A DNA stretch of 64,000 nt from a virus, in the IMG/VR virus record IMGVR_UViG_3300045988_122072, positions 64,001 through 128,000 of that record. The stretch is one strand, 5' to 3'. A program made the position numbers and the translations under genes. Below are positions 1-64,000 of the stretch, in pieces; the first letter of the stretch is position 1, and each line of letters begins with the position of its first letter. Under the pieces are notes generated by a model. The model was not told where the DNA came from. It saw only the letters and a program-made list of their open reading frames with translations, and made no database searches.

Positions 1-1
1 A

Positions 2-484
2 TATCCAAGTGTGTGTGGGGCATATCATAGGAACTGGAGATTGTGGACTGAGAATCCAGATAAATTTGAAGAACAGCTAAATGCAATTTTGACTTTTTCT
101 GGAGTTGGAATGTTTCGATACAATGATGCAGGAGAAATTCCAGATTCAAGATTCCTTGCAATGATGTGTCGTGTTGCAGAAAAACATCCAGAAGTTATTT
201 TTCTTGCATATACGAAGAAATATGAAATGATTAATAGTTTTCTTGATAATGGAAATGAGATTCCAAAGAATTTAACAATTAGATTTTCTGCATGGGATAA
301 AAGCTGGAATGTTCCAAATCCGTATAATCTTCCTATGGCGTATGTCGATTTTAAGAAAAATGAAAATAATCCAGATATTCCAAACAACACATTTATGTGT
401 CCTGGTAATGGAAAAACTACTTGTTCGGCATGTAAAGTATGTTGGCGCAAGAACGTAAAATCAGTAGTATTTAAACAACATTAA
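2..484 (+). CDS. Cys-rich phage protein, 5' end cut by window edge; possibly GP88-like
   Basis: ORF track 11..484; in-frame codons 2-10 have no stop. C-terminal cluster CPGNGKTTCSACKVCW. Family assignment is from memory only. Confidence 0.5.
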   Translation, partial: YPSVCGAYHRNWRLWTENPDKFEEQLNAILTFSGVGMFRYNDAGEIPDSRFLAMMCRVAEKHPEVIFLAYTKKYEMINSFLDNGNEIPKNLTIRFSAWDKSWNVPNPYNLPMAYVDFKKNENNPDIPNNTFMCPGNGKTTCSACKVCWRKNVKSVVFKQH

Positions 485-485
485 A

Positions 486-500
486 CAATACAAAATTAAT
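486..500 (+). promoter_or_regulatory. leader motif copy (CAATACAAAATTAAT family)
   Basis: Reads caatacaaaattaat directly after the stop of the first ORF; no obvious promoter upstream. Confidence 0.6.
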
Positions 501-570
501 ATAAGGATGTGATATTTATGATTATTTGTAAACAATGTTTTAAAGGAGATGAACCGCGCAAGAAGGAAAC

Positions 571-584
571 AACACAAAATTAAG
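571..584 (+). promoter_or_regulatory. leader motif variant (AACACAAAATTAAG)
   Basis: Reads aacacaaaattaag and runs straight into the RBS GGAGG of the 596 gene. Confidence 0.45.
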
Positions 585-595
585 GAGGAACGAAA

Positions 596-1348
596 ATGAA
601 AATATTTGCAGTATCAGATATTCATTCGTTTTATACGCCTATGAAAGAAGCGCTTGATAAAGCTGGATTTGAGTCTGGGAATGAGCAACAGTTGCTAGTG
701 ATTTGTGGAGATTGCTTTGATAGGGGCAATGAAAGTCAACAGGTTTTAGACTATTTAATGAATGTACCAAATAAGGTACTTGTCAAAGGCAATCACGAGA
801 GCCTTTTCGAAGAGTTTTGTCAGCGCCGCTATCCTATGTCTCATGACTGGTCAAATGGTACGGCAAAAACTATTATGGATTTGGCTCCAGAAGCAAAAAA
901 CTGGGATGTCGCTTGCATGGTTGCAATTGAAAAGATGAAGCCGCTGCTAGATCAAATGGTTGATTACTATGAAACAGAAAACTATATATTCGTGCATAGC
1001 TTCGTTGCCCTAAAGTGCAATGATAATTATCCTGTATATTATACAAGAAATAGAAAGTTTGAGTATGATCCAGATTGGAGAACGGCTCACGCTTCTGCTT
1101 GGGAAACTGCCAGATGGGGAAATCCACTTGATCTTGCAATGAAAGGGCTAAACAAAACAGGGAAAACAATCATAGCGGGTCACTGGCACTGTTCGACTGG
1201 CTGGGCAATGGAAGCTGGTATCCCTGAGTTTGGATATGGTTCATGTTTTGAACCGTATTATTACAAGGATGAGCTAATTATGATTGATGCTTGTACAGCT
1301 TACACGCACAAAGTAAATATACTTGTGATTGAAGATAATTTAATTTGA
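596..1348 (+). CDS. calcineurin-like metallophosphoesterase / Ser-Thr phosphatase family
   Basis: Motifs SDIH, GDCFDRG, GNHE and GHWH in the translation; RBS TAAGGAGG 7 nt upstream. Confidence 0.85.
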   Translation: MKIFAVSDIHSFYTPMKEALDKAGFESGNEQQLLVICGDCFDRGNESQQVLDYLMNVPNKVLVKGNHESLFEEFCQRRYPMSHDWSNGTAKTIMDLAPEAKNWDVACMVAIEKMKPLLDQMVDYYETENYIFVHSFVALKCNDNYPVYYTRNRKFEYDPDWRTAHASAWETARWGNPLDLAMKGLNKTGKTIIAGHWHCSTGWAMEAGIPEFGYGSCFEPYYYKDELIMIDACTAYTHKVNILVIEDNLI

Positions 1349-1361
1349 AAGGAAATTAATT

Positions 1362-1736
1362 ATGAAAAACTGGTGGAAGAATCCTGTACTACAGGGAGAA
1401 GACAATGATTATGGTCAGTATGATTATCTTATTGAAGAGCTTCCACATGACGAAGCCAATTGGGAATGGTATTACAGAAAGTGTGATGCTTGCGGGAAAT
1501 ATCATAGGTTGAATTTTTATTCTAACCATTACTTTTACACGTATGACGGTTGGGATTCGTTTGATTATACTGATTGTTGGAAGTGCAGATTTGAGAATAA
1601 GGTTTGGGGAATCAAGAATAAAATTAAAAAGGAAATTAAAGCTCATAAGCTGGCGTTTTCTCTGCTAAATAGAAAACATTCTGTTAAGAGAAATCTTGAG
1701 TATTATAAACTTGGGCTTAAAATTGGTAGAAATTGA
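1362..1736 (+). CDS. hypothetical protein
   Basis: ORF track; RBS GAAAGGA upstream; followed by an intrinsic terminator. Confidence 0.6.
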   Translation: MKNWWKNPVLQGEDNDYGQYDYLIEELPHDEANWEWYYRKCDACGKYHRLNFYSNHYFYTYDGWDSFDYTDCWKCRFENKVWGIKNKIKKEIKAHKLAFSLLNRKHSVKRNLEYYKLGLKIGRN

Positions 1737-1762
1737 GACTCGTGAATAACGGGTCTCTTTTT
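1735..1762 (+). terminator. rho-independent terminator
   Basis: GAGACTCG-TGAATAA-CGGGTCTC hairpin followed by TTTTT. Confidence 0.75.
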
Positions 1763-1781
1763 AATTGAAAGGAGATTAATT

Positions 1782-2303
1782 ATGCAACATATTATCAAAA
1801 AAGGATATAAGTTATTTGAAATGAGGGATGACAATAAGTTATTCCCTCTTTTTATTTCTAAGACTACAGAAACACCAATGCATGAATGGGTTATGGCGGA
1901 AATAGTTGAATATCACCCTCAGTTTGCACATCGTCCGGGGTGGCATTTGGGTGCGGTAATTCCCTCTGCTCCATGGCTTATGTCTGCAAATGGAACTTAT
2001 AAAAGCCAAAGAGGAAAACGCTTCAAGAGAGTTTGGTGCGAAGTAGAATATGTGGCAGATATTGATTATACAGAAATTGTAGAAAAGCTTCCTAAGAAAT
2101 GTTTTACAGATAGATTACCTGATAATGGATTTTATAAATTCAGAGAATCTGGAAATAGACTCTGGGTTATTGCTGATAGAATCAGGATTACAAGAATTAT
2201 TAGTGAAGATGAAAGACAGAACATTTTGGTATCTATGAATTATAACGAAGCAGAAGCATTTGAACCTTATCGTAAGGCAATGAAAAAGAGGATGGCGAGT
2301 TGA
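1782..2303 (+). CDS. hypothetical protein
   Basis: ORF track; RBS GAAAGGAG upstream; no family recognised. Confidence 0.6.
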   Translation: MQHIIKKGYKLFEMRDDNKLFPLFISKTTETPMHEWVMAEIVEYHPQFAHRPGWHLGAVIPSAPWLMSANGTYKSQRGKRFKRVWCEVEYVADIDYTEIVEKLPKKCFTDRLPDNGFYKFRESGNRLWVIADRIRITRIISEDERQNILVSMNYNEAEAFEPYRKAMKKRMAS

Positions 2304-2322
2304 CAAAATATTCTCAAAATTC

Positions 2323-2351
2323 TTGACAAAACAAAATTAATGTGGTAAGAT
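2323..2351 (+). promoter_or_regulatory. sigma-A-type promoter
   Basis: TTGACA (2323-28), 17-nt spacer, TAAGAT (2346-51). Confidence 0.5.
2328..2341 (+). promoter_or_regulatory. leader motif variant (AAAACAAAATTAAT) inside a promoter spacer
   Basis: Reads aaaacaaaattaat between the -35 and -10 of the 2323 promoter. Confidence 0.45.
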
Positions 2352-2369
2352 TATCATAGAAAGGAAAGG

Positions 2370-2603
2370 ATGGTTTGGATGAAAACGTTATACGGATGTG
2401 AATCTGAAAACTGTGCAGCTTATTGTAAATTGCATGGGTGTTGTATGACGGTAAAGCAAATTAGGACAAAGAATTGTTTACAAAAGCAGTGTCATTATTT
2501 AGAAAAGATTGAAACACATGATTGGTGGAGGCAGAGAGCGGTCACAAAGCAAAGACGCATTGATAGAAAAGAAAAATTATATGGAGGTATCAAAAATGTA
2601 TAA
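2370..2603 (+). CDS. hypothetical Cys-rich small protein
   Basis: ORF track; RBS AAAGGAAAGG upstream. The 3' end overlaps the next gene. Confidence 0.4.
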   Translation: MVWMKTLYGCESENCAAYCKLHGCCMTVKQIRTKNCLQKQCHYLEKIETHDWWRQRAVTKQRRIDRKEKLYGGIKNV

Positions 2604-3018
2604 AAAGGTAAAGTATAATGGAGAACCTGCATTTGTATACTATAACGCAAATCCAAAAGAAAAAAATACTGATGATTGTGTAATTAGAGCAATCGCAGCA
2701 GCAGAGGGAAGAGAATGGGTGGACGTGTTAAAGCAACTGACTGATTATGCAATTAAAACTGGGTATATGACAACAGCTGTAGAAAATTATACCATATATT
2801 TTAAGGAAAACGGCTGGACAGAAAAATCACAGCCAAAGAAAGCGAATGGTAAAAAATATAAGGCATATGAATTTGCAAAAATTTATAACGGGAGATGTCT
2901 TGCTCATGTTGGAGTGCACCACATGAGCTATTTGTGTGATCATAGCTGGTACGATTCTTGGAACTGTACGGAAGGCGTCGTAGGGAAATATTGGGTTTAT
3001 GAAGGAGAGATTAAATGA
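2596..3018 (+). CDS. hypothetical protein (possible Cys/His peptidase-like)
   Basis: In frame with ORF 2509..3018; start moved to ATG 2596 behind RBS GGAGGT. Contains a DDCVIRAIA segment and a later HVGVHH. Confidence 0.5.
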   Translation: MYKKVKYNGEPAFVYYNANPKEKNTDDCVIRAIAAAEGREWVDVLKQLTDYAIKTGYMTTAVENYTIYFKENGWTEKSQPKKANGKKYKAYEFAKIYNGRCLAHVGVHHMSYLCDHSWYDSWNCTEGVVGKYWVYEGEIK

Positions 3019-3446
3019 GCTATGCTAATCAGAATTTTAATGAATGGCTTGCAGATAAGCAATTGAGCGGAAGATACAAGACAAAATTATATCTTGATGG
3101 TGATATAGAATGTCAAGCAGATCATAAAATCTATCATCTGAAAGGAATATATTATGTTGATTCAATGTATAATAATGGCGTTTACAGCTGCGTTAATGAA
3201 GATGGGATTGGAATAAGTGCAAAGCATAAAGATTTGGTTAGAATTGTTAAGCAAGTATATAACCAAAAGGATGTAGACAATTGGGTTAAATCTTCACGAG
3301 ATAAAAATCAGTATGTAGATACTTTCAACGGAACGCTTTGGTATATCGTATTGATGATTTTAGTAAGCTTATTTACTGGAAGGATTGTAGGCTGGATATT
3401 CATTACGATTGTATATTTTATATGGAAATATCAAAAACATAATTAA
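3015..3446 (+). CDS. hypothetical protein with C-terminal transmembrane segment
   Basis: ORF track; RBS GAAGGAG; start overlaps the upstream stop (ATGA). Hydrophobic tail WYIVLMILVSLF...WIFITIVYFIW. Confidence 0.55.
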   Translation: MSYANQNFNEWLADKQLSGRYKTKLYLDGDIECQADHKIYHLKGIYYVDSMYNNGVYSCVNEDGIGISAKHKDLVRIVKQVYNQKDVDNWVKSSRDKNQYVDTFNGTLWYIVLMILVSLFTGRIVGWIFITIVYFIWKYQKHN

Positions 3447-3463
3447 TATTAAGGAGGTAAATT

Positions 3464-4444
3464 ATGAACGGAAGACTTGAAGCTGAATTAAATAAACAAA
3501 AGTTAATTAAAGACAAACTTAAATATTTGCCTAAAGTTTTCGAAGAATTTTATTATTACATGGATGAAGATGATAGATCATATAATACTATTGAGCATTA
3601 TATTGATTATAATGTAGAATTTATGAACTATATTACAAACGGAAATAAAGATGAATATTATTATAAAAATGTAAATTCAACGCACATCAAACAATTTATT
3701 AGTTCACAACGTACTAAAGAAATTAATGGAGAGCTGGTTAGAATCGGTGATAGCATTTTGGCTACAAAATTTTCAGCTATTAAAAAATTCTTTTCATTTT
3801 TAATTGATTCAAATTATATTGATGAAAATCCGGTAGAAGGAGTTCGAAGACCAAAAGTTAAAACAGATCATACGGTTACATTTCTTGAAGAAAACGAAAT
3901 CAATAAGTTGTTTTCAAATATTAAAACAATGGCAAATGAAAGATTATTAAATAGAGATTTGTGTATGTTCTCTTTATTTATTTCTACTGGTCTTAGAAAA
4001 TCTGCGTTAGTGCAGATCAATGTGGAAGATGTTAATTTTAAGACAAATACAATTAAGGTAATTGAAAAAGGAAGAAAGGAAAGGTTGATTAGTTTTGGCG
4101 GAAATATGAGACAGCTTTTATTAAACTGGATTCAAGATAGAAGAGATTATTTTAAAGTAGAAGAAAGTGGGCCATTATTTGTTTCTCAATGGAATAATAG
4201 AATGTCTACAAAAAATGTAGAAATGTTGTTAGCGAAGTATCTAGATGGCGTGAGCGATAAACATATCACAGTTCATAAACTTAGGGCGACCGCTGCAACC
4301 CAAATGGCAGCACATGATGTCCCGGTTCAGGTTATAAAGGAAATGTTGAATCATGAAAATGTTTCTACAACAATGAGATATGTTGCTGCAATTGACAGCC
4401 AGAAGCAAGAAGCAGTCAATATTCTTGATAGCATCGTGAAATAA
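3464..4444 (+). CDS. tyrosine recombinase (XerC/D-like phage integrase family)
   Basis: C-terminal HKLRATAAT...HENVSTTMRYV (H-x-x-R and catalytic Y); RBS TAAGGAGG. Confidence 0.85.
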   Translation: MNGRLEAELNKQKLIKDKLKYLPKVFEEFYYYMDEDDRSYNTIEHYIDYNVEFMNYITNGNKDEYYYKNVNSTHIKQFISSQRTKEINGELVRIGDSILATKFSAIKKFFSFLIDSNYIDENPVEGVRRPKVKTDHTVTFLEENEINKLFSNIKTMANERLLNRDLCMFSLFISTGLRKSALVQINVEDVNFKTNTIKVIEKGRKERLISFGGNMRQLLLNWIQDRRDYFKVEESGPLFVSQWNNRMSTKNVEMLLAKYLDGVSDKHITVHKLRATAATQMAAHDVPVQVIKEMLNHENVSTTMRYVAAIDSQKQEAVNILDSIVK

Positions 4445-4446
4445 TC

Positions 4447-4475
4447 TTGACTAAATTAATATTGTATTGTATAAT
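4447..4475 (+). promoter_or_regulatory. sigma-A-type promoter
   Basis: TTGACT, 17-nt spacer, TATAAT. Confidence 0.6.
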
Positions 4476-4501
4476 GTAAACCATAGGGGAGTGAAAAGGA
4501 G

Positions 4502-5389
4502 ATGTTTGACAAAGAACAAAAAGAGGCATTTATAAAGGAATATTTAAAAAGTAAGGTAGTTGCAAAGACTAGCCTTTATGCGGTTTTCAGAAAGACGGAA
4601 CCATTTGAAGAGAAATTAAATAAAGATGTATCACAATTTACAAGAGAAGAAATATTGGATATGTTTGCGCAATTCAGAGCGAAATCTGTAAATTCATTAT
4701 TAAATTACGCCATCATATTGAAGCATTATTCACGTTTAATGCGTGGAGAAAATGAATATGAATCAATTACAAAGGCAGATGTTGTGGATCTCATTGATAA
4801 AAGCGGAAATATATTATTAAGTAGAGAAGAACTTGATGATATTGAAGCGCAACTTTTAAACTGGTCAGATAAAGCCATAGTTGAACTACTTTGGGAGGGT
4901 ATATCTGGCAAAAATATGATTGATATATATTCGGTCTCAGAAGAATGTATACAAGGTGATATGCTGTGCGTTAATGGAAAAGAATTTTATATGACTAACA
5001 GATTAAAAGAATTGTTACTAAAGGCTTTTGCCGAAACAGAGATCATGAGCTATGGCAATACAATGCGAATAGTTGAAGTAGAAGGCAAAGGAAGACTTTA
5101 CAAGGAAAGAGCAAATACTAGAGGCGTCGATTCTGACGATCAAAAATTCCGTTATTTCTATCGTCGTATTCAAATATTCAGAGAGTATTTAGATATACCA
5201 GGACTAACCATGAAGAATCTTAGCGCATCTGGAATGTTTTACTATATTCAACTTGGTATAAAGGAAACAGGTCTAGCGCTTAGAGAGTTTTTAAAAACTT
5301 CAAAAGGAAAAGAATTAGCAATTCAATATGGATTTGCAGAAGACTATTATGTTGATACGATAGCACAGAAATACGAGCAATATATTTAA
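4502..5389 (+). CDS. hypothetical protein downstream of the recombinase
   Basis: ORF track; RBS AAAAGGAG; no family recognised. Confidence 0.6.
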   Translation: MFDKEQKEAFIKEYLKSKVVAKTSLYAVFRKTEPFEEKLNKDVSQFTREEILDMFAQFRAKSVNSLLNYAIILKHYSRLMRGENEYESITKADVVDLIDKSGNILLSREELDDIEAQLLNWSDKAIVELLWEGISGKNMIDIYSVSEECIQGDMLCVNGKEFYMTNRLKELLLKAFAETEIMSYGNTMRIVEVEGKGRLYKERANTRGVDSDDQKFRYFYRRIQIFREYLDIPGLTMKNLSASGMFYYIQLGIKETGLALREFLKTSKGKELAIQYGFAEDYYVDTIAQKYEQYI

Positions 5390-5416
5390 TTATGTTGCTC
5401 ATTATTCAAATGCTTA

Positions 5417-5431
5417 CAGTACAAAATTAAT
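5417..5431 (+). promoter_or_regulatory. leader motif copy (CAGTACAAAATTAAT)
   Basis: Reads cagtacaaaattaat in the intergenic region, upstream of the 5464 promoter. Confidence 0.5.
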
Positions 5432-5463
5432 TAGGATATTGCAGGAAATATACGAACTAATGT

Positions 5464-5492
5464 TTGCATGTTATGGAAAAGTATAGTATAAT
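5464..5492 (+). promoter_or_regulatory. sigma-A-type promoter
   Basis: TTGCAT, 17-nt spacer, TATAAT. Confidence 0.5.
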
Positions 5493-5529
5493 AGTAGTAC
5501 AAACTTTAGACGAAAAGGGGAGAAAAAAC

Positions 5530-5781
5530 ATGAGACAATTAATCAAAGCATTAAAAGAAATAGAGGGGGCAAATGTGGACATCCATACTGAGCATAAGCT
5601 CTTTGGTAAACAACATATTCAAATGAAGTTTGTACCTGAAACGGAAGCAGGATGGGGGTTCTGTGTGCGTGGACAGGCAATTTATATTGATAAAGATGAT
5701 ATTGTTTCATATGATATTGACAACGAAAAGGTGGAAATTAACGGAAAAATGATGCATATTAAAATTATTCCAAGGGCTTGA
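5530..5781 (+). CDS. hypothetical protein
   Basis: In frame with ORF 5464..5781; start moved to ATG 5530 behind RBS AAAGGGGAG and downstream of the 5464 promoter. Confidence 0.5.
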   Translation: MRQLIKALKEIEGANVDIHTEHKLFGKQHIQMKFVPETEAGWGFCVRGQAIYIDKDDIVSYDIDNEKVEINGKMMHIKIIPRA

Positions 5782-5805
5782 CAAATTGGAAATATGTGGT
5801 ATAAT
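5778..5805 (+). promoter_or_regulatory. sigma-A-type promoter
   Basis: TTGACA, 16-nt spacer, TATAAT. Confidence 0.6.
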
Positions 5806-5835
5806 AAGGGCACAAGATAGGGGTCTGGTGCCCTT
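5806..5835 (+). other. 5'-leader stem-loop
   Basis: AAGGGCAC (5806-13) pairs with GTGCCCTT (5828-35), starting right after the -10 box. Confidence 0.4.
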
Positions 5836-5877
5836 GTAACTAACATATTTGCAGAAAGGGGGAAGCTGGATGTCGGT

Positions 5878-6102
5878 TTGGACATGAGCGTAAGTATGAG
5901 CGAGAAATATTATTGGCAGTGTCAACGATGCGGGGATATACATGAGACACGTTTTGAATATAAAACAGAAAATATGTTTGTAGATTTATATTGTGGGCAA
6001 TGTGAAACGGAAACCCCGCAATTGTATGTTGGAACGGATTTATTAGAAAAATATTTGTATATGAACCCAAATTTCGATGAGCGATTTTTTATTTATGATT
6101 AA
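5878..6102 (+). CDS. zinc-ribbon small protein (start uncertain: TTG 5878, ATG 5884 or 5896)
   Basis: ORF track; CQRCG...CGQCE pairs. Confidence 0.45.
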   Translation: MDMSVSMSEKYYWQCQRCGDIHETRFEYKTENMFVDLYCGQCETETPQLYVGTDLLEKYLYMNPNFDERFFIYD

Positions 6103-6104
6103 CA

Positions 6105-6119
6105 CAATACAAAATTAAT
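6105..6119 (+). promoter_or_regulatory. leader motif copy (CAATACAAAATTAAT)
   Basis: Exact 15-mer, 9 nt upstream of RBS AAAGGAG. Confidence 0.6.
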
Positions 6120-6141
6120 TTAAAAGGAGATATAAAGGCAT

Positions 6142-7281
6142 ATGAATAATTTCAGTTTTGTAGGCTATCTACGTAAGGTAAAGGACAAGGAAAATTTTAA
6201 AGGATTCGAATCGAAAACTTACGACAGCGGGTGGATGTCAGAAAGAACAAGATTCAATATTGTATGTGGCGATTCAAGCCATCTGGTAGAAGTTAATGCA
6301 GGACGTTGGATTGACGAGTCGAAGAACGTTATCTACGGATTTACCAAGGGAGATGCCAATAAGAAGGGTGAAACTTTCCAAGTTCCTTGGAATCAGAGAA
6401 ATAATCCAGATATCATTGAAAAAATGGCAGGTTTCAAGATCATGACGATAGATCTCGACACATATCAGCACCGTAAGGACGTAGAAGATAGCGGTGATGC
6501 TGAGGCTATTGCTAAGTCTAATAGTAAGAGAAAGCATTTTCTTGCTGGCACTGAATTCTGTGAGTATGTAAATAAGCTAGTCAATAGTGACAAGATTGCA
6601 AATGTAAAATTTAGAGTTAACGGTAACGTAACCTATACATATAGCGAAAAGAATGATAGATATTATTCAACTTTTGAAGTGAATAAGATTTACAGAGTAG
6701 ATGATTCTGTTGAATCTTCAAGTGAAGTCAACATTGATTTTTATTTTGGCAATGATTGCGTTGATGCAGATGATTATGACGAAACAGGACACGCAATTGT
6801 TAATGGTTGGACTCCGTTCTACGATGGAAATACAAAGAAGAATTGGTATTGCCCAATCACTCTTGCAATGAGATTCGGAACAGACGATAAGGGAAAGAAG
6901 CAGCTAAAGGGATGGAAGAAAATTTTTGATAAGTTTGAAGATGAAGAAATTCGTAGAATCGTACTAACATGCGACCAGATTAATGGGGCACAAAAAGTAG
7001 ATATTTCTTATGATGACCTCGATGAAGATACACGAGATAATATTGATTTTGGAATTATCTCTCTAGAAGACGTTATTAGGGATCTTGGTGGTCAGATGTA
7101 TGGCGATAGAATTCAGGAAATTAGAATCAACAAGCCGGGTCGTGGCTTCACTAAGGGATCTGAAACTACTATGTATACAATTGATGATATGAACCAGAAG
7201 CCTGTAAGAGAGATTGCGGCGAAGGTTGAAGATAATGACGAAGAGGACGAGGATATCGATCTTTTTGATGACGAACTTTGA
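6142..7281 (+). CDS. putative ssDNA-binding protein (acidic C-terminal tail)
   Basis: RBS AAAAGGAG. C-terminus EDNDEEDEDIDLFDDEL resembles SSB acidic tips. Sits at the head of the replication module. Function is inferred only. Confidence 0.45.
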   Translation: MNNFSFVGYLRKVKDKENFKGFESKTYDSGWMSERTRFNIVCGDSSHLVEVNAGRWIDESKNVIYGFTKGDANKKGETFQVPWNQRNNPDIIEKMAGFKIMTIDLDTYQHRKDVEDSGDAEAIAKSNSKRKHFLAGTEFCEYVNKLVNSDKIANVKFRVNGNVTYTYSEKNDRYYSTFEVNKIYRVDDSVESSSEVNIDFYFGNDCVDADDYDETGHAIVNGWTPFYDGNTKKNWYCPITLAMRFGTDDKGKKQLKGWKKIFDKFEDEEIRRIVLTCDQINGAQKVDISYDDLDEDTRDNIDFGIISLEDVIRDLGGQMYGDRIQEIRINKPGRGFTKGSETTMYTIDDMNQKPVREIAAKVEDNDEEDEDIDLFDDEL

Positions 7282-7284
7282 TAA

Positions 7285-7307
7285 GTAGGGGGATTAATTC
7301 TCCCTAC
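7285..7307 (+). other. stem-loop without U-tract
   Basis: GTAGGGGGA-TTAAT-TCTCCCTAC, immediately followed by a leader motif. Confidence 0.4.
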
Positions 7308-7321
7308 AACACAAAATTAAT
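7307..7321 (+). promoter_or_regulatory. leader motif copy (CAACACAAAATTAAT)
   Basis: Reads caacacaaaattaat; no promoter seen upstream. Confidence 0.55.
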
Positions 7322-7341
7322 TGATAAAAGGAGATAAGAAC

Positions 7342-8529
7342 ATGGCAAGAAAGTATGGACGTACATATAAACTAAGTAAGAATTTTGAAGATTATTCGTA
7401 TATCATTAACGGAATTGGTGGTATTGGTAAGACTACAATGGTTTATGAAATCGGTAAGCTAATCACTGGCAGTAATGAGGGCACATTTATTATCACTTGT
7501 GGCGTAGAAAATAAGCCAAAGCATATTGATGATGCATTCGGTGATGTTGCACCTGATTTTAAGACTTTTACTGACATTGTAAAGGAGCTTTGTGAAAACA
7601 AAGCAGATTATCCAGCAACCAAGTTCGTAGCTATTGATTCCATGGACGAATATGCAAGAATTACGGAGAATTATGTTGTGGCAGAGTGGAATAAGACTTG
7701 TGACATCAATGATAGAGCGAAGTCAATTTCTCAGGCTTACAAGGGATTCCAAAAGGGCGAGAACAGAGCTTGCGATTTGATGCTAAACCAGATCATGAAG
7801 CTACAAAATGCGGGTTATTCGCTACTACTCGTAGGCCACACAAAGACAAAACTCAAGGAAGACGTTATTACGAAGGTTCAATTTGAGCAACTTACATGTA
7901 ATCTTGATAACAAATATTATAACGCATTAAAGGACAAAGTGAATTTGGTCGTAATGTGTTATAACGAAAACGTTGTTGATAACATTGAGGAGAAGAAGAA
8001 TGCTTTTACTAAGAAGATGGAGAAGATTGGTCAGCTTACTGATCGTAAGAGAGTGATGGTCTTTGCAGATACGGAAAACGCCGTTGATTGTAAGAGCCAT
8101 TTCCCGTACATTGTAGCAAAAGCCGATTTTGGAGCCGCCAATTTTATTAAGGCAGTTAGAGATGCGCTTGAAGAACAGAGCAAGCATCCAAATTGCGAAG
8201 CCGATATTTCAAAAGTCAAGAAGCTAAACGCAAATGAAGAATCGCTTGAAGACCACGTAACCGTCACAAAGGAAGAAGCACAGGAGCTTCACGATATGGG
8301 AGCAGTTCTTCTAGACGATGAAGATGAGGATCTAGACTCTCCGCCTTTTGATGCAGATGATGATGAAGAGCCATTTGATGTAGAATCTGCCAAGGCAAAT
8401 TTACGCAGCCTTTTTAAAACTGGCACAGCAGAGCAGAAGAAGGCAGTAAAGGAAATCCGTGGCGATAAGACTTTAGCTCAGATTAGCGATCAAGAGACCA
8501 TTGAGAAGATGTTGGCGGTATTTGAATAA
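7342..8529 (+). CDS. P-loop AAA ATPase (AAA_24 / Sak4-like)
   Basis: Walker A INGIGGIGKTT; acidic C-terminal region. Start moved to ATG 7342 behind RBS AAAAGGAG. Confidence 0.65.
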   Translation: MARKYGRTYKLSKNFEDYSYIINGIGGIGKTTMVYEIGKLITGSNEGTFIITCGVENKPKHIDDAFGDVAPDFKTFTDIVKELCENKADYPATKFVAIDSMDEYARITENYVVAEWNKTCDINDRAKSISQAYKGFQKGENRACDLMLNQIMKLQNAGYSLLLVGHTKTKLKEDVITKVQFEQLTCNLDNKYYNALKDKVNLVVMCYNENVVDNIEEKKNAFTKKMEKIGQLTDRKRVMVFADTENAVDCKSHFPYIVAKADFGAANFIKAVRDALEEQSKHPNCEADISKVKKLNANEESLEDHVTVTKEEAQELHDMGAVLLDDEDEDLDSPPFDADDDEEPFDVESAKANLRSLFKTGTAEQKKAVKEIRGDKTLAQISDQETIEKMLAVFE

Positions 8530-8599
8530 ACAATTTATGGAGGAGGTGGAGGTTCTGCCTCCTCCAATGTTTAGAAATATGAGTGAAAGGAGAATGGAA

Positions 8600-9106
8600 A
8601 TGAGGCAAGTTAAATGCCGTAACTGTGGCACATTTATCAATAGAGACTCTGCCATTAGCGTCCAAAATGGAAAGGCAAAACTATGGTATTGCAATTCTTC
8701 GTGTTTAGAGCAAGCAACAAAAAATGCGTTAGAAACTGCAAAGAAAAAAGAAGAATATGACTCTATTTTTGAAGAGACGAAAGTTATATTTGGATATGAT
8801 TTTCAGGGATATAGTCTTCTAAAAAAAGAAGTTCAAAACTGGGAAAAACTCGCGAATAGAAATAAGATATTAAATTATCTTAAAGAAAACGAAAATTATT
8901 TATCTTCTATCTTGGCAAAAAAAGAATTTGCAAATGACTATAATAGAATAAGATATTATAGCGTTATTGTATCTTCAAAATTGCACGATTATCAAGGTAA
9001 AACAGAAGAGAAAGTTGTCCCGAAGGTTGATATGATTTTTTACGAACCAAGCCAAACGAGCAACAACAAACGTAGATCATTGGAGGACTTGGAGGATGAA
9101 TTTTAA
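8600..9106 (+). CDS. hypothetical zinc-ribbon protein
   Basis: In frame with ORF 8501..9106; ATG 8600 lies 7 nt after RBS AAAGGAG. CRNCG...CNSSC. Confidence 0.5.
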   Translation: MRQVKCRNCGTFINRDSAISVQNGKAKLWYCNSSCLEQATKNALETAKKKEEYDSIFEETKVIFGYDFQGYSLLKKEVQNWEKLANRNKILNYLKENENYLSSILAKKEFANDYNRIRYYSVIVSSKLHDYQGKTEEKVVPKVDMIFYEPSQTSNNKRRSLEDLEDEF

Positions 9107-10686
9107 TGAACAAAACAGATTTTATTAATGGAGTTTTTGAATTGTATGACGAGAGACTTTTAGAATCTAGATTAACAGAAGAAGGTAATGTTTGTGGATG
9201 TCTACTCAAATCATTACCTTTGTATGATGATTGTGGATTATCCTCTAAAGATTTCGTCACAAAATCAGGTCGGCTTTTATTTATAATTGGCAAACAAATT
9301 CGAGATAAAAAATATAGTGAGTTTGATGAAATAAGTTTTATTTCTAATACTAGTGAAGATGTTCGTAATAAAATTAATGATGAGTTTGGCGGGTTTAAGG
9401 CAATTCAAAATGTTATGGATGTTGTATCTATTAAAAACTACGATTCTTTTCTAGATGATTTGAATAAAAGCAATATTATTCTGTCGCTGTATAGGAAAAA
9501 TTTTAATGTTTTAGAAGAAATGACTTTAGATAACGGTAAAAGGGTAGTTCCATTTAATGTGTTTAAAAAACTAACTGCATCTGAGGTTATTGATTTTTAC
9601 GAAGGCACTTTAGCAACGCTTGATACAAAAATTAATTCTTCGAAAATTGTTGAAGAAGGTTATATTAGTTTCGGAGAAGATTTTGTAAACAGGCTAGTGA
9701 ATAAAGAGGAAATGGGTGTTAGTTTCGGATCTGCTGGGTTAGATATTTCTGGAAATGAAATTAGAACGTTCCCATTTATGTCAAACGATATTCTAGGATT
9801 AAAACATGGTACTTTATCATGCTGGTCGGCGCATTCCGGTGCAGGAAAATCAACCTATATGGTAACGGTGTGTATGTCATTAATTTCTCAGGGAGAACGT
9901 GTTACTGTAATTACTAATGAAAGCTCAAAGTCGGATGTAGAGGTACAGTTTTTAATTTGGCTTCTAACAAGATGTCTTGGCTATTGGAAAATTAATAAAA
10001 AGAAACTTGTATCTGGGAATTTAACAGACGAAGACCGTATTAAAATAAAAGAGGCACAGCAATGGTGGAATGAACATTATGCAAAATCTATTAAAGTGAC
10101 AAGTCTAAGTGATGCAGATGCAAGACTTACATGTCAAATTATTAAAAAGGATATTACTCGTGGCGGCTTTTCAACGTTTCTGGTAGATACTTTTAAGCTT
10201 ACTATTGATAATGGAAGCAACGATGCGGCGTGGATGAGTTTGATTAAAGATACAAGAAGTTTAACGGAGATTGCAATGAAATATAATGTTATTGGTCTTA
10301 TGACAGTCCAGCTTGCACTTAGTTCTTTAAATAGATGTTGGATTTCTTCAGACTGTCTCGCGGGGAGTAAAGCTATTAAGGAAACCCTGTCAAACTTGGT
10401 AATGTTCAAAAAAGTAACAGACATGGAACTTGACCCATCTTCTCCAGTTTTTATCCATCCATTTAGACATAAGCAAAAAGAAGATGGAACGTGGTATGAA
10501 GAAGAATTTTTCCCAGATAGGAGTAAAGTATGGAGATTATTTTTTATAGATAAATGTAGACGAGGCGCAGACTCTGGTGATACTGGAATTGCTTATTTGG
10601 TTAGATATGATGGGGACTTTTGTTGTTTTTATGAAACCGCGAAAGCAAGACCTACACATAAACTGATTAATACAGATGGTAGGTAA
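9106..10686 (+). CDS. DnaB-like replicative DNA helicase
   Basis: Walker A AHSGAGKST and Walker-B-like FLVDTF in a roughly 250-aa C-terminal RecA-like domain; replication context. Confidence 0.75.
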   Translation: MNKTDFINGVFELYDERLLESRLTEEGNVCGCLLKSLPLYDDCGLSSKDFVTKSGRLLFIIGKQIRDKKYSEFDEISFISNTSEDVRNKINDEFGGFKAIQNVMDVVSIKNYDSFLDDLNKSNIILSLYRKNFNVLEEMTLDNGKRVVPFNVFKKLTASEVIDFYEGTLATLDTKINSSKIVEEGYISFGEDFVNRLVNKEEMGVSFGSAGLDISGNEIRTFPFMSNDILGLKHGTLSCWSAHSGAGKSTYMVTVCMSLISQGERVTVITNESSKSDVEVQFLIWLLTRCLGYWKINKKKLVSGNLTDEDRIKIKEAQQWWNEHYAKSIKVTSLSDADARLTCQIIKKDITRGGFSTFLVDTFKLTIDNGSNDAAWMSLIKDTRSLTEIAMKYNVIGLMTVQLALSSLNRCWISSDCLAGSKAIKETLSNLVMFKKVTDMELDPSSPVFIHPFRHKQKEDGTWYEEEFFPDRSKVWRLFFIDKCRRGADSGDTGIAYLVRYDGDFCCFYETAKARPTHKLINTDGR

Positions 10687-10761
10687 AATAAATAAGAAAG
10701 GAGTATATTGTGATTATTAAAAAGAAACAATAAGAAAATAATTTATATATGGTAAAACATT

Positions 10762-12207
10762 ATGTCTAAGAAGAAAACACATGAAGAATATATATCAGAG
10801 GTACAAAAGAAAAATCCTAATGTAGAAGTAGTAGAGGAGTATCGAGGGAAAAGGGAAAAAATTTTACACAGATGTAAAGTTTGTGGACATCAATGGCCAG
10901 TATATCCAGGAAGTATTCTACAAGGATATGGATGCCCAAAATGTGGTAGAATTAAACAGGCAAACTCTAAGAAAATGTCACACGAAAAATACCTATCTAA
11001 ACTATCTAAACTAAATTCAAACATAGAAGTATTAGAAAAATATAATGGCATGTCTGTGCCTATACGGCATAGATGTAAAGTTTGCGGATATGGTAAGAAT
11101 GGGGAATGGAACCCTAAACCTTGTAATATTTTGCACGGAGATGGCTGCCCAGTGTGCTGTTTTCCCCCTAAAAAAATCGGCCAACCTCCAGAGTATAAAA
11201 ATAGTATATGGGCGAGTGAATATAAAAAATTAGCGGAGTATTATGGTATGGCAGAGGAGCAAATGAAAGAAATTATGCCCATGAGTCATAAAAATATAGA
11301 TATAAAATGCCCAAATTGTGGTAATATTAAATTAATAACTCCAATGCAGTTATTTAAAACAGGACTTAGTTTCTCAAAATGTTCAGACGGAATTAGTTAT
11401 CCTGAAAAATTTATGATATCATTATTAGATCAACTTCATTTTAAATATCAATTACAATATTCTCCTAATTGGGCAGATGATAAAAAATATGATTTTTATA
11501 TTCCAAATTATAATTGTATTGTCGAAACACATGGAGGGCAACATTATAAAGACCAAAAAAGAGGAAGGTCTCTAAAAGAAGAGCAAGAAAATGATCTATT
11601 AAAGGAGAATGTTGCGAGATTAAATGGCATTATAAAATATATTGTTCTTGATTGTAGAGAGTCAGTAGAAGAATGGATTAAAAATAGCATTATGAATAGC
11701 GATATACCAAATTTATTACATTTTACAGACAATGATATTAATTGGAGTAAATGTAATATAGACGCTTTAAGTAGTAAAGTTAAATATGCGGCAGTTTTAT
11801 GGAGCAATGGATTATCAATTGGTAAAATTGCAAAGAATATAAATGTAAATGCATGTACGGTAACAAGGTGGCTTAAAAAAGCGGCTAATTGTGGGATGTG
11901 TGATTATACGCCAGAAAAAAGTAAAAAAAGGCAAGGAGAATTAATGAGAGGAAGGACTGTCTCAGAAGAATCTAAGAGAAAAAATAGTGAATCACATAAA
12001 GGAGTTCAAACTGGTGAAAACGAGACAAAAGCACGCAAGGTAATTCGTTTAGTTGATTTTAAAATTTATGGCTGTCTTAATTATGCAGCACAAAATAACA
12101 ACATAAGCAATGTCACAATGCGAAATCGTTGTAAAGCTCACAAAGATTTTATGTACTACGATGAATGGTTGGCAGAACAAGAGAATTTGAAAGGAGAGGT
12201 ACTATGA
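10762..12207 (+). CDS. free-standing homing-endonuclease-like protein
   Basis: Repeated CxxC...CPxC ribbons; YDFYIP...VETHGGQHY (Vsr/DUF559-like); HTH LSIGKIAKNINVNACTVTRWLKK; NUMOD3-like SEESKRKNSESHKG. Confidence 0.55.
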   Translation: MSKKKTHEEYISEVQKKNPNVEVVEEYRGKREKILHRCKVCGHQWPVYPGSILQGYGCPKCGRIKQANSKKMSHEKYLSKLSKLNSNIEVLEKYNGMSVPIRHRCKVCGYGKNGEWNPKPCNILHGDGCPVCCFPPKKIGQPPEYKNSIWASEYKKLAEYYGMAEEQMKEIMPMSHKNIDIKCPNCGNIKLITPMQLFKTGLSFSKCSDGISYPEKFMISLLDQLHFKYQLQYSPNWADDKKYDFYIPNYNCIVETHGGQHYKDQKRGRSLKEEQENDLLKENVARLNGIIKYIVLDCRESVEEWIKNSIMNSDIPNLLHFTDNDINWSKCNIDALSSKVKYAAVLWSNGLSIGKIAKNINVNACTVTRWLKKAANCGMCDYTPEKSKKRQGELMRGRTVSEESKRKNSESHKGVQTGENETKARKVIRLVDFKIYGCLNYAAQNNNISNVTMRNRCKAHKDFMYYDEWLAEQENLKGEVL

Positions 12208-12536
12208 ATGAAGTATATTTAAGTAAACAGACTGTAAAAGTACTAAAAGATTTATTAAAGAAAGAAAATAATGAATTTGGAGGGAAAGACATTCCAGAAA
12301 ATGAATATGAAAATATAGAAGAAGAAATAAAAGAATTAAAAGATGTTTCTTTTGTTAAAATTACTTGGTTGCCACAGATTAATGAAGTAGAAGATAGAAT
12401 ATATCGTATTCAGATAACACAAGATGGAAAGAGTTATTTTAAGAAACAAAGAGAAAATAAATTTAGATTTTGGTTCCCAACTATTATTTCTATCGGAGCA
12501 TTTATAATGTCTATCTTTAGTTTTATTTGTGCTTAA
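12204..12536 (+). CDS. hypothetical protein with C-terminal TM segment
   Basis: Start ATG 12204 behind RBS GAAAGGAG, overlapping the upstream stop. Confidence 0.5.
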   Translation: MNEVYLSKQTVKVLKDLLKKENNEFGGKDIPENEYENIEEEIKELKDVSFVKITWLPQINEVEDRIYRIQITQDGKSYFKKQRENKFRFWFPTIISIGAFIMSIFSFICA

Positions 12537-12544
12537 TTCTCCTC

Positions 12545-12572
12545 TTGACAAACCGAAAATCTATGATATAAT
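12545..12572 (+). promoter_or_regulatory. sigma-A-type promoter (cctcTTGACAAA class)
   Basis: TTGACA, 16-nt spacer, TATAAT. Confidence 0.65.
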
Positions 12573-12574
12573 CA

Positions 12575-12589
12575 TAGTACAAAATTAAT
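12575..12589 (+). promoter_or_regulatory. leader motif copy (TAGTACAAAATTAAT)
   Basis: Begins 3 nt after the -10 box. Confidence 0.55.
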
Positions 12590-12605
12590 TGGAAGGTGAT
12601 AATAA

Positions 12606-13031
12606 ATGAGTAACTACACCGCTTACAATGCCGACATTAAGATTATCAACTCAGAACTCACAGTAGATAAAAACAGAAACCTGACTAGCTTCGATGCACT
12701 ATGTGAATGCAACGGCAACCAGCTTGTGCTTACATATGTTGCTGATTCTGGCAACACTCCAGAAGATTGGTGCTTTGCAGTTTTGGACAATATGTACAAC
12801 AAAGCACTAGAATACCTATCTGACGCTCTAACAAATGAGGAAGATGTATTTGTTAATGCGTTTAGATATAAGGATTCGCCAACCGCATATGATATCTATT
12901 ATGGTTGCGAAGACCAGTTTGAAACTCCAGCAGATGCAGCAAGATGGGTTCTTGCGCATGGAGGCATCGAAAACATCGGGCATTATTATACTGAAACTAG
13001 AGACGGAAAGAAGACCGCAATTGAATTTTAA
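12606..13031 (+). CDS. hypothetical protein
   Basis: ORF track; RBS GGAAGGTG. Confidence 0.6.
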   Translation: MSNYTAYNADIKIINSELTVDKNRNLTSFDALCECNGNQLVLTYVADSGNTPEDWCFAVLDNMYNKALEYLSDALTNEEDVFVNAFRYKDSPTAYDIYYGCEDQFETPADAARWVLAHGGIENIGHYYTETRDGKKTAIEF

Positions 13032-13068
13032 TATAAAGTAAATAATACAGAAAGGAGCTTGACAATGA

Positions 13069-14082
13069 GTGCTTAATGAAATCTTGCAAAAACTAAATGA
13101 AAATTCAGATGCAATTGTCGAGCTCCTTGACTATTATGAGTGCGGCAAAATAAAAGTAAATACACGCGAGGTAAGATTCGCTAGAGATGATAGATCAGAG
13201 AGTGGTCTTAATATATCAATTAGGCTTGAAAATAATGATGCGTGTCTTGTGAAAGACTTTGCACGTAGTGAAGTAAATAATATTATTTCATGGTTATGTA
13301 AAGAAAAGAATGCTGACTTCAAATCAGTTTTACTGACAGTTAAACGTATTCTTAATTTGTCTGATGATTGGAGACCACGAAGAAATACACCTAAACTTTT
13401 TGGAGGAGTTTACGACTGTATTATTAATAAAACTCAGCCTGAACCTAAAACATACCCAGAAGAAATCTTGAAGCAGTATGTTCAAATTGGAAATGAACTT
13501 TGGCTGAAAGACGGAATAAGTCTTGAAGTGCAGAGAGAATTTGATGTGTGTTTTTCTCCAGAAGATAATGCAATAATTTTTCCATGGAAAGATGCAAAAG
13601 ACGATATTATTGCAATTAAATCAAGATATAATGGTACGCCACCAGAAGGTATGAGCAAATATTTTTATCCTGTAGGCGGCAATATATCAAGCAGCCTATA
13701 TGGATATAGTCACAATTATCAATATTTATATGGAAATGATGTTGTTATTGTAGAAGCAGAAAAAAGCTGTCTACAAGGATGTACATTTGGATATAGAAAT
13801 ATTGTTGCAATTGGCTCAAACAATCTTAGTGAAGCGCAATCAAAGCTAATATTGCAATTGCAACCAAAAAGAATTATTATGGCACTTGATGAGGGTCTTG
13901 AATTTGAGCAGATAAAAAAGAATTTGGATTTATTAAAATCACTTGCTACAATGAGGCAAGTGGAGCTTTACTATTGGGATAGCACATTAGATTTAGACAT
14001 TCCATCTAAAGCATCTCCTACGGATATGGGAGCAAAAAAATTCAATGAAATAATGCAGGAACAGCTTGTAGAATATACTTGA
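13069..14082 (+). CDS. Toprim-domain primase-like protein
   Basis: VVIVEAEKS ... IIMALDEG resembles the Toprim E and DxD-type motifs. GTG start 12 nt after RBS AAAGGAG. Replication context. Confidence 0.5.
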   Translation: MLNEILQKLNENSDAIVELLDYYECGKIKVNTREVRFARDDRSESGLNISIRLENNDACLVKDFARSEVNNIISWLCKEKNADFKSVLLTVKRILNLSDDWRPRRNTPKLFGGVYDCIINKTQPEPKTYPEEILKQYVQIGNELWLKDGISLEVQREFDVCFSPEDNAIIFPWKDAKDDIIAIKSRYNGTPPEGMSKYFYPVGGNISSSLYGYSHNYQYLYGNDVVIVEAEKSCLQGCTFGYRNIVAIGSNNLSEAQSKLILQLQPKRIIMALDEGLEFEQIKKNLDLLKSLATMRQVELYYWDSTLDLDIPSKASPTDMGAKKFNEIMQEQLVEYT

Positions 14083-14106
14083 CAGATTAGTATTTTATGT
14101 TATAAT
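14079..14106 (+). promoter_or_regulatory. sigma-A-type promoter
   Basis: TTGACA, 16-nt spacer, TATAAT. Confidence 0.6.
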
Positions 14107-14108
14107 GA

Positions 14109-14123
14109 CAATACAAAATTAAA
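14109..14123 (+). promoter_or_regulatory. leader motif copy (CAATACAAAATTAAA)
   Basis: Begins 3 nt after the -10 box and abuts RBS GGAG. Confidence 0.6.
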
Positions 14124-14135
14124 GGAGAAATAATT

Positions 14136-14312
14136 ATGACACCTGAAGAATTCGCTAAAAAGGCGCAGAAAATTTATGACAAGCATGAAGGTTACGCAGG
14201 AGAAGATGGTCATATTGATATAGATCGTCTTATGACTGAATGCCTTGAAAGCTTAGGTTATCAAGATGGATGTGATATTTTGTGGAGTATGTCTAGTATT
14301 TGGTATGCATAA
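14136..14312 (+). CDS. hypothetical small protein (58 aa, below ORF-track cutoff)
   Basis: Hand translation MTPEEFAKKAQKIYDKHEGY...; strong RBS AAAGGAG 8 nt upstream. Confidence 0.45.
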   Translation: MTPEEFAKKAQKIYDKHEGYAGEDGHIDIDRLMTECLESLGYQDGCDILWSMSSIWYA

Positions 14313-14331
14313 AAATAAGGGAGAATTAATT

Positions 14332-14487
14332 ATGAGAAAGTTATGGCAAAAGATTTATTCGTTTTTCGGCTTTTGGCACTATTATGAGCTTATTTCAAAT
14401 AGGGTATACAAAGTAACATATTGGCGTTGCTTACCATGGGGAAAGTTTTTCCGAAAGTTTAATTTGTTTAGAAAGAGGGTATGGTGA
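14332..14487 (+). CDS. hypothetical small protein
   Basis: In frame with ORF 14266..14487; ATG 14332 behind RBS AAGGGAG. Confidence 0.35.
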   Translation: MRKLWQKIYSFFGFWHYYELISNRVYKVTYWRCLPWGKFFRKFNLFRKRVW

Positions 14488-14756
14488 CAATTATGCTAAC
14501 ACCGGAACAATACCAAGTATACGTAGATGTTGTTGATAAGTTTGACAAATATATTCGAGAACATCCAGAAGTTATAGAAGAGGCTGCGCGTAAGTATGCA
14601 GAGCAGTTTGTTGACGTTAAGGACGTTGCACTTGGAGACAAAGTTCCATTCACAAGAGATTATCACAAATGTGTCTACGAAGTTGGCTGTCATGGCAATC
14701 CAGTAGGTTGCAAGGACTATAAGAGAGATGCACCAGATGGAGGTTATTATGGATAA
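14481..14756 (+). CDS. hypothetical protein (start 14481 or 14493)
   Basis: ORF track; operon context. Confidence 0.5.
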   Translation: MVTIMLTPEQYQVYVDVVDKFDKYIREHPEVIEEAARKYAEQFVDVKDVALGDKVPFTRDYHKCVYEVGCHGNPVGCKDYKRDAPDGGYYG

Positions 14757-14777
14757 TATCACCAAGGAGAATGAATT

Positions 14778-15047
14778 ATGTTGATGAAAATTGCACACCA
14801 CAATGATGGTAAAGAAAAATGGCAATCACATACCTGTTATTTGTTTAATGATGCTGACGAACATCATAATTTTGATATAACAAACGTTTACGGACATGGT
14901 GAAACAAAAGAAGAAGCAATAGAAAATCTCAAGAAAGAACTTGAATATTATTTTAATGAACTTAATGCATTGGAAAAGATGCTTTACGAAACAGATGCAC
15001 TTGATAATGATATTGTTGAAGTTGATTGCCTAGGGAGGAAAATTTAA
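14778..15047 (+). CDS. hypothetical protein
   Basis: ORF track; RBS CAAGGAG. Confidence 0.5.
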   Translation: MLMKIAHHNDGKEKWQSHTCYLFNDADEHHNFDITNVYGHGETKEEAIENLKKELEYYFNELNALEKMLYETDALDNDIVEVDCLGRKI

Positions 15048-15241
15048 TGAGCGATATTAAAAATTTAAAGTGCTATTGTTGCAAATGCTATGATAGTTTT
15101 GATGGGTGTACAGCATGGTCATGCAAAGATGACTTTGAGATTAGTATTGATAAAATCAAGCAGGTGTCGAAGGAGTATGGGATAAGTATTTCGGACATTA
15201 CCGCGTTGATTGACTTTGAACGAAGAGGTGGTAGCAGATGA
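15047..15241 (+). CDS. hypothetical Cys-rich small protein
   Basis: ATG 15047 overlaps the upstream TAA (TAATG); RBS GGGAGG. Confidence 0.45.
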   Translation: MSDIKNLKCYCCKCYDSFDGCTAWSCKDDFEISIDKIKQVSKEYGISISDITALIDFERRGGSR

Positions 15242-15633
15242 ATTATATTATTGCGGCACTTATTGGTATTGTTGTATGGCAGATAATTTGTTTTATTGCA
15301 TATGAAGTCAGTAAAGAAAGTTGGGAAATCCTAGAATACTGGGCACTAGGATTTGTTGTTGTTACTGTAGGATTTGTTGGACTAGTATACAGAACGCTTC
15401 GTTTTAGATGGTGTAAAAAGCATCTAAATGGTTATAGATTTTACAATAAAGGAACTAGCCTTTACATGTACTATATGACAGATAAACAAGCACAGAAGTT
15501 GTATAGTGAAGGTGAAAATGAATGCTATATTATAAAGTGTTCAGAAGGATGTAATTGGAAATCTGCTCCACACAAAGGAGAAATTTACAAGGGGCAAGAA
15601 GTATTTCATGGTGGTGATATGAAAAAGTATTAG
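15238..15633 (+). CDS. hypothetical membrane protein
   Basis: Two N-terminal hydrophobic segments; ATGA start-stop overlap with the upstream gene. Confidence 0.5.
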   Translation: MNYIIAALIGIVVWQIICFIAYEVSKESWEILEYWALGFVVVTVGFVGLVYRTLRFRWCKKHLNGYRFYNKGTSLYMYYMTDKQAQKLYSEGENECYIIKCSEGCNWKSAPHKGEIYKGQEVFHGGDMKKY

Positions 15634-15647
15634 AAGGAGCAACCAGT

Positions 15648-15971
15648 ATGACGAACGAAGAAATTATTGCAAAGATTGCTGAACTGGGCGACCTTAAAGA
15701 TAATCCAGTAACATGGGGAGATTTATTTGAAGTCTTGTATGATATGAGCACTGAGATTATGCAAACAATACAAACTGCAGATGAGTGCCAAGACAAGGTT
15801 GTTGACAGCTTAGGACAACACGTATTGGAATTGTACAATGAAGCTGAGTATCGTCGTATGCGTAGTATGGCATTTGTTCTCGCTATTACTGGGCATACAG
15901 ACCCAACTAAATGGTATCCTATTTATGAAGAGTTTTGCAAGGAGTATGATAAGTTAAATAGAAAGGAATGA
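15648..15971 (+). CDS. hypothetical protein
   Basis: ORF track; RBS GAAGGAG. Confidence 0.5.
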   Translation: MTNEEIIAKIAELGDLKDNPVTWGDLFEVLYDMSTEIMQTIQTADECQDKVVDSLGQHVLELYNEAEYRRMRSMAFVLAITGHTDPTKWYPIYEEFCKEYDKLNRKE

Positions 15972-15977
15972 CATGTA

Positions 15978-16379
15978 ATGGGGTTAGACAATGGTGTTAT
16001 GTTAAAAGTCAAAAATGAAAAGGATTATGAAAAGGCACACTGCCTATTTAATCATGAATCATGGTATGAACCATGTGAATGTGAAGTGGCATACTGGAGA
16101 AAATGCTATGGCATCAGAAATGCAATTCTACGAGTGGTAGATCCAAGTGTAACAAATGAATATAGATTTCCTGTGACACTTGATAATATTGATGATATCA
16201 TCAAGACATTTAAGTACTTTCTACATAAGAAAGAATGGGAAGAGGAAGCGGATACAATCTGGGAGTGGGACGAAAATACGAGACGTAATCAAGCAAGGAA
16301 TTTAAGAGGATTGCGATGTTTGCGGCGTTGGCTCAGGAGACACCCAGATGATACTGCGTATTTTTATGACAGTTATTAA
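15978..16379 (+). CDS. hypothetical protein
   Basis: ORF track; RBS AAAGGA. Confidence 0.5.
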   Translation: MGLDNGVMLKVKNEKDYEKAHCLFNHESWYEPCECEVAYWRKCYGIRNAILRVVDPSVTNEYRFPVTLDNIDDIIKTFKYFLHKKEWEEEADTIWEWDENTRRNQARNLRGLRCLRRWLRRHPDDTAYFYDSY

Positions 16380-16389
16380 GGAGGGCAAT

Positions 16390-16638
16390 ATGGCAGAAAA
16401 AGATCAATTGTTGCAGAATATTTTATCACGTGTGGGACAATTTGAATATAATTTCGGATATGATTCTGTTAAGGCAATTTTTGTAAATGATTATGCATGG
16501 AAGCTGATTACAACGTACCGCATATATGAAATGCAATATTTCAATGGTGGTTATGGATGTGTCGGTAGGCTTTATGGATATTTAACGTACAGATATCATG
16601 ACGATAAGAATGCGCCAGATTTTTATATTGGCGTATAA
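16390..16638 (+). CDS. hypothetical protein
   Basis: In frame with ORF 16348..16638; ATG 16390 behind RBS TAAGGAGGG. Confidence 0.5.
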   Translation: MAEKDQLLQNILSRVGQFEYNFGYDSVKAIFVNDYAWKLITTYRIYEMQYFNGGYGCVGRLYGYLTYRYHDDKNAPDFYIGV

Positions 16639-16653
16639 CAGCACGAAATTAAT
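16639..16653 (+). promoter_or_regulatory. leader motif variant (CAGCACGAAATTAAT)
   Basis: Starts right after the stop codon and abuts RBS GAGGTG. Confidence 0.45.
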
Positions 16654-16664
16654 GAGGTGATATT

Positions 16665-16886
16665 ATGAAAAATGAAAAGCCTACGCGTTGTATTGATCCT
16701 GTCATAAAGTATTGTCAGAGCTGCGAATATGGTTGGATGTCGTATCCAGATTGGGTTGAAACGGTAGGAGACCTTGATGGATGTTGCTTCGATTCTGGTT
16801 GCATATATGGGCTAGAAAATACTCAACCTACGGAGGAAGAGCTTGCAGAGTTTAATAAGTGGTGGAATGAATGGAATGAGGTGTAA
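16665..16886 (+). CDS. hypothetical Cys-rich protein
   Basis: ORF track; RBS GAGGTG. Confidence 0.5.
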   Translation: MKNEKPTRCIDPVIKYCQSCEYGWMSYPDWVETVGDLDGCCFDSGCIYGLENTQPTEEELAEFNKWWNEWNEV

Positions 16887-16888
16887 AT

Positions 16889-17053
16889 ATGAAACAAACA
16901 ATTCAGTTAAATGCAAAAGATATTCAACAGCTAATTGCAAAAGAGTTTGGTGTTAAAGAAGAACAGGTACTTGTCTCGCTCAGCAAAGTATATAGTGGAT
17001 ATGGAATGGGAGAACATAAGGATTATGAAATCTATGCTACGGTAAATAAGTGA
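16889..17053 (+). CDS. hypothetical small protein (54 aa)
   Basis: Hand translation MKQTIQLNAKDIQQLIAKEFG...; RBS GAGGTG 6 nt upstream. Confidence 0.35.
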   Translation: MKQTIQLNAKDIQQLIAKEFGVKEEQVLVSLSKVYSGYGMGEHKDYEIYATVNK

Positions 17054-17064
17054 TGGTGATGTGA

Positions 17065-18672
17065 ATGAAGAAAAAATGGAATATAAAGATTGACGGTAGA
17101 GGACTAGAGCAGGACGAGATTATAGACTCCCTGCTCTCTAGTCGCAATATAGATAATGTTGGCGAATTTTTACATCCTAGTGAAGAAGATATATTACCGC
17201 TTGAAAAGCTACATAATATTGATAAGGCAGCCCAGATGATTCTTGATGGAGTAGAAAATTTAGAATCATTTTATGTTTACTATGACGTGGACGTGGACGG
17301 ATGCGGAAGCGGTAGTATTGCGACAAGATATTTAAATCATTTGGGTGCAGATGTAACAATTGGAATTAATAATTGGAAAGAGCATGGCATCAAGAATACA
17401 AATATTGATGATTTTGACGGCATTGATATTTTGTGGATTGTAGATAGCATTCAGGATTCAATTGAACCTTATAAAAAGTTTTTAGACAAAGATATTAAAA
17501 TTGTAATAAGTGATCACCACATTGTGTCAAATAAACTTGCAAAAGAGATGGAAGAAGTGGGAATCATTCTTGTATCTTCCGCTTATCACTATGAGAATCC
17601 TGACTTGAGTGGATCTTGCGTAACATGGAAAGTGTGCAAGATGATTGATGAACTATGTCTTGATGATTATGCAGACAGTTTAATTGACTTAGCAGCTACA
17701 GGGCTGATTGCAGATATGTGCAATATGATGTCGCCAGAGAATAGAGCAATTTGTGATAAGGCTTTTAAGAATTTACGCAATCCTGGTATTAAAAAGATTA
17801 ATGGTAGTTATGCTTTTGTAGCTAGAAATGTAAGCTTTGGAGTCTCGCCTAAAATTAATGCGGCCAACAGGGTTAATCATAACGACTTAGCAATGAAAGT
17901 GTTTCTGTCGGATGATGAAGATGAAATTGCAGAAATTGTTAAAGGTCTTAACCAATGTAGAGAAGAACAAAATAAAATTGTTGATGAAATTATGCCTAAT
18001 TTAGAAGAACAAGCACAAAGCCAATTGGATAAGAAATGTATGTTTTTCTTTATTCCAGATAATATTAAAGCTGCAGTTAGTGGGCTCGTCGCCAACCGCC
18101 TCCTGGAGCGATATAGCCGCCCTTTATGCGTGCTGAAGAAGTGTGAAGATGAATATAGCGGATCGATGCGAGCAACAGGCGTGAAGTCATTTAAGAAGTA
18201 TTGCGATAATACTGGTATTGGTTGGTGCTCAGGACATGAGAATGCCGCTGGTATTGGTATTCCAATTGCACAGCTTGATGAATTTAAGAAAAAGATTGAA
18301 GAAGAACTGGCAGATATTGAATTTGTATGTGAAACTTCGGCAGATATTCAACTTGATGCAGAGCAAGTAACGGACAACCTAATTAAGAGCTTAAACGCAT
18401 TAAATAGAATCAGTGGAACTGGGTTTGAACCGATTACTGTTATGGTTGAAACAGATAATTATTCTGTTAGCAGTATGTCTGGTGGGAAACATGTAAAGAT
18501 TATAGACAATGAGACAGAAATGATATTCGTAAAATGGAACTATAATGGTGATTGGGATTTTGATGGTACATTTAAGGCTATTGGAACGTTAGAGAATGCT
18601 CATTATGGTAGGAACAATTATAAGCAATTGACTATCCAAGATTTCAAGCTTGACAAATCGGAAAAATTGTGA
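17065..18672 (+). CDS. recJ: RecJ-like DHH/DHHA1 single-strand exonuclease
   Basis: YYDVDVDGCGSG, ISDHH and GHENAAG motifs. Confidence 0.8.
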   Translation: MKKKWNIKIDGRGLEQDEIIDSLLSSRNIDNVGEFLHPSEEDILPLEKLHNIDKAAQMILDGVENLESFYVYYDVDVDGCGSGSIATRYLNHLGADVTIGINNWKEHGIKNTNIDDFDGIDILWIVDSIQDSIEPYKKFLDKDIKIVISDHHIVSNKLAKEMEEVGIILVSSAYHYENPDLSGSCVTWKVCKMIDELCLDDYADSLIDLAATGLIADMCNMMSPENRAICDKAFKNLRNPGIKKINGSYAFVARNVSFGVSPKINAANRVNHNDLAMKVFLSDDEDEIAEIVKGLNQCREEQNKIVDEIMPNLEEQAQSQLDKKCMFFFIPDNIKAAVSGLVANRLLERYSRPLCVLKKCEDEYSGSMRATGVKSFKKYCDNTGIGWCSGHENAAGIGIPIAQLDEFKKKIEEELADIEFVCETSADIQLDAEQVTDNLIKSLNALNRISGTGFEPITVMVETDNYSVSSMSGGKHVKIIDNETEMIFVKWNYNGDWDFDGTFKAIGTLENAHYGRNNYKQLTIQDFKLDKSEKL

Positions 18673-18680
18673 TATAAATA

Positions 18681-18695
18681 CAATACGAAATTAAT
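18681..18695 (+). promoter_or_regulatory. leader motif variant (CAATACGAAATTAAT)
   Basis: Abuts RBS GGAGG of the methyltransferase gene. Confidence 0.5.
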
Positions 18696-18706
18696 GGAGG
18701 ACAACA

Positions 18707-19210
18707 ATGCAGATTAATCGTGTGTGGGCTATGCCGAATAGCAAGACATTTCAAATTAAACCAATTAGAGAATTAATCAACAAATATGCATATGGGGTTA
18801 TTGTAGATCCATTCGCTAATGATAGTAAAATTGGAACCATTACCAATGATTTGGATGAACAATATGATACTGATTACCACATGGATGCTTTGGATTTTTT
18901 GAAGATGCTTGGAGACAATTCTGTTGATACTGTTCTGTATGATCCGCCATACTCACCACGTCAAGTGTCAGAATGTTACACATCACTTGGCAAAACAGTA
19001 AATATGCAAACAACACAAGCATCTTACTGGAGCAAACAAAAGGAGCAAATTGGCAGAATCGTCAAGAAAGATGGTATTGTAATTACTTGCTGCTGGAACA
19101 GCGGCGGCATTGGTAAGAAATATGGATTTGAAATTGAAGAAATTCTGCTTGTTCCGCATGGCGGTTGGCATAATGACACAATTGTAACAGTTGAAAGAAA
19201 AGTAGTGTAA
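18707..19210 (+). CDS. DNA N6-adenine/N4-cytosine methyltransferase (DPPY type)
   Basis: VDPFAN (motif I-like) followed by LYDPPYS (motif IV). Confidence 0.65.
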   Translation: MQINRVWAMPNSKTFQIKPIRELINKYAYGVIVDPFANDSKIGTITNDLDEQYDTDYHMDALDFLKMLGDNSVDTVLYDPPYSPRQVSECYTSLGKTVNMQTTQASYWSKQKEQIGRIVKKDGIVITCCWNSGGIGKKYGFEIEEILLVPHGGWHNDTIVTVERKVV

Positions 19211-19226
19211 AAGTAGGAGGAACGTT

Positions 19227-19613
19227 ATGACCTGTATCGAAAAGTACAACGAACAAAAAAATATAACAACCAAGATTATTAGCAATCTTAATAAGGCTAA
19301 GGGTCTTACTGCTATTGGAGAGAAAGACCCTCGCAATGATAAATATGGATTTAATTTTTACGACCATAGTATTTGGGGTGATGATATCCCTGTATATTTT
19401 CATGCGTCATATGGGTATTATGGGGATTCCGGTGGTTATAATGCTTGCTGCCCAGAGATGCAGAAGTATCTTTTAAGAGCACTTAATTATTATAAGGATG
19501 ATATTGTAAATTATATTATGGAACAAGCAGAAAAGGATAAGAATGATGCTCTGTTAGCTTGCAAGCAAGAAGCCGAGAGTATTTTAAAGCAAATTGAAGA
19601 GAAGACGTTTTGA
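19227..19613 (+). CDS. hypothetical protein
   Basis: ORF track; RBS TAGGAGG. Confidence 0.5.
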   Translation: MTCIEKYNEQKNITTKIISNLNKAKGLTAIGEKDPRNDKYGFNFYDHSIWGDDIPVYFHASYGYYGDSGGYNACCPEMQKYLLRALNYYKDDIVNYIMEQAEKDKNDALLACKQEAESILKQIEEKTF

Positions 19614-19628
19614 GAATATGAAATTAAT
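19614..19628 (+). promoter_or_regulatory. leader motif variant (GAATATGAAATTAAT)
   Basis: Abuts RBS GGAGGAGG. Confidence 0.4.
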
Positions 19629-19645
19629 GGAGGAGGTGTGAGAGA

Positions 19646-20692
19646 ATGTCTGCTTTAAAAGATTTAACTGGGCAAACAAAAGGGGATTGGACAGTAAAAA
19701 GAAGAGTAGATCCTCCAGAAAATGCTAAGGTTAAAAATAGACCATGGTATCTTCTTGAATGCAATAGGGGACATAATAGAATATGCATGGGGCAAAATTT
19801 TTCAAATGGGAAAGTAACTCAATGTCATGAATGTGCGGCTATTATAAGAGAGGAAAAGAAACAAAAGAAAAGAGAAGAAGCTCTAACAATAGAGCAAGTT
19901 CGCAAACTCACAATTGATAAACATAGACAAATTAAATTAGGTGAAGAACGATTAAATAATGATGGAGATTTAATGAAACTAGTTGAATATAATGGAAGTA
20001 CATCTGTCACAATTGAGTTTCAAGACGAGTTTAAGCATAGAACCACTACATGGTATGCCAATTTTAAAAAGGGGACAATGAAAAACCCATATCATAAATT
20101 GTTATATGGCAGAGGTTATATAGGCGTTGGGCCATACGAGCAAACTATTAATCGTAAATCGACTAGAGAATATGATATGTGGAGAAGAATGTTTGATAGG
20201 TGTTATAGTGGAAAACAACCAGCATATGACGATTGTGAAGTTTGTGAAGAATGGTGGAATTTCCAAAATTTTGCAAAATGGTACAGAGAACATTATTATG
20301 AAATTCCAGGGCAAAACATGCAAGTCGATAAGGATTGGCTACGTGTCGGGAATAGAATTTATTGTCCTGAAAATTGTTGCATAGTCCCTCAAATAATCAA
20401 TACATGTCTATTGACTCATACAAAACATAATGAATCAAATATTCCAAATGGTGTTAGCATTACTACGTCAAATAGATACAAAGCTAGATGCTCAGTAGAG
20501 GGGAAAAGAAAAGATTTAGGAACATACAGTACTATAGAAGAAGCATTTAATGTTTATAAAGAATTTAAAATTGAATATATAAGAAATTTAGCAGAAAAAT
20601 ATAAAGATTATTTACCAGAAAATTTATATCAAGCAATGTTAAATTATAGAAATACTTTTGAAGTAAGGAGTAAATATTCTTTAATGGATTAA
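19646..20692 (+). CDS. free-standing homing-endonuclease-like protein with AP2-type DNA-binding domain
   Basis: GVSITTSNRYKARCSVEGKRKDLGTYSTIEEA (AP2-like). N-terminal LTGQTKGDWTV resembles the start of the 57585 HNH gene. Sits between the methyltransferase and polymerase genes. Confidence 0.5.
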   Translation: MSALKDLTGQTKGDWTVKRRVDPPENAKVKNRPWYLLECNRGHNRICMGQNFSNGKVTQCHECAAIIREEKKQKKREEALTIEQVRKLTIDKHRQIKLGEERLNNDGDLMKLVEYNGSTSVTIEFQDEFKHRTTTWYANFKKGTMKNPYHKLLYGRGYIGVGPYEQTINRKSTREYDMWRRMFDRCYSGKQPAYDDCEVCEEWWNFQNFAKWYREHYYEIPGQNMQVDKDWLRVGNRIYCPENCCIVPQIINTCLLTHTKHNESNIPNGVSITTSNRYKARCSVEGKRKDLGTYSTIEEAFNVYKEFKIEYIRNLAEKYKDYLPENLYQAMLNYRNTFEVRSKYSLMD

Positions 20693-20705
20693 AGGAGGTG
20701 ACATA

Positions 20706-23700
20706 ATGCAAAATTACCATCGTCATACAAGTTATAGCGAAGGTGATAGCGCTGCAATGCCTGAAGAATATGCGAAAAGAGCAGTAGAACTTGGGCACAA
20801 AGTCATTAGTTCTGTAGAGCATGGATGGCAAGGCTATTATCACAAAGCATTTGAATTGGCAAAAGAATATAATTTGAAATTTATTTTTGGTACAGAAGCA
20901 TATTGGGTCAAGGATCGTCAGAAAGAATATGAAGAATATGATAAAGAAACTGGTGAAGTTAAGAAAAATAAAGATGGAACAATTCGTACCAATAAAGATA
21001 AGTCAAATAACCATATAATTATTCTTGCTAAAAATGAGAATGGAAGACGATCCATAAATCGTATTTTGTCTGATGCCAACGAAACGGGATATTATTACAA
21101 GCCCAGAATTGACCTTGATTTAATTTTTTCACTTCCTGCAGATGATGTGTTTATTACAACTGCGTGTGTTGCGTTTTGGAAATATGAAGATAGTGATGAT
21201 ATTGTAAAGCACATGCATGATTATTTCAAAGATAATTTTATGCTAGAGATTCAGAATCATAATACTGCAAGACAGATTGCATTGAACAAGCATATTAAAG
21301 AATTGTCCGAGAAATATAACATTCCAATGATAGTTGGTCTTGACAGCCACTATATTTATCCAGAACAATCTGTAGAAAGAGATGATATTCTCGCTGGGCG
21401 CAATATCCAATTCGACGACAATGAAGTTGGTTGGTATATGGATTATCCAGATGACGACACTGTACATAAGAGATTTGCAGAACAGGGAGTGTTCGATGCA
21501 GAAACCGTGCAGAAAGCTATGGACAATACTGACATTCTGCTAACTTTTGATGACTATGATAATGTACCAGTATTTACTACTGATATTAAATTGCCTACAT
21601 TGTATCCAGACAAGACACAAGAGGCACGAAATAAAATATATAGCCAGCTTATTTCTAGACTTTTTAAAGACTACGTAAAACATGTTCCAAAGGACAAGTA
21701 TAAAGAATATTTTGATGGAGTTAAGCAAGAAGTATCTGTGTATAAAGAAACAGGGATGGTAGATTATCCATTAATGGACTACGCTATTATCAAACGTGGT
21801 ATTGAAAAGGGTGGACTAATTACAACTACTGGTCGTGGTAGTGCGGTTGGTTACTTTACAAATACTCTATGCGGATTTTCTAAGGTGGATAGATTTACAT
21901 CTCCTATTAAATTATATCCAGAGCGTTTCATTAGTAAGACAAGAATTCTTGAGACCCATAGCCTCCCAGATTTGGACATGAATCTCGGAACAGTAGAACC
22001 TTTTGCGGAAGCTCAGAAAGAGATTCTTGGAGAGGATCATGCATATCCAATGATTGCTTTCGGTACATTGAAGAAGAAGTCTGCGTTTAAACTTTATGCA
22101 AGAGCAACTAACTTGGATTATGAAATTGCTAATGAGATTTCTAAACAGCTTGATAAATATGAAGAAGCTGTTAAATATGCAGACGATGATGAAAAAGATG
22201 AAATTAATATTTACGATTTCATTGACGAGAAGTATAAGAAGTATATTGATCAGAGCAAAAAGTATTGGGGCGTAATTGACCATAAGAATAAAGCTCCTTG
22301 TGCATATCTTCTATATCAAGGAAGTATCAGAGAAGAAATTGGACTTATAAAGTGCAAAAGTGAGAGTACAAAGCGTGAATATATTACTGCTGTTATTGAT
22401 GGCGCAATTGCAGAAAAATATAAGTTCCTTAAAAATGATCTACTTAAAGTAGATGTCGTTCTGCTTATTGATATGATTTATAAGCGTATTGGAATCCCAG
22501 TACATACCGCTAGTGAAATTAGTGATCTTGTTGATGGAGATAAAAAAGTGTGGGATATTTATGCCAATGGATATACCATTGGTGTCAATCAGTGCGAAAA
22601 AGAATCTGCAATGAGGAAACTTAGAAAGTATAAACCTCAGAATATTTCAGAATTAGCTGCTTGGATTGCAGCAATTCGTCCTGCTTTTAAATCAATGTAT
22701 TCTAAGTTTGAATCACGAGAACATTTTGAATATGGAATTAAGGCTTTTGATAAGATTCTTCAAACACCACAATTCCCATATTCTTATATTCTTTATCAAG
22801 AGCAGAGTATGAATACACTAAACTATGCTGGGTTCCCTCTTGATGAGTGCTATGGCATCATTAAAGCTATTGCAAAGAAGCATCCAGAAAAGGTTCGTCC
22901 TTTGAAATCTAGATTCATTGAAGGATTCAAGAAGCGTATTATGGAAGACGATCATATTCCAGATGCAGAAGCAGAAGAAATGAGTGCAAAGGTGTGGCAG
23001 ATTATTGACGACTCCTGCGGTTACGGATTTAATAGTGCCCATGCTTATTGTATGGCTCTTGATAGCCTGTATTGTGCATGGCTAAAAGCTCATTATCCAT
23101 ATGAATTTTATGAAGTTCTTCTGCAGGTATTTTCTGATAAGGGCAAAAAGGATAAAGTTCAAGCGCTTAAACAGGAAATGCAAGGAGCTTTTGGAATTAA
23201 AGAGGGAGCATATAAATTTGGAGTAGATAATAGAAAATTTGTAGCAGATAAAGAAAATCATACAATCAATCCTTCATTATTATCAATCAAGGGTCTGAGC
23301 CAAGCTTGTGCCGATGATTTATATGAACTTTCACAAAGCAGACAGTTTAATAATTTTGTAGAACTTCTTCAAGCCATGACCAAAATTCCTAGTCTGAATT
23401 CTGCAAAAATAGACACGCTTATAAAGATTGGTTATTTCTCTCAATTTGGAAGCATAGGTACTTTACTACGTATAGTGGATCTCTATAATCTCTATGCAGG
23501 AAAGAAACTTCTCAAGAAAGATAAGTGCTCATTGCCTCCAGAAATTCTATCTAAGTATTGTACAGAAACCGCAAAGCAGTACAAAATTACCGATTCAGAC
23601 GGACTACTACAGGAACTATGTGGTATGATACCAAAGGACTGTCATGTACCATTGATGAGCGAGATTCAGTGGCAACAGGAATATCTCGGTTATTGTTCTA

Positions 23701-23975
23701 TTATTATGCCAGAGCAGAAAGATGTAGGTTATGTAATGAACGTGGATTGCAAGTATTCTCCGAAGATCACTATGTACCTCTTAAACAAAGGGGCCACAGT
23801 CACATATAAACTTTCTAAAGCAGCTTATCAGAAGCAGCCATTTGATACAGGGGATTTTATTCAAATGCGCACAGAACAACGTAATAAGTCTAGAAAGACG
23901 GAGAATGGTTGGGAGAAGGTACCGAACGAGTACGATACTTGGATTACGGCATATATCATAAAAAATAATTTCTAG
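20706..23975 (+). CDS. dnaE: DNA polymerase III alpha subunit (DnaE-type, N-terminal PHP domain)
   Basis: HRHTSYSEGDS PHP start, GRGSAVGY palm motif, 1089 aa. Confidence 0.9.
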   Translation: MQNYHRHTSYSEGDSAAMPEEYAKRAVELGHKVISSVEHGWQGYYHKAFELAKEYNLKFIFGTEAYWVKDRQKEYEEYDKETGEVKKNKDGTIRTNKDKSNNHIIILAKNENGRRSINRILSDANETGYYYKPRIDLDLIFSLPADDVFITTACVAFWKYEDSDDIVKHMHDYFKDNFMLEIQNHNTARQIALNKHIKELSEKYNIPMIVGLDSHYIYPEQSVERDDILAGRNIQFDDNEVGWYMDYPDDDTVHKRFAEQGVFDAETVQKAMDNTDILLTFDDYDNVPVFTTDIKLPTLYPDKTQEARNKIYSQLISRLFKDYVKHVPKDKYKEYFDGVKQEVSVYKETGMVDYPLMDYAIIKRGIEKGGLITTTGRGSAVGYFTNTLCGFSKVDRFTSPIKLYPERFISKTRILETHSLPDLDMNLGTVEPFAEAQKEILGEDHAYPMIAFGTLKKKSAFKLYARATNLDYEIANEISKQLDKYEEAVKYADDDEKDEINIYDFIDEKYKKYIDQSKKYWGVIDHKNKAPCAYLLYQGSIREEIGLIKCKSESTKREYITAVIDGAIAEKYKFLKNDLLKVDVVLLIDMIYKRIGIPVHTASEISDLVDGDKKVWDIYANGYTIGVNQCEKESAMRKLRKYKPQNISELAAWIAAIRPAFKSMYSKFESREHFEYGIKAFDKILQTPQFPYSYILYQEQSMNTLNYAGFPLDECYGIIKAIAKKHPEKVRPLKSRFIEGFKKRIMEDDHIPDAEAEEMSAKVWQIIDDSCGYGFNSAHAYCMALDSLYCAWLKAHYPYEFYEVLLQVFSDKGKKDKVQALKQEMQGAFGIKEGAYKFGVDNRKFVADKENHTINPSLLSIKGLSQACADDLYELSQSRQFNNFVELLQAMTKIPSLNSAKIDTLIKIGYFSQFGSIGTLLRIVDLYNLYAGKKLLKKDKCSLPPEILSKYCTETAKQYKITDSDGLLQELCGMIPKDCHVPLMSEIQWQQEYLGYCSIIMPEQKDVGYVMNVDCKYSPKITMYLLNKGATVTYKLSKAAYQKQPFDTGDFIQMRTEQRNKSRKTENGWEKVPNEYDTWITAYIIKNNF

Positions 23976-23980
23976 ACCTC

Positions 23981-24008
23981 TTGACAAATCCAAAATCTAT
24001 GCTATAAT
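23981..24008 (+). promoter_or_regulatory. sigma-A-type promoter (cctcTTGACAAAT class)
   Basis: TTGACA, 16-nt spacer, TATAAT. Confidence 0.6.
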
Positions 24009-24060
24009 ACAGACACAGTCAAGGGGCGATTCAAAACTTACACATACTGCGAATTGCCTC

Positions 24061-24088
24061 TTGACAAATTAAAATTTTGTGTTATAAT
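24061..24088 (+). promoter_or_regulatory. sigma-A-type promoter (cctcTTGACAAAT class)
   Basis: TTGACA, 16-nt spacer, TATAAT; 80 nt downstream of the previous promoter. Confidence 0.65.
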
Positions 24089-24090
24089 CA

Positions 24091-24105
24091 CAATACAAAA
24101 TTAAT
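24091..24105 (+). promoter_or_regulatory. leader motif copy (CAATACAAAATTAAT)
   Basis: Exact 15-mer beginning 3 nt after the -10 box. Confidence 0.6.
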
Positions 24106-24120
24106 GAAGGAGAATTTAAA

Positions 24121-24315
24121 ATGAAGATGATCCCTGAAAAAGACAGAGACTTTCGGAAGTGTTACTTCTGCGGTGGTTTTCACACCAAAGAAAATCCTGT
24201 GGCTTTTGAACTGGATGTAGATGAGACAACTATTCCAGAGAGTGAAGCAAAGTTTCTTGGCGGTTCAGTTTATTGTTGTAAAAAGTGCTTAGAGAAGGAG
24301 TGGATGGCAACATAA
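24121..24315 (+). CDS. zinc-ribbon small protein
   Basis: CYFCGG...CCKKC; RBS GAAGGAG. Confidence 0.5.
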   Translation: MKMIPEKDRDFRKCYFCGGFHTKENPVAFELDVDETTIPESEAKFLGGSVYCCKKCLEKEWMAT

Positions 24316-24399
24316 TGGAACTTCTGATTTTGGCAGTTATTGCTTTTGTTTTTGGTGGCATCTGGTGCGCTATCTTTGGAAGGAATTGGAGGAAGACAG

Positions 24400-24741
24400 A
24401 TGACGATTCTGAATCAATACGAGATTCTTAAAAATGTAACCCCAACTTGGTGGATTATTACCCTTATGGCATTGATTGTATTTATTTTTATCATGACTAT
24501 TATTGCAACCGAAAGCACATCAAGGTCTGCACTGGCAGTCTTATCCTTTGCTATTATTTTCACCATTGTATGGGGATGGGTAGTGAGGCCCATTGTGACT
24601 AAAGAGGACATTCCAACAGGTCGTTATCGTTACGAATGCACAATTGATGATGATGCGTCATTCATTGATATTTATGAGAAGTACATTGTAGTTGAGCAGC
24701 GTGGAGATTTGTGGGTTTTGGAGGATAAAGATGACACTTGA
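24400..24741 (+). CDS. membrane protein, paralog of 25543..25872
   Basis: Start ATG 24400 behind RBS GGAGGAAG. MTILNQYEI..., two TM segments, C-terminal VEQRGDLWVLEDK shared with the paralog. Confidence 0.55.
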   Translation: MTILNQYEILKNVTPTWWIITLMALIVFIFIMTIIATESTSRSALAVLSFAIIFTIVWGWVVRPIVTKEDIPTGRYRYECTIDDDASFIDIYEKYIVVEQRGDLWVLEDKDDT

Positions 24742-24913
24742 TAGCTTATTCCTTTGTCCAAAGTGCCAGAGTAATGACCACGAAGAGATTAGTAAGGAAT
24801 TTTGTGTTGATGACGGCAAGTTTTATGTGAAATGTCTTTGTAGTAATTGTGGATACCTCTATAAATATCGTTTTTGGTTTGACTTTTATTTGAATGAAGA
24901 AGAGGAGAATTGA
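24731..24913 (+). CDS. zinc-ribbon small protein
   Basis: CPKCQ...CSNCG; ATG 24731 behind RBS GGAGGA. Confidence 0.4.
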   Translation: MTLDSLFLCPKCQSNDHEEISKEFCVDDGKFYVKCLCSNCGYLYKYRFWFDFYLNEEEEN

Positions 24914-24914
24914 A

Positions 24915-25349
24915 ATGACTTATACTTTTGGCAGACAGGTTCCCACTGGCTATTATGCGTATCTCAATCGAAAGGGCACTCTCATCATTGGGAGGCAGAC
25001 TTTTGATGGAAGATGTAATATCTTTTCAGGTAGCTATAGCGAAGCGAAAGAGCGTGGTCTTATCAATCGTCTTGCTTTTGATGCTCCACGCATTCATCGA
25101 AATATCGCAGAACATTATGAAGATTGGTCGGAAATTAGTCGTCCGAAGGTTGAAGACAGAGTAGTAAGACACGAAGACTTCTATGAAGGCGACGAAGAAG
25201 CGAATAGAATGGGTTGGCAGGTAATGTCGGTGTCTTCGTATTATGTCAATGATCCGTGGAATAATAAGGAATATGTGGGTTATACAAGACTTCTGCGTCG
25301 TGTTCCGCGCGACATCAATACGGATAAAGTTATTTATGAGGAGGGCTAA
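24915..25349 (+). CDS. hypothetical protein
   Basis: ATG 24915 behind RBS AGAGGAG. Confidence 0.5.
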   Translation: MTYTFGRQVPTGYYAYLNRKGTLIIGRQTFDGRCNIFSGSYSEAKERGLINRLAFDAPRIHRNIAEHYEDWSEISRPKVEDRVVRHEDFYEGDEEANRMGWQVMSVSSYYVNDPWNNKEYVGYTRLLRRVPRDINTDKVIYEEG

Positions 25350-25354
25350 TTATA

Positions 25355-25543
25355 ATGAGTATCAATATTTGGCAACTTGAAATTCTTGATAACGAGACAC
25401 ATGAGAATGTCCACTCGATGTATTTCCTTACTCGCAGAGGTGCTCGTCATTATGGTGCGAAGCGAGAGAAGGAGTGGAAGGAGTACGGCTGGACTTGGAC
25501 TTATGGTGGTGAACCGTTGTATTTCGGGAGGGTTAGAGACTAA
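25355..25543 (+). CDS. hypothetical small protein
   Basis: ORF track; RBS GAGGAGGG. Confidence 0.4.
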   Translation: MSINIWQLEILDNETHENVHSMYFLTRRGARHYGAKREKEWKEYGWTWTYGGEPLYFGRVRD

Positions 25544-25872
25544 TGACAATTGTAAATCAGTATCCTATTATGGAGCTTATGACACCTGTTTGGGTAATCC
25601 TTCTTCTTTGTATTGTTACTTGTGTTTTTGCTTTTCTCGCAACAAAGACTCTTATAGAAGAAGATTGGAGAATAGCGAGTGTTCTATTTGGAGTTACTTT
25701 AGTCTTTGGAATAGCTTTATGTCTTGCCGCAAATATAAAACAAGAGGGTAAGCGAAATCGTTATGAATGTCTGATTAATAATACAATATCTTTTGTAGAA
25801 GTGGCTGAAAATTATGATATTGTCGAACAACGCGGAGATCTGTGGATTCTGGAGGATAAAATAGATGAGTAA
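25543..25872 (+). CDS. membrane protein, paralog of 24400..24741
   Basis: MTIVNQYPI..., two TM segments, VEQRGDLWILEDK. Confidence 0.55.
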   Translation: MTIVNQYPIMELMTPVWVILLLCIVTCVFAFLATKTLIEEDWRIASVLFGVTLVFGIALCLAANIKQEGKRNRYECLINNTISFVEVAENYDIVEQRGDLWILEDKIDE

Positions 25873-26107
25873 TGTTCGCTGTGATTTTTATGTACAGATG
25901 TCAAAGGATAGAAAACTCTCTATCAAAGAAGGTATTACTTTGGATGAGCTTGCTTATGTCCTTTCTTCTTTCTTCGAACGCGAAGAAAATTGGCATAAGA
26001 TGAAGGAGTGTTGGCTTGAAAATGGGAAGTCTAAGGACTTTCAGCATTTGATGAAAGAAGCACTGCTTGGGGCTTATGACACTTTCTGTACAGATGAATT
26101 CGGTTGA
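25865..26107 (+). CDS. hypothetical protein
   Basis: ORF track; RBS GGAGGA. Confidence 0.45.
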   Translation: MSNVRCDFYVQMSKDRKLSIKEGITLDELAYVLSSFFEREENWHKMKECWLENGKSKDFQHLMKEALLGAYDTFCTDEFG

Positions 26108-26121
26108 AAGGAGATTTGAAA

Positions 26122-26403
26122 ATGAATATCTATAGGATTTGGGTTGACGAGTGGCTTGGTTATGATACCTATGATAGTGCGATTGTCGTGGCTAAGGACG
26201 AAGAGTCTGCGCGACATATTCATCCGCGAGGCGCTGCGCGTGGGTGGAATGAAAAAACTCGCCGTTATGATAAATTGTGGTATGAGAGTGATGAGCCTCT
26301 TGACAGTTGGGTAATGCCAGAAAGAGTAAATGTTAGACTGGTTGGAACAACAGAGATTTTCCACGAAGGGACGGTTCTGTGCTCGAGCTATAATGCGGGG
26401 TAA
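26122..26403 (+). CDS. hypothetical protein
   Basis: ATG 26122 behind RBS AAAGGAG. Confidence 0.5.
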   Translation: MNIYRIWVDEWLGYDTYDSAIVVAKDEESARHIHPRGAARGWNEKTRRYDKLWYESDEPLDSWVMPERVNVRLVGTTEIFHEGTVLCSSYNAG

Positions 26404-26409
26404 ACGGGT

Positions 26410-26559
26410 ATGAGATGTGTCGAAGTAAAACTCTGTGAGGGCATCAATGAATTGAGAAGGTTTATTGAGGAAGCTAATAGAAAAAGCTATGAAATTATTG
26501 CTATGACAGAAGTAGTGCGTGGCTATACTTCTTATTATACAATTCTCTATAGGACGTGA
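26410..26559 (+). CDS. hypothetical small protein (49 aa)
   Basis: Hand translation MRCVEVKLCEGINELRRF...; weak RBS. Confidence 0.3.
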   Translation: MRCVEVKLCEGINELRRFIEEANRKSYEIIAMTEVVRGYTSYYTILYRT

Positions 26560-26563
26560 TGAA

Positions 26564-26773
26564 ATGAAAATGATTTATTGCCCAAAATGCGGTGCCAAGC
26601 TCTATTCAAATACAGCCGGATATTACTGCACTAATCTTACTTGTCTCCTTCATATTCGTCCTAACGGAATTTGGGATGAAAATCCGTGGTGGTATTATAT
26701 GCCATCAGAAGATTATCATCGCACTTATTATGAAGTGGATGAAAATCCAAAGGAGGTTCGTCAGTGGATGTAG
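26564..26773 (+). CDS. zinc-ribbon small protein
   Basis: MKMIYCPKCGAKLY...CTNLTC; weak RBS. Confidence 0.45.
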   Translation: MKMIYCPKCGAKLYSNTAGYYCTNLTCLLHIRPNGIWDENPWWYYMPSEDYHRTYYEVDENPKEVRQWM

Positions 26774-26912
26774 AAGAAGTAAAGACTAAGGAAAACCCCG
26801 AAGTGAAAATTGCTGAAGTTGTTGAGGATATTAGTGATACGAGAGAAGATCCGGCAGAGCTTGTGCGTCTAATACATGATCTATTTTATAACGGTGAAGG
26901 GCCATGGTATAG

Positions 26913-27116
26913 ATGATACTGTGCGGAGAAGGTTGTATTCCCTGCTGTGACTTTTGTATTTACTCAATTCGTGATATTTGGGTTGATGAAAATGGCTGGG
27001 AAAATGACCAAGGGCCAAAAGGATGCGCGAAATATAATGATGAAGCGCACCAAGATATAGCATTTGATAATGGTTTTTGTGAAGATTTTCATTGTTTTAG
27101 AGCTAAAAATAATTAA
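26913..27116 (+). CDS. hypothetical Cys-rich small protein
   Basis: ORF track; weak RBS. Confidence 0.4.
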   Translation: MILCGEGCIPCCDFCIYSIRDIWVDENGWENDQGPKGCAKYNDEAHQDIAFDNGFCEDFHCFRAKNN

Positions 27117-27124
27117 AATATCTC

Positions 27125-27152
27125 TTGACAAATAAGAAAAACGTGTTATAAT
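27125..27152 (+). promoter_or_regulatory. sigma-A-type promoter (ctcTTGACAAAT class)
   Basis: TTGACA, 16-nt spacer, TATAAT. Confidence 0.65.
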
Positions 27153-27169
27153 CTAGACAGTAAGAAACA

Positions 27170-27184
27170 CAAAACAAAATTAAA
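27170..27184 (+). promoter_or_regulatory. leader motif variant (CAAAACAAAATTAAA)
   Basis: 18 nt after the -10 box. Confidence 0.5.
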
Positions 27185-27210
27185 GTAAAATCAAAAAGGA
27201 GAATTGAGTT

Positions 27211-27795
27211 ATGACAAATGTGTTCAATGGTATGTTCGGAAAGATTGCTCCCGGTATGTGCCGACTTTCTATGAGCGGAGGAATCGCTGTTAAGACTTCC
27301 AATGGCTATAAGAGCTATAATGTGAAGAATGGGCGTCTTACAAATTGTGACAGCTTTGTTTTTGACATTGGCGAAGAGTTCTTCTTCGTTATGCCAACCA
27401 ACAAGGTTGAAGTTGGAGACATTATTCTAGTGTCTGGCAAGCCAAAGTGTGTTATTAAGGCTGAGAAGGAGACCATTACGGTTATTAATTATGAGGATTC
27501 TACTGTAGAAACCGTCCTCCCTGAGCGTCATGTATTTATGGGAAGTACTTATTTCTATGGTAAGATCGTATCTATGTTCGGTAACAATTTTATGAAGGGC
27601 AAGAAGGGTGTGGACAAGATGATGTCTTATATGGTCATGTCCGAGATGATGAAGGGTGGTAATGGTTCAAGCAACGGAATGAATTCTATGCTTCCTATGA
27701 TGATGCTTATGAATGGCGGTAATATGTCGGATATGTTTAGCGGAATGTTTAATTTTGATATTGATGCAATCGACGATGAAAGTGAGGCTGAGTAA
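27211..27795 (+). CDS. hypothetical protein with Met/Gly/Asn-rich low-complexity C-terminus
   Basis: RBS AAAAGGAG; tail MMSYMVMSEMMKGGNGSSNGMNSMLPMMMLMNGGNMSDMFSGMF. Confidence 0.55.
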   Translation: MTNVFNGMFGKIAPGMCRLSMSGGIAVKTSNGYKSYNVKNGRLTNCDSFVFDIGEEFFFVMPTNKVEVGDIILVSGKPKCVIKAEKETITVINYEDSTVETVLPERHVFMGSTYFYGKIVSMFGNNFMKGKKGVDKMMSYMVMSEMMKGGNGSSNGMNSMLPMMMLMNGGNMSDMFSGMFNFDIDAIDDESEAE

Positions 27796-27797
27796 TT

Positions 27798-28661
27798 ATG
27801 GGTGGCGGTTCTTGGACGAGAGATAACTTTACTAGCTATGTAACTACTGCAAAGTGTGCAATGGTAGACGATTTTGGTGTTGTCAGAGGACTAAATAGTG
27901 TTCAGGATAATTTTAAATCGAGATGCCTAGTGGCGGAGCTTAATCCTAAAAATGTTGTTCGCGAGTGTGTAGATTCCGCAGAGCATCCCAATACAAAGCC
28001 TGTTATTCTAGCACTCGATGTCACTGGTAGTATGGGCAGTGCAGCCATGGAAGTTGCAAAGCAGATCAATGTTGTTATGACAAGCCTATATGAGAAGATG
28101 ACAGATGTTGAATTTATGATTATGGGCATTGGAGATCTTGCTTATGATAACGCTCCAATTCAGGCATCTCAGTTTGAATCAGATATCAGAATCGCAGAAC
28201 AGCTTGATAAAATTTATTTTGAGGGCGGTGGCGGCGGCAATTCTTATGAGTCCTATACTGCCGCATGGTATTTTGGGCTTAATCATACCAAACTAGATTG
28301 TTGGAATCGTGGGCAGAAGGGTGTTATTATTACAATGGGTGATGAACCTTTGAATCCGTATCTGCCTAAGAATACTCTATCTGTTGCGACTGGTGATAAC
28401 CTACAGGATGATGTTGAGACAGCTCAGCTTTACAAGGATGCTTCTGAGAAGTTTGATATCTACCATTTGTATGTAAAGCATGGGTATGGTCGTTATGAAG
28501 AAGCCGTTAAGGATACTTTCGGCAAGTTTCTTGATACGAATCATCTCAAGACTACATCTGTAAATAAGATTGCAGATGACATTATTGAGATTGTAACAAA
28601 TGCATTTACTGGAAGCGATACAAGTACATTTGTAAATACTAGCGAAGGAATTTCTTGGTAA
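27798..28661 (+). CDS. von Willebrand factor A (VWA) domain protein
   Basis: MIDAS-like LALDVTGSMGS; later GGGGGNSYES. Confidence 0.65.
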   Translation: MGGGSWTRDNFTSYVTTAKCAMVDDFGVVRGLNSVQDNFKSRCLVAELNPKNVVRECVDSAEHPNTKPVILALDVTGSMGSAAMEVAKQINVVMTSLYEKMTDVEFMIMGIGDLAYDNAPIQASQFESDIRIAEQLDKIYFEGGGGGNSYESYTAAWYFGLNHTKLDCWNRGQKGVIITMGDEPLNPYLPKNTLSVATGDNLQDDVETAQLYKDASEKFDIYHLYVKHGYGRYEEAVKDTFGKFLDTNHLKTTSVNKIADDIIEIVTNAFTGSDTSTFVNTSEGISW

Positions 28662-28675
28662 GAGGAGATAAACAC

Positions 28676-33377: not shown

Positions 33378-34280
33378 GCTACTCAAGTCTTACAACCTCC
33401 ATGTGGTGAGTAGTGGGTAATGCTAATAGTAAGATATATTTATCATTCCCAATAATGACTTAGATATCATGATATCAACATATCAAATTGGGTGTCAGCC
33501 GTCAGGCACTTTAACGGCGTCATATCCTCTTTTAGTGTAAAGGTTGCACACCTCCAGTCAAGGAGCAGGAACGGTTCGATTCCGTACAGAGGACGGTTTG
33601 ACACAGCCGGAGTGTTATCTCTGGCATACGGATTAGCGTATGCAAAGCATTTGTCTTCGGATGGTAAAAATGCGAGAGAAGTCATCCCCTTGAACTTCTC
33701 ACTACATACATCCCTAGTGGTTGTTATGCTGAGGCCGATGATGGGGCGGTCGTTTATAATACCCCATTCAATATGCCGCTGTGATGGAATGTATACATCT
33801 TGGTCTCAAAAACCAAGGCTCGAAAGAGATTGCGTGGTCGAACACGTCAGCGGTACCATTTGCGGTTATCCTAAACCGCATATATGGCGGATTCGTTCAT
33901 TGGAAGGACACTCGGCTTTGACCCGAGAAAGGTTGGATCGTTACCAACATCCGCTGCCAGCCGATGAAACAAAGGCTTTGTTAGGTGGTGTTTGTGGAGG
34001 CTCTACCCGTAGGTTTGATGTTATCTTGTAAAGAGATGGTTCCTACGTCCTAACTTAGATCTTTCACAAAAACATCAACACATAATTGTCTTATCGCACC
34101 TCTGTTTAGCATTGCAAGTGCCCCAGATAAGCCTTTTGGAGAAAAATAAAATCCTATTTTTTCATAAGGGCGGACTGAATAAGTTGGTCATATTGAGTCC
34201 GTTCTAACTTTTGGTTGTAATGTAGTTGCTGAGTGGCTGATTGCTGACCACATGAAGCCATTCGGTAACGGCCAAAATAT
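33378..34280 (+). ncRNA. large structured non-coding RNA region B (about 0.9 kb, may be more than one RNA) with embedded tRNA-like element
   Basis: The only long ORF (33492..34031) lacks an RBS and translates to Arg/Ser/Cys-rich text. Hairpins include 33379-85/33407-13, GCATACG/CGTATGC 33624-43, CTTGG/CCAAG 33799-817, CTC-GAAA-GAG 33819-28, GCGGTT/AACCGC 33862-79, 33911-15/33923-27 and 33932-36/33944-48. Confidence 0.5.
33525..33594 (+). tRNA. degenerate tRNA-like element (6-nt anticodon-type loop AGTCAA; no CCA)
   Basis: Acceptor TCCTCTT/CAGAGGA (one mismatch); D arm GTGT-AAAGGTT-GCAC; CTCC-AGTCAA-GGAG; T arm ACGG-TTCGATT-CCGT. Confidence 0.35.
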
Positions 34281-34355
34281 GCGGGTGTAGTATAATGGTT
34301 ATTATGTCTGCCTTCCAAGCAGAAGATGGGGCTTCGATTGCCCTCACTCGCTCCA
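34281..34355 (+). tRNA. tRNA-Gly(TCC), CCA encoded
   Basis: GCGGGTG/CACTCGC acceptor; TCTGC-CTTCCAA-GCAGA anticodon arm; GGGGC-TTCGATT-GCCCT T arm; T-CCA end. Confidence 0.9.
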
Positions 34356-34487
34356 CCGCTCTCGCGGATTCTCGGCGATACTTCCAACAAGTATGCGAAG
34401 GAGAAAAATGGTATAAGTCTCACAATTACTACCTGCTGCTACAGGTTGACTGAATAAAGGTAATTCTTATTAGAAAGGAGTAGGCTT

Positions 34488-34760
34488 ATGTATCAAAACG
34501 TAATTGTTGGCGTTCCTTTGGTTGGAACTCCTGCGGAACTTTTTGGTTCTAGTCTGGAAGATTGGGCTCTGAACGAATCTGAAGTTACTCTTTTGACAGA
34601 AGAAAGATTTCTTCCTCGGATTTTAGTTGAAGCGGGGATTGTGAAAAGTACTAGCGAAGTTCGCAGAAATAGACCTGACCTTTGGAGAGAACTTAATGAG
34701 TTGGATTTCTTTCAAGTAAAATGGGGAAAGAAGTTTTTGTGGATTCTCGTTGGTGAATAA
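34488..34760 (+). CDS. small S4-fold / TyrRS C-terminal-domain-like RNA-binding protein (tentative)
   Basis: RBS GAAAGGAG. LVEAGIVKSTSEVRRN ... VKWGKKFLWILV resembles the TyrRS C-terminal LxxAGLxxSxSEARR ... GKKKxxLI pattern (from memory). Confidence 0.4.
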   Translation: MYQNVIVGVPLVGTPAELFGSSLEDWALNESEVTLLTEERFLPRILVEAGIVKSTSEVRRNRPDLWRELNELDFFQVKWGKKFLWILVGE

Positions 34761-34766
34761 AAATAT

Positions 34767-34842
34767 CAGGATGTAGCTCAGTAGGTAGAGCAATTGCCTT
34801 TTAAGCAATGGGTCGGGAGTTCGAGACTCCCCATCCTGACCA
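34767..34842 (+). tRNA. tRNA-Lys(TTT), CCA encoded
   Basis: CAGGATG/CATCCTG acceptor; GCTC-AGTAGGTA-GAGC D arm; ATTGC-CTTTTAA-GCAAT anticodon arm; GGGAG-TTCGAGA-CTCCC T arm; A-CCA end. Confidence 0.9.
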
Positions 34843-34978
34843 GTAAGCCCTATTAGTTATGTTTACGTTTGTATGGTTTAGTTCATGACTGTACTGTTAT
34901 CTCTGTAAAAAACTAGCGATAGCGCTGTCGTGTTCTGCGGACGTAGGGCTAAAAATATTAAGAAGGGGATAAGATTAT

Positions 34979-35221
34979 ATGAGAATTAAAAACATTAATG
35001 AAATCAATGATTTTCTTTGTGCTGTAAAGCAATGTTCTGGAAATGTATATTTGACTTCTCCAGAAGGTGATAAATTTAACCTTAAATCTGAGTTTTCTCA
35101 ATATATTGCGCTAGGGGCTTTGCTTGGAGATAAGGGTGATTATCTCGAACTATTTTGTGATAATAAAGCAGACGAAACTTATTTCTTTAATTTTTTCAAC
35201 AATCATCCAGATATTAATTAA
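34979..35221 (+). CDS. hypothetical protein
   Basis: ORF track; RBS GAAGGGGA. Confidence 0.45.
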   Translation: MRIKNINEINDFLCAVKQCSGNVYLTSPEGDKFNLKSEFSQYIALGALLGDKGDYLELFCDNKADETYFFNFFNNHPDIN

Positions 35222-35231
35222 GGAGGTAAAT

Positions 35232-35393
35232 ATGGATACTAAAACGTTGAAAGACATTATTGCCACAAGAATTCAGGCCGAAAATGGTAATCCAACGGGG
35301 ATATCATTCTTGTATTCGATTGTGCAAATGGTTAATGAACTAGAGGAATTAAAATTAGAAAATGAACGTCTTAAGCAAGAACTATGTAAGTAA
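35232..35393 (+). CDS. hypothetical small coiled-coil protein
   Basis: ATG 35232 behind RBS TAAGGAGG. Confidence 0.4.
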   Translation: MDTKTLKDIIATRIQAENGNPTGISFLYSIVQMVNELEELKLENERLKQELCK

Positions 35394-35398
35394 ATTAT

Positions 35399-35446
35399 AA
35401 CCCGTGCTATCAATGGATCGGGTAGCATGGGTTATTATTTTTTTGT
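35399..35446 (+). terminator. rho-independent terminator (probable end of the RNA-island transcription unit)
   Basis: AACCCGTGCTA ... TAGCATGGGTT stem followed by ATTATTTTTTT. Confidence 0.7.
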
Positions 35447-35459
35447 TATTAGGAGAGAT

Positions 35460-36104
35460 ATGATGAGTAAGTGGAAGCAAGTAACTATAATTTTTGGACT
35501 TTTATTATTTGTAATTATTATTAACATATTGAATAAAAAAGATTATGTAGCATCAGAAAATGCTAGTTTATATAAAGAACCTTTATTCATAGAATATGAA
35601 TCAGAAACAAACCCGCCAATTAACAAGCTTAATATTTATGAACAGGCAGTACTATATCAGGAAGAAATTTTCGAACAGCAACAAGAAACATTAAAGCAAG
35701 AAGAATTAGATGATATTTTATCAAAGTGTAGTATATATTGTGACGTGTCTGAAATCAAATTTGTAGATACAGATACACAATATACAGATTATGAGAAACA
35801 ACTATTAGCCCAATGTCTATATTGTGAAGCCGGAAGCACATCATGGGAGTGTCAAGTAATTACATTGTCTGCCATTCTTAATCATTGTGACGAATACGGT
35901 GGATTATGGGTATTAAATTCTGAAAATCATTTTGCAGTTGCTCCATATTATCAATATGTTATGCCACAAGAAGAACAATATAAAGTTGTTGATTATGTAT
36001 TATCTGGACATAGAATTACAGACGTTGTATATTTTAGAATACATACATTCCATAGTTTTGGTACGCCAATGTTATATGTAGATGGAGTATATTTCTCAAA
36101 ATAA
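35460..36104 (+). CDS. membrane-anchored cell-wall hydrolase (SleB / Hydrolase_2-like)
   Basis: N-terminal TM segment. EKQLLAQCLYCEAGSTSWECQVITLSAILNH resembles the SleB-family signature. ATG 35460 behind RBS AGGAGAG. Confidence 0.55.
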   Translation: MMSKWKQVTIIFGLLLFVIIINILNKKDYVASENASLYKEPLFIEYESETNPPINKLNIYEQAVLYQEEIFEQQQETLKQEELDDILSKCSIYCDVSEIKFVDTDTQYTDYEKQLLAQCLYCEAGSTSWECQVITLSAILNHCDEYGGLWVLNSENHFAVAPYYQYVMPQEEQYKVVDYVLSGHRITDVVYFRIHTFHSFGTPMLYVDGVYFSK

Positions 36105-36133
36105 AATAGTGGGCAATAACCCACTATTTTTTT
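36105..36133 (+). terminator. rho-independent terminator
   Basis: AATAGTGGG-CAATAA-CCCACTATT followed by TTTTT. Confidence 0.8.
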
Positions 36134-36143
36134 ATGCAATGGG

Positions 36144-36171
36144 TTGACAAATTGTAAATACATGATATACT
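36144..36171 (+). promoter_or_regulatory. sigma-A-type promoter
   Basis: TTGACA, 16-nt spacer, TATACT. Confidence 0.6.
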
Positions 36172-36184
36172 AATACAGGGTAAA

Positions 36185-36199
36185 CAATACAAAATTAAT
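36185..36199 (+). promoter_or_regulatory. leader motif copy (CAATACAAAATTAAT)
   Basis: Exact 15-mer 14 nt after the -10 box. Confidence 0.6.
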
Positions 36200-36215
36200 A
36201 GAGGATGGTGTATAT

Positions 36216-36371
36216 ATGAAAACAGATAAGTATATTTTATTTTTCAAACACAATGGAGTTAATAAATGGATTGACGCAAATAATCTATCACTGCTTAAAA
36301 CAGTGCCGAATATTTGCGGGTGGATGACAGAATACAAAATTATTGACAGTATAACTGGAGAGGAGGTATAA
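36216..36371 (+). CDS. hypothetical small protein (51 aa)
   Basis: Hand translation MKTDKYILFFKHNGVNKW...; RBS GAGGATGG. The stop lies 1 nt before the next ATG. Confidence 0.35.
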   Translation: MKTDKYILFFKHNGVNKWIDANNLSLLKTVPNICGWMTEYKIIDSITGEEV

Positions 36372-36372
36372 A

Positions 36373-37473
36373 ATGAGGGTGTATATGGACAATGCTGCTA
36401 CAACTCCCATTTGTGAAGCAGCAAAGAAAGCTATTCTAGAAAATTTGGATGAGTTCTATAATCCCAACAGTTCTTATGAGACGGCTCGTACTGTCAAAGT
36501 AAAGGTAGAAGAAGCACGTGAAAAGATTGCGGAATTGATTGGGGCAGAATCCAACGAAATCTATTTCACGTCTGGTGGATCAGAAGCAAATTCATGGGTG
36601 ATGTGTAATGGATTTTCTGTTGCTTCTAATATTGAACATCATTCTATTAAATCAGATTTTAAAATTAATGTAAATTCAAATGGATTGATTGATTGTACAA
36701 AGTTTAAAACAAAGATACATGAAATGAAAGACAATGATTTTTGTATTTCACCAAGCATTGCGTCATGTATGTTTGTAAATAACGAAATAGGGGTAATTGA
36801 ACCAATTAAATACTTGGCAAAGATTGCACATGACAATAATATGTTGTTTCATTCAGACGCAGTACAGGCCTTCCCTCATATGAAGATTGATGTAAAAAAT
36901 CTTGGCGTAGATATGATGTCGTGTTCGGGGCACAAGTTTGGCTCTCCTAAGGGGATCGGCTTCCTGTATATTAAAAATGGAATTAGTGTTAATCCATTAA
37001 TTAATGGTGGCGGACAAGAAAGAGGGATCCGAGGCGGCACGACCAATGTACTGGGCATCCTTGCAATGGCAGCAGCTTTAGAATATACAATCACGCATAT
37101 GGATGAAAATAATGCTAAACTCTCTTGCTTATCAAAGAAATTAAAGGATAACTTACTTGGGGTAAAAGGAGTCACACTTAATGCAATTGATGCAAAAACT
37201 CCATGTATAGAAAGTATTTTAAACCTCAGGATTGACGATGTGAAGAGTTCTGACCTAGTCACAATGTGTGATCTATATGGCATTGAGATTAGCTCTGGGT
37301 CGGCATGTAACGAAGGAACAGCAGAACCTTCTCATGTGCTCAAAGCTATTAGGCTCACAACCGAACAGGCATTAAGCAGCATTAGAATCTCACTATCTCA
37401 TCTAAACACTGAAGAAGAAATCGACTATGTTTCTAAAATGTTACCAAAAATTATTTCCAGATTACGCCAGTAA
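36373..37473 (+). CDS. cysteine desulfurase (class V aminotransferase, NifS/IscS-like)
   Basis: PLP-lysine motif SGHKFGSPKG and active-site SSGSAC. Confidence 0.85.
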   Translation: MRVYMDNAATTPICEAAKKAILENLDEFYNPNSSYETARTVKVKVEEAREKIAELIGAESNEIYFTSGGSEANSWVMCNGFSVASNIEHHSIKSDFKINVNSNGLIDCTKFKTKIHEMKDNDFCISPSIASCMFVNNEIGVIEPIKYLAKIAHDNNMLFHSDAVQAFPHMKIDVKNLGVDMMSCSGHKFGSPKGIGFLYIKNGISVNPLINGGGQERGIRGGTTNVLGILAMAAALEYTITHMDENNAKLSCLSKKLKDNLLGVKGVTLNAIDAKTPCIESILNLRIDDVKSSDLVTMCDLYGIEISSGSACNEGTAEPSHVLKAIRLTTEQALSSIRISLSHLNTEEEIDYVSKMLPKIISRLRQ

Positions 37474-37478
37474 GGTAC

Positions 37479-37506
37479 TTGACAAATGAAGATTCCATGC
37501 TATAAT
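37479..37506 (+). promoter_or_regulatory. sigma-A-type promoter
   Basis: TTGACA, 16-nt spacer, TATAAT. Confidence 0.65.
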
Positions 37507-37508
37507 AA

Positions 37509-37523
37509 CAATACAAAATTAAT
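37509..37523 (+). promoter_or_regulatory. leader motif copy (CAATACAAAATTAAT)
   Basis: Exact 15-mer 3 nt after the -10 box. Confidence 0.6.
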
Positions 37524-37541
37524 TGAAAGGAGATTGACACC

Positions 37542-37712
37542 ATGACAGAGGACAATCGTATTAAGGAAGAAGCCAAGAAGCAGAGAAATTTTTGGACATG
37601 TCCACGACCAGTGACTAAGGTTCTGCGCAACGCTAAGGCATACAACAGAGCCAAGGATCGTAAGGATAAACGATTGTATGAGGAAGATGAGGGTGTTGTC
37701 GAAGAAAGATAA
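37542..37712 (+). CDS. hypothetical small basic protein (56 aa)
   Basis: Hand translation MTEDNRIKEEAKKQRNFW...; RBS GAAAGGAG 9 nt upstream. Overlaps the start of the next gene. Confidence 0.3.
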   Translation: MTEDNRIKEEAKKQRNFWTCPRPVTKVLRNAKAYNRAKDRKDKRLYEEDEGVVEER

Positions 37713-38106
37713 AAGTTATTTTAGAGCAGCTCAGGCAGTTAGTACACTATCGGATTTTAAAAGAGTAAATGTAGGAGCAGTATTGGTTTATAAACACAGA
37801 ATTATTTCTAGCTCTTGCAATTCTCAGCGGACGCATCCTTTGCAGCAAAAACTTAATAAAGAGCGTTTTGAAGAGGAAACTCCTGCAAAGCTACATGCTG
37901 AAGTTAGTTGTCTTATTCCGCTGCTTGGAAATAAAGATATTAAGTGGAGAGATTGCGAACTCTACGTATACAGAGAATATAAGCGTGGTGGGCTGGCGAT
38001 GAGTCGCCCTTGCCCCTCCTGCCAAAAATTAATTAAAGAACTTGGCATTAAGACTGTCCATTACACGACTAACGGGGGATATGCCACAGAAGAATTTGAA
38101 ATTTAA
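37678..38106 (+). CDS. dCMP deaminase (start 37678 or 37687)
   Basis: Zinc motifs HAEVS ... PCPSCQKLI. Confidence 0.8.
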   Translation: MRKMRVLSKKDKSYFRAAQAVSTLSDFKRVNVGAVLVYKHRIISSSCNSQRTHPLQQKLNKERFEEETPAKLHAEVSCLIPLLGNKDIKWRDCELYVYREYKRGGLAMSRPCPSCQKLIKELGIKTVHYTTNGGYATEEFEI

Positions 38107-38116
38107 GGAGATAGTT

Positions 38117-38275
38117 ATGAAAGAAGCATATTCTAATCTATGTAAAGCATGTTATATTCGCATTATGAAGCCTTCAAAGAAAGAAATTAAGAAAATTGTA
38201 ATGACGCCATATGAAACAGAATGTGAATGTTGCCATAAGACCAAACAGGTGGTTGATTATGCGGAGGACGATTAA
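38117..38275 (+). CDS. hypothetical Cys-rich small protein
   Basis: ATG 38117 behind RBS TAAGGAG. Confidence 0.4.
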   Translation: MKEAYSNLCKACYIRIMKPSKKEIKKIVMTPYETECECCHKTKQVVDYAEDD

Positions 38276-38508
38276 TGAAAGGTCTTCCATCTAAAGAAAT
38301 TATTATGACAGAGATCAAGTCTCTAAAAGGCGAAACATTTTATGTTACAACGACAGCTTTGCGCGACATATATTATATTTATAAAATTGCGGACAATGTT
38401 GCTACAAAACTTGGTAGTGGAAAGAGCCCAATGGTTTTGGAAGATAAGTACATTGGAGACCGAGATAAAGCATTAAAAAGATTGGAGAAAATGATAGATG
38501 GGCAATGA
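38275..38508 (+). CDS. hypothetical protein
   Basis: ORF track; RBS GGAGGA; TAATG overlap with the upstream gene. Confidence 0.45.
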   Translation: MKGLPSKEIIMTEIKSLKGETFYVTTTALRDIYYIYKIADNVATKLGSGKSPMVLEDKYIGDRDKALKRLEKMIDGQ

Positions 38509-38896
38509 ATATAAAGATTATTATGAAGACCTTTATTGTGAGTTTGAAGACAGAGTTGAGGCACTAGATTTTCTACCGGATGGCTGGGTTAATAGTTTTG
38601 TGCCAAAGCTGAAAGAAGAACTCTTTGGTATTATTGGTAGTTATACTGAAAACTTTGAAATTGTACAGGCGAAGGAAAAGTGGGGAGAACTAAGAGTGTA
38701 TTGGAGCTGGGAAGACAAGGATTATTCCGACCTAGAAGTTGCTGATATGAATGAATTATATGACAAGATTGAAAATATACTTGAAAAATACGCCACTATT
38801 AGCCGGAAAACTTGTGCGGTGTGTGGAAAGTTAGCGACGTCATATACGACTGGATGGGTACTTCCTGTTTGTGAAGAATGCAAGGAGGAAGCGTAA
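38498..38896 (+). CDS. hypothetical protein with C-terminal CxxC...CxxC
   Basis: ORF track; operon context. Confidence 0.5.
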   Translation: MGNEYKDYYEDLYCEFEDRVEALDFLPDGWVNSFVPKLKEELFGIIGSYTENFEIVQAKEKWGELRVYWSWEDKDYSDLEVADMNELYDKIENILEKYATISRKTCAVCGKLATSYTTGWVLPVCEECKEEA

Positions 38897-38935
38897 TTAT
38901 GACAGAAGAAAATAGTATAAATATGGAGGGCAAAG

Positions 38936-39757
38936 ATGACATCTGAAACTAAAATCTTAGTTTTTCAAAAGCTTTTAAATGAGTTTGAAACAGAAGAAAT
39001 TAAACTATATTGCGAAGATATGATTGAACAAATTCCAAATTACATATTCGATATGCCAAGTAGTACAACAGGTAAGCACCATAATAAAACACAATGTATG
39101 CTTCATGGGCAAATTTACCACATCATTATGTTTGGAACAATTGCAAATTATAGACTTGGACTTAAGTATAATAAAGAAAAGAAGTTCCCAGACCCAAGAA
39201 TTAGAGATGCTATTAGATGTACAGCGATTTTCCATGATGCATTGAAATGTGGCGACGGAACATCTCAATATACGGTTCATGAGCATCCTCTTCTCGCGGA
39301 AGAATGGATAAGAACAGCAAAAGTCAAACATGATATTGATTCAGAAATTAAAGAGTTTATGGCACATCTTTGCGCAGCACATTCAGGAGAATGGACAACT
39401 GCAAGACGTGGAAGTAAGACCGTTCTTCCAGAACCTCAGAATGAAGCTGAAATTTTTGTTCACGAATGTGACTATCTTGCAAGCCGTAGCGATATTGATA
39501 TGACAATTCCAGAATATTTGAATGAAATTTTCTCAGAATCTGACGTCAATGCAGTTAACAATTTTGATGTAGATAATTATGTAATGCAGTTTGGCAAATA
39601 CAAGGGACAGAAAATTATCGATGTGTATCATGAACATCCAGACTATTTGCAATGGTGTGAAGAAAACATTGGCCGCAGAGATGTTCTAGATGCTATTGCA
39701 GCTTGTAAGAAGAAAGCGGAAGAAAAGATTGAGGCCGATGACGATATTGATTTGTAA
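38936..39757 (+). CDS. HD-domain phosphohydrolase with C-terminal DUF3820-like tail
   Basis: GKHHN ... IFHDALK ... HECDYLASR (H...HD...D pattern). C-terminal FGKYKGQKIIDV...PDYLQWC. Confidence 0.6.
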   Translation: MTSETKILVFQKLLNEFETEEIKLYCEDMIEQIPNYIFDMPSSTTGKHHNKTQCMLHGQIYHIIMFGTIANYRLGLKYNKEKKFPDPRIRDAIRCTAIFHDALKCGDGTSQYTVHEHPLLAEEWIRTAKVKHDIDSEIKEFMAHLCAAHSGEWTTARRGSKTVLPEPQNEAEIFVHECDYLASRSDIDMTIPEYLNEIFSESDVNAVNNFDVDNYVMQFGKYKGQKIIDVYHEHPDYLQWCEENIGRRDVLDAIAACKKKAEEKIEADDDIDL

Positions 39758-39858
39758 TAAATGGAGCTATTAATGAGCTTACAAATACACTCAATGAGTG
39801 TAAAGTTTGTAATTGGGTAGCAAAAACATCTACATGGAATTAATAAGGAGAATAACTT

Positions 39859-40338
39859 ATGAGCACGAATTTTTATATGATTACAAAGAACAAAAAGCTG
39901 GCTCAACGGTATGCCCCGTATTCTTATGAACTTACAGATGAGCCATATTTTGGGTATGAGATTCACGTAGCCAAGACTAGTTGCGGCTGGCTTCCGGCTT
40001 GGCAGGGGCATAAAGATGGTATTAACTCTGTAGCAGAATATAAAGCTGCATATGATACTGGTGAATTTAAAATCTATGATGAATATGGAACAGAATACAA
40101 TTGGGACGCTTTTGATGATAGAGTGATTAAGTTTAATGGCGGCGTTCTTGGAGCCAAGAAGCCAGAGAAGATTGAACAAGACAAAGATTCTCGCTGGTAT
40201 GATAAAAATCTTCCAGACTATGGCCCAATTAGTCATATTCCAGAAAGCCTACAGAGCTATAAGTTTGATAATTGGTTTGCAAATGACCACTTCAAAGATC
40301 CTGATGGATTTGAATTTTCAATGAGGAGCTTTTCATAA
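39859..40338 (+). CDS. hypothetical protein
   Basis: ORF track; RBS TAAGGAG. Confidence 0.5.
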   Translation: MSTNFYMITKNKKLAQRYAPYSYELTDEPYFGYEIHVAKTSCGWLPAWQGHKDGINSVAEYKAAYDTGEFKIYDEYGTEYNWDAFDDRVIKFNGGVLGAKKPEKIEQDKDSRWYDKNLPDYGPISHIPESLQSYKFDNWFANDHFKDPDGFEFSMRSFS

Positions 40339-41444
40339 TGTATCATCTTGAACTTAGAGATTTTATTCTCTCCCATGAAAACTGGGAAGAACTACTTACA
40401 ACTGATCCTTACAACCTAAAGATTTCTCGTGATGGCGATTATATTATGTTCAAGTATAATCAAATCTCTTCTGACTTCACAATTCCCCTGGTTCGTGAAG
40501 CACGTGGAATTATTTTCAGAGAAAGTGATTGGGGATGTGTCTGCGAAAAATTTACAAAATTCGGTAATTACGGCGAGTCTTATTGCCCAGACATTGATTG
40601 GGCAACTGCTTCTGTGCAGGAAAAAGTTGATGGATCGCTTATTGGCATGTTTTATGATAATGGATGGCATATTTGTACCAATGGTACGATTGATGCTTTT
40701 AAAGCGGAGCTTAATGATGTGAAGTATCCTACTTTTGGTGCTTTGGTAGAAGATGCTATGCCAATATCATGGGGAGAATGGGAAGAAACAGCAGATCAGA
40801 AGTGTACATATATGTTTGAACTTGTGTCTCCGTATAACCGTGTCGTAATTCCATATGAAGAAACTAAGCTATATTTTCTTGGTATGCGCGATATGGAAGA
40901 TGGGAAAGAATGGAATCCAGAAGATTCTGATATGAGCTATGTTTTTGAAATGCCTAAGCGTTATCCTCTTCATTCTCTTGAAGACGTACAGAAGGCAGCA
41001 AATGCACTTCCTTGGGACGAAGAAGGTTATGTTGTATGTGACGCAAAGTTTAACAGAGTCAAGATCAAATCAAGTGCTTATATTTTAGCACATTATGCTC
41101 GTAATAATGGAGTAGTCAATACAGAACGTCTTGTTCAAATTGTGCTTGATGGAGAACAGGAAGAATTCCTTACTTATGCATCCGATTATGCTGACGAGTT
41201 GAAGCAAGCGGAAGAAGCAATGCATGAGATTGGATACAAAGCACTTGATAAGCTTAAAGAAATTTTTAACATGAAAGAGTTTGAAACTCGTGGTGCTTAT
41301 GCTCGTGAAGTTATGAAATACCCAATGTATATGAAGGATTTTCTATTCCATTGTTTTGATTCTAGAATCTTTTGGGATTATGCAAAGTCTTGGGATACAA
41401 ATAAATGGGTTAAAGCTATTAATGAATTAAATGGAGGTATTTAA
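40338..41444 (+). CDS. ATP-dependent RNA ligase (KxDG nucleotidyltransferase, Rnl1-like)
   Basis: Adenylylation motif QEKVDGSLIG; size and context fit phage RNA ligases. Confidence 0.7.
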   Translation: MYHLELRDFILSHENWEELLTTDPYNLKISRDGDYIMFKYNQISSDFTIPLVREARGIIFRESDWGCVCEKFTKFGNYGESYCPDIDWATASVQEKVDGSLIGMFYDNGWHICTNGTIDAFKAELNDVKYPTFGALVEDAMPISWGEWEETADQKCTYMFELVSPYNRVVIPYEETKLYFLGMRDMEDGKEWNPEDSDMSYVFEMPKRYPLHSLEDVQKAANALPWDEEGYVVCDAKFNRVKIKSSAYILAHYARNNGVVNTERLVQIVLDGEQEEFLTYASDYADELKQAEEAMHEIGYKALDKLKEIFNMKEFETRGAYAREVMKYPMYMKDFLFHCFDSRIFWDYAKSWDTNKWVKAINELNGGI

Positions 41445-41446
41445 AT

Positions 41447-41713
41447 ATGCAGAATAATATTGGATCAATTATTGGAATTATTGGAGTAGTGATTTTGTGG
41501 ATTCTTTCTCCTATCCTCATTTTTGGCGCAGGTTGGTTTGGTGGTTGGATTCTGATGAATATTGTTGGTGGAGCAATGGCATCTGGTCTAAACACACTAT
41601 TTGGAACGACTAGATTTGTTCCAGAATTAATTCCTGTTGTATGTGGAGCTCTAGCAGTTATTGGAAGTTTCTTTAAGGCTACTGTAAGTAGTAGCAAGGT
41701 GATGACAAAATGA
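41447..41713 (+). CDS. small membrane protein
   Basis: Gly-rich hydrophobic sequence with 2-3 TM segments; RBS GGAGGT. Confidence 0.5.
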   Translation: MQNNIGSIIGIIGVVILWILSPILIFGAGWFGGWILMNIVGGAMASGLNTLFGTTRFVPELIPVVCGALAVIGSFFKATVSSSKVMTK

Positions 41714-42519
41714 ATTATCATTCAGATCAGTGGATTATGGATAGGGTTCAAGAGCACTATAATGAGGCTCTTGAATCCTTTCCGAAGGACAGAATTGTTG
41801 GCATCTTCTATCAAGGCAGTGGCAATTATGGGCTTGATTATGAAGGTTCAGATGTTGACACCAAACTGATTGTAACACCAACATTTAAGGATATTGCAAT
41901 GAATAAGAATCCCGTTAGTACAACTCATATTCGAGCCAACGACGAACATACAGACTGGAAGGACATTAGGCTCTATATTCAGACATTTAGGAAGCAGAAC
42001 TTGAATTTTCTAGAAATTCTTTTCACAACATACAAAGTCCTAAATCCTATGTATGAGGGACAGTGGAACAGACTTATTGATGCCAGAGAAGGTATTGCAC
42101 GTTACTCTCCCATTCAAGCCATTAAGTCTATGAGAGGAATCGCTAAAGAAAAGTATTTTGCAATGGAACATCATTATCCGTCTCGTATGGAGTGGATTAA
42201 CAAATTTGGATACGATCCAAAACAACTACACCATCTATTACGTGTAGAGGAGTATATTGAAAGATATATTAATGGTGAGTCCTATGAGAAATGCCTACAA
42301 TCAAAAATGCCGGAGTTTCTCAAACAGGTAAAGACTGGAGAGTCTTTTGATTGGGGCACAGCAAGAATTGTGGCGGAAAAGTCAATTGGTCATATTGACG
42401 AAATGTGTGATAAGTTCTTAAAAAGAGAATGGAGCGTTGACGAAATTATTAATGCTTTGTTAGACAGTGTACAGTATGAAATTATGAGGATTGCAATTAA
42501 GAAAGAGATTGGTGGTTAA
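41710..42519 (+). CDS. Pol-beta-superfamily nucleotidyltransferase (RlaP-like, RNA-ligase-associated)
   Basis: GSGNYGLDYEGSDVDTK matches the GS-x(n)-DxD nucleotidyltransferase signature. Sits adjacent to the RNA ligase. Confidence 0.6.
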   Translation: MNYHSDQWIMDRVQEHYNEALESFPKDRIVGIFYQGSGNYGLDYEGSDVDTKLIVTPTFKDIAMNKNPVSTTHIRANDEHTDWKDIRLYIQTFRKQNLNFLEILFTTYKVLNPMYEGQWNRLIDAREGIARYSPIQAIKSMRGIAKEKYFAMEHHYPSRMEWINKFGYDPKQLHHLLRVEEYIERYINGESYEKCLQSKMPEFLKQVKTGESFDWGTARIVAEKSIGHIDEMCDKFLKREWSVDEIINALLDSVQYEIMRIAIKKEIGG

Positions 42520-43155
42520 ATGATTAACATTCGTCAAGACTTGATTCAAAAAGAACTTGAAAGAGGCTGCACTAATAGGCTTACGTTTCGAAAATTAAAG
42601 CCTAGTAACAGATTTATTGATAAGCTTTTTAATCATTACTATGTTGTCGAACATACAGAGCATTTTTATGATTCTGAACCAGAATATGATGATGAAGAAT
42701 TCAACATGTATATGGATTACGATTATATTAACCATAGAATAGATCCTGTTTCTGGCGCTGCTCTTTTTAATACAATTCTTAATTCTGCAGAAATAGCAAA
42801 AGAACAAGAAGACTGCCGCTTTTCAGAAGGGGAACATACGATGGAAGAACTTAAGCAAGCGTATGATAAAATTACACAACAAAGAAAAGATTATGAGTCA
42901 CGCAGAATTGAGTTTAACAATTGGATAGAACCTTATTTTAAGGGTAATTGGGGTATATCTCAGAAAGATGTTAACAAAATTGGTAGAAAACATCTTGAAG
43001 GCACGAAAAAATGTGGAGTGAGTTATAACGGTAGACTTTACATTGCAGAAGATGGAGATTCAATTTTCATTTATTACTATGGCAGAGATTTTGCACTAGT
43101 AGATTATTGGTGGATTTTCGAGAGGAAAAGAAAGAGATCGGTGATGGAAAAATGA
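42520..43155 (+). CDS. hypothetical protein
   Basis: ORF track; operon context. Confidence 0.5.
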   Translation: MINIRQDLIQKELERGCTNRLTFRKLKPSNRFIDKLFNHYYVVEHTEHFYDSEPEYDDEEFNMYMDYDYINHRIDPVSGAALFNTILNSAEIAKEQEDCRFSEGEHTMEELKQAYDKITQQRKDYESRRIEFNNWIEPYFKGNWGISQKDVNKIGRKHLEGTKKCGVSYNGRLYIAEDGDSIFIYYYGRDFALVDYWWIFERKRKRSVMEK

Positions 43156-44033
43156 ATAGACCCACTTTAATACTGCTTGTCGGGCCCAGCGGCTCCGGTA
43201 AGACTACATATGCTGAGAAATATATCTCAGAGCACACCAATACGGTTCATTTAAGCTCAGATAAGATTCGCAAAGAATTATGGGGAAACGAAGCTATTCA
43301 AGGTGACAATAATGAAATATTTGGAAGAATGCAAACTAGGGCAGTTGCTGGCTTGAATTTCGGTTATGATGTCATTTATGATTGCACGAGCATGACCAGA
43401 AAGGACAGAGCCGGAATTATTGCAGCTTGTCCTAAGTTTGCTAAGATTGAAGCACACATTATTTGGGCACCAATTGAAACTTGCATTGAGCGTGATGCCG
43501 CAAGAAAGCGTACAGTTGGTAAAGAAGTTATTGACAGAATGTTGAAGCGGTTTCAGGCTCCTTATTATGATGAGGGTATTAATGAAATTAAGGTGATTTT
43601 GCCAGACAATTTCAATCAGCAAAAGTACATAGATGATTCTATGAATGCAATGAAAATCCCGCATGACAATCCACATCATACCTTAGACATTTACAATCAT
43701 TGTGAGTCGGCATATAAGCATGCTGTAAGTAACGATATGTGTGATAATACTCTTGCGCTTGCGGCATCATTGCACGATATTGGTAAGCCATACGTCAAAG
43801 CATTTGTCAATGCAAAAGGTGAACCAAGTGATATCGCGCACTACTATCAACATCAATGTATTGGAGCTTGGATGGCGTATGGCCTTGTTGTAAATGAAAT
43901 CAACATGGATGTTGCTTGGCTTGTCAGCACACATATGGCGCCATTTTTAAACGAGAAATATTATAAAAATCTACCAACATATCTAAAGATAATGGTAGAT
44001 CAGCTACATGAGTGTGATATTCTGGCACATTAA
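43152..44033 (+). CDS. P-loop kinase fused to HD phosphohydrolase (polynucleotide kinase/phosphatase-like)
   Basis: Walker A LVGPSGSGKTT at the N-terminus; HD motif AASLHDIGKP in the C-terminal half. ATGA overlap with the upstream gene. Confidence 0.65.
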   Translation: MNRPTLILLVGPSGSGKTTYAEKYISEHTNTVHLSSDKIRKELWGNEAIQGDNNEIFGRMQTRAVAGLNFGYDVIYDCTSMTRKDRAGIIAACPKFAKIEAHIIWAPIETCIERDAARKRTVGKEVIDRMLKRFQAPYYDEGINEIKVILPDNFNQQKYIDDSMNAMKIPHDNPHHTLDIYNHCESAYKHAVSNDMCDNTLALAASLHDIGKPYVKAFVNAKGEPSDIAHYYQHQCIGAWMAYGLVVNEINMDVAWLVSTHMAPFLNEKYYKNLPTYLKIMVDQLHECDILAH

Positions 44034-44039
44034 CCAATT

Positions 44040-44066
44040 GGTACGGCATTTTCGCCGTACCTTTTG
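44040..44066 (+). terminator. rho-independent terminator
   Basis: GGTACGGC-ATTTTC-GCCGTACC followed by TTTT. Confidence 0.8.
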
Positions 44067-44080
44067 TGCATATTGACAAC

Positions 44081-44108
44081 TTGACAAATAGTAAATTCGT
44101 GTTATAAT
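44081..44108 (+). promoter_or_regulatory. sigma-A-type promoter
   Basis: TTGACA, 16-nt spacer, TATAAT. Confidence 0.65.
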
Positions 44109-44125
44109 AATGGCAGAAACAAGAA

Positions 44126-44140
44126 CAATACAAAATTAAA
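44126..44140 (+). promoter_or_regulatory. leader motif copy (CAATACAAAATTAAA)
   Basis: 18 nt after the -10 box; abuts RBS GGAGG. Confidence 0.6.
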
Positions 44141-44153
44141 GGAGGATAAATAT

Positions 44154-44735
44154 ATGAGAACTATTCGAAGAGGGGTATTTGAATCGAACTCGTCCAGCAC
44201 ACACAGCATTGCAATTAGTAAAGAAAAGGTTCCAAATGTAGCTGGTAGACATGTTTATTTCGGAGCTGGTGAATACGGTTGGGGACAAGATTGCGTAGGA
44301 GATACCGCATCATATTTGCATACGGCAATTGTTGATTCTTCTACTCCCGCACAATATGAGGAAAGAATCAATAAAATTAAAGAAATTCTTGACAGGTATG
44401 GCGTGCAATATGAATTCGAGCCAGTTGAATATAAGAAGTCTGAGTACAATCCTGATTATGAGTATATTGAGTTCGCATCTCCTCGTTATCGATGGGCAAA
44501 CGTTGACCATGCCGGTGAATGTGCAGAACTAATTAATGCACTGCTTTCGAACGAAGACCTTCTAATTAGATATCTTTTTGGCGATAGCTGCATTTACACC
44601 GGGAATGATAATTCTGATGATGAAGACAGCATGCGCTATTGCGCAGAGGCAACTATTTGGGATGATAATTATGGAACCATTCCAAACCCAAATCACGACG
44701 CAGAACATTATGATTACTTTTTTAAGGGGAATTAA
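44154..44735 (+). CDS. hypothetical protein, N-terminal FESNSSSTHS motif (paralog of next gene)
   Basis: MRTIRRGVFESNSSSTHSIAI against MRQIRKNVFETNSSSTHSLTM in the next ORF. Confidence 0.5.
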   Translation: MRTIRRGVFESNSSSTHSIAISKEKVPNVAGRHVYFGAGEYGWGQDCVGDTASYLHTAIVDSSTPAQYEERINKIKEILDRYGVQYEFEPVEYKKSEYNPDYEYIEFASPRYRWANVDHAGECAELINALLSNEDLLIRYLFGDSCIYTGNDNSDDEDSMRYCAEATIWDDNYGTIPNPNHDAEHYDYFFKGN

Positions 44736-44737
44736 TT

Positions 44738-45148
44738 ATGAGACAGATTAGAAAGAATGTATTTGAAACAAACAGTTCTTCTACTCATTCACTAACAATG
44801 TGTACAAAAGAAGAATATGATAACTGGAAAAACGGAAAACTTCTATTTGATAGTTACTATAAAAAGTTTGTATCTTCACTAGAATTAACAAAAGCAGATT
44901 TTGAGAAAGCTGAAAATAATTATGAATCTCATAAACAGAAATATCAGAAGAATTGGAATCAGCTAACTAAAGAAGAGCAAGAAAAATATACGCTTGGGTA
45001 TATTAAAGAGAATAAGTCAATGGATGAAATTGTAACATATTCAGAGTGGCTAGACAGAAATGATTATCTAGACAAATTCTATAAAGAATATACTACTAAA
45101 AATAACGAAAAAATTGTAGCTTTCGGCGCTTATGGATATGATGGTTAA
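44738..45148 (+). CDS. hypothetical protein, N-terminal FETNSSSTHS motif (paralog of previous gene)
   Basis: Shares the roughly 20-aa N-terminus with 44154..44735; RBS AAGGGGA. Confidence 0.5.
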   Translation: MRQIRKNVFETNSSSTHSLTMCTKEEYDNWKNGKLLFDSYYKKFVSSLELTKADFEKAENNYESHKQKYQKNWNQLTKEEQEKYTLGYIKENKSMDEIVTYSEWLDRNDYLDKFYKEYTTKNNEKIVAFGAYGYDG

Positions 45149-45158
45149 GGAGGAAAAT

Positions 45159-46058
45159 ATGAATCTTATTGGCAAGTATCAGAATGGGAATTATATCGTA
45201 AGTTTGTACGATGACGGAACTAAGATTCGTGAGAATGATTTGGATAATCTGACTCCTGCTTTTGCAGAGAACTGTGATGTTAAAATTACAGATAAGTGTG
45301 ATGGAGGCTGTGCCTTCTGCTATGAAGGCTGCACACCTAATGGCAAGCATGGTGATATTCTAAAACCTAAATTCCTAGATACCCTTCATCCATATACTGA
45401 GCTGGCTATCAATGGCAACGATCTTTCTCATCCAGATTTGGTTCCTTTCATGTACAAGATGAAAGATAAGAATATCATTCTCAATATGACAGTGAATCAG
45501 ATTCATTTTGAAAGATACTTTGATACAATTAAAGACTGGATTGACAAAAAGCTAATTTATGGACTTGGAATCTCTCTGCGTAAGCCGACATATGAATTCA
45601 TTGATATGGTTAAGCAGATTCCAAACGCTGTTATTCATGTAATTAATGGCATTGTTTCTATGCCAGATCTTGATACTCTTGCTGGAAATGGACTCAAAAT
45701 TCTTATTCTTGGATATAAGAATCTAAGACGTGGTGAAAGTTATTATGAGAGTCACAATGAAAGTGTACTTGGATTACAGGAAGATTTAAACCGCTACCTC
45801 TTCCCTGAAATTATCGGGCACAGTTGGTTTGATGTTGTGAGTTTTGATAATCTAGCAATCGAACAGCTTCATGTTAAAGAATATATGTCCAAGGAAGAAT
45901 GGAATAGTTTCTTTATGGGCGAAGATGGCGATTATACTTTCTATATTGATATGGTCGAAGGAATGTTTGCAAAAGATTCCTTGTCTATGGAACGTTATCC
46001 TCTTATGGATAATATTGATGACATGTTTAACTTTTTGAGAAATAAGAAGGAGAAGTAA
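45159..46058 (+). CDS. radical-SAM-like protein
   Basis: CxxxCxxC cluster in ITDKCDGGCAFCYEG; ATG 45159 behind RBS TAAGGAGG. Confidence 0.5.
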   Translation: MNLIGKYQNGNYIVSLYDDGTKIRENDLDNLTPAFAENCDVKITDKCDGGCAFCYEGCTPNGKHGDILKPKFLDTLHPYTELAINGNDLSHPDLVPFMYKMKDKNIILNMTVNQIHFERYFDTIKDWIDKKLIYGLGISLRKPTYEFIDMVKQIPNAVIHVINGIVSMPDLDTLAGNGLKILILGYKNLRRGESYYESHNESVLGLQEDLNRYLFPEIIGHSWFDVVSFDNLAIEQLHVKEYMSKEEWNSFFMGEDGDYTFYIDMVEGMFAKDSLSMERYPLMDNIDDMFNFLRNKKEK

Positions 46059-46060
46059 TT

Positions 46061-46894
46061 ATGGATAAGACATCTCTTGGTGATAGAATGAAAAACAACT
46101 ATGAAAATGTTAATAGATTTTATTTAACAAGAAGAATACCAGTTATTATTAGAATGGATATGAAGGCCGGTCATACTTTTACTAGAGGAATGAAGAAGCC
46201 GTTTGATGATATTTTCGTAAAGACAATGCAAGAGACTATGAAGTATCTCTGTGAGAACATTCAGGGTTGTGTTCTTGGTTATACTCAGAGTGACGAAATT
46301 TCTCTTGTACTGACAGACTATGCAGAGTTGACAACAGATGCATGGTTTGGAAACAATCTACAGAAGATGTGTAGCGTATCTGCGAGTATGGCAACATTGG
46401 CATTTAATAAAGCATTTAACGACAATATTGTAAGGTATATTGACAGTCATTTTGATACCGATTGTGATGTTACGAGGGATTTAGCTGAATATACAAAAAT
46501 TCTCATTAATGCAAGAAACAAAGGAGCAATGTTCGATTCTCGTGTCTTTACAATTCCTAAAGAGGAAGTTTGTAACTATATACTGTGGAGACAGCAGGAC
46601 GCCACTCGCAATTCTATCCAGTCTGTAGGTCAAGCAAACTTTAGCGATAAAGAATTGTATAAGAAGTCTACTAAAGACATTCAAGACATGCTTATGACTC
46701 AAAAAGGTATCAACTGGAATGACTATGCAACGACTCTAAAGCGTGGTAGCTGTTGTATTAAAGTCGATGATAGTCTTACTGAGTATGACGAAGTGGGAAA
46801 TATTCGTGGTTATACTCAAAGAAGTAAGTGGGTAATCGATAATAAAATTCCTATCTTTACTCAGGACAGAAACTATGTTGAAAAGCTAATTTGA
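46061..46894 (+). CDS. Thg1-like protein (tRNA-His guanylyltransferase family 3'-5' polymerase)
   Basis: RMDMKAGHTFTRGMKKPFD and GYTQSDEISLVL match Thg1/TLP signature regions. Confidence 0.75.
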   Translation: MDKTSLGDRMKNNYENVNRFYLTRRIPVIIRMDMKAGHTFTRGMKKPFDDIFVKTMQETMKYLCENIQGCVLGYTQSDEISLVLTDYAELTTDAWFGNNLQKMCSVSASMATLAFNKAFNDNIVRYIDSHFDTDCDVTRDLAEYTKILINARNKGAMFDSRVFTIPKEEVCNYILWRQQDATRNSIQSVGQANFSDKELYKKSTKDIQDMLMTQKGINWNDYATTLKRGSCCIKVDDSLTEYDEVGNIRGYTQRSKWVIDNKIPIFTQDRNYVEKLI

Positions 46895-46903
46895 GGTAAG
46901 GTT

Positions 46904-47179
46904 ATGACTACTATTTATAAGTGTGACACCTGTGGACGAGAATTTAAGAACTTGAAAGAATGCGAGATGTGTGAAGCGTCCCACATGACTCCAATAGATC
47001 GCATTAAGTATATGATTCTGCTAGATAATCGAAAGATGGTTTGCGATTATTGCGATAAGAGTTATTATGTATATGGCTGCGAAGTGGATTGTGACTTTAA
47101 AGAATGCGGGTATGCAAACATGTATAGGGACTTTGTTCCGACGAAGCCTTTGCATGATAAGAGTATAAGCGGAGTATAA
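46904..47179 (+). CDS. zinc-ribbon protein
   Basis: CDTCG...CEMCE...CDYCD. Confidence 0.5.
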   Translation: MTTIYKCDTCGREFKNLKECEMCEASHMTPIDRIKYMILLDNRKMVCDYCDKSYYVYGCEVDCDFKECGYANMYRDFVPTKPLHDKSISGV

Positions 47180-47194
47180 AAGGAGTTTATATAT

Positions 47195-47566
47195 ATGAAC
47201 AAAACTGAAATTTTAAATGGTAAAATTACTAGTACTAAACTTGGCGAAGAGCATGGCTGTCTAACTGCAGATCTACTTGTCGAAGGAGAAGGATGGGGTT
47301 GTGCATTTGGTGGCTATTGCCTCGACCATTGGTTCGCAGAAACTGGAGAGCACCATTCCTCTGATGGCTATGGTGCAATTATTGAGCTTATGAAGACGCT
47401 TGAAGTGGGATCATGGGAAGCGCTTAAGGGCAAATATGTACGTGTTGAAATCGAGGGATGGGGTGGAAAAATTCTTAGAATTGGGCATCTTATGAAAGAC
47501 AAATGGTTTAGCTTTAAGGATTATTTTGAACAGGTAAAGAAGATGCAAGAGGTTAAGGAGGGCTAA
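47195..47566 (+). CDS. hypothetical protein
   Basis: ORF track; RBS AAAGGAG. Confidence 0.5.
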   Translation: MNKTEILNGKITSTKLGEEHGCLTADLLVEGEGWGCAFGGYCLDHWFAETGEHHSSDGYGAIIELMKTLEVGSWEALKGKYVRVEIEGWGGKILRIGHLMKDKWFSFKDYFEQVKKMQEVKEG

Positions 47567-47568
47567 AT

Positions 47569-47889
47569 ATGATTAGCAAGGAAACATTTGTGAATACTAT
47601 GAACAAGCTGCGGGATCTTGATAGGAAAATGGACGCAGTAGATAAAGCGTTTAAGGCATTAGACTCAGACTTCTGTAGTTTTTATGTTACGGGTATTTTT
47701 GATACAACATTTGATCTTCTTAAAGAAGCAATGAATGACAAGGACAACTGGATTGAATATTTTGTCTATGAAAGAGATTGGCTTAGAGATTTTAAACTTG
47801 GTGACGTCGAAGTAAATGGTGAGCCAGTGAAGATTTATTCGTGGGGAGATGTCTATGATTTTATCGTAACGGAGGATAAGCATGTTTAA
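47569..47889 (+). CDS. hypothetical protein
   Basis: ORF track; RBS TAAGGAGGG. Confidence 0.5.
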   Translation: MISKETFVNTMNKLRDLDRKMDAVDKAFKALDSDFCSFYVTGIFDTTFDLLKEAMNDKDNWIEYFVYERDWLRDFKLGDVEVNGEPVKIYSWGDVYDFIVTEDKHV

Positions 47890-48373
47890 GAAATTGTGCT
47901 GGGAAATTTTATTCAGATATAAGAATGCACGACAAAAGAGATTAATTCGAGTATACAAGAAAAAGTATCCAGATTATATCGATGATGAATACAATTGTGG
48001 TAATTTGAAATTTATCTGGGGCATTAAATCTTATGATGACATGTCTTCATCTGACGCAAACATGTGGACAATGAATGATATTGATATTTATTACGATAGA
48101 GATACTAAACAATATAGTTTAGGGGTTGAAACCATATATATGTTTGACGATACACAAGCTGAATGCGCATATTATAATAGCTTACTAGAATCGTTCACTA
48201 AATATATGAAGGAAAATGGACTGGACACAGAACGAAATTATTGCACGTTTTGTTCTGGCCTAGATCTAAGTCTTAAGGCTGATTCTATTGAGGAGCTTTA
48301 TGCCAGATTTAAAATTGCCGTAACTGGATTGTGTGCGGTGTGCGAGGAGAGAGGTAATTATGAATATCATTAA
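47882..48373 (+). CDS. hypothetical protein
   Basis: ORF track; RBS GGAGGA. Confidence 0.5.
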   Translation: MFKKLCWEILFRYKNARQKRLIRVYKKKYPDYIDDEYNCGNLKFIWGIKSYDDMSSSDANMWTMNDIDIYYDRDTKQYSLGVETIYMFDDTQAECAYYNSLLESFTKYMKENGLDTERNYCTFCSGLDLSLKADSIEELYARFKIAVTGLCAVCEERGNYEYH

Positions 48374-48836
48374 CAATTACTCCACAACCATTGTGTCTAT
48401 TTTTCAAGATGTTATTAATAATTACGAAAGAAACCTTGAGATTATCAAACAAGCAGAAGAAGAACTTATGGATCTAGAACATGAAATTGAATTGTCCGCC
48501 CCAAAAGATATGTATAAAGGATACTTGGCATATAAAGAAGTTAGAGATGTACGTATTAAAAGGCGCAAAGCCAAAGAAGAAAATGAATTACTTAAAGATA
48601 TGTATGATTATCTCAAAAGTCAGCAAGGACAGTCATTCAAGAATAAGATCCAATCCATTCAGGGTGCGTCAGTAAAACTACGGGATGCACAAGAACATAG
48701 AACCTATATTCCAAGACAGAGAAGTGATTTGACGATTACTAATCATACAAGCGTTGCGCACAAGCCATTTGAGGAAATGTTAAGTGATTTTAATAAGATT
48801 AAGGTGAGCACTCAGAATGGTAAGTTAAGAAAATAA
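48360..48836 (+). CDS. hypothetical coiled-coil protein
   Basis: ATG 48360 behind RBS GAGAGG. Confidence 0.5.
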   Translation: MNIINNYSTTIVSIFQDVINNYERNLEIIKQAEEELMDLEHEIELSAPKDMYKGYLAYKEVRDVRIKRRKAKEENELLKDMYDYLKSQQGQSFKNKIQSIQGASVKLRDAQEHRTYIPRQRSDLTITNHTSVAHKPFEEMLSDFNKIKVSTQNGKLRK

Positions 48837-48849
48837 GTGGTGGAGAGGA

Positions 48850-49041
48850 ATGGGTATTTATTATTTTACAAGACCAGATCAGATGGCTGGGCATAAATTT
48901 ACTGATGATGTTGCAGTCGTATGGGCAATGAGTAAGAAATCTGCAATCAAGAAGTTCTCTGTGCTATATGCAGATGTGCAGGAGAATGAAGTCGATAAGG
49001 TTGGTTTCTGGACTCGTGCCAGAGTTTTAACAGATTATTAA
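48850..49041 (+). CDS. hypothetical small protein
   Basis: ORF track; RBS GGAGAGG. Confidence 0.45.
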   Translation: MGIYYFTRPDQMAGHKFTDDVAVVWAMSKKSAIKKFSVLYADVQENEVDKVGFWTRARVLTDY

Positions 49042-49053
49042 CGGAGTGATTTA

Positions 49054-50958
49054 ATGAATAAGATTGATAGAGTTCGAGAATTAACAGAATTGCTTAATAA
49101 GGCAGCGGACGCATATTACAATACCGGCGATACAATTATGGAGGATCATGAGTTTGATACACTCCTAGAAGAGCTTTGTTCTTTAGAGCAAGAAACTGGA
49201 TTTGTTATGGCAACTTCGCCTACGCATAAAGTTGGATACGAAGTAAAATCAGAACTACAGAAGGTAACACATAATCATCCTATGTTGTCTTTGGCAAAGA
49301 CTAAAGATTGGAATGAGTTCATTATGCATTTTGGGAGCAAAGATGTCATAGGAATGTTAAAGATGGATGGATTAACTTGCAGCTTAAGATATATTGACGG
49401 TGAGCTAGTATCAGCAGAAACTCGTGGCAACGGAGAAATTGGTGAAGACATTTTTCACAACATCAAAACCGTAAAGACAGTTCCACAGAAGATTCCATAT
49501 AAGGATGAACTCATTGTTGATGGTGAGATTATTTGTACATATGAAGACTTTGAGCCATTCTCTACTGAATATAAAAATCCAAGAAACTTTGCTTCAGGAA
49601 GTATTAGACTGCTTGATTCAAACGAGTGTGCAAAAAGACCTCTAACTTTTGTGGCTTGGAATGTAATCAAGGGCTTTGATAATGAAAATAGCTTCTTGCG
49701 TAAGCTAGTACTTATTGACGAGTTAGGTTTTACTGTTGTTCCGTGGACTAGTTCTTTTGATTGGGATGCGAAGGAATTTTTGGTCAATAAGGCTAAGAAG
49801 CTTGGATACCCAATTGATGGTTTGGTTGGACGCTTTGGTGATATTAAGTATGGGGAGAGCCTTGGAGCAACATCACATCATAGTAATGCAGCTTACGCAT
49901 TTAAGTTCGGTGATGAAACTTATGAAACGGTACTAAGAGATGTTGAGTGGAATACGACAAGAACCGGAATTATTGCTCCAGTAGCTGTTTTCGATGAGGT
50001 TGACCTAGACGGAGCCTTGACTACAAGAGCTACACTTCACAACCTTTCCATTATTGAGCAACTTGAGCTTGGTATTGGAGATACTATTACGGTGTACCGT
50101 AGCAATATGGTAATTCCAAAAATTGATGACAACCTAACCCGTAGCAATACATTAAAGATCCCTACTACCTGCCCATGTTGTGCCTATCCTACAGAGGTCA
50201 AGTATACAGACAATAGTAAGGTGCTAATGTGTACTAATCCAGATTGTCCAGCAAGAAACCTTGCTAAATTTGAGCACTTTGTTTCTAAAAAAGCAATGGA
50301 TATACAAGGACTTAGCTCCGCAACTCTAGAGACGTTAATTTCGCATGGTTTTATACACAAGTACAAAGATATCTACCATCTAAGCGACCACAGGAGTGAA
50401 CTTATTAGGCTTGATGGATACGGCGCAAAGTCTATTGATAATCTATTGGAATCCATTGAAAAATCAAGGAACGTGAAGCTAGAAAACTTTATTACAGCAT
50501 TATCAATTCCTAATATTGGGTTGTCTGCGGCAAAGGCTATCAGTAAGAAATTTAATGGTGATCATTATGAATTTATACAGGCGTTGTCCAGCGATTATGA
50601 CTTTAGTCAGATTGATGATTTCGGAGAGATTACGAATAAATCATTGCACGATTGGTGGAAGAGTAAAGATCCAATGGCAGAGCTATTGCCTATGGAAATG
50701 AATTTTATTGTTGAGGAGAAGAGTGCCGATAATTCGTTAAGCGGGCTTAAATTCTGTATAACTGGAACTTTTAGTCAATCACGAGACGAGCTTAAAGCAA
50801 TACTTGAATCTAAAGGAGCAAAGTTTATTAGTTCTGTAAGTAAAAATCTCGATGTGCTTTTTGTTGGAGATAAAGCTGGTAGCAAACTTGCTAAAGCACA
50901 ACAACTTGGAATTAAAATTGCAGACGAAAACGAACTAATGAAGATATTGGGCGATTAA
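49054..50958 (+). CDS. ligA: NAD-dependent DNA ligase
   Basis: N-terminal AADAYYNTGDTIMEDHEFD (Ia domain), KxDG site LKMDGLT, Cys4 finger CPCC...CTNPDC, C-terminal BRCT-like region. Confidence 0.9.
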   Translation: MNKIDRVRELTELLNKAADAYYNTGDTIMEDHEFDTLLEELCSLEQETGFVMATSPTHKVGYEVKSELQKVTHNHPMLSLAKTKDWNEFIMHFGSKDVIGMLKMDGLTCSLRYIDGELVSAETRGNGEIGEDIFHNIKTVKTVPQKIPYKDELIVDGEIICTYEDFEPFSTEYKNPRNFASGSIRLLDSNECAKRPLTFVAWNVIKGFDNENSFLRKLVLIDELGFTVVPWTSSFDWDAKEFLVNKAKKLGYPIDGLVGRFGDIKYGESLGATSHHSNAAYAFKFGDETYETVLRDVEWNTTRTGIIAPVAVFDEVDLDGALTTRATLHNLSIIEQLELGIGDTITVYRSNMVIPKIDDNLTRSNTLKIPTTCPCCAYPTEVKYTDNSKVLMCTNPDCPARNLAKFEHFVSKKAMDIQGLSSATLETLISHGFIHKYKDIYHLSDHRSELIRLDGYGAKSIDNLLESIEKSRNVKLENFITALSIPNIGLSAAKAISKKFNGDHYEFIQALSSDYDFSQIDDFGEITNKSLHDWWKSKDPMAELLPMEMNFIVEEKSADNSLSGLKFCITGTFSQSRDELKAILESKGAKFISSVSKNLDVLFVGDKAGSKLAKAQQLGIKIADENELMKILGD

Positions 50959-50996
50959 ATTTTGGGTAGCAGTATAAAAAATTGTATTGTCACCTC

Positions 50997-51025
50997 TTGA
51001 CAAATAAGAAAAAATGTGCTATACT
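50997..51025 (+). promoter_or_regulatory. sigma-A-type promoter (cctcTTGACAAAT class) upstream of tnpB
   Basis: TTGACA, 17-nt spacer, TATACT. Confidence 0.6.
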
Positions 51026-51043
51026 AATAACACTTAAAAAATA

Positions 51044-51058
51044 CAATACAAAATTAAA
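51044..51058 (+). promoter_or_regulatory. leader motif copy (CAATACAAAATTAAA)
   Basis: Lies between the 50997 promoter and tnpB. Confidence 0.6.
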
Positions 51059-51126
51059 GAATAAAATATCATACGAATCATACGAAACGGTAAGAAGCAA
51101 AATTTTCAGAAAGGAGGTAATAGTTG

Positions 51127-52236
51127 ATGAAAATTTTAAGAGCATATAAATACCGGATATATCCAAATCAAGAGCAAGAAATTTTAATTCAAAAAACATT
51201 TGGATGTGTAAGGTTTGTATATAATCAGGCACTTTCATATCGTCAAGAATTATATAAAACCAAAAGAAAAAATATCAGTAAATTTGCTTGTGAACAGTAT
51301 ATGATTCAAGTTCTAAAACAACAATATGAATGGTTGAGAGAAGTTGATAAATTTGCATTATCAAGTGCAATTTGGAATATGGATTATGCATATCAAAAAT
51401 TTTTCAAAGAACATGCAGGCTTCCCGAAGTTTAAAAGCAAACATAATCACAGAAAATCATATACAACAAAAATAACAAATAACAATATTGCAGTTTCTTT
51501 TGAGAACAATAAAATTAAGCTTCCAAAGTTAAGTTGGGTTAAAGCAAGGATTCATCGTAAATTTGTTGGCAAAATTAAACAAGCAACAGTTTCACAAAAT
51601 CCATCAGGAAAATATTTTGTTTCTGTGTTAGTAGAAGAAGAACATCGTCCATTATTAACAACCGGTTCTACTATTGGACTTGATCTTGGAATTAAAGATT
51701 TGGTTATTACCTCCAATGGTAAAAAATATGCAAATCCAAAAATCTTAGAGAAGTATAAAAAGAAACTTTCTAAAGAACAACGAAGAATGACTCATAAACA
51801 AAAAAGTTCAAGTAATTATAACAAACAACGCATTAAAGTTGCTCGTATTTACGAAAAAATCCATAATATCAGATTAGATTATCTACACAAAATATCTAAT
51901 GAAATTATTAGCGAAAACCAAGTAATAATTTCTGAAGATTTATCCATATCTAATATGATGAAGAACCATAAACTAGCAAAATCAATTAGTGATTGTGGCT
52001 GGTACGAGCTAACGAGGCAATTAGAATATAAGGCAAAATGGAATGAAAGACAATATATCAAGATTGGAAGATTCATTCCATCGAGTCAAATTTGCAATTG
52101 TTGTGGATACAGGTATCCAGAAACAAAAGATTTATCGGTTAGAGCATGGACATGTCCTAGTTGTGGAACAAAACACGACCGAGATATTAATGCGGCTAAA
52201 AATATTTTAGACGAAGGATTAAAATTTGTGGTGTGA
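51127..52236 (+). CDS. tnpB: TnpB (IS200/IS605 OrfB, RuvC-like RNA-guided nuclease family)
   Basis: N-terminal [16 protein letters not shown]; GLDLGIKD RuvC-I; zinc finger CNCCGY...[18 protein letters not shown]. Confidence 0.85.
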
Positions 52237-52335
52237 AAAGACATAAAATATAGGGTAGGAACTGCCCGAATTAACGCCTGTGGAGATAGTAGGCTACGAG
52301 GTCTGAGAAACAGGAAGCTAATTAATTTTAAACAA
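52237..52335 (+). ncRNA. candidate omega-RNA scaffold / right-end region of the tnpB element
   Basis: Structured 3' flank with GGGTAG-GAA-CTGCCC, GCCT...AGGC and CCTGT...ACAGG pairings. Extent and guide were not determined. Confidence 0.35.
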
Positions 52336-52342
52336 TTGGTAG

Positions 52343-52370
52343 TTCACAAATATTATAATTATGCTATAAT
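52343..52370 (+). promoter_or_regulatory. sigma-A-type promoter
   Basis: TTCACA, 16-nt spacer, TATAAT. Confidence 0.5.
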
Positions 52371-52372
52371 AA

Positions 52373-52387
52373 CAGTACAAAATTAAT
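52373..52387 (+). promoter_or_regulatory. leader motif copy (CAGTACAAAATTAAT)
   Basis: 3 nt after the -10 box; abuts RBS GAAGGAGG. Confidence 0.55.
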
Positions 52388-52401
52388 GAAGGAGGAACAA
52401 T

Positions 52402-52731
52402 ATGGACGAACAGAATGTAACGCAAATTGAAGAACAGGAGCAAGAGAATCCTACAACAGAATCAGAAGAGGCTGTGGCAGATGAACTAAAGGACAAGATT
52501 TCTGAAACACTAGAAAAAATCCGCACACAAAACATGCTACTTGGTGCTCGTGCTATGACGGTAACAATTGCAGGTATTATTGATAATGCAATGAATGCAC
52601 CCGGCAAGCGTACCATGGCAGACATGAAGAGACTTGTAAAGAAGGTTCGTGATTTTTGTCAGAAGGCGATTGACCATCCGGTAGAAGAGCCAAAATTTGA
52701 TACGAATAACGAGGAGGAGACAGATGCCTAA
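52402..52731 (+). CDS. hypothetical acidic protein
   Basis: ORF track; RBS GAAGGAGG. Confidence 0.5.
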   Translation: MDEQNVTQIEEQEQENPTTESEEAVADELKDKISETLEKIRTQNMLLGARAMTVTIAGIIDNAMNAPGKRTMADMKRLVKKVRDFCQKAIDHPVEEPKFDTNNEEETDA

Positions 52732-53062
52732 GCTTGTTGGATGGTCTGATATTTTGAGCAGTCATGGCACTGAGCGTCTTACAAATGCTCATAAGCAGGA
52801 AATTGTGAAGACTATCAGACGTAGACATTATAATTTTACTTATTTTGATCATCAAAATATGAGCTATTGTTGCCCATTCTTTGATGATGGGTATATGATT
52901 TCACTTAATAAAAAGCAATTTGATGAAATTATGGCAGAAGCCTATGAGGAAATTCCAGTTGGACAGAGATTGCTCCCTATGGACGCAATTAAATCTAAGC
53001 CTGTTAATGAAGTACTATTTGAAAAAGAAGAATATGTAAAGGATGTGAAATGGCATGGATGA
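52724..53062 (+). CDS. hypothetical protein
   Basis: ATG 52724 behind RBS GAGGAGGAG. Confidence 0.5.
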   Translation: MPKLVGWSDILSSHGTERLTNAHKQEIVKTIRRRHYNFTYFDHQNMSYCCPFFDDGYMISLNKKQFDEIMAEAYEEIPVGQRLLPMDAIKSKPVNEVLFEKEEYVKDVKWHG

Positions 53063-53615
53063 TAGAAAAACTATTTTCTTAATTCTAGGGGAAAGTGGTT
53101 GTGGTAAAGACTATTTGGTGGACAGACTTTGCAAAACTGGTCTAAAAAAACTTATTAGTCATACAACCCGTGAAAAGCGTAAAGACGAACCTGACACTAG
53201 CCACATTTTTTCAACATACGAAGATTATCAGAACGCCAAAACATCGAATGATATTATTGCAGAGACTTGTATCAATGATGTGTTATATTGGAGTACAAAG
53301 AGTCAGTTGGCAGATGCGGATTTGTATATTATCGACAATGTTGGAACTGACATGTTGCTAAAGATGGGGTTGCCGTATAGATTTGTACGTATTTATATTA
53401 ATGTACCAAAGGCTATTCGCAGAGAAAGAGCTGTTAAACGCGGAGATAACATGGATACATATGCCAAACGTGCCGCTGACGAATTTGAGCAGTTCGCAAA
53501 TATGAAGATTCACAATAGATATGATTATGCAGTTTCTAATATTGACAGTGCAAAAGCTGGTAGCATTATTAGATGGATTATTAATACCGAAAGAATTGGC
53601 ACAGTACAAAATTAA
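53055..53615 (+). CDS. guanylate-kinase-like (d)NMP kinase
   Basis: P-loop GESGCGKD followed by SHTTREKRKDEPD...HIFSTYEDY, which resembles the GMK TTRxxRxxE...YxFvs pattern. Confidence 0.55.
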   Translation: MDDRKTIFLILGESGCGKDYLVDRLCKTGLKKLISHTTREKRKDEPDTSHIFSTYEDYQNAKTSNDIIAETCINDVLYWSTKSQLADADLYIIDNVGTDMLLKMGLPYRFVRIYINVPKAIRRERAVKRGDNMDTYAKRAADEFEQFANMKIHNRYDYAVSNIDSAKAGSIIRWIINTERIGTVQN

Positions 53616-53616
53616 A
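53602..53616 (+). promoter_or_regulatory. leader motif copy (CAGTACAAAATTAAA) overlapping a stop codon
   Basis: Covers the last codons and TAA of the kinase gene; abuts RBS AAGGAG of the next gene. Confidence 0.5.
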
Positions 53617-53627
53617 AGGAGTTTATT

Positions 53628-54203
53628 ATGAAGTATATTGTAGCTTTAGATTGTGATTGCGTCCTGAATAACCTTATTGAAAGAACTTGCCAGATGTTTA
53701 ATGAAAGATATGGTGCAGATATTTCAGAAGAAACTTTCACTCAATATGATGTTTATAAGTGCCTATCATTTGAAGATGCAGAAAAGTTTAAGGCTCTGTG
53801 GCACGAACGTGAACTATGGGATTCTCTATCTCCAACATATCATTCTCAGTGGGGAGCTAAAAAGCTTGTAGATGATGGGTTTAGTGTTTACATTGCAACC
53901 AGTACGCACTACGAAAACTTCCCATGGAAAGTTGAGTGGCTGAAACATTATTTCAAGTTCATTGATGAACGCCATATTATCTGTATTGGTGACAAGAGTA
54001 TTCTAAACGTGGACGTTATGGTAGATGACCATACAGATAATCTTATCAATAATTTACATTGTAATAGAGTCCTTGTAGAAAAACCTTGGAATATGAACGT
54101 GCACGATGAAGCTTATAGCATTAAACGTTGCACGAATTGGGATGAAATTGTTGAGGCAGTGGAAGAATTTTATAAGCAGGATAAGGAGCTGATGAAGGAT
54201 TGA
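53628..54203 (+). CDS. 5'(3')-deoxyribonucleotidase (HAD superfamily, NT5C-like)
   Basis: N-terminal VALDCDCVLNN (DxDxV HAD motif I); size about 190 aa. Confidence 0.6.
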   Translation: MKYIVALDCDCVLNNLIERTCQMFNERYGADISEETFTQYDVYKCLSFEDAEKFKALWHERELWDSLSPTYHSQWGAKKLVDDGFSVYIATSTHYENFPWKVEWLKHYFKFIDERHIICIGDKSILNVDVMVDDHTDNLINNLHCNRVLVEKPWNMNVHDEAYSIKRCTNWDEIVEAVEEFYKQDKELMKD

Positions 54204-54805
54204 ATACAAGAATTAATTATATTTCAGATTCTTGGACAAGAATAAAAAATCATTGTAGAACAACTGTCAATAAGAAATTCACAGAAAAAGAGCCAACTGA
54301 TAAGTTTAAGGAAGAACTTTTAATTAGCGAACATTCTCCTATTAGATGTCTTGAGGTTGATTGGACATGGGAGAATATTCCTTATTGGGTAAGTACGGAA
54401 CTAAGCCGCCATAAGCATGAAAAGTTTATTAGTTCACAGCGTGATGACAGAAATAATAATGAAATTCCTCGCGGAAAGAAACCACAAGATTCTCCCGTCA
54501 CTCATGACGCATATGCAAATGCCCAGAATCTAATTGACATGATGCGTAAAAGACTTTGTTTTATGGCAACCAAAGAAGCTAGAGAAGCGGCAGAAAATTT
54601 GAAATATGAACTACATAATTACGAACCACAACTAGCAAATGTGCTTATGCCGAATTGCTTATATAGAGCAGGATGTCCAGAGTTTGAAACTTGCGGATTT
54701 TGGAAGAAGTTCAAGGAAAAACATCCAGATGTAGATATGACCGATATTAAAGAAAGATATCGAGCATATAATGAAGATTTTTATAAGAAATTTAATGAGG
54801 AGTGA
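54200..54805 (+). CDS. ThyX-like protein (divergent flavin-dependent thymidylate synthase?)
   Basis: SRHKHEKFISSQR resembles, but is one residue shorter than, the ThyX RHRxxxxxxxSxR motif. TTG start 11 nt after RBS AAGGAG. dNTP-metabolism context. Confidence 0.35.
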   Translation: MNTRINYISDSWTRIKNHCRTTVNKKFTEKEPTDKFKEELLISEHSPIRCLEVDWTWENIPYWVSTELSRHKHEKFISSQRDDRNNNEIPRGKKPQDSPVTHDAYANAQNLIDMMRKRLCFMATKEAREAAENLKYELHNYEPQLANVLMPNCLYRAGCPEFETCGFWKKFKEKHPDVDMTDIKERYRAYNEDFYKKFNEE

Positions 54806-55608
54806 TGTCTGTGACTGTAGAACAATGGCTTGGTAAAGATAATAAAATTGGTATTGATATTTGGCACAAGAAATATCAGTACAACAATGAAAATTTTGAC
54901 GAATGGTTAGATAGAGTAAGCGCTGGAGATAAAGAGCTAAAACAACTTATCATTGAAAAGAAATTTTTAATGGGTGGTAGAACACTTGCTAATCGTGGTA
55001 CAAATAGTACTGGTAGCCTGTTTAATTGTTACTCCAGAGGCTATGTTGAAGATGACTATTCTGATATTATGGATGCTGCAAAAGACATTGGCGTAACATT
55101 TAAGGCTCAGGGAGGACAGGGCATTTCTCTTACTAAGCTTCGTCCAAAGGGCACACCAATCAAGAAAGAATATTTTTCTGATGGTATTGTACCATTTATG
55201 AAGATTTTTAATGAAGTTACCGCAGGGACTTCTCAGGGTGGGGCTCGAAAGGGAGCGCTTATGCTTTCTGTCGATGCTAGGCACAAGGAAGCAGAAACAT
55301 TCATTAAGATTAAGTCAAAGGACGGAGAGATTGAAAAGGCGAATCTATCTCTTGAAATCGATGATGAATTTATGAGAGCCATTGAGAAGTATTATGATAC
55401 TGGAGAAGTTGTCGTGCTGCATGAAAAGCGTAATTATGCTGGTCATGAAGTAGAATATGATGTAACGCCAATTAACATTTTCAATATGCTTGTAGATAAT
55501 TGTTATGATTGGGCAGATCCTGCATGTTTGTTTGTTAATAGGTTTAGAAATTATAATCTAATGCAGTATGATGATGAATATGAAATTGAAACTTGCAATC
55601 CTTGTGGT
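54805..55608 (+). CDS. nrdJ: class II (B12-dependent) ribonucleotide reductase NrdJ, exon 1
   Basis: Ends ...EIETCNPCG at 55608; the downstream in-frame sequence immediately hits a stop (WLTCRK*). Confidence 0.8.
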
Positions 55609-56053
55609 TGGTTAACTTGCCGCAAGTAAAACATCCCGTAAAATCGGTGAAGCCTACACCGAAAGGCATGGTAATACCGAGTTCCCACTGCATCACAGGG
55701 GAATGTAACGCATAGGCGATGAGCGGATATGAGAGCAATAATTCGCCCACGAGTACGGGACATTGGCACATAACGGAGTGATAATATTGATTATATATAA
55801 AGTAATAAACATTATTAATGGCAAGGTGTACAAATGAATATTATCAATGAAAAATATGATCTTAAAGACATTAGAAGCCTATATCCTTGCTTTAATGTTA
55901 AAAATTCAAAAGATCTTGCAAACTGTTTAAAAGATTATGTGCTAAATGAAAATATATGCTGAACTGGTCTGAACTGACAGACGTATCGGGTTATACCCGT
56001 ATGAGAGAAATCTCCAGAAGCTATGGATAAAAAGCCATAGCGATAACACACAG
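55609..56053 (+). ncRNA. group I self-splicing intron in nrdJ
   Basis: Splits the conserved NPCG|EQPLP active-site motif. P1 pairs CTTGTGGT (55601-08) with GCCGCAAG (55619-26), with U-G at the 5' splice site. The last intron nucleotide is G (56053). Confidence 0.75.
55787..55837 (+). pseudogene. decayed GIY-YIG homing-endonuclease remnant inside the intron
   Basis: Translates LIIYKVINIINGKVYK*, matching the start of the GIY-(x10)-YIG module and then truncated. Confidence 0.5.
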
Positions 56054-57526
56054 GAGCAACCACTTCCAAAGCATGGAGCATGTTGCTTGTCATCCCTTAA
56101 CCTATCTGAGTTTGTTGTAAACCCATATACTCCAACTGCGCATTTGAACACAGAAGATTTCCTTCATGCTATTGATGTTGGAATTAGAACTCTTGATAAG
56201 CTAATTGACGAAAACTACAATAGGCACCCGCTACAGCAGCAAAGAGATATGTCATATAATTATAGAAACATTGGTCTCGGCATTTTTGGATATGCAACTG
56301 CTCTAATGAAGCTTGGACTTAAGTATGGTTCAAATGAAGCAATCGAATTTACTGATGATGTATTTTCACTTTTATTCAAACGAGCAGTATTCGCAAGCAA
56401 TAATCTTGCAAAAGAATTAGGTACATATCCGAAGTATAAGGAGTGCGTATTTGATAGCGACATTATTAAGAATCATTTTACACCAGATGAAATTGATGGT
56501 CTAAAAGAACACGGTCTTAGAAACTGCTCTTTAATTTCAATTGCTCCGAATGGGTCTCTTGCTACTTTACTTGGAGAATCTGGTGGATGTGAGCCTGAGT
56601 TTGCACTTAAGTATACACGTAGAACTGTCGGTATGACAGACGGCGAAGATACTTATTATGATGTTTACTGTAAAGCAGCAAAAGAATATATGGATGCAAA
56701 CCATACAGATATCCTTCCAGACTATTTTGTTGGCTCTGCAGATATTCCTTGGCAAAATAGAGTGCTAACACAGGCGGCTATGCAAAACCATGTAGATACT
56801 GCAATTAGTTCTACAGTAAATATGCCTAATTCTGCTACAAAAGAAGATGTAGCTCATATGTATTTACTTGCGTGGTCAACTGGCTGTAAGGGCATTACGA
56901 TGTTTAGAGATGGATGTAAACGCCTTGGCATTCTGACAACAGACAAATCTGAAAGTGGCACAGACGAAAATGGAATTAAGCCTTATGAACTTCCACGTGG
57001 CGCTATTATTGAATGTTCTAGTGACCTAGTTGGTAAAAAGCGCAAGCTTACTACGGGGTGTGGTAGTTTACATGTTCTTGCATTTTTTGACCCATATGAT
57101 GGCTCACTACAAGAAGCATATTTCAATAAGGGGTCAACTGGAGGATGCGCCAACTTTATGACTGGTCTTAGCAGAACAGTTTCACTATTGTGCAGAGCAG
57201 GTGTTGATATTATGACCATTAAAGATCAACTAGATTCTACTGGCGCTTGTCCGAGCTATGCCGCAAGAACTGCAACTAGACATGATACATCTAAGGGGTC
57301 ATGTTGTCCAATGGCAATTGGTAATGCATTAGTTGAAATGTATAATGAGATGCAACAAGATATTGGTGATAATGAAGAGGAAATTAATACTGATACAGTT
57401 GTTCATCAGATAACGAAGCCTGAACAAATTAATTCAAACGATAGATGCCCAGAATGTGGGTCTATTCTTGAACACGTTGGCGGCTGTGATTTGTGTAAAA
57501 ATTGTGGATTTACTCACTGTGGGTAA
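56054..57526 (+). CDS. nrdJ: class II ribonucleotide reductase NrdJ, exon 2
   Basis: In-frame continuation EQPLPKHGACCLSSLNLSEFV...; IAPNGSL...GGCEPEF; C-terminal Cys4 ribbon CPECG...CDLCKNCG. Confidence 0.8.
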   Translation, partial: EQPLPKHGACCLSSLNLSEFVVNPYTPTAHLNTEDFLHAIDVGIRTLDKLIDENYNRHPLQQQRDMSYNYRNIGLGIFGYATALMKLGLKYGSNEAIEFTDDVFSLLFKRAVFASNNLAKELGTYPKYKECVFDSDIIKNHFTPDEIDGLKEHGLRNCSLISIAPNGSLATLLGESGGCEPEFALKYTRRTVGMTDGEDTYYDVYCKAAKEYMDANHTDILPDYFVGSADIPWQNRVLTQAAMQNHVDTAISSTVNMPNSATKEDVAHMYLLAWSTGCKGITMFRDGCKRLGILTTDKSESGTDENGIKPYELPRGAIIECSSDLVGKKRKLTTGCGSLHVLAFFDPYDGSLQEAYFNKGSTGGCANFMTGLSRTVSLLCRAGVDIMTIKDQLDSTGACPSYAARTATRHDTSKGSCCPMAIGNALVEMYNEMQQDIGDNEEEINTDTVVHQITKPEQINSNDRCPECGSILEHVGGCDLCKNCGFTHCG

Positions 57527-57528
57527 TA

Positions 57529-57543
57529 CAATACAAAATTAAT
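57529..57543 (+). promoter_or_regulatory. leader motif copy (CAATACAAAATTAAT)
   Basis: Exact 15-mer 3 nt after the nrdJ stop. Confidence 0.6.
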
Positions 57544-57584
57544 TTATTGGAGGAATGAAATATGGATAACAAGGTGGTGAATAA

Positions 57585-58328
57585 ATGGTTAAAGTAACGA
57601 ATAATTTAATTGACAAAATATTCGGAAGGCTTACCGTCATAAAACAAGGCGAAGATTATATATGCCCAAATGGAAAACATGTTGCACAGTGGTATTGCAA
57701 ATGTAGCTGCGGTAATCAAGATCTTAAATTAATACGTGGATCTAGTCTAACAAGTGGTAAAACAAAGTCGTGTGGATGTTTATCGAAAGAAAATGGAATT
57801 AAACAAGGAAAAAAGTTTAAAAAATATAATAAATATGATTTATCTGGAGAATATGGAATTGGATATACTAACAAAAATGAAGAATTTTGGTTCGATATTG
57901 AAGACTATGATAAGATACGAAACTATTGTTGGTATTATAATTCAAATGGTTATGTATGTTCACAAGATGAAGAACATAAGCACATCTATTTACATCGATT
58001 AATAATTGGGGTAACAGATCCCATGATAGTAATAGACCATATTAAACATCCAGCAAATAAAGAACATAAAGTGGATAATAGAAAATCAAATTTAAGAAAA
58101 GTCACACAGGTTGAAAATAATAGAAATAAACATAAGCAGATAAACAATATTAGCGGCACTTCTGGTGTCTATTATGATAATAAAAATAAAAAATGGGTGG
58201 CTCAAATTAGTTTGAATAATAGAACAAAATATGTTGGACAATCTAACGATATACAGGATGCAATTGACATTAGAAAAGAAGCGAAACAAAAATATTATCA
58301 AGAATATGCATTTAATATAAATAATTAA
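57585..58328 (+). CDS. HNH homing endonuclease with AP2-type DNA-binding domain
   Basis: HRLIIGV...IDHIKHPANKEHKVDNRKSNLRKVTQVEN (HNH) and GTSGVYYDNKNKKWVAQISLNNRTKYVG (AP2-like). Confidence 0.75.
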   Translation: MVKVTNNLIDKIFGRLTVIKQGEDYICPNGKHVAQWYCKCSCGNQDLKLIRGSSLTSGKTKSCGCLSKENGIKQGKKFKKYNKYDLSGEYGIGYTNKNEEFWFDIEDYDKIRNYCWYYNSNGYVCSQDEEHKHIYLHRLIIGVTDPMIVIDHIKHPANKEHKVDNRKSNLRKVTQVENNRNKHKQINNISGTSGVYYDNKNKKWVAQISLNNRTKYVGQSNDIQDAIDIRKEAKQKYYQEYAFNINN

Positions 58329-58341
58329 AGGAGAATGAGAC

Positions 58342-58650
58342 ATGGATAATAATATTAACACAAGAAAATATAGTTGTGCAGTATGTGGCAAAGAATATGA
58401 TAGCATTGAAGATCGCAATAAGTGTGAAGCTCAGTGCATTGCTGACCGCAAAAAGGCGGAAGCGGCACTTGCAAAGAAAAAGCTTGAGGACGAAAAGGCT
58501 GCTCGTAAGGCAGAAATTGATAAGAAGTACAAGGAACTAAATGTTCTTATCGACAATTATATCAAGGACTATGGCTCCATTCAGATTGGTGAGGCTCGTT
58601 ATTTTGATGATTTCCCTGCGCTATCTAAGCTGCTTGGAGGTTGGTTTTAA
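58342..58650 (+). CDS. hypothetical zinc-ribbon / coiled-coil protein
   Basis: CAVCG...CEAQC; RBS AAAGGAG. Confidence 0.5.
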   Translation: MDNNINTRKYSCAVCGKEYDSIEDRNKCEAQCIADRKKAEAALAKKKLEDEKAARKAEIDKKYKELNVLIDNYIKDYGSIQIGEARYFDDFPALSKLLGGWF

Positions 58651-59156
58651 TGAATGTAAAGTTTGCAAAAGTAAGACCAAGCGCAAAGGCTCCAATTAAA
58701 GGAGATGCTGGCAACATGTGCTTTGATTTCTTCCCTTGTTTTGAGCAGGACTGGATTGAAATTAAGCCATTTGAAGTGAAGCTGGTACCTACTGGTATTG
58801 CGACCGCTTTTGATAACAGCCTAGGTCTAGTCTTTAGAGAGCGTGGCTCTACAGGGAAGATTAATCTCAAGGTTAATTCTGGTGTAGTAGACGCAAATTA
58901 TAGAGGAGAAATTTTTGTGGCTCTCCTAAATTGTAATAAAGACAGGTCAATCTTTATTTCTAAATTTGGAGATACTGGAGAACAGTCTCCTTTGACTGAA
59001 CATCCAGATGGAATTCTTGTTCCATATGAAAAGGCTATTTGCCAAGGAATGTTTTTACCAGTTCCTGAAATTGAACTTGAAGAAATTGGTTTTAATGAGC
59101 TATCTCAAATTCCCTCTGCAAGAGGAGCAAATTGTCTTGGTAGTAGCGGGCGCTAA
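58650..59156 (+). CDS. dut: dUTP diphosphatase (trimeric dUTPase)
   Basis: GVVDANYRGEI (motif III) and SARGANCLGSSG (motif V). ATG 58650 overlaps the upstream TAA. Confidence 0.85.
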   Translation: MNVKFAKVRPSAKAPIKGDAGNMCFDFFPCFEQDWIEIKPFEVKLVPTGIATAFDNSLGLVFRERGSTGKINLKVNSGVVDANYRGEIFVALLNCNKDRSIFISKFGDTGEQSPLTEHPDGILVPYEKAICQGMFLPVPEIELEEIGFNELSQIPSARGANCLGSSGR

Positions 59157-59169
59157 TTAAATAAAAAAT

Positions 59170-59202
59170 ACGGGACTACTGGAATAAAGCCAGTAGCCCC
59201 GT
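59170..59202 (+). terminator. terminator hairpin ending the long + strand block
   Basis: ACGGGACTACTGG-AATAAAG-CCAGTAGCCCCGT, A-rich before and AAAATTT after; weak U-tract. Confidence 0.5.
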
Positions 59203-59276
59203 AAAATTTATATATAACAATGCAACCATTTAAATAATTGCCATATTTATTTAAAAATATTCAAGGAGATGATATA

Positions 59277-59471
59277 ATGAAATATATTACCGTTAAACAA
59301 TTATATGAAAAATTAAATGCACAACATCCTGGTATAATAGGAATCAATTCTGTATATGATCTTGTCAAAAGAAAAGACTTCCCCTCCGTAAGAATCGGCA
59401 ACAAATTTCTTATCATTGAAGATAAAGTTGATGCATGGTTCGAGAAAAAGACATTGGCATATAAAAAATAA
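59277..59471 (+). CDS. xis: excisionase-family HTH protein
   Basis: ITVKQLYEKLN...SVYDLVKRKDFPSVRIGNKFLI typical of the HTH_17/Xis family. ATG 59277 behind RBS CAAGGAG. Lies upstream of int. Confidence 0.6.
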   Translation: MKYITVKQLYEKLNAQHPGIIGINSVYDLVKRKDFPSVRIGNKFLIIEDKVDAWFEKKTLAYKK

Positions 59472-59495
59472 TCATTAAGCCTTGCTATGCATTGC

Positions 59496-59534
59496 AAATT
59501 GTGGTACAATCAAATTGTGGTAAATGATGTGGTC
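59496..59534 (+). repeat. arm-type repeat cluster (TGTGGTA/C, 3 copies)
   Basis: AAATTGTGGTA at 59496-506 and 59512-22; ATGTGGTC at 59527-34. Confidence 0.5.
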
Positions 59535-59755
59535 AAATACAAAACACATTCACACAAACACTAGTCGAATCAATACTTTGAAGTTCTTACCTAGGTAGGT
59601 TTAGTTTATCCATTTGAATAAAAATTAGCGCAATAAATATTATCATTATATAATCAACAAACCTAGTATTTTCAATGGATTAGCCCTAATATATAAATCA
59701 TAAGCATTTCACTAACATTCATTGTTTTTGATGTTTTTTCACCATATTTAATACC

Positions 59756-59801
59756 ATAATTGTGGTATAAATGTGGTACGAAATTTACAACTTGACCACA
59801 T
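59756..59801 (+). repeat. arm-type repeat cluster (2 direct copies plus 1 inverted)
   Basis: ATAATTGTGGTA 59756-67; AAATGTGGTA 59769-78; inverted TGACCACAT 59793-801. Confidence 0.5.
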
Positions 59802-59821
59802 TAGTTAACATAAATTATAAT
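59792..59821 (+). promoter_or_regulatory. sigma-A-type promoter for int
   Basis: TTGACC, 18-nt spacer, TATAAT. The -35 overlaps the inverted repeat copy. Confidence 0.5.
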
Positions 59822-59830
59822 AGTAGTACA

Positions 59831-59845
59831 ATTAATTTTGTATTG
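59831..59845 (-). promoter_or_regulatory. leader motif copy in inverted orientation
   Basis: + strand reads attaattttgtattg, the exact reverse complement of CAATACAAAATTAAT. Lies between the int promoter and RBS. Confidence 0.6.
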
Positions 59846-59862
59846 TTAAAGGAGTGGTTATT

Positions 59863-61005
59863 GTGGCAAAGAAGAGAATGAACGGAGAAGGATCTTGGAC
59901 ACAGCGCGATAATGGTAAATGGAAGTTATCTGTATCATACAAGGGGTTTGGCAGGAAATATTTCTATGGCACCAAGCAAGAGTGCTTAAACAAAAAGCAA
60001 GAATTTGAAGCGTTATTGTCAACAGGTATTGTTGGAGAGAAAGACGTTTTATTTAAGGATTTTGCTCATTCATGGCTTAAAAATATTAAACAGCCATCGA
60101 TTAAACCAGCCTCATATGATAGACTTGCAGACATAACAGAAAATTTTTTAATTAAACAGTTAGGGGATTTGGCGTTGCAACAAATAGATGATAGTTTAAT
60201 TCAAACCATGATAATAAATAAGTTTAAAACAGACGGGTATTCACGTTCAACAATTCGCAAAGCTTATGGAACATTGGGGCAAATTTTTGATTATGCTATA
60301 GCCAGAGGGAAAGTAAACAAAAACCCAATAGACAATGTGGTGATGCCAAAACGAGAACTATTTGAAGAAAAAGAGCAAAGATTCTTTTCAGAAGAGGAAA
60401 GAGCTAGGTTGGTAAACGCCTGCTATATGAAATATAGTAACGGGGAAAGAAGATTTAAATATGGTGCATTTTATGTTTTCTTAATGTATACTGGGCTTAG
60501 ACTTGGCGAAGGACTCGCACTTAAGTGGAAATATATTGACTTTGAAAAAAGGACAGTCTATGTATCAAGAACCATAGTATATGTAAAAGACCGAACAAAA
60601 AATGATGGAAGCAAAATTCTTATTGATCAATCAACTACAAAGGGAGGAAGAGGGAGAACCGTATTTTTATCAGACATGGCAATAGAGGCTCTTAACGATC
60701 TGAAAGAAGAAAAAGGATATGATCCAGAACAGTACATTATACGCTCAAGATATAATACAATGGTTCGCCCTGCTGATGCGTATAAGGTATTCCAGCGTAT
60801 ATTAAAACAAGCAGACATAGAACAGTGTGGGCCACACTCATTGAGACACACGTTCGTAAGTGCGCTTATTGACCAAGGTGTTCCAATAACAATGATTTCG
60901 AAAATAGTTGGGCACGCAAAAATTGATGTTACAATGACAGTATATTCTCATTTGTTGCAAGAAACACAAAATGCATCTATGTCTGTTATAAAAAATCTTA
61001 AGTAA
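59863..61005 (+). CDS. int: tyrosine integrase (phage integrase family)
   Basis: HSLRHTFVS ... GHAKIDVTMTVYSH catalytic motifs. GTG 59863 lies 8 nt after RBS AAAGGAG (ATG 59878 is an alternative). Confidence 0.85.
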   Translation: MAKKRMNGEGSWTQRDNGKWKLSVSYKGFGRKYFYGTKQECLNKKQEFEALLSTGIVGEKDVLFKDFAHSWLKNIKQPSIKPASYDRLADITENFLIKQLGDLALQQIDDSLIQTMIINKFKTDGYSRSTIRKAYGTLGQIFDYAIARGKVNKNPIDNVVMPKRELFEEKEQRFFSEEERARLVNACYMKYSNGERRFKYGAFYVFLMYTGLRLGEGLALKWKYIDFEKRTVYVSRTIVYVKDRTKNDGSKILIDQSTTKGGRGRTVFLSDMAIEALNDLKEEKGYDPEQYIIRSRYNTMVRPADAYKVFQRILKQADIEQCGPHSLRHTFVSALIDQGVPITMISKIVGHAKIDVTMTVYSHLLQETQNASMSVIKNLK

Positions 61006-61006
61006 T

Positions 61007-61029
61007 GAGTGGTTTTAACCACTCTTTTT
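61007..61029 (+). terminator. rho-independent terminator
   Basis: GAGTGGTT-TT-AACCACTC followed by TTTTT. Confidence 0.7.
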
Positions 61030-61038
61030 ATTTTTGCA

Positions 61039-61067
61039 TTGCAAATGACACGAGAATGAAGTAAAAT
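61039..61067 (+). promoter_or_regulatory. sigma-A-type promoter
   Basis: TTGCAA, 17-nt spacer, TAAAAT. Overlaps the repeated 12-mer TGCATTGCAAAT. Confidence 0.45.
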
Positions 61068-61090
61068 AATATGAGAGGGGAGTGATAAAT

Positions 61091-61255
61091 TTGGAAATAA
61101 AATCAACTGAAACGACAAACTTCACATTACGTATGCCGGTTTCGCAACGTTTTCAACTTGAATGTATAGCTAAAAAGCAAGGAAGAACTATCACGAATTT
61201 AATTAATTACGTAATGAGTCAATATATAGAGGATTATAACAAGACAAAAAAATAG
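61091..61255 (+). CDS. ribbon-helix-helix (Arc/CopG-like) small protein, TTG start
   Basis: Hand translation ...TNFTLRMPVSQRFQLECIAKKQGRTITNLINYVMSQYI; RBS GGGGAG 9 nt upstream. Confidence 0.4.
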   Translation: MEIKSTETTNFTLRMPVSQRFQLECIAKKQGRTITNLINYVMSQYIEDYNKTKK

Positions 61256-61281
61256 GAGCCTGAGATTTCTCTCAAGCTCCT
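61254..61281. terminator. bidirectional terminator between convergent genes
   Basis: AGGAGCCTGAGA-TTTC-TCTCAAGCTCCT, flanked by an A-run and a T-containing run. Confidence 0.6.
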
Positions 61282-61286
61282 AAATC

Positions 61287-61748
61287 TTAAGCTTTTAGCC
61301 AATCTTGGCTTTTATAATAATTGGCTATTATATTATAATTCTGCGTCCCTGTATGGTTACAGTGGAGGTCATTACTGTATTTTGTATACATTTCCTCTAT
61401 ATGTACCATTTCCTCTGGATATATCTTCATCCCACGAGCACACCTTGATGCATATTCAGACAATTCTGACTTAATTCTATCGCGTTCGTTCTCAAAAACT
61501 CTTTTATCCAATGTTTTAATACGATCATCTATTTTATCTATACGTTCAAGAATCTCTCTAACATTGCCTTCGAGTGCTGTAATTTTAGCATTGATCTCTT
61601 TAACGGCAGCAGAAGTTTCATTTGCTTCAGATGTATGCTTAATCCAATTAACAATCTTTTTTCTCACTGGTTTAAAAATTGTAGTAACAAGTGCAATAAA
61701 GGCAGATATGCAACCAATAACAGCGGCAATATCTTTAATTAATTCCAT
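61287..61748 (-). CDS. membrane-anchored coiled-coil protein (function unknown)
   Basis: N-terminal TM IAAVIGCISAFIALVTTIF followed by heptad-like repeats. Confidence 0.55.
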   Translation of the reverse strand: MELIKDIAAVIGCISAFIALVTTIFKPVRKKIVNWIKHTSEANETSAAVKEINAKITALEGNVREILERIDKIDDRIKTLDKRVFENERDRIKSELSEYASRCARGMKIYPEEMVHIEEMYTKYSNDLHCNHTGTQNYNIIANYYKSQDWLKA

Positions 61749-61799
61749 AATAAATCACCCATTCATAATAAATTATCTCCTTTTAACTTTTTATCATAA

Positions 61800-63572
61800 T
61801 CATTGATTCTTTTTTAATTCATCCACTTCTCGCTGCAGTTCTTGACATTTTTTCACCAATAAAGGGATAATCTCATCATATGCCAATGCATAGTTAAAAC
61901 GTTCTTTGGTTGTATCATCTTCATCATAATAAACTATCCCAGTTTTCTGATTATTAATTCCAGCTTTTATTAGCGCTTGTTCAACGTCTTGTGCAACAAA
62001 TCCATAATGAATAATATCAGAATTGTCATTTGTTAATCTATACTGTACCGGGTGAAGAGAACCTATAATATCAATATTGACATCCTGAATATTATTTTTT
62101 AAGTTTCTATCGGAATCAATTATTGGAGACGACACGAAATGAGCGTTCCAGAAGCAATCAAACCTTCCAGTATTATTGCTAACTTTTTGGGCATAACCAC
62201 CAACTGCAACAGAGTTATTATCAGATGCTATATTGATTGGAAGATTTTTTGTCCCAACATGAGAGATTACTTCATGCGCTCCTCCAACTGCGTCTGATAT
62301 CACAATTTTAAAATCATATGCAGTATCTACCGCAAATTCTGTTTTATCAGTAAAAGTATATTCTGTTTTATTACTTGTATCATTTCTTATTGTCACATTA
62401 TGAGATGAAAATGTAGAATCTAAACTTTTCTTATTATAAATAACAATTTTTACGGCATTTGTATTTTTAAGAGTATAAAACGATATATTAATTTTATGAG
62501 TTACATATACTCCAGCATTATTAATTGTACCGTCAGAATTACTTCTAAATGAATTGCAAGAAGTAATAACTGGTGAATTGTAATCTTCAACATTAATATA
62601 CTGTGTTTTACTAGCAGTTCTCCCACGTGTATCTGTAATTGTTATAGTATATGCTTTATTCCCGCAGGTGGTTAAAATTGAACTAGTTGCGCTGTACGTA
62701 TTTGTAGAAGCCGCTGTCTCATAAGATAAATTTGGGCCACTGATAACGCATTTTTTAATAGTAGATCCATATACTCCAGAGACCGAAGCAGTCCACCTAA
62801 CAGTTGAATTATTTTTAACATATAATCCACAATTTTGCGGTTTTGTTGAGGCTATAGACGGATTAAAACTGTTTATTACTGGCGCTATATTGGAAGGAAT
62901 GTTCAAAGTAAAATTAATAGATTTTTGCCCAACATTAGTTCCCCCACTAAAGGTTGTACACCAAATTGTCCCATACCCGGATGTAGCACTCGGTATTTGA
63001 GATGCTAAATCTAGCGGAGGTGTCCACGATATAGATGAACTAGATGTCTGTGTCGCGAGAGTTCCAGTTCTATTACCAAATTGCCACGTTAGTGTATGGG
63101 TAAAAGAAGATACAGCTTTTGAAATAGAAATTGTTAATGGAGAACCCATGGTACTTCCACTAACACTAATACTTGACGCTCTTGGTATTTGAGGAAGATC
63201 TACAGAATAACCATACCTCGTACTACTAACTGCATATGTATAAACTGCAGCTTCCGCCCAAGCTGTTAAAACAGCATTACCATAAGAATTATGCGTTAAA
63301 GTAAAACTACCAGACCCTAGCGTCGCTCCAACCCACATTTCAAATCTATCCGCTCTACTATAAACAGTTGTGCCAGCTATATTAACCGTAACTGGGCCAG
63401 CCATAACATATCCCCATGAACCGCCAGCAGACTTCACTGTCCAATAAATAGTGGATGTATTATTAGCCACACTTTGTGAAGAAGACCATTCTACTCTAAT
63501 TCTATTTGGATATACGCTACCAGCAGCATCGTATACACTTGTTTCAAACGCACCACTTGATGCAGTTGCCAT
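61800..63572 (-). CDS. tail fiber protein with C-terminal S74 intramolecular-chaperone domain
   Basis: C-terminal SDRNLKNNI...HYGFVAQDVEQAL...LAYDEIIPLLVKK. Start moved to ATG 63572, 9 nt after AGGAGG (the ORF track begins at GTG 63581). Confidence 0.8.
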   Translation of the reverse strand: MATASSGAFETSVYDAAGSVYPNRIRVEWSSSQSVANNTSTIYWTVKSAGGSWGYVMAGPVTVNIAGTTVYSRADRFEMWVGATLGSGSFTLTHNSYGNAVLTAWAEAAVYTYAVSSTRYGYSVDLPQIPRASSISVSGSTMGSPLTISISKAVSSFTHTLTWQFGNRTGTLATQTSSSSISWTPPLDLASQIPSATSGYGTIWCTTFSGGTNVGQKSINFTLNIPSNIAPVINSFNPSIASTKPQNCGLYVKNNSTVRWTASVSGVYGSTIKKCVISGPNLSYETAASTNTYSATSSILTTCGNKAYTITITDTRGRTASKTQYINVEDYNSPVITSCNSFRSNSDGTINNAGVYVTHKINISFYTLKNTNAVKIVIYNKKSLDSTFSSHNVTIRNDTSNKTEYTFTDKTEFAVDTAYDFKIVISDAVGGAHEVISHVGTKNLPINIASDNNSVAVGGYAQKVSNNTGRFDCFWNAHFVSSPIIDSDRNLKNNIQDVNIDIIGSLHPVQYRLTNDNSDIIHYGFVAQDVEQALIKAGINNQKTGIVYYDEDDTTKERFNYALAYDEIIPLLVKKCQELQREVDELKKNQ

Positions 63573-63590
63573 ATTGCTCACCTCCTATAA

Positions 63591-63989
63591 TTATGTTGCA
63601 ACAATCGATAAACTACCATTGCTTTCTATTTGAATCTTGAATTTTCCGCCTAAAGATATCGAAGGAGTTGACGATTTTGTGCCAACTTTTATATCTCCTT
63701 CTACTTCAGCTTTCTTCATATATGCAGTGTCATTAGCAAAATAAGTTATTGGCACACCAAATTTAATTTCGGGGTCTACAAAATTTTCATTAATAGCTCT
63801 GGCTTCATAGAAAGGTGACTCAACTTTATATATAAAATCTGGATTCTTATAATAATCATAATACATAACACCATTATCGTTGTGTTCATATAATATATAG
63901 TCATAATAATTATCTGCTTTATATGTTGGTTCTGATGTTACAGTTTTTATCCTTGCTTTTCTACAAAATTCAATTCTTTGAGCAGACAC
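63591..63989 (-). CDS. hypothetical tail-module protein (frame stays open to the window edge; may be truncated)
   Basis: ORF track; no stop between 63989 and 63998 in frame; no RBS visible. Confidence 0.45.
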   Translation of the reverse strand: MSAQRIEFCRKARIKTVTSEPTYKADNYYDYILYEHNDNGVMYYDYYKNPDFIYKVESPFYEARAINENFVDPEIKFGVPITYFANDTAYMKKAEVEGDIKVGTKSSTPSISLGGKFKIQIESNGSLSIVAT

Positions 63990-64000
63990 TCTAGAAAAAT

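Follow-up and report, generated by a model that had tools for sequence, protein, structure and literature searches.

The window, a 64 000 nt stretch of viral DNA, contains a gene for an MrpR/SroF-like protein directly preceded by a gene for a YopP-like tyrosine recombinase (Table 1). The MrpR-like product matches the Pfam domains MrpR_N_CB (3.4e-14) and MrpR_C_cat (2.9e-6), SPbeta YopR in BLASTP (25 % identity, 281 aa, E 3e-13) and the MrpR/YopR/CB-domain PDB entries 8a0a, 8bj6 and 9rd5 (E ~1e-9). The AlphaFold model of the protein is of low confidence (pLDDT 55), so that its repressor fold is assigned from sequence homology alone. The YopP-like gene adjoins mrpR in all clades, which may be compared with the SPbeta order yopP-yopQ-yopR, and the window is syntenic with SPbeta through yotB-, yopP-, yorG/H/I/K/L-, yorR/S-, nrd- and dut-like genes. 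Neither arbitrium genes nor a Sar antirepressor under LexA control were identified in the window.

The first-pass annotation described a 15 nt motif recurring across this DNA, and the recurrence is real, since shuffled and simulated controls gave less than one copy against the 23 observed. A position weight matrix has an invariant A one base 5' of the 15-mer, and we therefore take the unit to be 16 nt, ACARTACAAAATTAAW; information content is about zero right outside it. In the form ACA(A/G)TACAAAATTAA(A/T), 23 copies with up to two mismatches lie on the + strand of the window, where about 0.8 would be expected; Markov-1 simulations gave 0.77 forward and 0.5 reverse copies, and the observed numbers are 23 and 2. 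Exact matches to CARTACAAAATTAAW number 14 (13 on the + strand and one on the - strand; expectation 0.01), and allowing up to two mismatches raises the count to 27 (expectation 2.7). The coordinates first given were right to within 1 nt (571 becomes 570, and 2328 becomes 2327) and most of the copies stand, the weak ones being 19614, which has three mismatches yet adjoins a Shine–Dalgarno (SD) sequence, and 30414, which has only a 10 nt core in common and four mismatches over the 16 positions. The inverted copy at 59831 also stands, but it is not the only one, a second being present at 4455–4470 with one mismatch.

Table 1. Boxes, promoters and associated genes in the window
Feature	Coordinates	Strand	Evidence or conservation
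Forward box, promoterless, abuts stop codon on 3' side	485..500	+	Kept in relatives, flanks 78 % identical
Forward box, 2 mismatches, promoterless; SD of gene 596-1348 immediately after	569..584	+	
Promoter TTGACA-17-TAAGAT of operon upstream of mrpR	2323..2351	+	Box conserved 92 %, flanks 79 %
Forward box filling spacer of 2323..2351 promoter; box ACA is -35 end	2326..2341	+	As in five SPbeta SPBREs
YopP-like tyrosine recombinase gene, directly 5' of mrpR	3464..4444	+	Pfam Phage_integrase 7e-35
mrpR promoter TTGACT-17-TATAAT; spacer is inverted box 4455-4470, 1 mismatch	4447..4475	+	
mrpR/sroF-like gene, recombinase-fold master repressor, proposed box binder	4502..5389	+	Pfam, BLASTP, PDB
Forward box just past mrpR stop; ~40 nt before -35 of TTTGCA(5472)-18-TATAAT(5496)	5416..5431	+	
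Forward box, promoterless, 5' of SD of gene 6142-7281	6104..6119	+	
Forward box between hairpin and SD of AAA_24 (yorG-like) gene	7306..7321	+	
Forward box, class ii (directly past -10), promoter 12545	12574..12589	+	
Forward box, class ii, promoter 14079	14108..14123	+	
Forward box, 2 mismatches, promoterless, overlaps stop codon, then SD	16638..16653	+	
Forward box, 1 mismatch, class ii, 3' of TTGACA..TATAAA	18680..18695	+	
Degenerate forward box, 3 mismatches, abuts SD of gene 19646-20692	19613..19628	+	
Forward box, class ii, promoter 24061	24090..24105	+	
Forward box, 16 nt past -10, promoter 27125	27169..27184	+	
Forward box, 17 nt past -10, promoter 29831	29876..29891	+	
Forward box, 14 nt past -10, promoter 30248; then tRNA-like genes, without SD	30290..30305	+	
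Forward box, 12 nt past -10, promoter 36144	36184..36199	+	
Degenerate forward box, 2 mismatches; gene 36373-37473 starts 28 nt on	36329..36344	+	
Forward box, class ii, promoter 37479	37508..37523	+	
Forward box, 16 nt past -10, promoter 44081	44125..44140	+	
Forward box, 17 nt past -10, promoter 50997; TnpB gene downstream	51043..51058	+	
Forward box, class ii, promoter 52343	52372..52387	+	
Forward box, promoterless, overlaps kinase gene end; SD of NT5C gene next	53601..53616	+	
Forward box, promoterless, abuts RNR gene stop	57528..57543	+	Kept in L247
Integrase promoter TTGACC-18-TATAAT, then inverted box 59831-59846, then SD	59792..59846	+	
Tyrosine integrase gene, under inverted-box promoter	59854..61005	+	Pfam Phage_integrase 5.9e-27

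Twelve of the 16 strong sigmaA-like promoters on the + strand of the window have a forward box, two (mrpR and integrase) an inverted box and two none. About half of the copies do follow a TTGACA/TATAAT promoter, as first described, but the distance between the two is bimodal instead of varying freely. In six copies (12575, 14109, 18681, 24091, 37509 and 52373) the C that opens the 15-mer lies exactly 2 nt past the -10, and in seven (27170, 29877, 30291, 36185, 44126, 51044 and similar) it lies 13–18 nt past it. The copy within a promoter spacer (2327) was confirmed, as were the promoterless copies at 486, 570, 6105, 7307, 16639, 53602 and 57529, and about eight boxes without a recognisable promoter occupy stop-box-SD junctions. 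The copy at 5417 is not an orphan, a promoter (5472–5501) lying downstream with its -35 some 40 nt away. Like the first-pass annotation, we do not regard the motif as a core promoter element.

Comparison with related phages, which the first-pass annotation had suggested as a check, revealed that the boxes are 92–100 % identical across relatives while their +-60 nt flanks are 71–82 % identical, and this holds for promoterless, spacer and inverted boxes; judged from these comparisons, it is a sign of purifying selection. The box beyond the mrpR stop codon is 96 % conserved (flanks 71 %), and the clade with a variant motif has a box at the same position (4376 in L225). The inverted box in the mrpR promoter is kept in relatives with 66–99 % MrpR identity, and that of the integrase persists even in relatives whose integrase allele is 60 % identical and whose flanks are unrelated. 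A - strand promoter in L239 and L250 has the sequence TTGACAATACAAAATTAATgtgaTATAAT, the box thus being placed at the DNA level on either strand. The sister clade L224–L238, in which MrpR is 32–37 % identical to that of the window, carries the variant ACAAAATGATT in the same niches, as many as 13 times within 21 kb, and its mrpR promoter spacer holds its own variant in inverted form (L225, TTATCATTTTGT; L230, ACATCATTTTGT). At the positions aligned to phi3T L25, Y26 and H237, every TTAAT-type MrpR, down to 46 % identity, has L, Y and Y, whereas the sister (TGATT) clade has T/V, R and Q. As far as these sequences go, the box variant tracks MrpR changes at the predicted base-reading residues; with just two motif clades, however, this co-variation is confounded with overall phylogeny.

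The nearest known parallels are the SPBRE/MrpR system of the Bacillus prophage SPbeta (Lazarevic, 1999; Kohm et al., 2023) and the SroF system of phi3T. In SPbeta, MrpR binds the 15 bp SPBRE at ten promoter regions, as established by ChAP-seq, EMSA and lacZ fusions (Kohm et al., 2023; PMC10516654), and in phi3T a crystal structure (PDB 9rd5-type entries) has SroF bound as a monomer to a 26 bp box, of which 24 bp are read; SroF has multiple genome-wide sites and SroF-type specificities differ by phage (bioRxiv 10.1101/2025.11.27.690993). We mapped 11 boxes in SPbeta, aCAAATACAAA(A/T)AATATGTATAT, all 11 oriented toward the downstream gene and located either in spacers, where ACA forms the -35 end, or past the -10 and ahead of the SD sequence. 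SPbeta resembles the window in its synteny, in a homologous repressor gene that stands beside a YopP-like recombinase gene, in the repetition of an asymmetric, AT-rich box over the early region and in the presence of a box in the repressor-operon promoter. The likeness of the box itself is limited to the left half (ACAAATACAAAT in SPbeta, ACAATACAAAATTAAT / ACAATACAAAAT in the window) and needs a 1 nt gap; the conserved block is 16 bp long in the window and about 23 bp in SPbeta, the right half AATATGTATAT is absent from the window box and the repressors are only 25 % identical. The window also differs in a box density about five times that of SPbeta (25 boxes within 64 kb, compared with 11 within 134 kb), in its roughly eight promoterless boxes, which SPbeta lacks, in an mrpR gene with its own promoter and inverted box, and in a presumably box-controlled integrase of the tyrosine type, that of SPbeta being the serine integrase SprA. 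Phage phi3T is almost identical to the window in box density and anatomy, with 25 boxes that are all co-oriented with genes and of which several end exactly at the SD sequence; SroF residues L25/Y26 of the CB helix and K-F-x-x-x-R of the CAT helix are conserved in the window protein. The phi3T box is nevertheless longer (26 bp) and different in sequence, although the 3' part in gene sense, ATAAAATTACT, resembles ACAATACAAAATTAAT / ACAAAATTAAT of the window; none of the 25 boxes mapped is inverted, and phi3T has the arbitrium system and LexA-controlled Sar antirepressor that were not identified in the window.

By analogy with these phages, we think it likely that the motif is the operator of the MrpR/YopR/SroF-family master lysogeny repressor predicted to be encoded at 4502–5389. 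An operator of a global regulator had been the fallback reading of the first-pass annotation, and box anatomy, conservation, homology to MrpR and box–protein co-variation, all found in the window analysis, support it; binding and repression have been shown for SPbeta and phi3T only (PMC10516654; bioRxiv 10.1101/2025.11.27.690993), and binding of the window MrpR to the box is predicted. The YopP-like recombinase, which accompanies mrpR in every clade, is also a candidate for the box-binding protein.

The reading originally preferred was an element of the 5' leader RNA that would enhance translation, direct processing or be bound by a phage RNA-binding protein just 5' of the SD sequence. The motif is indeed G-poor and unstructured, nearly always in the sense orientation, present in eight intercistronic copies without a visible promoter and, as first noted, mostly just upstream of ribosome-binding sites, with the SD sequence beginning 0–12 nt 3' of about 19 copies. 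However, the DNA boxes defined by experiment in SPbeta and phi3T are likewise biased to the sense orientation and close to SD sequences, and copies of the motif occur in untranscribed promoter spacers (2326, 4455, the - strand of L239/L250, and 15055 in L128), upstream of a -35 (5416) and before tRNA-like genes (30290). Transcription from a sigmaA promoter is expected to start about 7 nt past the -10, a point that in the six class-ii copies lies inside the box, whose 5' half is equally conserved, and the conserved inverted copies of the mrpR and integrase promoters would be the complement in RNA. No Rfam family matches the motif, and we regard an RNA element as very improbable.

A promoter for phage transcription machinery, either a YonO-like single-subunit RNA polymerase or a phage sigma factor, is improbable. 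It would drive middle genes, with antisense transcription into mrpR and the integrase gene from the inverted copies, and near-identical 16-mers with lineage-specific variants are what promoters of phage-encoded polymerases look like; genes lie directly 3' of the promoterless copies, a G comes next after about half of the copies and relatives encode a YonO homologue. Yet transcripts would then begin at or inside the SD sequence, and the registers are fixed relative to the sigmaA -35 and -10, including spacer-embedded copies that share ACA with TTGACA. YonO is the polymerase of late genes in SPbeta, but the boxes lie in the early region, none being seen in about 6 kb of tail-gene cluster. The box variant, moreover, follows changes in the DNA-reading residues of MrpR, and the homologous SPbeta boxes are bound by MrpR in vivo (PMC10516654). 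The close likeness of the early promoters (CTCTTGACAAAT...) and the AT-richness of the genome could suggest passive repeats, whether a functionless compositional artefact or promoter-leader cassettes that duplication or recombination has dispersed, for which the PeSL cassettes of T4-type phages are a model. This is scarcely credible, and is refuted by the shuffle controls and by conservation footprinting: information content falls away immediately beyond 16 nt, promoterless copies have the box alone in common and boxes outconserve their flanks across relatives.

Our working hypothesis is thus an operator read by a protein with a tyrosine-recombinase-like fold that has lost recombinase function, a monomer of which would clamp the DNA and read a long asymmetric sequence. 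Recognition of an asymmetric site by a monomer would explain the one-way orientation of the boxes, and the closeness to ribosome-binding sites would follow from intergenic regions of only 30–40 nt. In a lysogen, each box would be occupied by one repressor molecule; a box in the -35/-10 spacer or over the transcription start would block binding of host sigmaA RNA polymerase, and one 12–18 nt past the -10 or in a short intergenic gap would block polymerase escape or elongation, promoterless boxes perhaps acting as roadblocks. Replication, nucleotide-metabolism and other early genes would consequently be silent, while the inverted boxes in the mrpR promoter and behind the integrase promoter would place lysogeny genes under the same protein, with autoregulation. 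Lambda CI and P22 C2 likewise maintain lysogeny from operators that overlap early promoters and autoregulate their own genes, but these are dimeric helix–turn–helix proteins with palindromic operators in two or three clustered operator regions, unlike the approximately 25 asymmetric monomer sites dispersed here over tens of kilobases. As the same system is known from the Bacillus phages SPbeta and phi3T, the motif would not be a new RNA signal, and the window would provide a new example of a mechanism already described in those phages.

The sequence flagged in the first-pass annotation as a 15-nt repeat does recur in the 64-kb window well above chance: exact copies of CARTACAAAATTAAW number 14 (13 on the + strand and one on the - strand) against 0.01 expected, and copies with two or fewer mismatches 27 against 2.7 expected. 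A position matrix built on the copies contains an invariant A one base 5' of the 15-mer, and information of about zero directly outside; the unit is therefore the 16-mer ACA(A/G)TACAAAATTAA(A/T), referred to here as the box (sequence in the window, ACAATACAAAATTAAT). At two or fewer mismatches the box is found 23 times forward, i.e. co-oriented with the downstream gene, and twice in reverse, against 0.77 and 0.5 in simulated sequence, a frequency that base composition does not explain. The coordinates first listed were correct within 1 nt and most of the listed copies stand, those at 19614 and 30414 being weak, but the single inverted copy reported is in fact one of two, that before the MrpR-like gene having been overlooked.

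Every gene up to about 61 kb of the window lies on the + strand, and 23 of the 25 boxes are co-oriented with the regulated gene, the two exceptions being at the mrpR and integrase promoters. The box is asymmetric, and its many copies (23 forward and two inverted in 64 kb) are spread over the early region in association with sigmaA-type promoters. Among the 16 strong promoters of the + strand (one mismatch or none to TTGACA/TATAAT), 14 have a box, which is forward and follows the promoter in 12 and is inverted in two; the remaining two have none. The distance from the -10, earlier described as variable, does differ between copies but is bimodal rather than free: six of the 15-mers begin exactly 2 nt past the -10, with the expected transcription start inside the box, and the remaining promoter-linked ones begin 13-18 nt past it. 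The promoters of the repressor gene and of the operon upstream of it have spacers filled by an inverted and a forward box, respectively, both of which are conserved. The promoterless boxes are located in 30-40-nt gene junctions consisting of stop codon, box and SD. No Rfam match was obtained at any box.

Coordinates of boxes, promoters and genes in the window
Position	Strand	Feature	Context
485, 569, 6104, 7306, 16638, 53601, 57528, perhaps 19613	+	Promoterless boxes (about eight)	No recognisable promoter
517-582		21-codon mini-ORF with its own SD	Between boxes 485 and 569; stop codon inside the second box
2326	+	Box	Occupies -35/-10 spacer of promoter 2323 (upstream operon); ACA of box is the end of TTGACA
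3464-4444		YopP-like recombinase gene	Directly upstream of the MrpR-like gene
4455-4470		Inverted box	Exactly the 17-bp spacer of the TTGACT...TATAAT promoter before ORF 4502-5389
4502-5389	+	MrpR-like gene (mrpR)	
5416	+	Box	Another promoter follows, its -35 about 40 nt downstream
5496-5511, 59814-59829		Identical 16-mer TATAATAGTAGTACAA	-10 box plus next 10 nt; promoter just downstream of mrpR and integrase promoter
10762-12207		HNH/homing-endonuclease-like gene	Insertion that separates the DnaB-like gene from the genes behind it
12575, 14109, 18681, 24091, 37509, 52373		15-mers starting 2 nt past the -10	
28655-29824, 38936-39757, 43107-44033		Adenylosuccinate-synthetase (PurA-like) gene and two HD-domain proteins	
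30290	+	Box	Ahead of two tRNA-like genes, not a coding gene
30341-30464, 30473-30590		Two tRNA-like elements with large inserts (Rfam tRNA, 48.7 and 42.6 bits)	Directly behind a box-controlled promoter, upstream of gene 30797-32386
30797-32386		DUF2828/DUF7788 protein	PHROGs label 'RNA-binding protein'
33045-34842		Six tRNA genes (Asp, Asn, Ile-tat, Gln, Gly, Lys)	tRNA-Ile of 96 nt
43107-44033, 46061-46894, 49054-50958		Thg1-like 3'-5' nucleotidyltransferase, AAA_33 kinase fused to HD domain, NAD-dependent ligase	
51124-52236		TnpB (IS605 OrfB / Cas12f-like) gene	About 65 nt behind box-bearing promoter (50997/51043)
54802-55629, 56087-57526		Split RNR large subunit	ORFs about 450 nt apart
59831-59846		Inverted box	Between -10 and SD of the integrase gene
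59854-61005		Integrase gene	

At the two promoters that share TATAATAGTAGTACAA, TAGTACAA resembles half a box in the class ii register, that of boxes beginning right after the -10.

The gene that follows the first inverted box encodes a candidate repressor. Its product matches Pfam MrpR_N_CB (3.4e-14) and MrpR_C_cat (2.9e-6; 27.6 bits, cut-off 27), is 25% identical to SPbeta YopR over 281 aa (BLASTP, E 3e-13) and aligns with PDB entries 8a0a, 8bj6 and 9rd5 (MrpR/YopR and CB-domain protein) at E of about 1e-9; unlike its YopP-like neighbour, it has no match to Pfam Phage_integrase. An AlphaFold2 model reached a pLDDT of 55, insufficient to justify comparing folds. A TPR gene the size of AimR was not noticed next to mrpR, and Pfam scans of the small ORFs nearby gave no matches; among about 60 window ORFs scanned, Pfam identified neither a sigma factor nor an RNA polymerase nor an RNA-binding regulator.

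Gene content and order in the window are of the Bacillus prophage SPbeta type (Spbetavirus-like organization), comprising a yotB-like metallophosphoesterase gene, the YopP-like recombinase gene and then the MrpR-like gene, yorG-, yorH-, yorI (DnaB)-, yorK (RecJ)- and yorL (Pol III alpha)-like genes, a thymidylate-kinase-like gene, NT5C, a split RNR and a dUTPase. Pol III alpha is at most 45% identical to a known homologue (from a human-faecal phage) and about 40% identical to those of large Bacillus/Geobacillus siphoviruses; megablast of 20 kb against deposited phages returned no close relative, and a search for contigs encoding the tail protein found none. A YonO-like single-subunit RNA polymerase is encoded by motif-bearing relatives (L044, L049), not inside the window. 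The homologue (L044 2784-4757 on the - strand; also L049, L057 and L094) is about 28% identical to SPbeta YonO, and boxes lie upstream of the YonO operon and directly behind it. The sigmaA-type promoters and strong SDs are Firmicute-like and argue for such a host. Among species-representative genomes the sole match is a contig (USJD01000001.1, 147,435 bp) in an 'uncultured Prevotella sp.' MAG; because promoters and SDs point to a Firmicute host, this phage-sized contig is probably a binning artefact and unreliable about the host.

Several other genes of the window deserve mention. The tRNA-like elements and the DUF2828/DUF7788 gene behind them may form a module of the Ro/Y-RNA kind in which the non-coding RNAs are tRNA-like, and the length of the tRNA-Ile gene implies that it carries an insert. 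To judge by their predicted products, the PurA-like and HD-domain genes look like the PurZ/DatZ-type genes of 2-aminoadenine (Z-base) phages, and the Thg1-like, AAA_33-HD and NAD-dependent ligase genes look like a nucleic-acid repair set. The TnpB gene looks like an insertion between promoter 50997 and the next promoter-plus-box at 52343. The presence of the HNH/homing-endonuclease-like gene varies among relatives, one of which (L198) has a NUMOD-containing ORF. The bnrdE gene of SPbeta has both an intron and an intein; an Rfam intron search in the gap between the two RNR ORFs of the window gave no match.

The master repressor of SPbeta is MrpR, a protein with a tyrosine-recombinase fold (Kohm et al., 2023; PMC10516654). 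ChAP-seq identified ten promoter regions bound by it, each with a 15-bp 'SPbeta repeated element' (SPBRE), and EMSA and lacZ fusions confirmed binding and repression (PMC10516654). The structure of the phi3T homologue SroF has been solved on its 26-bp box: the protein is a monomer that clamps the DNA with both domains and reads 24 bp of asymmetric sequence, it has multiple genomic sites, and several specificity types occur among SPbeta-like phages (2025 preprint, 10.1101/2025.11.27.690993). How boxes are distributed is not covered by Brady et al. (2021). We derived the SPbeta consensus aCAAATACAAA(A/T)AATATGTATAT from the ten regions bound by MrpR. All 11 boxes of SPbeta are directed at the downstream gene, even that of yonP, which is on the opposite strand; five occupy the spacer, their ACA completing the -35 (yorE, yorM, yorZ, yosX and yonP), three lie between -10 and SD (yopV, yonX and yopM) and two upstream of the promoter. 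In phi3T the crystallographic box occurs 25 times (six or fewer mismatches), in every case co-oriented with the downstream gene, and several copies end exactly at the SD while others abut the -35. The window box is similar to the left half of SPBRE (ACAAATACAAAT) and to the gene-sense 3' part of the phi3T box (ATAAAATTACT). Promoterless boxes number about eight in the window and none in SPbeta, phi3T having several boxes that abut SDs; neither these nor inverted boxes at lysogeny genes have been described for SPbeta.

In IMG/VR the window belongs to a large family of related contigs of about 150-170 kb. The box is present on the coding strand, at 6-14 copies per 23 kb, in relatives of the 89% and 77% polymerase-identity tiers, and is absent below about 64%. 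Conservation in related phages, a check proposed in the first-pass annotation, was borne out: in orthologous regions with diverged flanks the box is 92-100% identical where the 60 nt on either side are only 71-82% identical, a footprint shared by promoterless copies, the copy in the spacer and the inverted one at mrpR. Behind the integrase promoter, the inverted box persists even where the integrase allele is 60% identical and the flanks are unrelated; a second inverted box lies upstream of the promoter in that case. A promoter on the - strand of two relatives (L239 and L250) has the sequence TTGACAATACAAAATTAATgtgaTATAAT; the spacer placement known from SPbeta recurs there on the opposite strand. 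An additional gene of 405 aa, which the window lacks, is located between the integrase and tail genes of some close relatives, and its promoter has a box in the spacer (L239 7537-8754, - strand, promoter at about 8815). The lineages of L138 and L145 have no MrpR at the syntenic position and a different motif, AACAGAGAATATAT, ahead of SDs; in the more distant lineage of L138, L136 and L141 (61% polymerase identity) this motif has a strand bias (for example at 1936, 2979, 3441 and 13765 of L138).

A single-protein search for MrpR loci returned close relatives only, an alignment query reached 66% identity, and a sister clade (L128, L224-L238) was reached by walking upstream from L128. This clade has the TGATT variant of the box, ACAAAATGATT, in the same niches as the TTAAT variant of the window, numbering up to 13 in 21 kb. 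The clade's MrpR, encoded next to a YopP-like gene here too, shares 32-37% identity with that of the window, and the mrpR promoter spacers contain an inverted copy of the clade's own variant (TTGCAA-tTTATCATTTTGTagtg-TATAAT in L225 and TTGAAA-tACATCATTTTGTggtg-TATACT in L230). MrpR positions were matched to the base-reading residues of the phi3T protein through the PDB alignment. The equivalents of L25, Y26 and H237 are L, Y and Y (Y220) in all TTAAT-type proteins, even at 46% identity (L126), and T/V, R and Q in the TGATT clade; the K/R-F/Y and R238 equivalents are constant in both. Box sequence and repressor specificity would appear to change together between phages, which is supportive rather than conclusive, there being two clades and confounding with phylogeny.

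The sense bias and RBS proximity of the box, which are shared with the experimentally defined DNA boxes of SPbeta and phi3T, might suggest an RNA-level element in the 5'-UTR, such as a translational enhancer or processing site, and this was the reading first preferred. Such an element has to lie within the transcript in the sense orientation at every functional copy, yet some copies are in promoter spacers and one is upstream of a -35, the class ii copies are cut by the predicted start site, inverted copies are conserved, and one copy is ahead of tRNA-like genes; this reading is contradicted. Passive repeats or base composition are excluded by the shuffles and the footprinting. A promoter for a phage polymerase or sigma factor fits poorly, as starts would fall inside the SD, the boxes keep fixed registers with sigmaA elements and are distributed over the early region, and the box variant co-varies with MrpR. 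More specific candidates (T4-late-type or T7-type phage promoters, AR9-type nvRNAP promoters and RegB-like RNase sites) were dropped in view of the MrpR homologue and the spacer and inverted copies.

The alternative offered in the first-pass annotation, a DNA operator of a global regulator, is supported by the MrpR homologue, the box anatomy of the reference phages and the co-variation, although the YopP-like neighbour may be the binder of the box. The comparisons, all of them at sequence level, support the window motif as a new case, from uncultivated phages, of the MrpR(SroF)-box system already known in SPbeta and phi3T. Our working hypothesis is that, in the lysogen, one MrpR-like monomer most likely occupies each box and would keep host RNA polymerase off early promoters or trap it there. 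Through their inverted boxes, the mrpR and integrase promoters would answer to this protein as well, the box in the mrpR promoter allowing autoregulation. Promoterless boxes are functional, given their conservation; on the simplest reading, a clamp on the DNA at these sites would block read-through transcription, and the closeness of box and SD would be a by-product of very short intergenic regions. It is unlikely, in our estimation, that the repressor, presumably a recombinase-fold monomer, exerts control that is coded by box orientation, or that promoterless pre-SD boxes have a second, RNA-level role. With orientation-coded control, forward boxes would silence lytic promoters and form polar roadblocks at promoterless gene junctions, and the conserved inverted boxes at the mrpR and integrase promoters would act differently, for instance by tuning autoregulation or by activating transcription; if true, one asymmetric protein-DNA complex would exert opposite effects according to its direction relative to RNA polymerase.

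Read as an MrpR-box system, the window takes the SPbeta/phi3T lysogeny switch, unusual in its recombinase-fold monomeric repressor and dozens of dispersed asymmetric boxes, beyond Bacillus phages into a large family of uncultivated metagenomic phages of about 150-170 kb. Minor novelties are a distinct box sequence, of which a natural specificity variant exists, and the occurrence of boxes without a promoter and of inverted boxes where lysogeny genes have their promoters. The two natural variants (TTAAT and TGATT boxes), with their candidate specificity-determining residues, could guide experiments on how a recombinase-like fold reads DNA. In these genomes the box would serve as a marker of early promoters and operon starts, and flags the genomes as temperate.

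Follow-up and report, generated by a model that had tools for sequence, protein, structure and literature searches.

Positions 33378-34280 of the window in all probability do not encode one RNA but a chain of separate RNA modules within a phage tRNA/small-RNA operon. The window is the whole analysed stretch of 64,000 nt (one strand, positions 64,001 to 128,000 of IMG/VR record IMGVR_UViG_3300045988_122072). Its host record very likely represents a human-gut phage of about 150-170 kb, with 33378-34280 lying in the middle of the operon, 3′ of a phage Ro60-like gene. The ribozyme and the tRNAs are fresh examples of known RNA types, and no Rfam family matched the tRNA-like/hairpin unit (33526-33774) or the element of about 320 nt further downstream. 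Rfam searches were evaluated at the gathering score and at E ≤ 10 and covered the window, its 6-kb and 1.2-kb surroundings and 33515-33870. The features are as follows.

30248-30275, plus strand: sigma-70 consensus promoter (TTGACA-16-TGnTATAAT, 12 of 12 consensus matches), likely operon start
30797-32386, plus strand: Ro60/TROVE+vWA-like protein, 529 aa (Pfam DUF2828 and DUF7788; phrog_850 'RNA-binding protein')
33285-33377, plus strand: 93-nt tRNA(UAU) with long variable arm, no encoded CCA (Rfam tRNA, 46.4 bits; ARAGORN)
33378-33435, plus strand: predicted minimal HDV-like (theta-type) self-cleaving ribozyme (RF02682, model R2)
33436-33525, plus strand: AT-rich spacer with hairpins 33443-47/33454-58 and 33498-502/33514-18 (clade conservation)
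33526-33593, plus strand: tRNA-like cloverleaf with 6-nt 'anticodon' loop, 4-bp T stem, discriminator A, no CCA (model R1)
33594-33774, plus strand: multi-hairpin RNA 3′ of the cloverleaf (compensatory changes in alignments)
33775-33858, plus strand: non-canonical class II tRNA-Leu(CAA)-like gene with A73 and encoded CCA at 33856-58 (homology, fold)
33863-33879, plus strand: spacer hairpin GCGGUU/AACCGC (33863-33868/33874-33879) between two tRNA genes (sequence reading)
33886-33959, plus strand: tRNA-Gln(UUG), encoded CCA (ARAGORN; Rfam tRNA)
33960-34280, plus strand: structured element of about 320 nt, putative RNA (conservation, folding)
34281-34355, plus strand: tRNA-Gly(UCC), 3′ boundary of the region (ARAGORN, Rfam)
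43035-44030: Pnkp-like kinase+HD protein

Organisation of the region

A sequence-only reading had described one structured non-coding region of about 0.9 kb between the 93-nt tRNA and tRNA-Gly, and had interpreted it in the first place as a GOLLD-like RNA or a single new large RNA. GOLLD RNAs are associated with tRNAs; the region resembles GOLLD RNA (RF01998) in being phage-borne beside tRNA genes, and it contains several stable hairpins. However, the Rfam large-RNA search proposed by that reading revealed no GOLLD, ROOL, HEARO or other large-RNA model in the region at E ≤ 10. GOLLD RNA is a single RNA of about 800 nt, whereas the stretch comprises several independent genes and holds tRNA-Gln(UUG), a tRNA-Leu-like gene and an HDV-like ribozyme. 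Furthermore, the modules occur apart, reordered, replaced or missing independently of each other in close phage relatives. We consider a GOLLD-like RNA highly improbable. The fallback offered by the same reading, two or more separate RNAs, was borne out by the ribozyme, tRNA-Gln, the tRNA-Leu-like gene, the cloverleaf and the hairpin modules, and the apparent "giant RNA" becomes an annotated operon. The four hairpins that had been named are all present in the sequence, but three of them belong to tRNA genes or to the spacer between genes.

The single long ORF noticed before is 33492..34031 (179 aa, GTG start). It is spurious, as had been supposed. Being the sole long ORF in the region speaks for a 179-aa protein, but the ORF has no Pfam match and overlaps three RNA genes (the cloverleaf, the tRNA-Leu-like gene and tRNA-Gln). 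In addition, the homologous DNA of L020/L023 lies in two places, and indels of 1, 1, 4, 1 and 3 nt relative to the L020 lineage break the frame. That this ORF encodes a protein is almost certainly wrong.

The operon is probably read on the plus strand from the promoter at 30248, with no terminator in between. Within 33378-34280 no promoter-like or terminator-like sites were found on the plus strand. Apart from the ribozyme cut, the remaining boundaries would be set by the cloverleaf, the tRNA-Leu-like gene, tRNA-Gln and tRNA-Gly, with cutting by RNase P together with RNase Z or exonucleases. Such processing would free the tRNAs and two non-tRNA RNAs of about 180 nt (33594-33774) and about 320 nt (33960-34280). 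A similar arrangement exists in the tRNA cluster of phage T4, which contains the small stable RNAs species 1 and 2 (rnaC/rnaD); these are co-transcribed with the tRNAs and freed by tRNA-processing enzymes. Species 1 and 2 are likewise non-tRNA RNAs among phage tRNA genes, but they are shorter and are not known to be linked to a ribozyme or a Ro60-like gene.

A theta-type ribozyme behind the 93-nt tRNA(UAU)

In gut phages, minimal HDV-like ribozymes situated at tRNA 3′ ends are called theta ribozymes (Kienbeck et al. 2024, PMC10879173). The corresponding Rfam model RF02682 matched 33378-33434 with 33.5 bits (E 4e-4), which is under its gathering score of 44. A covariance model built from 20 published minimal HDV-like/theta ribozymes only (model R2) matched 33379-33433 with 32.1 bits (E 5e-5) as the sole credible match in the window; on relatives it scored about 40 bits and detected nothing else credible in 331 kb.

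Every segment of the nested double pseudoknot (P1-J1/2-P2-P3-L3-P3′-P1′-P1.1-L4-J4/2-P2′) could be placed, with P4 reduced to a short loop. P1 is formed by 33378-84/33408-14, P2 by 33387-93/33429-35 and P3 by 33395-97/33405-07; J1/2 comprises 33385-86, L3 33398-33404 and L4 33417-22, while P1.1 pairs C33399-C33400 with G33415-G33416. As in several published examples, L4 has 6 nt (GUAAUG). The catalytic C33423 is the first base of J4/2; it belongs to GCUAA, which corresponds to CTAA in the alignment with the published sequences. At +1, G33378 pairs with U33414 as the first pair of P1 (G.U). The core ACC-T-CC-AYGT-GGT...GG-GTAATG-CTAA agrees segment by segment with published examples and equals them except for T33402.

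The predicted cleavage site 5′ of G33378 coincides with the exact 3′ end of the 93-nt tRNA(UAU): the distance between discriminator A33377 and G1 of the ribozyme (33378) is 0 nt, compared to the ±5 nt allowed for theta ribozymes. The window copy shares with the published theta ribozymes (PMC10879173) the P4-less double pseudoknot with the same segment lengths, the conserved bases AA, ACC-U-CC-AYGU-GGU and GG-GUAAUG-CUAA, the position of G1 directly behind the discriminator of a CCA-less tRNA, and a gut Caudoviricetes-type genome. Published Theta #1 likewise adjoins tRNA-Ile(UAU). In contrast to the published ribozymes, the window copy carries U in place of C in the 'CG' of L3 and two extra unpaired bases around P2, its phage uses the standard code and its tRNA is no suppressor. 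Recoding of stop codons was considered but discarded, as ORFs in the standard code follow one another along the plus strand.

Some features of this copy deviate also from its relatives. L3 reads UCCAUGU and P1.1 (CC/GG) is present, the published L3 pattern being U-NC-NCGY. U33402 stands against C in 68 of 68 published rows compared and against ACGU in the relatives. An A.A mismatch occurs at the P2/P3 junction, and with R2 the copy scored 8 bits under its relatives. The window copy may be weakened or dead. In the close relatives L017-L021 the +1 base is A, not G.

A second HDV-like match, obtained at 33595-33652 with a descriptor of our own, was discarded: its P1 is nearly all wobble pairs, and the match as such is not retained in L020 and was not seen by R2. 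The descriptor is too loose and gave many false matches.

The 93-nt tRNA(UAU) is the sole canonical-type tRNA here without an encoded CCA. In three lineages (L016/L020/L023 and L064) the 93-nt tRNA has an encoded CCA and no ribozyme follows, while L022 carries the same ribozyme behind another tRNA, a canonical 74-nt tRNA-Ile(UAU). The same ribozyme serves two different tRNA-Ile(UAU) genes, and the same tRNA exists either CCA-less with ribozyme or with CCA and no ribozyme, a natural comparison for theta ribozymes. As judged from sequence, this supports a role of the ribozyme in tRNA 3′-end maturation in a standard-code phage. Cleavage 5′ of G33378 would free tRNA(UAU) at its discriminator base. 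The resulting 2′,3′-cyclic phosphate would have to be healed and CCA added, possibly by the phage Pnkp-like kinase+HD protein (43035-44030) or by host enzymes. Of the proteins of the window that were tested, none was identified as a CCA-adding enzyme, the window being less than half of such a genome (relatives' contigs reach 150-170 kb). The phage also carries a Thg1-like gene.

Spacer, tRNA-like cloverleaf and multi-hairpin RNA

The spacer 33436-33525 is kept in the clade, and separate copies exist elsewhere in L022, L010 and L064. Its first stem covaries (GUCAUU/AAUGAC versus GCCAUU/AAUGGC). Folding of the spacer, expressed as z for stability against shuffled controls, was not significant (z = -1.05).

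The cloverleaf with 6-nt loop and without CCA, which had been recognised from the sequence, proved to be real at 33526-33593 and corresponds to the minimum-free-energy fold of these positions. Model R1 detected 10 distinct variants, in which 93% of cells are paired. The comparative covariation check that had been suggested showed 12 of 20 pairs changed on both sides across these variants, a value reached by 0 of 500 shuffles; this covariation is a sequence signature of purifying selection on the structure. The 'anticodon' loop comprises 5-6 nt in 10 of 10 variants, compared to 7 nt in a tRNA, and a cloverleaf with a 6-nt loop cannot decode. The window cloverleaf gave no match to Rfam tRNA (RF00005) at E ≤ 10, and the variants of L064 (33.3 bits) and L010 (49.9 bits) are above the Rfam tRNA threshold. 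We classed 33526-33593 as tRNA-like, not as tRNA. Most likely it would act as a handle for processing, stabilisation or protein binding. A tmRNA-like interpretation of the cloverleaf and its tail was rejected, as the tRNA part forms one contiguous shape, a short tag ORF is missing and no tmRNA was called by ARAGORN.

The multi-hairpin RNA that follows contains a possible H-type pseudoknot (33594-97/33606-09 and 33599-604/33612-17) and hairpins at 33624-30/33637-43, 33647-52/33668-73 (with an inner UUCG hairpin), 33676-82/33694-700 and 33740-46/33762-68. The first of these is the GCATACG/CGTATGC stem (33624-33630/33637-33643). Several of the hairpins are conserved and covary: compensatory changes appeared in alignments to the L020/L023 and L016 lineages, four pairs are changed on both sides between the window and the L020 lineages, and two stems show covariation over three lineages, judged by eye. 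The 3′ limit of the unit coincides exactly with the 5′ end of a tRNA in all lineages. Folding of 33594-33774 was not significant (z = -1.5 to -1.2), and 33526-33774 is no stabler than shuffled sequences. Stability beyond shuffled controls is confined to parts of the region: 33957-34280 and the tRNA-Leu-like gene beat their shuffled controls, but 33595-33775 does not (z = -1.5). By the R1 model and Rfam neither 33594-33774 nor 33960-34280 is tRNA-like.

tRNA genes within the region

Positions 33775-33858 align with ARAGORN-called tRNA-Leu(CAA) genes of L009, L016, L018 and L003, with covariation in the acceptor stem. At minimum free energy they fold into a class II cloverleaf that contains the loop CUCAAAA (z = -2.37); the D loop is short and lacks GG, and the T loop has 6 nt. 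There was no ARAGORN call and no Rfam tRNA match at E ≤ 10. The gene fails the tRNA threshold but is homologous to tRNA-Leu and has the class II fold; it was therefore filed as tRNA-derived, and it may be a pseudogene. The "GAAA hairpin" CTCGAAAGAG at 33820-33829, one of the four named before, is its variable arm.

The tRNA-Gln(UUG) gene scored 44.7 bits, well over the gathering score of 29, and has a cloverleaf with a 7-nt anticodon loop; its anticodon stem is the CTCGG/CCGAG hairpin. Fast Rfam filters missed this gene. Neither it nor the tRNA-Leu-like gene nor the ribozyme had been noticed in the sequence-only reading. Both the tRNA-Leu-like gene and the tRNA mimic at 33526-33593 are invisible to ARAGORN and Rfam, an example of phage genes that tRNA finders miss.

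The conserved 320-nt element

The element 33960-34280 was found in this phage clade only. It is at least 95% identical in 11 of 11 distinct versions, even where the flanks have diverged; the adjacent tRNA-Gly has diverged, and the neighbouring 90-aa gene is down to 66% amino-acid identity. The predicted structure is strand-specific: for 33957-34280, z is -3.67 when the plus strand is folded and -0.29 for the minus strand. Its 5′ side contains a drum-like hairpin (33959-34080). On the 3′ side, a long hairpin (34209-34277) directly adjoins tRNA-Gly and reaches z = -3.79 alone. Predicted pairs are retained by 11 substitutions and disrupted by 4, and there is one compensatory pair (34237/34257); the 11:4 pattern is suggestive support for the structure.

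Searches for further homologues were carried out in several collections. Exact-pattern scans of IMG/VR for 33594-33774 and 33960-34280 yielded the same 8 contigs and chance 16-mer matches, and GTDB genomes contained no homologues of either part. Distant-mode blastn against GenBank phages detected tRNA-Gly only. A metagenome scan via the 90-aa protein led to the same clade and to distant relatives without the modules, and contigs with 67-75% identical Ro60-like proteins had no module. No divergent homologues were found; the 320-nt structure therefore rests on thermodynamics and the 11:4 pattern. An assignment of the 90-aa neighbour protein as S4/TyrRS-C-like was dropped, as it was unsupported by Pfam, PHROGs and PDB sequence searches.

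The 5′ third of the element (33959-34080) could be a divergent drum RNA (RF02958). Drum RNA was described as an RNA of probable sophisticated function tied to particular genes, with a Rho-independent terminator at its 3′ side (Weinberg et al. 2017, PMC5737381). The first 45 nt or so can fold like the 5′ hairpin of drum and match the conserved bases of its internal loop (GAUGAA and GGAG), cmscan aligned the full model, and the T/C polymorphism at 33979 sits in a loop of the drum-like fold. Nevertheless, the score of 20.2 bits (E = 0.4 to 2) is far under the gathering score of 43, alignment to the 3′ half of the model is poor and no Rho-independent terminator follows downstream. A drum RNA at this place is quite improbable.

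The non-tRNA parts might also represent decaying remnants of a shrinking tRNA array, that is pseudo-tRNAs and junk spacers. Relatives have 14-18 tRNAs at the locus, compared to six ARAGORN calls in the 64 kb of the window; G18/G19 and one base of the T loop are gone from the tRNA-Leu-like gene, which fails tRNA finders, the 'anticodon' loop of the cloverleaf is truncated, and modules are gained and lost between close relatives. Decay does not fit the cloverleaf pairing, which is kept by double changes in 12 of its 20 pairs over the 10 variants. Nor does it fit the 320-nt element, which stays at least 95% identical despite diverged neighbours and is structured on one strand only. In addition, neither 33594-33774 nor 33960-34280 resembles a tRNA. 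We regard decay as distinctly unlikely and keep to the reading of separate RNA modules.

The Ro60-like protein and possible Y-RNA-like partners

The AlphaFold2 model of the 529-aa protein (pLDDT 72) was compared to the PDB by Foldseek, and the top four entries were Ro60 proteins (9kop, 9l5y, 2nvo, 1yvr; E 1e-7 to 3e-4, full-length alignment). Comparison with the PDB by sequence returned nothing, so that kinship to Ro60 comes from the fold search only.

Thermus phage phiLo Ro60 binds Y-like RNAs encoded beside its gene (PMC12135203), and in Yrn1 of D. radiodurans the 'anticodon' stem of 5 bp carries a 6-nt loop (PMC4201824). By analogy, 33526-33774 and possibly the 320-nt element may be Y-RNA-like partners that tether or gate the phage Ro60-like protein, in the way that Y RNAs act on bacterial Rsr and phiLo Ro60. 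Bacterial and phage Y RNAs contain tRNA-like modules and are encoded at most 4 kb from Ro60, in the same orientation; here, the gene with the Ro60 fold is located 1.1 kb upstream on the same strand, within the range of about 4 kb. The cloverleaf family covaries although its loop is too short to decode, it shares the non-decoding 6-nt loop with Yrn1, and in L076 the Ro60-like gene is likewise flanked by tRNA-like elements that have 6-nt loops.

In contrast to YrlA, Yrn1 and phiLo Yrl1/2, the window cloverleaf forms a complete tRNA shape in one contiguous piece, and the hairpins behind it are separate. No YrlA (RF02553) match was obtained in 33378-34280 at E ≤ 10, and no conserved GNCGAAN0-1G or CGAA-in-bulge motif was found. 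A terminal Ro-binding helix joining the 5′ and 3′ ends is not supported, as the predicted closing stem is lost in L020. Moreover, better Y-like candidates lie upstream at 30341-30590, with a weak YrlA match there, and many relatives with the same Ro60-like gene lack the module. Y-RNA-like partners in 33526-33774 are, according to this, unlikely.

Returning to the separate modules, we tentatively consider that 33526-33774 and the 320-nt element might be new phage ncRNA classes that are processed in tRNA style and work with the divergent Ro60-like protein and the Pnkp-like/Thg1-like repair genes. Together with its illustration, Y-RNA analogues by which enzymes of host RNA decay or repair would be recruited or gated in the course of infection, this proposal is rather doubtful.

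A non-decoding tRNA mimic and two unclassified structured RNAs adjoin a Ro60-like gene that is widespread in large phages, and a Ro60/Y-RNA-type system in gut phages becomes directly testable. A cultured Enterococcus phage also has a homologous Ro60-like gene within its tRNA array.

Separate RNA modules in the region 33378-34280

The region 33378-34280 is real sequence that was misread as one RNA in the sequence-only reading. Its explained parts, a theta-type ribozyme, a tRNA-Gln and a tRNA-Leu-like gene, are of kinds already known, the members being new. Three other parts are conserved, structured, unclassified RNAs: a cloverleaf that does not decode, the hairpin tail behind it and a 320-nt element. 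The modules, all on the plus strand and followed by tRNA-Gly (34281-34355), are:

33378-33435, theta-type ribozyme
33526-33593, cloverleaf
33594-33774, tail of the cloverleaf
33775-33858, putative tRNA-Leu-like gene
33886-33959, tRNA-Gln(UUG)
33960-34280, conserved element

The sequence contains each of the four hairpins described earlier, as well as the cloverleaf and its 6-nt loop. The region does hold a tRNA gene: ARAGORN calls tRNA-Gln(UUG), which under relaxed fast filters scores 44.7 bits in Rfam (threshold 29). The CTCGG/CCGAG stem is the anticodon stem of this tRNA, the hairpin CTCGAAAGAG corresponds to the variable arm in the class II tRNA-Leu(CAA)-like gene, and GCGGTT/AACCGC is a hairpin within the 27-nt spacer between both genes. 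As revealed by blast and nhmmer, the modules are independently present, absent, replaced or moved among related viral contigs with about 90% identical flanking genes. This independent shuffling rules out both a single 0.9-kb RNA and the 179-aa ORF, the sole long ORF of the region, whose frame is broken by indels of 1, 1, 4, 1 and 3 nt; the ORF exists and had rightly been regarded as no gene. A Pfam search with it gave no match.

The window (G+C about 35%) is densely tiled by standard-code ORFs on the plus strand, including genes for DNA polymerase III alpha subunit, NAD-dependent ligase, ribonucleotide reductase and integrases. Its close relatives are only uncultured viral contigs of 80-170 kb from human-gut data, and GenBank phages have nothing in common with the surroundings of 33378-34280 except tRNA-Gly. 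In the relatives up to 18 tRNA genes form an array downstream of a DUF2828+DUF7788 gene (30797-32386, plus strand, in the window). A sigma-70 promoter with perfect consensus is located at 30248-30275. A plus-strand scan of 33378-34280 revealed no promoter-like or terminator-like site.

A theta-type ribozyme adjoins tRNA(UAU)

Theta ribozymes are minimal HDV-like ribozymes at the 3′ ends of gut-phage tRNAs (Kienbeck et al. 2024, PMC10879173). The Rfam HDV-F-prausnitzii model aligns end to end with 33378-33434 (33.5 bits, E 4e-4, below the gathering score of 44). A covariance model with 20 published minimal HDV-like/theta ribozymes as sole input was applied to 331 kb of the window and its relatives, yielding one credible match per genome (window 33379-33433, 32.1 bits, E 5e-5; relatives about 40 bits).

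Segments of the window ribozyme and of published ribozymes, 5′ to 3′
Window: GCUACUC, AA, GUCUUAC, A, ACC, U, CC, AUGU, GGU, GAGUAGU, GG, GUAAUG, CUAA, UA, GUAAGAU
Published: GAAUAGC, AA, AUGAGAA, ACC, U, CC, ACGU, GGU, GCUAUUY, GG, GUAAYG, CUAA, UUCUCAU

Since the window carries U33402, where all published rows compared have C, and an A.A mismatch beside P3, and since the +1 base is A in relatives L017-L021, some ribozyme copies may be weakened.

The 93-nt tRNA(UAU) (33285-33377) lacks an encoded CCA, and its discriminator, A33377, is immediately followed by G1 of the ribozyme (33378). In contig L022 the ribozyme common with the window stands after a different tRNA, a canonical 74-nt tRNA-Ile(UAU). 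In L016/L020/L023 and L064 the 93-nt tRNA is followed by CCA, without ribozyme. CCA is seen on the window tRNA-Asp, Asn, Gln and Gly; for these as well as tRNA-Lys the ARAGORN end lies three bases beyond the Rfam end. Such a CCA-or-ribozyme pattern is what a putative 3′-end-maturation ribozyme would predict, and it agrees with the published finding that just 4.5% of theta-associated tRNAs encode CCA. A cyclic-phosphate tRNA end could be healed by the products of two nearby genes: a fusion of a Pnkp-like polynucleotide kinase with an HD phosphohydrolase (43035-44030) and a Thg1-like 3′-5′ nucleotidyltransferase (46046-46891). These genes form an RNA/tRNA end-repair set near the tRNA operon. The 93-nt tRNA has a long class II-type variable arm, and its position 33 is C in the window (loop CCUAUAC) and the usual U in L016.

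The cloverleaf, its tail and the tRNA-Leu-like gene

Ten distinct cloverleaf variants were found in related contigs by a covariance model of 33526-33593. In their alignment, which was fitted to this model and thus somewhat favours the structure, 93% of cells pair and 12 of 20 pairs changed on both sides; none of 500 shuffles and no slid register was comparable. The D arm is near-invariant (GUGUAAWGGUWGCAC in 8 of 10 variants; exceptions L010, L011). The "anticodon" loop (AGUCAA, GCCGA, CGUCAA, CGAAAG, GUGGU or AUGGU) always comprises 5-6 nt and therefore cannot decode. According to this alignment, the cloverleaf is under selection for tRNA shape though non-decoding. The Rfam tRNA model does not match the window copy; two other variants pass it.

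The tail was compared with its counterparts in L020/L023 (82% identical, elsewhere in that array) and L016 (far more diverged).

Stems of the tail (window; L020/L023; L016)
4-bp stem directly 3′ of the cloverleaf: CGGY/GCCG; GCGC/GCGC; CAUC/GAUG
Interleaved stem: UGACAC/GUGUUA; same; UGGCAC/GUGCAA
Hairpin 33676-82/33694-700: GAGAAG/CUUCUC; GGCAGA/UCUGUC; GGUAGA/UCUACC

The first two stems jointly have H-type pseudoknot topology, and the hairpin conserves CCUUG in its loop. Two more hairpins, GCAUAC(G) and one with a UUCG cap, are conserved as well; RNAalifold reports four pairs with double changes. In every lineage the 3′ limit of the unit is the exact 5′ end of a tRNA. The tail is not more stable thermodynamically than shuffled controls and matched no Rfam family.

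The segment 33775-33858 aligns with tRNA-Leu(CAA) genes called by ARAGORN in relatives; the acceptor stems covary (GCCGCUG, GGCGGUG, GGGGGCA, GCCCGAA). Its fold is a class II cloverleaf (z = -2.37); CUCAAAA forms a loop, the variable arm is long, and A73 and CCA are present. The D-loop GG, still present in L022, is lost, the T loop has 6 nt, and both tRNA finders (ARAGORN, Rfam) rejected the segment. It is filed as tRNA-derived, putatively tRNA-Leu-like.

The conserved element 33960-34280

Among 11 distinct versions of this element, just 22 sites vary. In L023, with a differing tRNA-Gly next to it and a downstream 90-aa protein of just 66% identity, the element is still about 96% identical. 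The plus strand folds with -95 kcal/mol (z = -3.67) versus z = -0.29 for the minus strand; the 3′ hairpin 34209-34277, abutting tRNA-Gly, reaches z = -3.79. Substitutions kept predicted pairs 11 times and broke them 4 times, and a single compensatory pair (34237/34257) arose via a wobble intermediate; this pattern is suggestive, not decisive, support for the predicted structure. The first 120 nt weakly resemble the drum motif (20 bits vs 43). No homologues outside this clade were found in the searched IMG/VR, metagenome and GTDB collections, and the element holds no credible small ORF.

A Ro60-like protein and candidate Y RNAs

The 529-aa DUF2828/DUF7788 protein belongs to phrog_850 ("RNA-binding protein"). 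Its sequence matched nothing in the PDB, including solved Ro60 proteins. With its AlphaFold2 model (pLDDT 72), the top four Foldseek matches are Ro60 proteins over the full length (E 1e-7 to 3e-4, TM-scores 0.35-0.53): Thermus phage phiLo Ro60 (9kop, 9l5y), D. radiodurans Rsr (2nvo) and Xenopus Ro (1yvr). By this structure search, the modelled protein has a Ro60/TROVE+vWA fold. By tblastn, homologues occur in 710 GenBank phage records, and in a cultured Enterococcus phage the homologue also lies within a tRNA array.

Y RNAs, the partners of Ro60, are tRNA mimics whose genes lie close to that of Ro60 in the same orientation (PMC4201824), and a phage Ro60 binds adjacent Y-like RNAs (PMC12135203). 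With a Ro60 fold nearby, a Y-RNA-like role of the cloverleaf unit is thus a live but unproven possibility; D. radiodurans Yrn1 likewise has a 6-nt "anticodon" loop (PMC4201824). However, the unit lacks a YrlA model match as well as the motif and terminal helix of YrlA Y RNAs, and the stretch 30341-30590 upstream offers stronger Y-like candidates.

There, immediately upstream of the Ro60-like gene, two tRNA-shaped genes with 45-50 nt insertions (30341-30464 and 30473-30590; Rfam tRNA 48.7 and 42.6 bits, no ARAGORN call) overlap a weak YrlA match (30418-30526, 26 bits). No other site in the window is as good a Y-RNA-like candidate. The motif WRCAGCAANYTT occurs four times in 360 nt (30401-30764) around and inside these genes and nowhere else in the 64 kb (chance expectation 0.6). 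A distant relative also has it upstream of the Ro60-like gene (L076, 7700-7920).

Further observations

Just past the Ro60-like gene, 32464-32687 resembles a group I intron (41.9 bits vs gathering score 50) without homing-endonuclease ORF; the corresponding site in relatives L071-L073 carries a LAGLIDADG-like ORF. An adenylosuccinate-synthetase-like gene (28655-29824), a deaminase (37615-38103) and an HD/ExoX-C protein (38921-39754) may be parts of a modified-nucleotide pathway, possibly PurZ-type. A TnpB gene (OrfB_IS605 / Cas12f1-like TNB) is located at 51124-52233 within a low-G+C patch. The tRNA region of the related phage L016 shows a near-threshold RAGATH-27 match (2826-2911, 59.5 bits vs gathering score 76, E 1e-5).

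The 90-aa protein (34488-34760), which had no match in Pfam, PHROG or PDB, is conserved beside tRNA genes both throughout this clade and in relatives further removed. In two of the latter (L067 476-573 and 724-820; L068 3899-3989), the 90-aa gene is immediately preceded by long class II tRNAs whose anticodon, CUA, is that of an amber suppressor, and weak YrlA-like matches lie alongside; the anticodon suggests recoding in those phages.

Follow-up and report, generated by a model that had tools for sequence, protein, structure and literature searches.

A proposed RNA break-repair cassette with an exchangeable ligase slot in the accessory island of a gut phage

Do the eleven genes packed into positions 38936–46894 of this phage sequence form a single RNA pathway, and if not, which of them belong together? 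The window analysed here, a 64,000-nt stretch of IMG/VR record IMGVR_UViG_3300045988_122072, derives from an uncultured, siphovirus-like gut phage of ~160 kb; its Pol III alpha points to Geobacillus virus E3 and to Bacillus phages, pW2 among them, as distant kin. The phage encodes tRNAs for Asp, Asn, Gln, Lys, Gly and Ile, and nucleotide-metabolism genes lie nearby. Every gene that the first-pass annotation had named in the island was found in its place on the + strand, and a metallophosphoesterase gene that it reported elsewhere in the window was confirmed at 596–1348. Profile and structure searches bore out the identities of the RNA ligase, the kinase-HD fusion and the Thg1-like protein. The island is hypervariable, and this part of it holds two adjacent predicted transcription units. 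The RNA end-healing, nucleotide-restoring and sealing set claimed earlier stands in part: the Rnl1-family ligase, the RlaP-like nucleotidyltransferase (NTase), the kinase-HD fusion and the Thg1-like protein are coherent and their linkage is conserved, but the radical-SAM protein, two supposed paralogues and a stand-alone HD protein fall outside it.

Gene content of the ligase, RlaP and kinase-HD unit

The first unit (unit A; all genes on the + strand) encodes u159, Rnl1, a small membrane protein, RlaP, u211 and kinase-HD, and we propose from its gene content that it is an RNA break-repair cassette. u159 (159 aa, 39859–40338), directly 5′ of the ligase slot, had no match in Pfam, PHROG, NCBIfam or PDB; 16 of the 69 contig groups have it, next to either Rnl1 or a 492-aa ligase. 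The adjoining gene (40338–41444) encodes a T4 Rnl1-family ATP-dependent RNA ligase with intact motifs I (EKVDGSL, aligned with TKEDGSL of T4), IV (EGYVV) and V (KIKS), which matches T4 Rnl1 (PDB 2c5u, E 1e-16), phrog_562 (9e-48) and TIGR02308 (4e-18). Ligase homology alone leaves its role unfixed, because T4 Rnl1 has a second role in tail-fibre attachment. Between ligase and RlaP lies mem88 (41447–41713), a hydrophobic, predicted small membrane protein of 88 aa (phrog_30257); each of the 21 contig groups with mem88 also has the NTase. The NTase itself (41710–42519) is a divergent RlaP-type (PF10127) Pol-beta enzyme carrying the GS...DxD signature (G36, S37, D48, D50) and matching phrog_388 at 1e-17. 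Its own match to PF10127 reaches only E 0.034 (14.3 bits, below the Pfam cut-off of 23), but RlaP is matched by 24 of 25 aligned relatives, the best at 1.7e-6.

u211 (211 aa, 42520–43155) follows RlaP, with no family match in searches that included Pfam, PHROG and NCBIfam; 13 of the 15 groups that contain it (of 69) also have kinase-HD. The last gene, kinase-HD (43149–44033), encodes a candidate bifunctional end-healing enzyme in which an N-terminal P-loop kinase of polynucleotide-kinase type (GPSGSGKT, SSD, RKDR) precedes a C-terminal HD phosphoesterase. The kinase part matches AAA_33 (7e-25), the Pnkp profile TIGR04075 (4e-14) and PDB Pnkp1 (4xrp, 2e-7), and the HD part matches Pfam HD at 7e-4, below cut-off, and the HD region of CCA enzymes (TIGR02692) at 3e-9. 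An alternative allele with 28–31% identity keeps the architecture unchanged.

HD1 (38936–39757, +), an HD-domain phosphohydrolase whose C-terminal domain resembles ExoX (E 4e-9), scores 21.8 bits against Pfam HD (cut-off 22); a sister allele (L052:6174–6746) clears the cut-off with 30.2 bits. The protein exists in two allelic forms among sister phages (~35% versus ~97% identity), and a PDB sequence search found no relative. Its earlier placement in the RNA pathway was not borne out, as it has no assignable substrate.

Conserved linkage and ligase exchange in related phages

Related loci were collected with peptide patterns derived from the window genes, and linkage was counted over 69 distinct related phage contig groups; because of this derivation, the co-occurrence counts mostly describe one broad lineage and reflect common ancestry. 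The functional core across these contigs is ligase, RlaP and kinase-HD. An RNA ligase lies close to RlaP in 38 of 39 RlaP groups (immediately 5′ of it wherever a locus was inspected), and kinase-HD and a Thg1-like gene nearby are each found in 34 of the 39. All 15 Rnl1 groups have kinase-HD. Within the one slot the ligase type is swapped among three RNA ligases: near RlaP, 11 groups have Rnl1, 9–11 have a 387-aa ligase (PHA02142 OB domain plus PF09414) and 16–18 have the PF09414-like 492-aa ligase. Further afield, the pair of Rnl1 and kinase-HD recurs in more distant phages (L016–L019, 35–38% identity), and RlaP, Thg1-like and Ro-like genes occur together in other large phage contigs (L074–L087, 37–60% identity).

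The genes cluster in a conserved, modular way in 69 distinct related contigs, which is not due to chance, and conserved linkage with a three-way ligase slot is the pattern expected of a functional RNA-repair cassette. The variability of the island could also be read as that of a mosaic accessory region without common function, whose genes serve DNA end processing, nucleotide metabolism or T4 gp63-like tail-fibre attachment: alleles of HD1, kinase-HD, RlaP and the membrane ORF share 28–64% identity between flanking genes that are 85–100% identical, some relatives carry inserted homing endonucleases, and genes of nucleotide metabolism are close by. We regard this as very improbable, given that the ligase, RlaP and kinase-HD architecture survives allele swapping, that only other RNA ligases replace the ligase and that the same gene pairs recur in distant phages.

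The second transcription unit

Directly 3′ of kinase-HD, an intrinsic-terminator-like hairpin (44040–44061, +; 8 bp, 6 GC, T-rich tail) is the sole + strand terminator-like site in 38000–49200. Its stem is identical in 40 related loci, irrespective of the kinase-HD or ligase allele, and it marks the end of the ligase, RlaP and kinase-HD unit. A consensus sigma-70-type promoter (44081–44108, +; TTGACA, 16 nt, TG-extended TATAAT; 12 of 12 positions) follows, the only 12/12 match in an 11-kb scan, and precedes the genes for parA, parB, the radical-SAM protein and the Thg1-like protein. Terminator and promoter set these genes apart from the ligase cassette as unit B.

parA (193 aa, 44154–44735, +) belongs to an uncharacterised family with 2,737 representative relatives and an N-terminal motif R..VFE[ST]NSSSxHS; its AlphaFold model (pLDDT 89) found no fold match in PDB. 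parB (136 aa, 44738–45148, +) has this motif in common with parA. Described earlier as paralogues, the two are alike over ~39 N-terminal residues (46% identity, E 1e-8) but not beyond. The radical-SAM-like Fe-S protein (45132–46058, +) probably starts at the ATG at 45159, as indicated by gene calls on sister contigs. It carries a CX3CX2C motif with invariant C56, C60 and C63, and matches phrog_16999 (“Fe-S oxidoreductase”, 3e-38); no Pfam family matched, and the best Foldseek matches are radical SAM enzymes (E 9e-4).

Only the motif proteins accompany the radical-SAM gene constantly (17 of 17 loci; the radical-SAM gene is present in 26 of 26 groups with parA and 28 of 28 with parB), and together they are an independent, widely distributed module, found in Lak megaphages, where in Lak-B7 four motif proteins come after the radical-SAM gene, and in Microcystis phages. 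A single pathway of RNA healing, sealing and editing spanning all eleven genes, the reading of the first-pass annotation, could draw on the junctions between the unit B genes, which are 2-nt or overlapping behind one strong promoter, and on the 19–21 of 31 radical-SAM groups that have a Thg1-like, RlaP or kinase-HD gene within 10 kb; a poly(A)-polymerase-like gene adjoins a distant homologue of the radical-SAM gene in Rhodothermus phage RM378. This wider pathway is nevertheless quite unlikely. No RNA-repair gene was found within 20 kb of the module in Lak-B7 or within 5 kb of it in Microcystis phage Ma-LMM01, the conserved terminator stands between it and the ligase cassette, and domain, profile and structure searches of its proteins detected no RNA-binding or RNA-modifying domain; nothing links it to RNA. 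The three genes of this module and the stand-alone HD gene are not assigned to the RNA-repair pathway.

The remaining gene of unit B (46061–46894, +) encodes a bacterial-type Thg1-like protein (TLP), a predicted templated 3′-5′ nucleotidyltransferase (Pfam Thg1, 9e-26) that matches Bacillus thuringiensis BtTLP (PDB 4kgk) at 3e-65. Its catalytic D33 and S77-D78-E79 are invariant. An insert of ~30 aa after the FNKAF segment is present in all aligned metagenomic phage TLPs and is shorter in Fusobacterium phage FNU3. The gene is dispensable, being absent from some otherwise near-identical genomes (L008). Structural work has described TLPs as adding templated nucleotides at the 5′ end of truncated tRNAs (PMC4820378, PMC3701042).

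Proposed function and relation to known repair systems

We favour, with moderate confidence and on the basis of domains and linkage, an RNA break-repair cassette supplemented by Thg1-like 5′-end rebuilding, acting on tRNAs under host-defence cleavage. The HD domain of the fusion would open and strip the 2′,3′-cyclic or 3′-phosphate made by metal-independent tRNA nucleases, and the kinase domain would phosphorylate the 5′-OH. RlaP enzymes were reported in 2025 to add 1–2 nt onto the 3′-OH of broken tRNA, bringing back aminoacylation after wobble loss, and as in Pseudomonas this activity would be expected before sealing (PMC12776372). Rnl1 would then close the anticodon loop, and the Thg1-like enzyme could restore 5′-truncated acceptor stems by templated 3′-5′ addition on a 5′-phosphate. 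Such a pathway would probably preserve working tRNAs of host and phage in the face of tRNA-cleaving host defences.

The cassette might instead mature the phage's own unusual transcripts. An HDV-like ribozyme match (33378–33434) adjoins the discriminator base of a 93-nt tRNA(UAU) without encoded CCA, which the five ordinary tRNAs have. A ribozyme here would free the tRNA with a 2′,3′-cyclic phosphate end that kinase-HD must remove before RlaP or a CCA enzyme adds nucleotides, and the resemblance of the fusion's HD domain to that of CCA enzymes would suit this. The element is kept in L045, and in theta-ribozyme phages a DRB0094-family RNA ligase and a CCA enzyme are enriched 140-fold and 250-fold, respectively (PMC10879173). 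We consider such a role unlikely: the match (33.5 bits, E 0.0015) is below the Rfam gathering score of 44 and without covariation support, other sequence takes its place in sister locus L049, 3′ end trimming needs neither ligase nor 5′-kinase, and the cassette is retained in most related loci regardless of tRNA content. tRNA-like RNAs beside the Ro-like gene might be further targets of such maturation. These had been taken for interrupted tRNAs, but they show no sign of splicing and are not split tRNAs; they are conserved tRNA-like non-coding RNAs with a conserved ACAGCAA motif, always just upstream of the Ro-like gene. That gene (30797–32386), annotated earlier as Ro60-like, is present but matches DUF2828 and DUF7788, not TROVE itself.

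The break-repair cassette that we favour is a clear, largely expected example of the RNA-mending sets described in other large phages. T4 repairs tRNA-Lys with Pnkp and Rnl1 against PrrC. As in T4, the window has an Rnl1-family ligase sharing the nucleotidyl-transferase motifs and a polynucleotide-kinase-type 5′-kinase with predicted 3′-end healing on one polypeptide. The window ligase is, however, only ~25–30% identical to T4 Rnl1, the phosphatase of the window fusion is an HD domain where that of T4 is a DxDxT (HAD-type) domain, and the window genes are adjacent in one cassette with a Thg1-like enzyme added. The earlier claim of a pathway more elaborate than that of T4 is overstated and not new, as T4 itself has an RlaP-family protein, NrdC.11 (PMC12776372), and jumbo phages carry comparable toolkits (PMC7824862).

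Cultured Bacillus phages (Tsamsa, pW2, PK-3 and others) have full-length kinase-HD homologues (29–33% identity over 98% of length) directly 3′ of Rnl1, in pW2 and Tsamsa without the RlaP that lies between ligase and kinase in the window, and PK-3 and FADO have Thg1-like and NTase genes elsewhere in the genome; unlike in the window, repair genes of these phages are dispersed and annotated piecemeal. Compared with bacterial Pnkp/Hen1 and Pnkp1-Rnl-Hen1 RNA repair systems, the window kinase domain is closest to Pnkp1 (4xrp) and Clostridium thermocellum Pnkp (polynucleotide kinase-phosphatase), but the phosphatase is not a metallophosphoesterase, and the annotated portion of the island showed no Hen1 methyltransferase. 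In Runella HD-Pnk an HD domain is the 3′-healing module, as predicted for the window fusion, where the order is reversed to kinase then HD. Jumbo phages are usually defined by a threshold of ~200 kb; the window phage, at ~160 kb, differs from them in gathering its parts in one island and in the swap among three ligase types in one slot, documented within a single lineage. Its parts list matches the jumbo-phage catalogue of Iyer et al. 2021 (tRNAs, Rnl1/Rnl2/RtcB, PNK, phosphoesterases, RlaP, Thg1, ROT/TROVE), in which RlaP mirrors the ligases, Thg1 is sporadic and the ROT/TROVE protein has a tRNA-like partner (PMC7824862).

An RlaP NTase beside an RNA ligase is also seen in the Pseudomonas RtcB-RlaP-RtcA operons (PfRlaP, PaRlaP) (PMC12776372); the window RlaP is very divergent, and the window ligase is of the Rnl1 type, which joins 5′-phosphate and 3′-OH, whereas RtcB is a 3′-phosphate ligase. 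Linkage of Thg1, PNK and RNA ligase was described in 2010 (PMC2904730), and the window TLP, which keeps the catalytic carboxylates of bacterial TLPs such as BtTLP, likewise has a PNK-type kinase and an RNA ligase nearby. Unlike bacterial TLPs, the window TLP is phage-encoded, has the ~30-residue insertion and is predicted to be co-transcribed with the unrelated radical-SAM module.

Domain assignments in the predicted RNA-repair gene cluster

The stretch from 37.5 to 48.5 kb of the window is made up of densely packed plus-strand genes. The window is phage DNA. Among its products are Pol III alpha, a helicase of the DnaB-like kind, a RecJ-like DHH protein, an NAD-dependent DNA ligase and a ribonucleotide reductase, and it also has genes for integrases and for a tail-fibre protein. 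The nearest Pol III alpha records come from an uncultured human-faeces phage (45% identity), followed by Geobacillus virus E3 (40%) and Bacillus phages such as pW2 (38%). A Megablast search of 50,697 phage records with the 8 kb at 38936–46894 returned zero matches, so relatives are found at the protein level only. The exact protein sequence of its RNA ligase recurs on ~160-kb metagenomic contigs from many samples, in 61 blocks of the assembly collection.

The RNA ligase called by the first-pass annotation from its KxDG motif (Rnl1, 40338–41444) matches the T4 Rnl1 family in structure and profile searches (PDB 2c5u, 1e-16; phrog_562, 9e-48; TIGR02308, 4e-18). The TIGR02308 alignment runs from residue 35 to 362 on profile positions 31–358 of 373, with 65.5 bits against a cut-off of 242. 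When aligned to T4, the protein has EKVDGSL for TKEDGSL in motif I, EGYVV for EGYVA in motif IV and KIKS for KIKS in motif V; motif I KxDG with its lysine nucleophile and motifs IV and V are thus all present, the signature of covalent nucleotidyltransferases. Rnl1 is a member of the T4 Rnl1 RNA ligase family by these matches, and is predicted to seal 3′-OH and 5′-phosphate RNA ends. The adjacent Pol-beta-type nucleotidyltransferase (41710–42519), described as RlaP-like, is probably a divergent RlaP. The window protein scores 14.3 bits against PF10127 (E 0.034, cut-off 23), while 24 of 25 aligned relatives match this model, with a best E-value of 1.7e-6, and relatives of 72–78% identity carry a precomputed PF10127 match. 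G36, S37, D48 and D50 of the GS...DxD Pol-beta catalytic signature are invariant in 25 sequences.

Between the nucleotidyltransferase and the Thg1-like gene lies a P-loop kinase fused to an HD domain (kinase-HD, 43149–44033), and the searches agree with this description. The N-terminal part is a PNK-type kinase (AAA_33, 7e-25; Pnkp TIGR04075, 4e-14; PDB Pnkp1, 2e-7) with the Walker A motif GPSGSGKT, the catalytic aspartate in SSD and the arginine-rich RKDR all present. The C-terminal domain scores 20.3 bits against Pfam HD (cut-off 22) and 3e-9 against the HD region of TIGR02692, and its nearest likeness is the HD region of CCA-adding enzymes. This domain is neither of the T4 DxDxT type nor of the metallophosphoesterase type of Clostridium thermocellum. 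Kinase-HD is predicted to act like a Pnkp, yet falls outside both Pnkp families because its C-terminal domain is HD. It occurs as two alleles with a mutual identity of 28–31%, both with the kinase-HD architecture. The separate HD phosphohydrolase called at 38936–39757 (HD1) is a borderline case: the residues of an H..HD..D pattern are visible in the sequence and a sister allele reaches 30.2 bits, above the Pfam HD cut-off of 22, and the window protein itself stops at 21.8 bits. Its C-terminal domain is ExoX-like.

The Thg1-like protein (46061–46894) is of the bacterial TLP type and scores 90.8 bits with Pfam Thg1 (cut-off 29.2). The catalytic residues D33 and S77-D78-E79 do not vary, and an insert of ~30 amino acids is seen in all metagenomic phage TLPs aligned. 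Comparison with BtTLP (4kgk) gave an E-value of 3e-65, compared with about 1e-4 for human, yeast and Candida Thg1. These values place the protein in the bacterial TLP clade, with templated repair as its predicted activity, and outside the eukaryotic G-1-adding Thg1 clade. Several of the domain assignments in the cluster have sub-threshold scores and are backed by relatives. Sequence searches of the PDB gave no usable match for the nucleotidyltransferase, the radical-SAM protein, HD1, the Ro-like protein or two proteins without an assigned family, u159 (39859–40338) and u211 (42520–43155).

Gene linkage and exchange of the ligase

To place the cluster in a comparative setting, IMG/VR loci containing relatives of five cluster genes were fetched, all window proteins were scored against them, and overlapping loci were merged into 69 distinct contig groups. 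Because peptide patterns from the window served to retrieve these loci, the set is biased to one broad lineage with common ancestry. Within it, Rnl1 is accompanied by kinase-HD in 15 of 15 Rnl1 groups, and the RlaP-like gene by kinase-HD in 34 of 39 groups and by the Thg1-like gene, likewise, in 34 of 39. An RNA ligase lies close to RlaP in 38 of the 39 groups, directly upstream in the loci inspected and often with a small membrane ORF in between; the sole exception is truncated by the end of its locus.

Three types of ligase fill this position: Rnl1 (11 groups), a 387-amino-acid protein with a PHA02142 OB domain and PF09414 RNA_ligase (9–11 groups), and a 492-amino-acid PF09414-like protein (16–18 groups). 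Because one type of RNA ligase replaces another in the same slot, the loci provide strong comparative evidence that the slot requires an RNA-sealing activity and that RlaP and kinase-HD function with the ligase. Kinase-HD is so regularly paired with RNA ligases and RlaP that we rejected for it a role in thymidine hypermodification, a reading that would combine a P-loop kinase, a PLP enzyme, a radical-SAM protein and a deaminase.

Parts of the arrangement extend further. The pair of Rnl1 and kinase-HD is found in more distant phages (L016–L019, 35–38% identity) and stands adjacent in the cultured Bacillus phages pW2 and Tsamsa, annotated as "RNA ligase" and "polynucleotide kinase". RlaP, Thg1-like and Ro-like genes co-occur in other large phage contigs (L074–L087, 37–60% identity). 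Thg1-like genes are annotated in 163 phage records; no RNA ligase annotation was found near the Thg1-like gene in Fusobacterium phage FNU3 or Bacillus phage PK-3, and the tight clustering is therefore specific to the lineage of the window phage.

The island is a recombination hot spot. HD1, kinase-HD, RlaP and mem88 switch alleles (28–64% identity) between otherwise near-identical genomes. Homing endonucleases are present in sister islands (L003, 15737–16549; L007, 7848–8609; L009, 18165–19121), where a LAGLIDADG gene sits just 5′ of the Thg1-like gene or between it and the radical-SAM gene, and an HNH gene lies upstream of HD1. One sister locus (L008, 15742–16032) has a 96-amino-acid ORF at the position expected for the Thg1-like gene. 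The small ORF mem88 (41447–41713, plus strand) encodes a hydrophobic protein of 88 amino acids, a predicted membrane protein within the RNA-repair cassette, and 21 of 21 mem88 groups have RlaP. Two further plus-strand genes near the cassette encode a cysteine-desulfurase-like class V aminotransferase (36373–37473; 35 of 69 groups) and a cytidine/dCMP-deaminase-family protein (37678–38106; 36 of 69 groups). They may contribute to the thiolation or editing of tRNA, to providing the radical-SAM enzyme with Fe-S clusters, or to nucleotide metabolism.

A unit boundary and the radical-SAM module

The genes form two units here, not one. A terminator-like hairpin, the only one on the plus strand in an 11-kb scan, lies directly 3′ of kinase-HD at 44040–44061. 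It is followed by a promoter at 44081–44108 with a perfect 12/12 match and an extended −10, 5′ of parA, which is the only 12/12 match in the same 11-kb scan. The stem of the hairpin is exactly kept in 40 related loci, regardless of ligase type or kinase-HD allele. The first unit comprises u159, Rnl1, mem88, RlaP, u211 and kinase-HD; the second comprises parA, parB, the radical-SAM gene, the Thg1-like gene and further downstream genes.

The radical-SAM-like protein (45132–46058) has a CX3CX2C motif, with C56, C60 and C63 invariant in 29 sequences, and matches a PHROG labelled "Fe-S oxidoreductase"; searches of Pfam and NCBIfam gave no match. The AlphaFold model has a pLDDT of 75, and its top Foldseek matches are radical SAM enzymes (DesII, EpeE, GDGT-MAS and AprD4), with weak scores (E 9e-4, TM about 0.4). 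The preceding genes parA (44154–44735) and parB (44738–45148) had been called two paralogous unknowns, and their likeness is limited to about 39 N-terminal residues. The parA model is confident (pLDDT 89), with the N-terminal motif largely in the low-confidence residues 1–12; it had no fold match in the PDB, and its match in BFVD is one uncharacterised member of the family. The parA family has 2,737 representative relatives; the best 150 are all short, stand-alone proteins, with no fusion proteins among them, and in nearly all of these 150 the match begins at the extreme N-terminus.

The first-pass annotation had listed the radical-SAM and motif proteins among the RNA repair genes. Their distribution argues for a module of their own. 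Proteins of the parA/parB family accompany the radical-SAM gene in 17 of 17 examined loci, and conversely the radical-SAM gene is present in 26 of 26 parA groups and 28 of 28 parB groups, while its association with RNA-repair genes is partial (11–21 of 31 groups). Prevotella Lak megaphages have the radical-SAM gene followed by four different proteins, all starting MK.Q.R..VFETNSSSTH, and no RNA-repair genes were found within 20 kb of this module. In Microcystis phage Ma-LMM01, the module consists of gp130 and gp128. Given its separate distribution, its partners and its occurrence in Lak phages and Ma-LMM01, we do not count the module in the RNA-repair pathway. We considered whether Ma-LMM01 gp131, a "histidyl tRNA synthetase" beside the radical-SAM/parA pair, could be a mislabelled Thg1; this was tested and refuted.

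From gut phages to Lak megaphages and Microcystis phages, the radical-SAM module (window 44154–46058; L159, 20013–22995; L142, 4085–5891) always includes one to four otherwise unrelated proteins that begin R..VFE[ST]NSSSxHS. This motif may be the target of the radical-SAM enzyme or a shared active site. Thymidine hypermodification, rejected for kinase-HD, may still apply to the radical-SAM module.

Proposed repair pathway and phage RNAs

From the enzyme families we infer a mechanism, substrates, an order of steps and a role in counter-defence. The HD domain of kinase-HD would leave a 3′-OH at the break and its kinase a 5′-phosphate. RlaP would then act as shown for Pseudomonas enzymes (PMC12776372), after which Rnl1 would close the break. 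The Thg1-like protein would rebuild 5′-truncated acceptor stems on a 5′-phosphate, a repair reaction of TLPs described in published structural work (PMC4820378, PMC3701042). The phage encodes tRNAs Asp-GUC, Asn-GUU, Ile-UAU, Gln-UUG, Gly-UCC and Lys-UUU. Several of them fall into isoacceptor classes that known anticodon nucleases cut, which is consistent with a counter-defence role.

The RNA-repair toolkit as such is already known in other large phages. A neighbourhood of Thg1, PNK and RNA ligase was reported in 2010 (PMC2904730), and a survey of jumbo phages in 2021 described exactly this toolkit, in which RlaP mirrors the ligases, Thg1 is sporadic and ROT/TROVE has a tRNA-like partner (PMC7824862). 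The biochemistry of RlaP is published, and NrdC.11 of T4 is one such protein (PMC12776372). Added here are the ligase swap in one slot within a single lineage, the kinase-then-HD healing fusion as a constant partner, the kept unit boundary and the setting apart of the radical-SAM module; the finding extends the current picture of phage RNA repair and does not change it. The lineage is abundant in gut metagenomes, and its cassette is compact and naturally permuted: the ligase comes in three types and kinase-HD in two alleles, and the Thg1-like gene is present in some genomes and absent from others. Comparing such natural variants could show which tRNA-targeting host defences each part counters. 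We know of no phage Thg1-like protein, phage kinase-HD healing enzyme or phage RlaP that has been assayed for a role in infection.

The same enzymes had been proposed to process interrupted tRNAs of the phage, and this proposal found no support. Rfam gives two over-long tRNA matches, at 30341–30464 and 30473–30590 (plus strand), 124 and 118 nt in length, with inserts of 59 and 57 nt in or beside the anticodon arm. They are conserved tRNA-like RNAs beside the Ro-like gene: at least one is found 200–450 nt upstream of this gene in 15 of 15 sister loci, two in most, and one is also present in L042, whose Ro-like protein is 41% identical. Acceptor and T arms covary through compensatory changes. 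The insert sequence varies between versions, with ACAGCAA always kept; ACAGCAA(G/A/T)TT occurs in both RNAs and once more, as an exact copy, in the Ro-like gene's leader. Neither RNA has an encoded CCA, and the anticodon-like hairpin of the second is not kept in a divergent copy. The two RNAs are likely to be Y-RNA-like or tRNA-like partners of the Ro-like protein and not split tRNAs for healing and sealing. Models of them with an "intron" from ARAGORN look forced, with no canonical U33 or a weak A/T-rich stem. Membership of YrlA was also rejected: the model gives 26 bits (cut-off 69), and its match spans the junction between both RNAs. The gene itself (30797–32386) had been called Ro60-like; Pfam gives DUF2828 and DUF7788 only, with no TROVE match, and a PDB search matched neither Ro60 nor Rsr, its orthologue in bacteria. 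A group I intron-like match (32464–32687, plus strand; 41.9 bits, gathering score 50, E 2e-8) follows the Ro-like gene, ahead of the tRNA array.

The tRNA(UAU) gene (33285–33377, plus strand) is 93 nt long with a long variable arm and no encoded CCA. A match to the HDV-like ribozyme RF02682 (33378–33434, plus strand) abuts its 3′ end, sub-threshold at 33.5 bits against 44 (E 0.0015); the element is kept in L045, and the sister locus L049 has other sequence in its place. HDV-type cleavage would leave a cyclic phosphate on the released tRNA, an end whose healing would call for an enzyme such as kinase-HD. A strong enrichment of DRB0094-type RNA ligase and CCA enzyme is reported for theta-ribozyme phages (PMC10879173). 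On the basis of the CCA-less tRNA(UAU) with its HDV-like match, the cyclic phosphate and the enrichment in theta-ribozyme phages, a wider reading can be framed, which we consider improbable as a whole: that the island combines a shield against tRNA nucleases, the maturation of unconventional phage RNAs and radical-SAM modification of VFE[ST]NSSSxHS. A ribozyme-released, CCA-less tRNA with a 2′,3′-cyclic phosphate would be healed by kinase-HD and extended by RlaP or a CCA enzyme, and the two ACAGCAA tRNA-like RNAs would be matured to serve the Ro-like protein. The target of the radical-SAM enzyme would be the N-terminal motif, conserved and disordered, of two to four otherwise unrelated proteins. 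If true, phages would have here a new system of protein or RNA modification, expressed together with a Thg1-like polymerase.

Other features of the window and related loci were recorded in passing. An adenylosuccinate-synthetase homologue (28655–29824, plus strand; partial match to Pfam Adenylsucc_synt, 1.4e-29) has a copy of 50% identity in L124 and L126, placed there between the radical-SAM gene and the Thg1-like gene. The window protein might be PurZ, in which case the genome could hold 2-aminoadenine; the partners DatZ and MazZ were not identified. The ribonucleotide reductase large subunit is encoded by two ORFs (54802–55629 and 56087–57526, plus strand), and the gap of about 460 nt between them could reflect an intron, intein or homing element. 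A TnpB/IS605 OrfB-type gene (51124–52236, plus strand), with OrfB_IS605 and a Cas12f1-like TNB domain, lies downstream of the gene for the NAD-dependent DNA ligase. Finally, the related locus L077, whose contig sequence is also found in a 402-kb phage contig, has a partial match to OLE RNA (RF01071) within its tRNA array (1604–1691, plus strand; model positions 437–594; 53.4 bits, gathering score 50).
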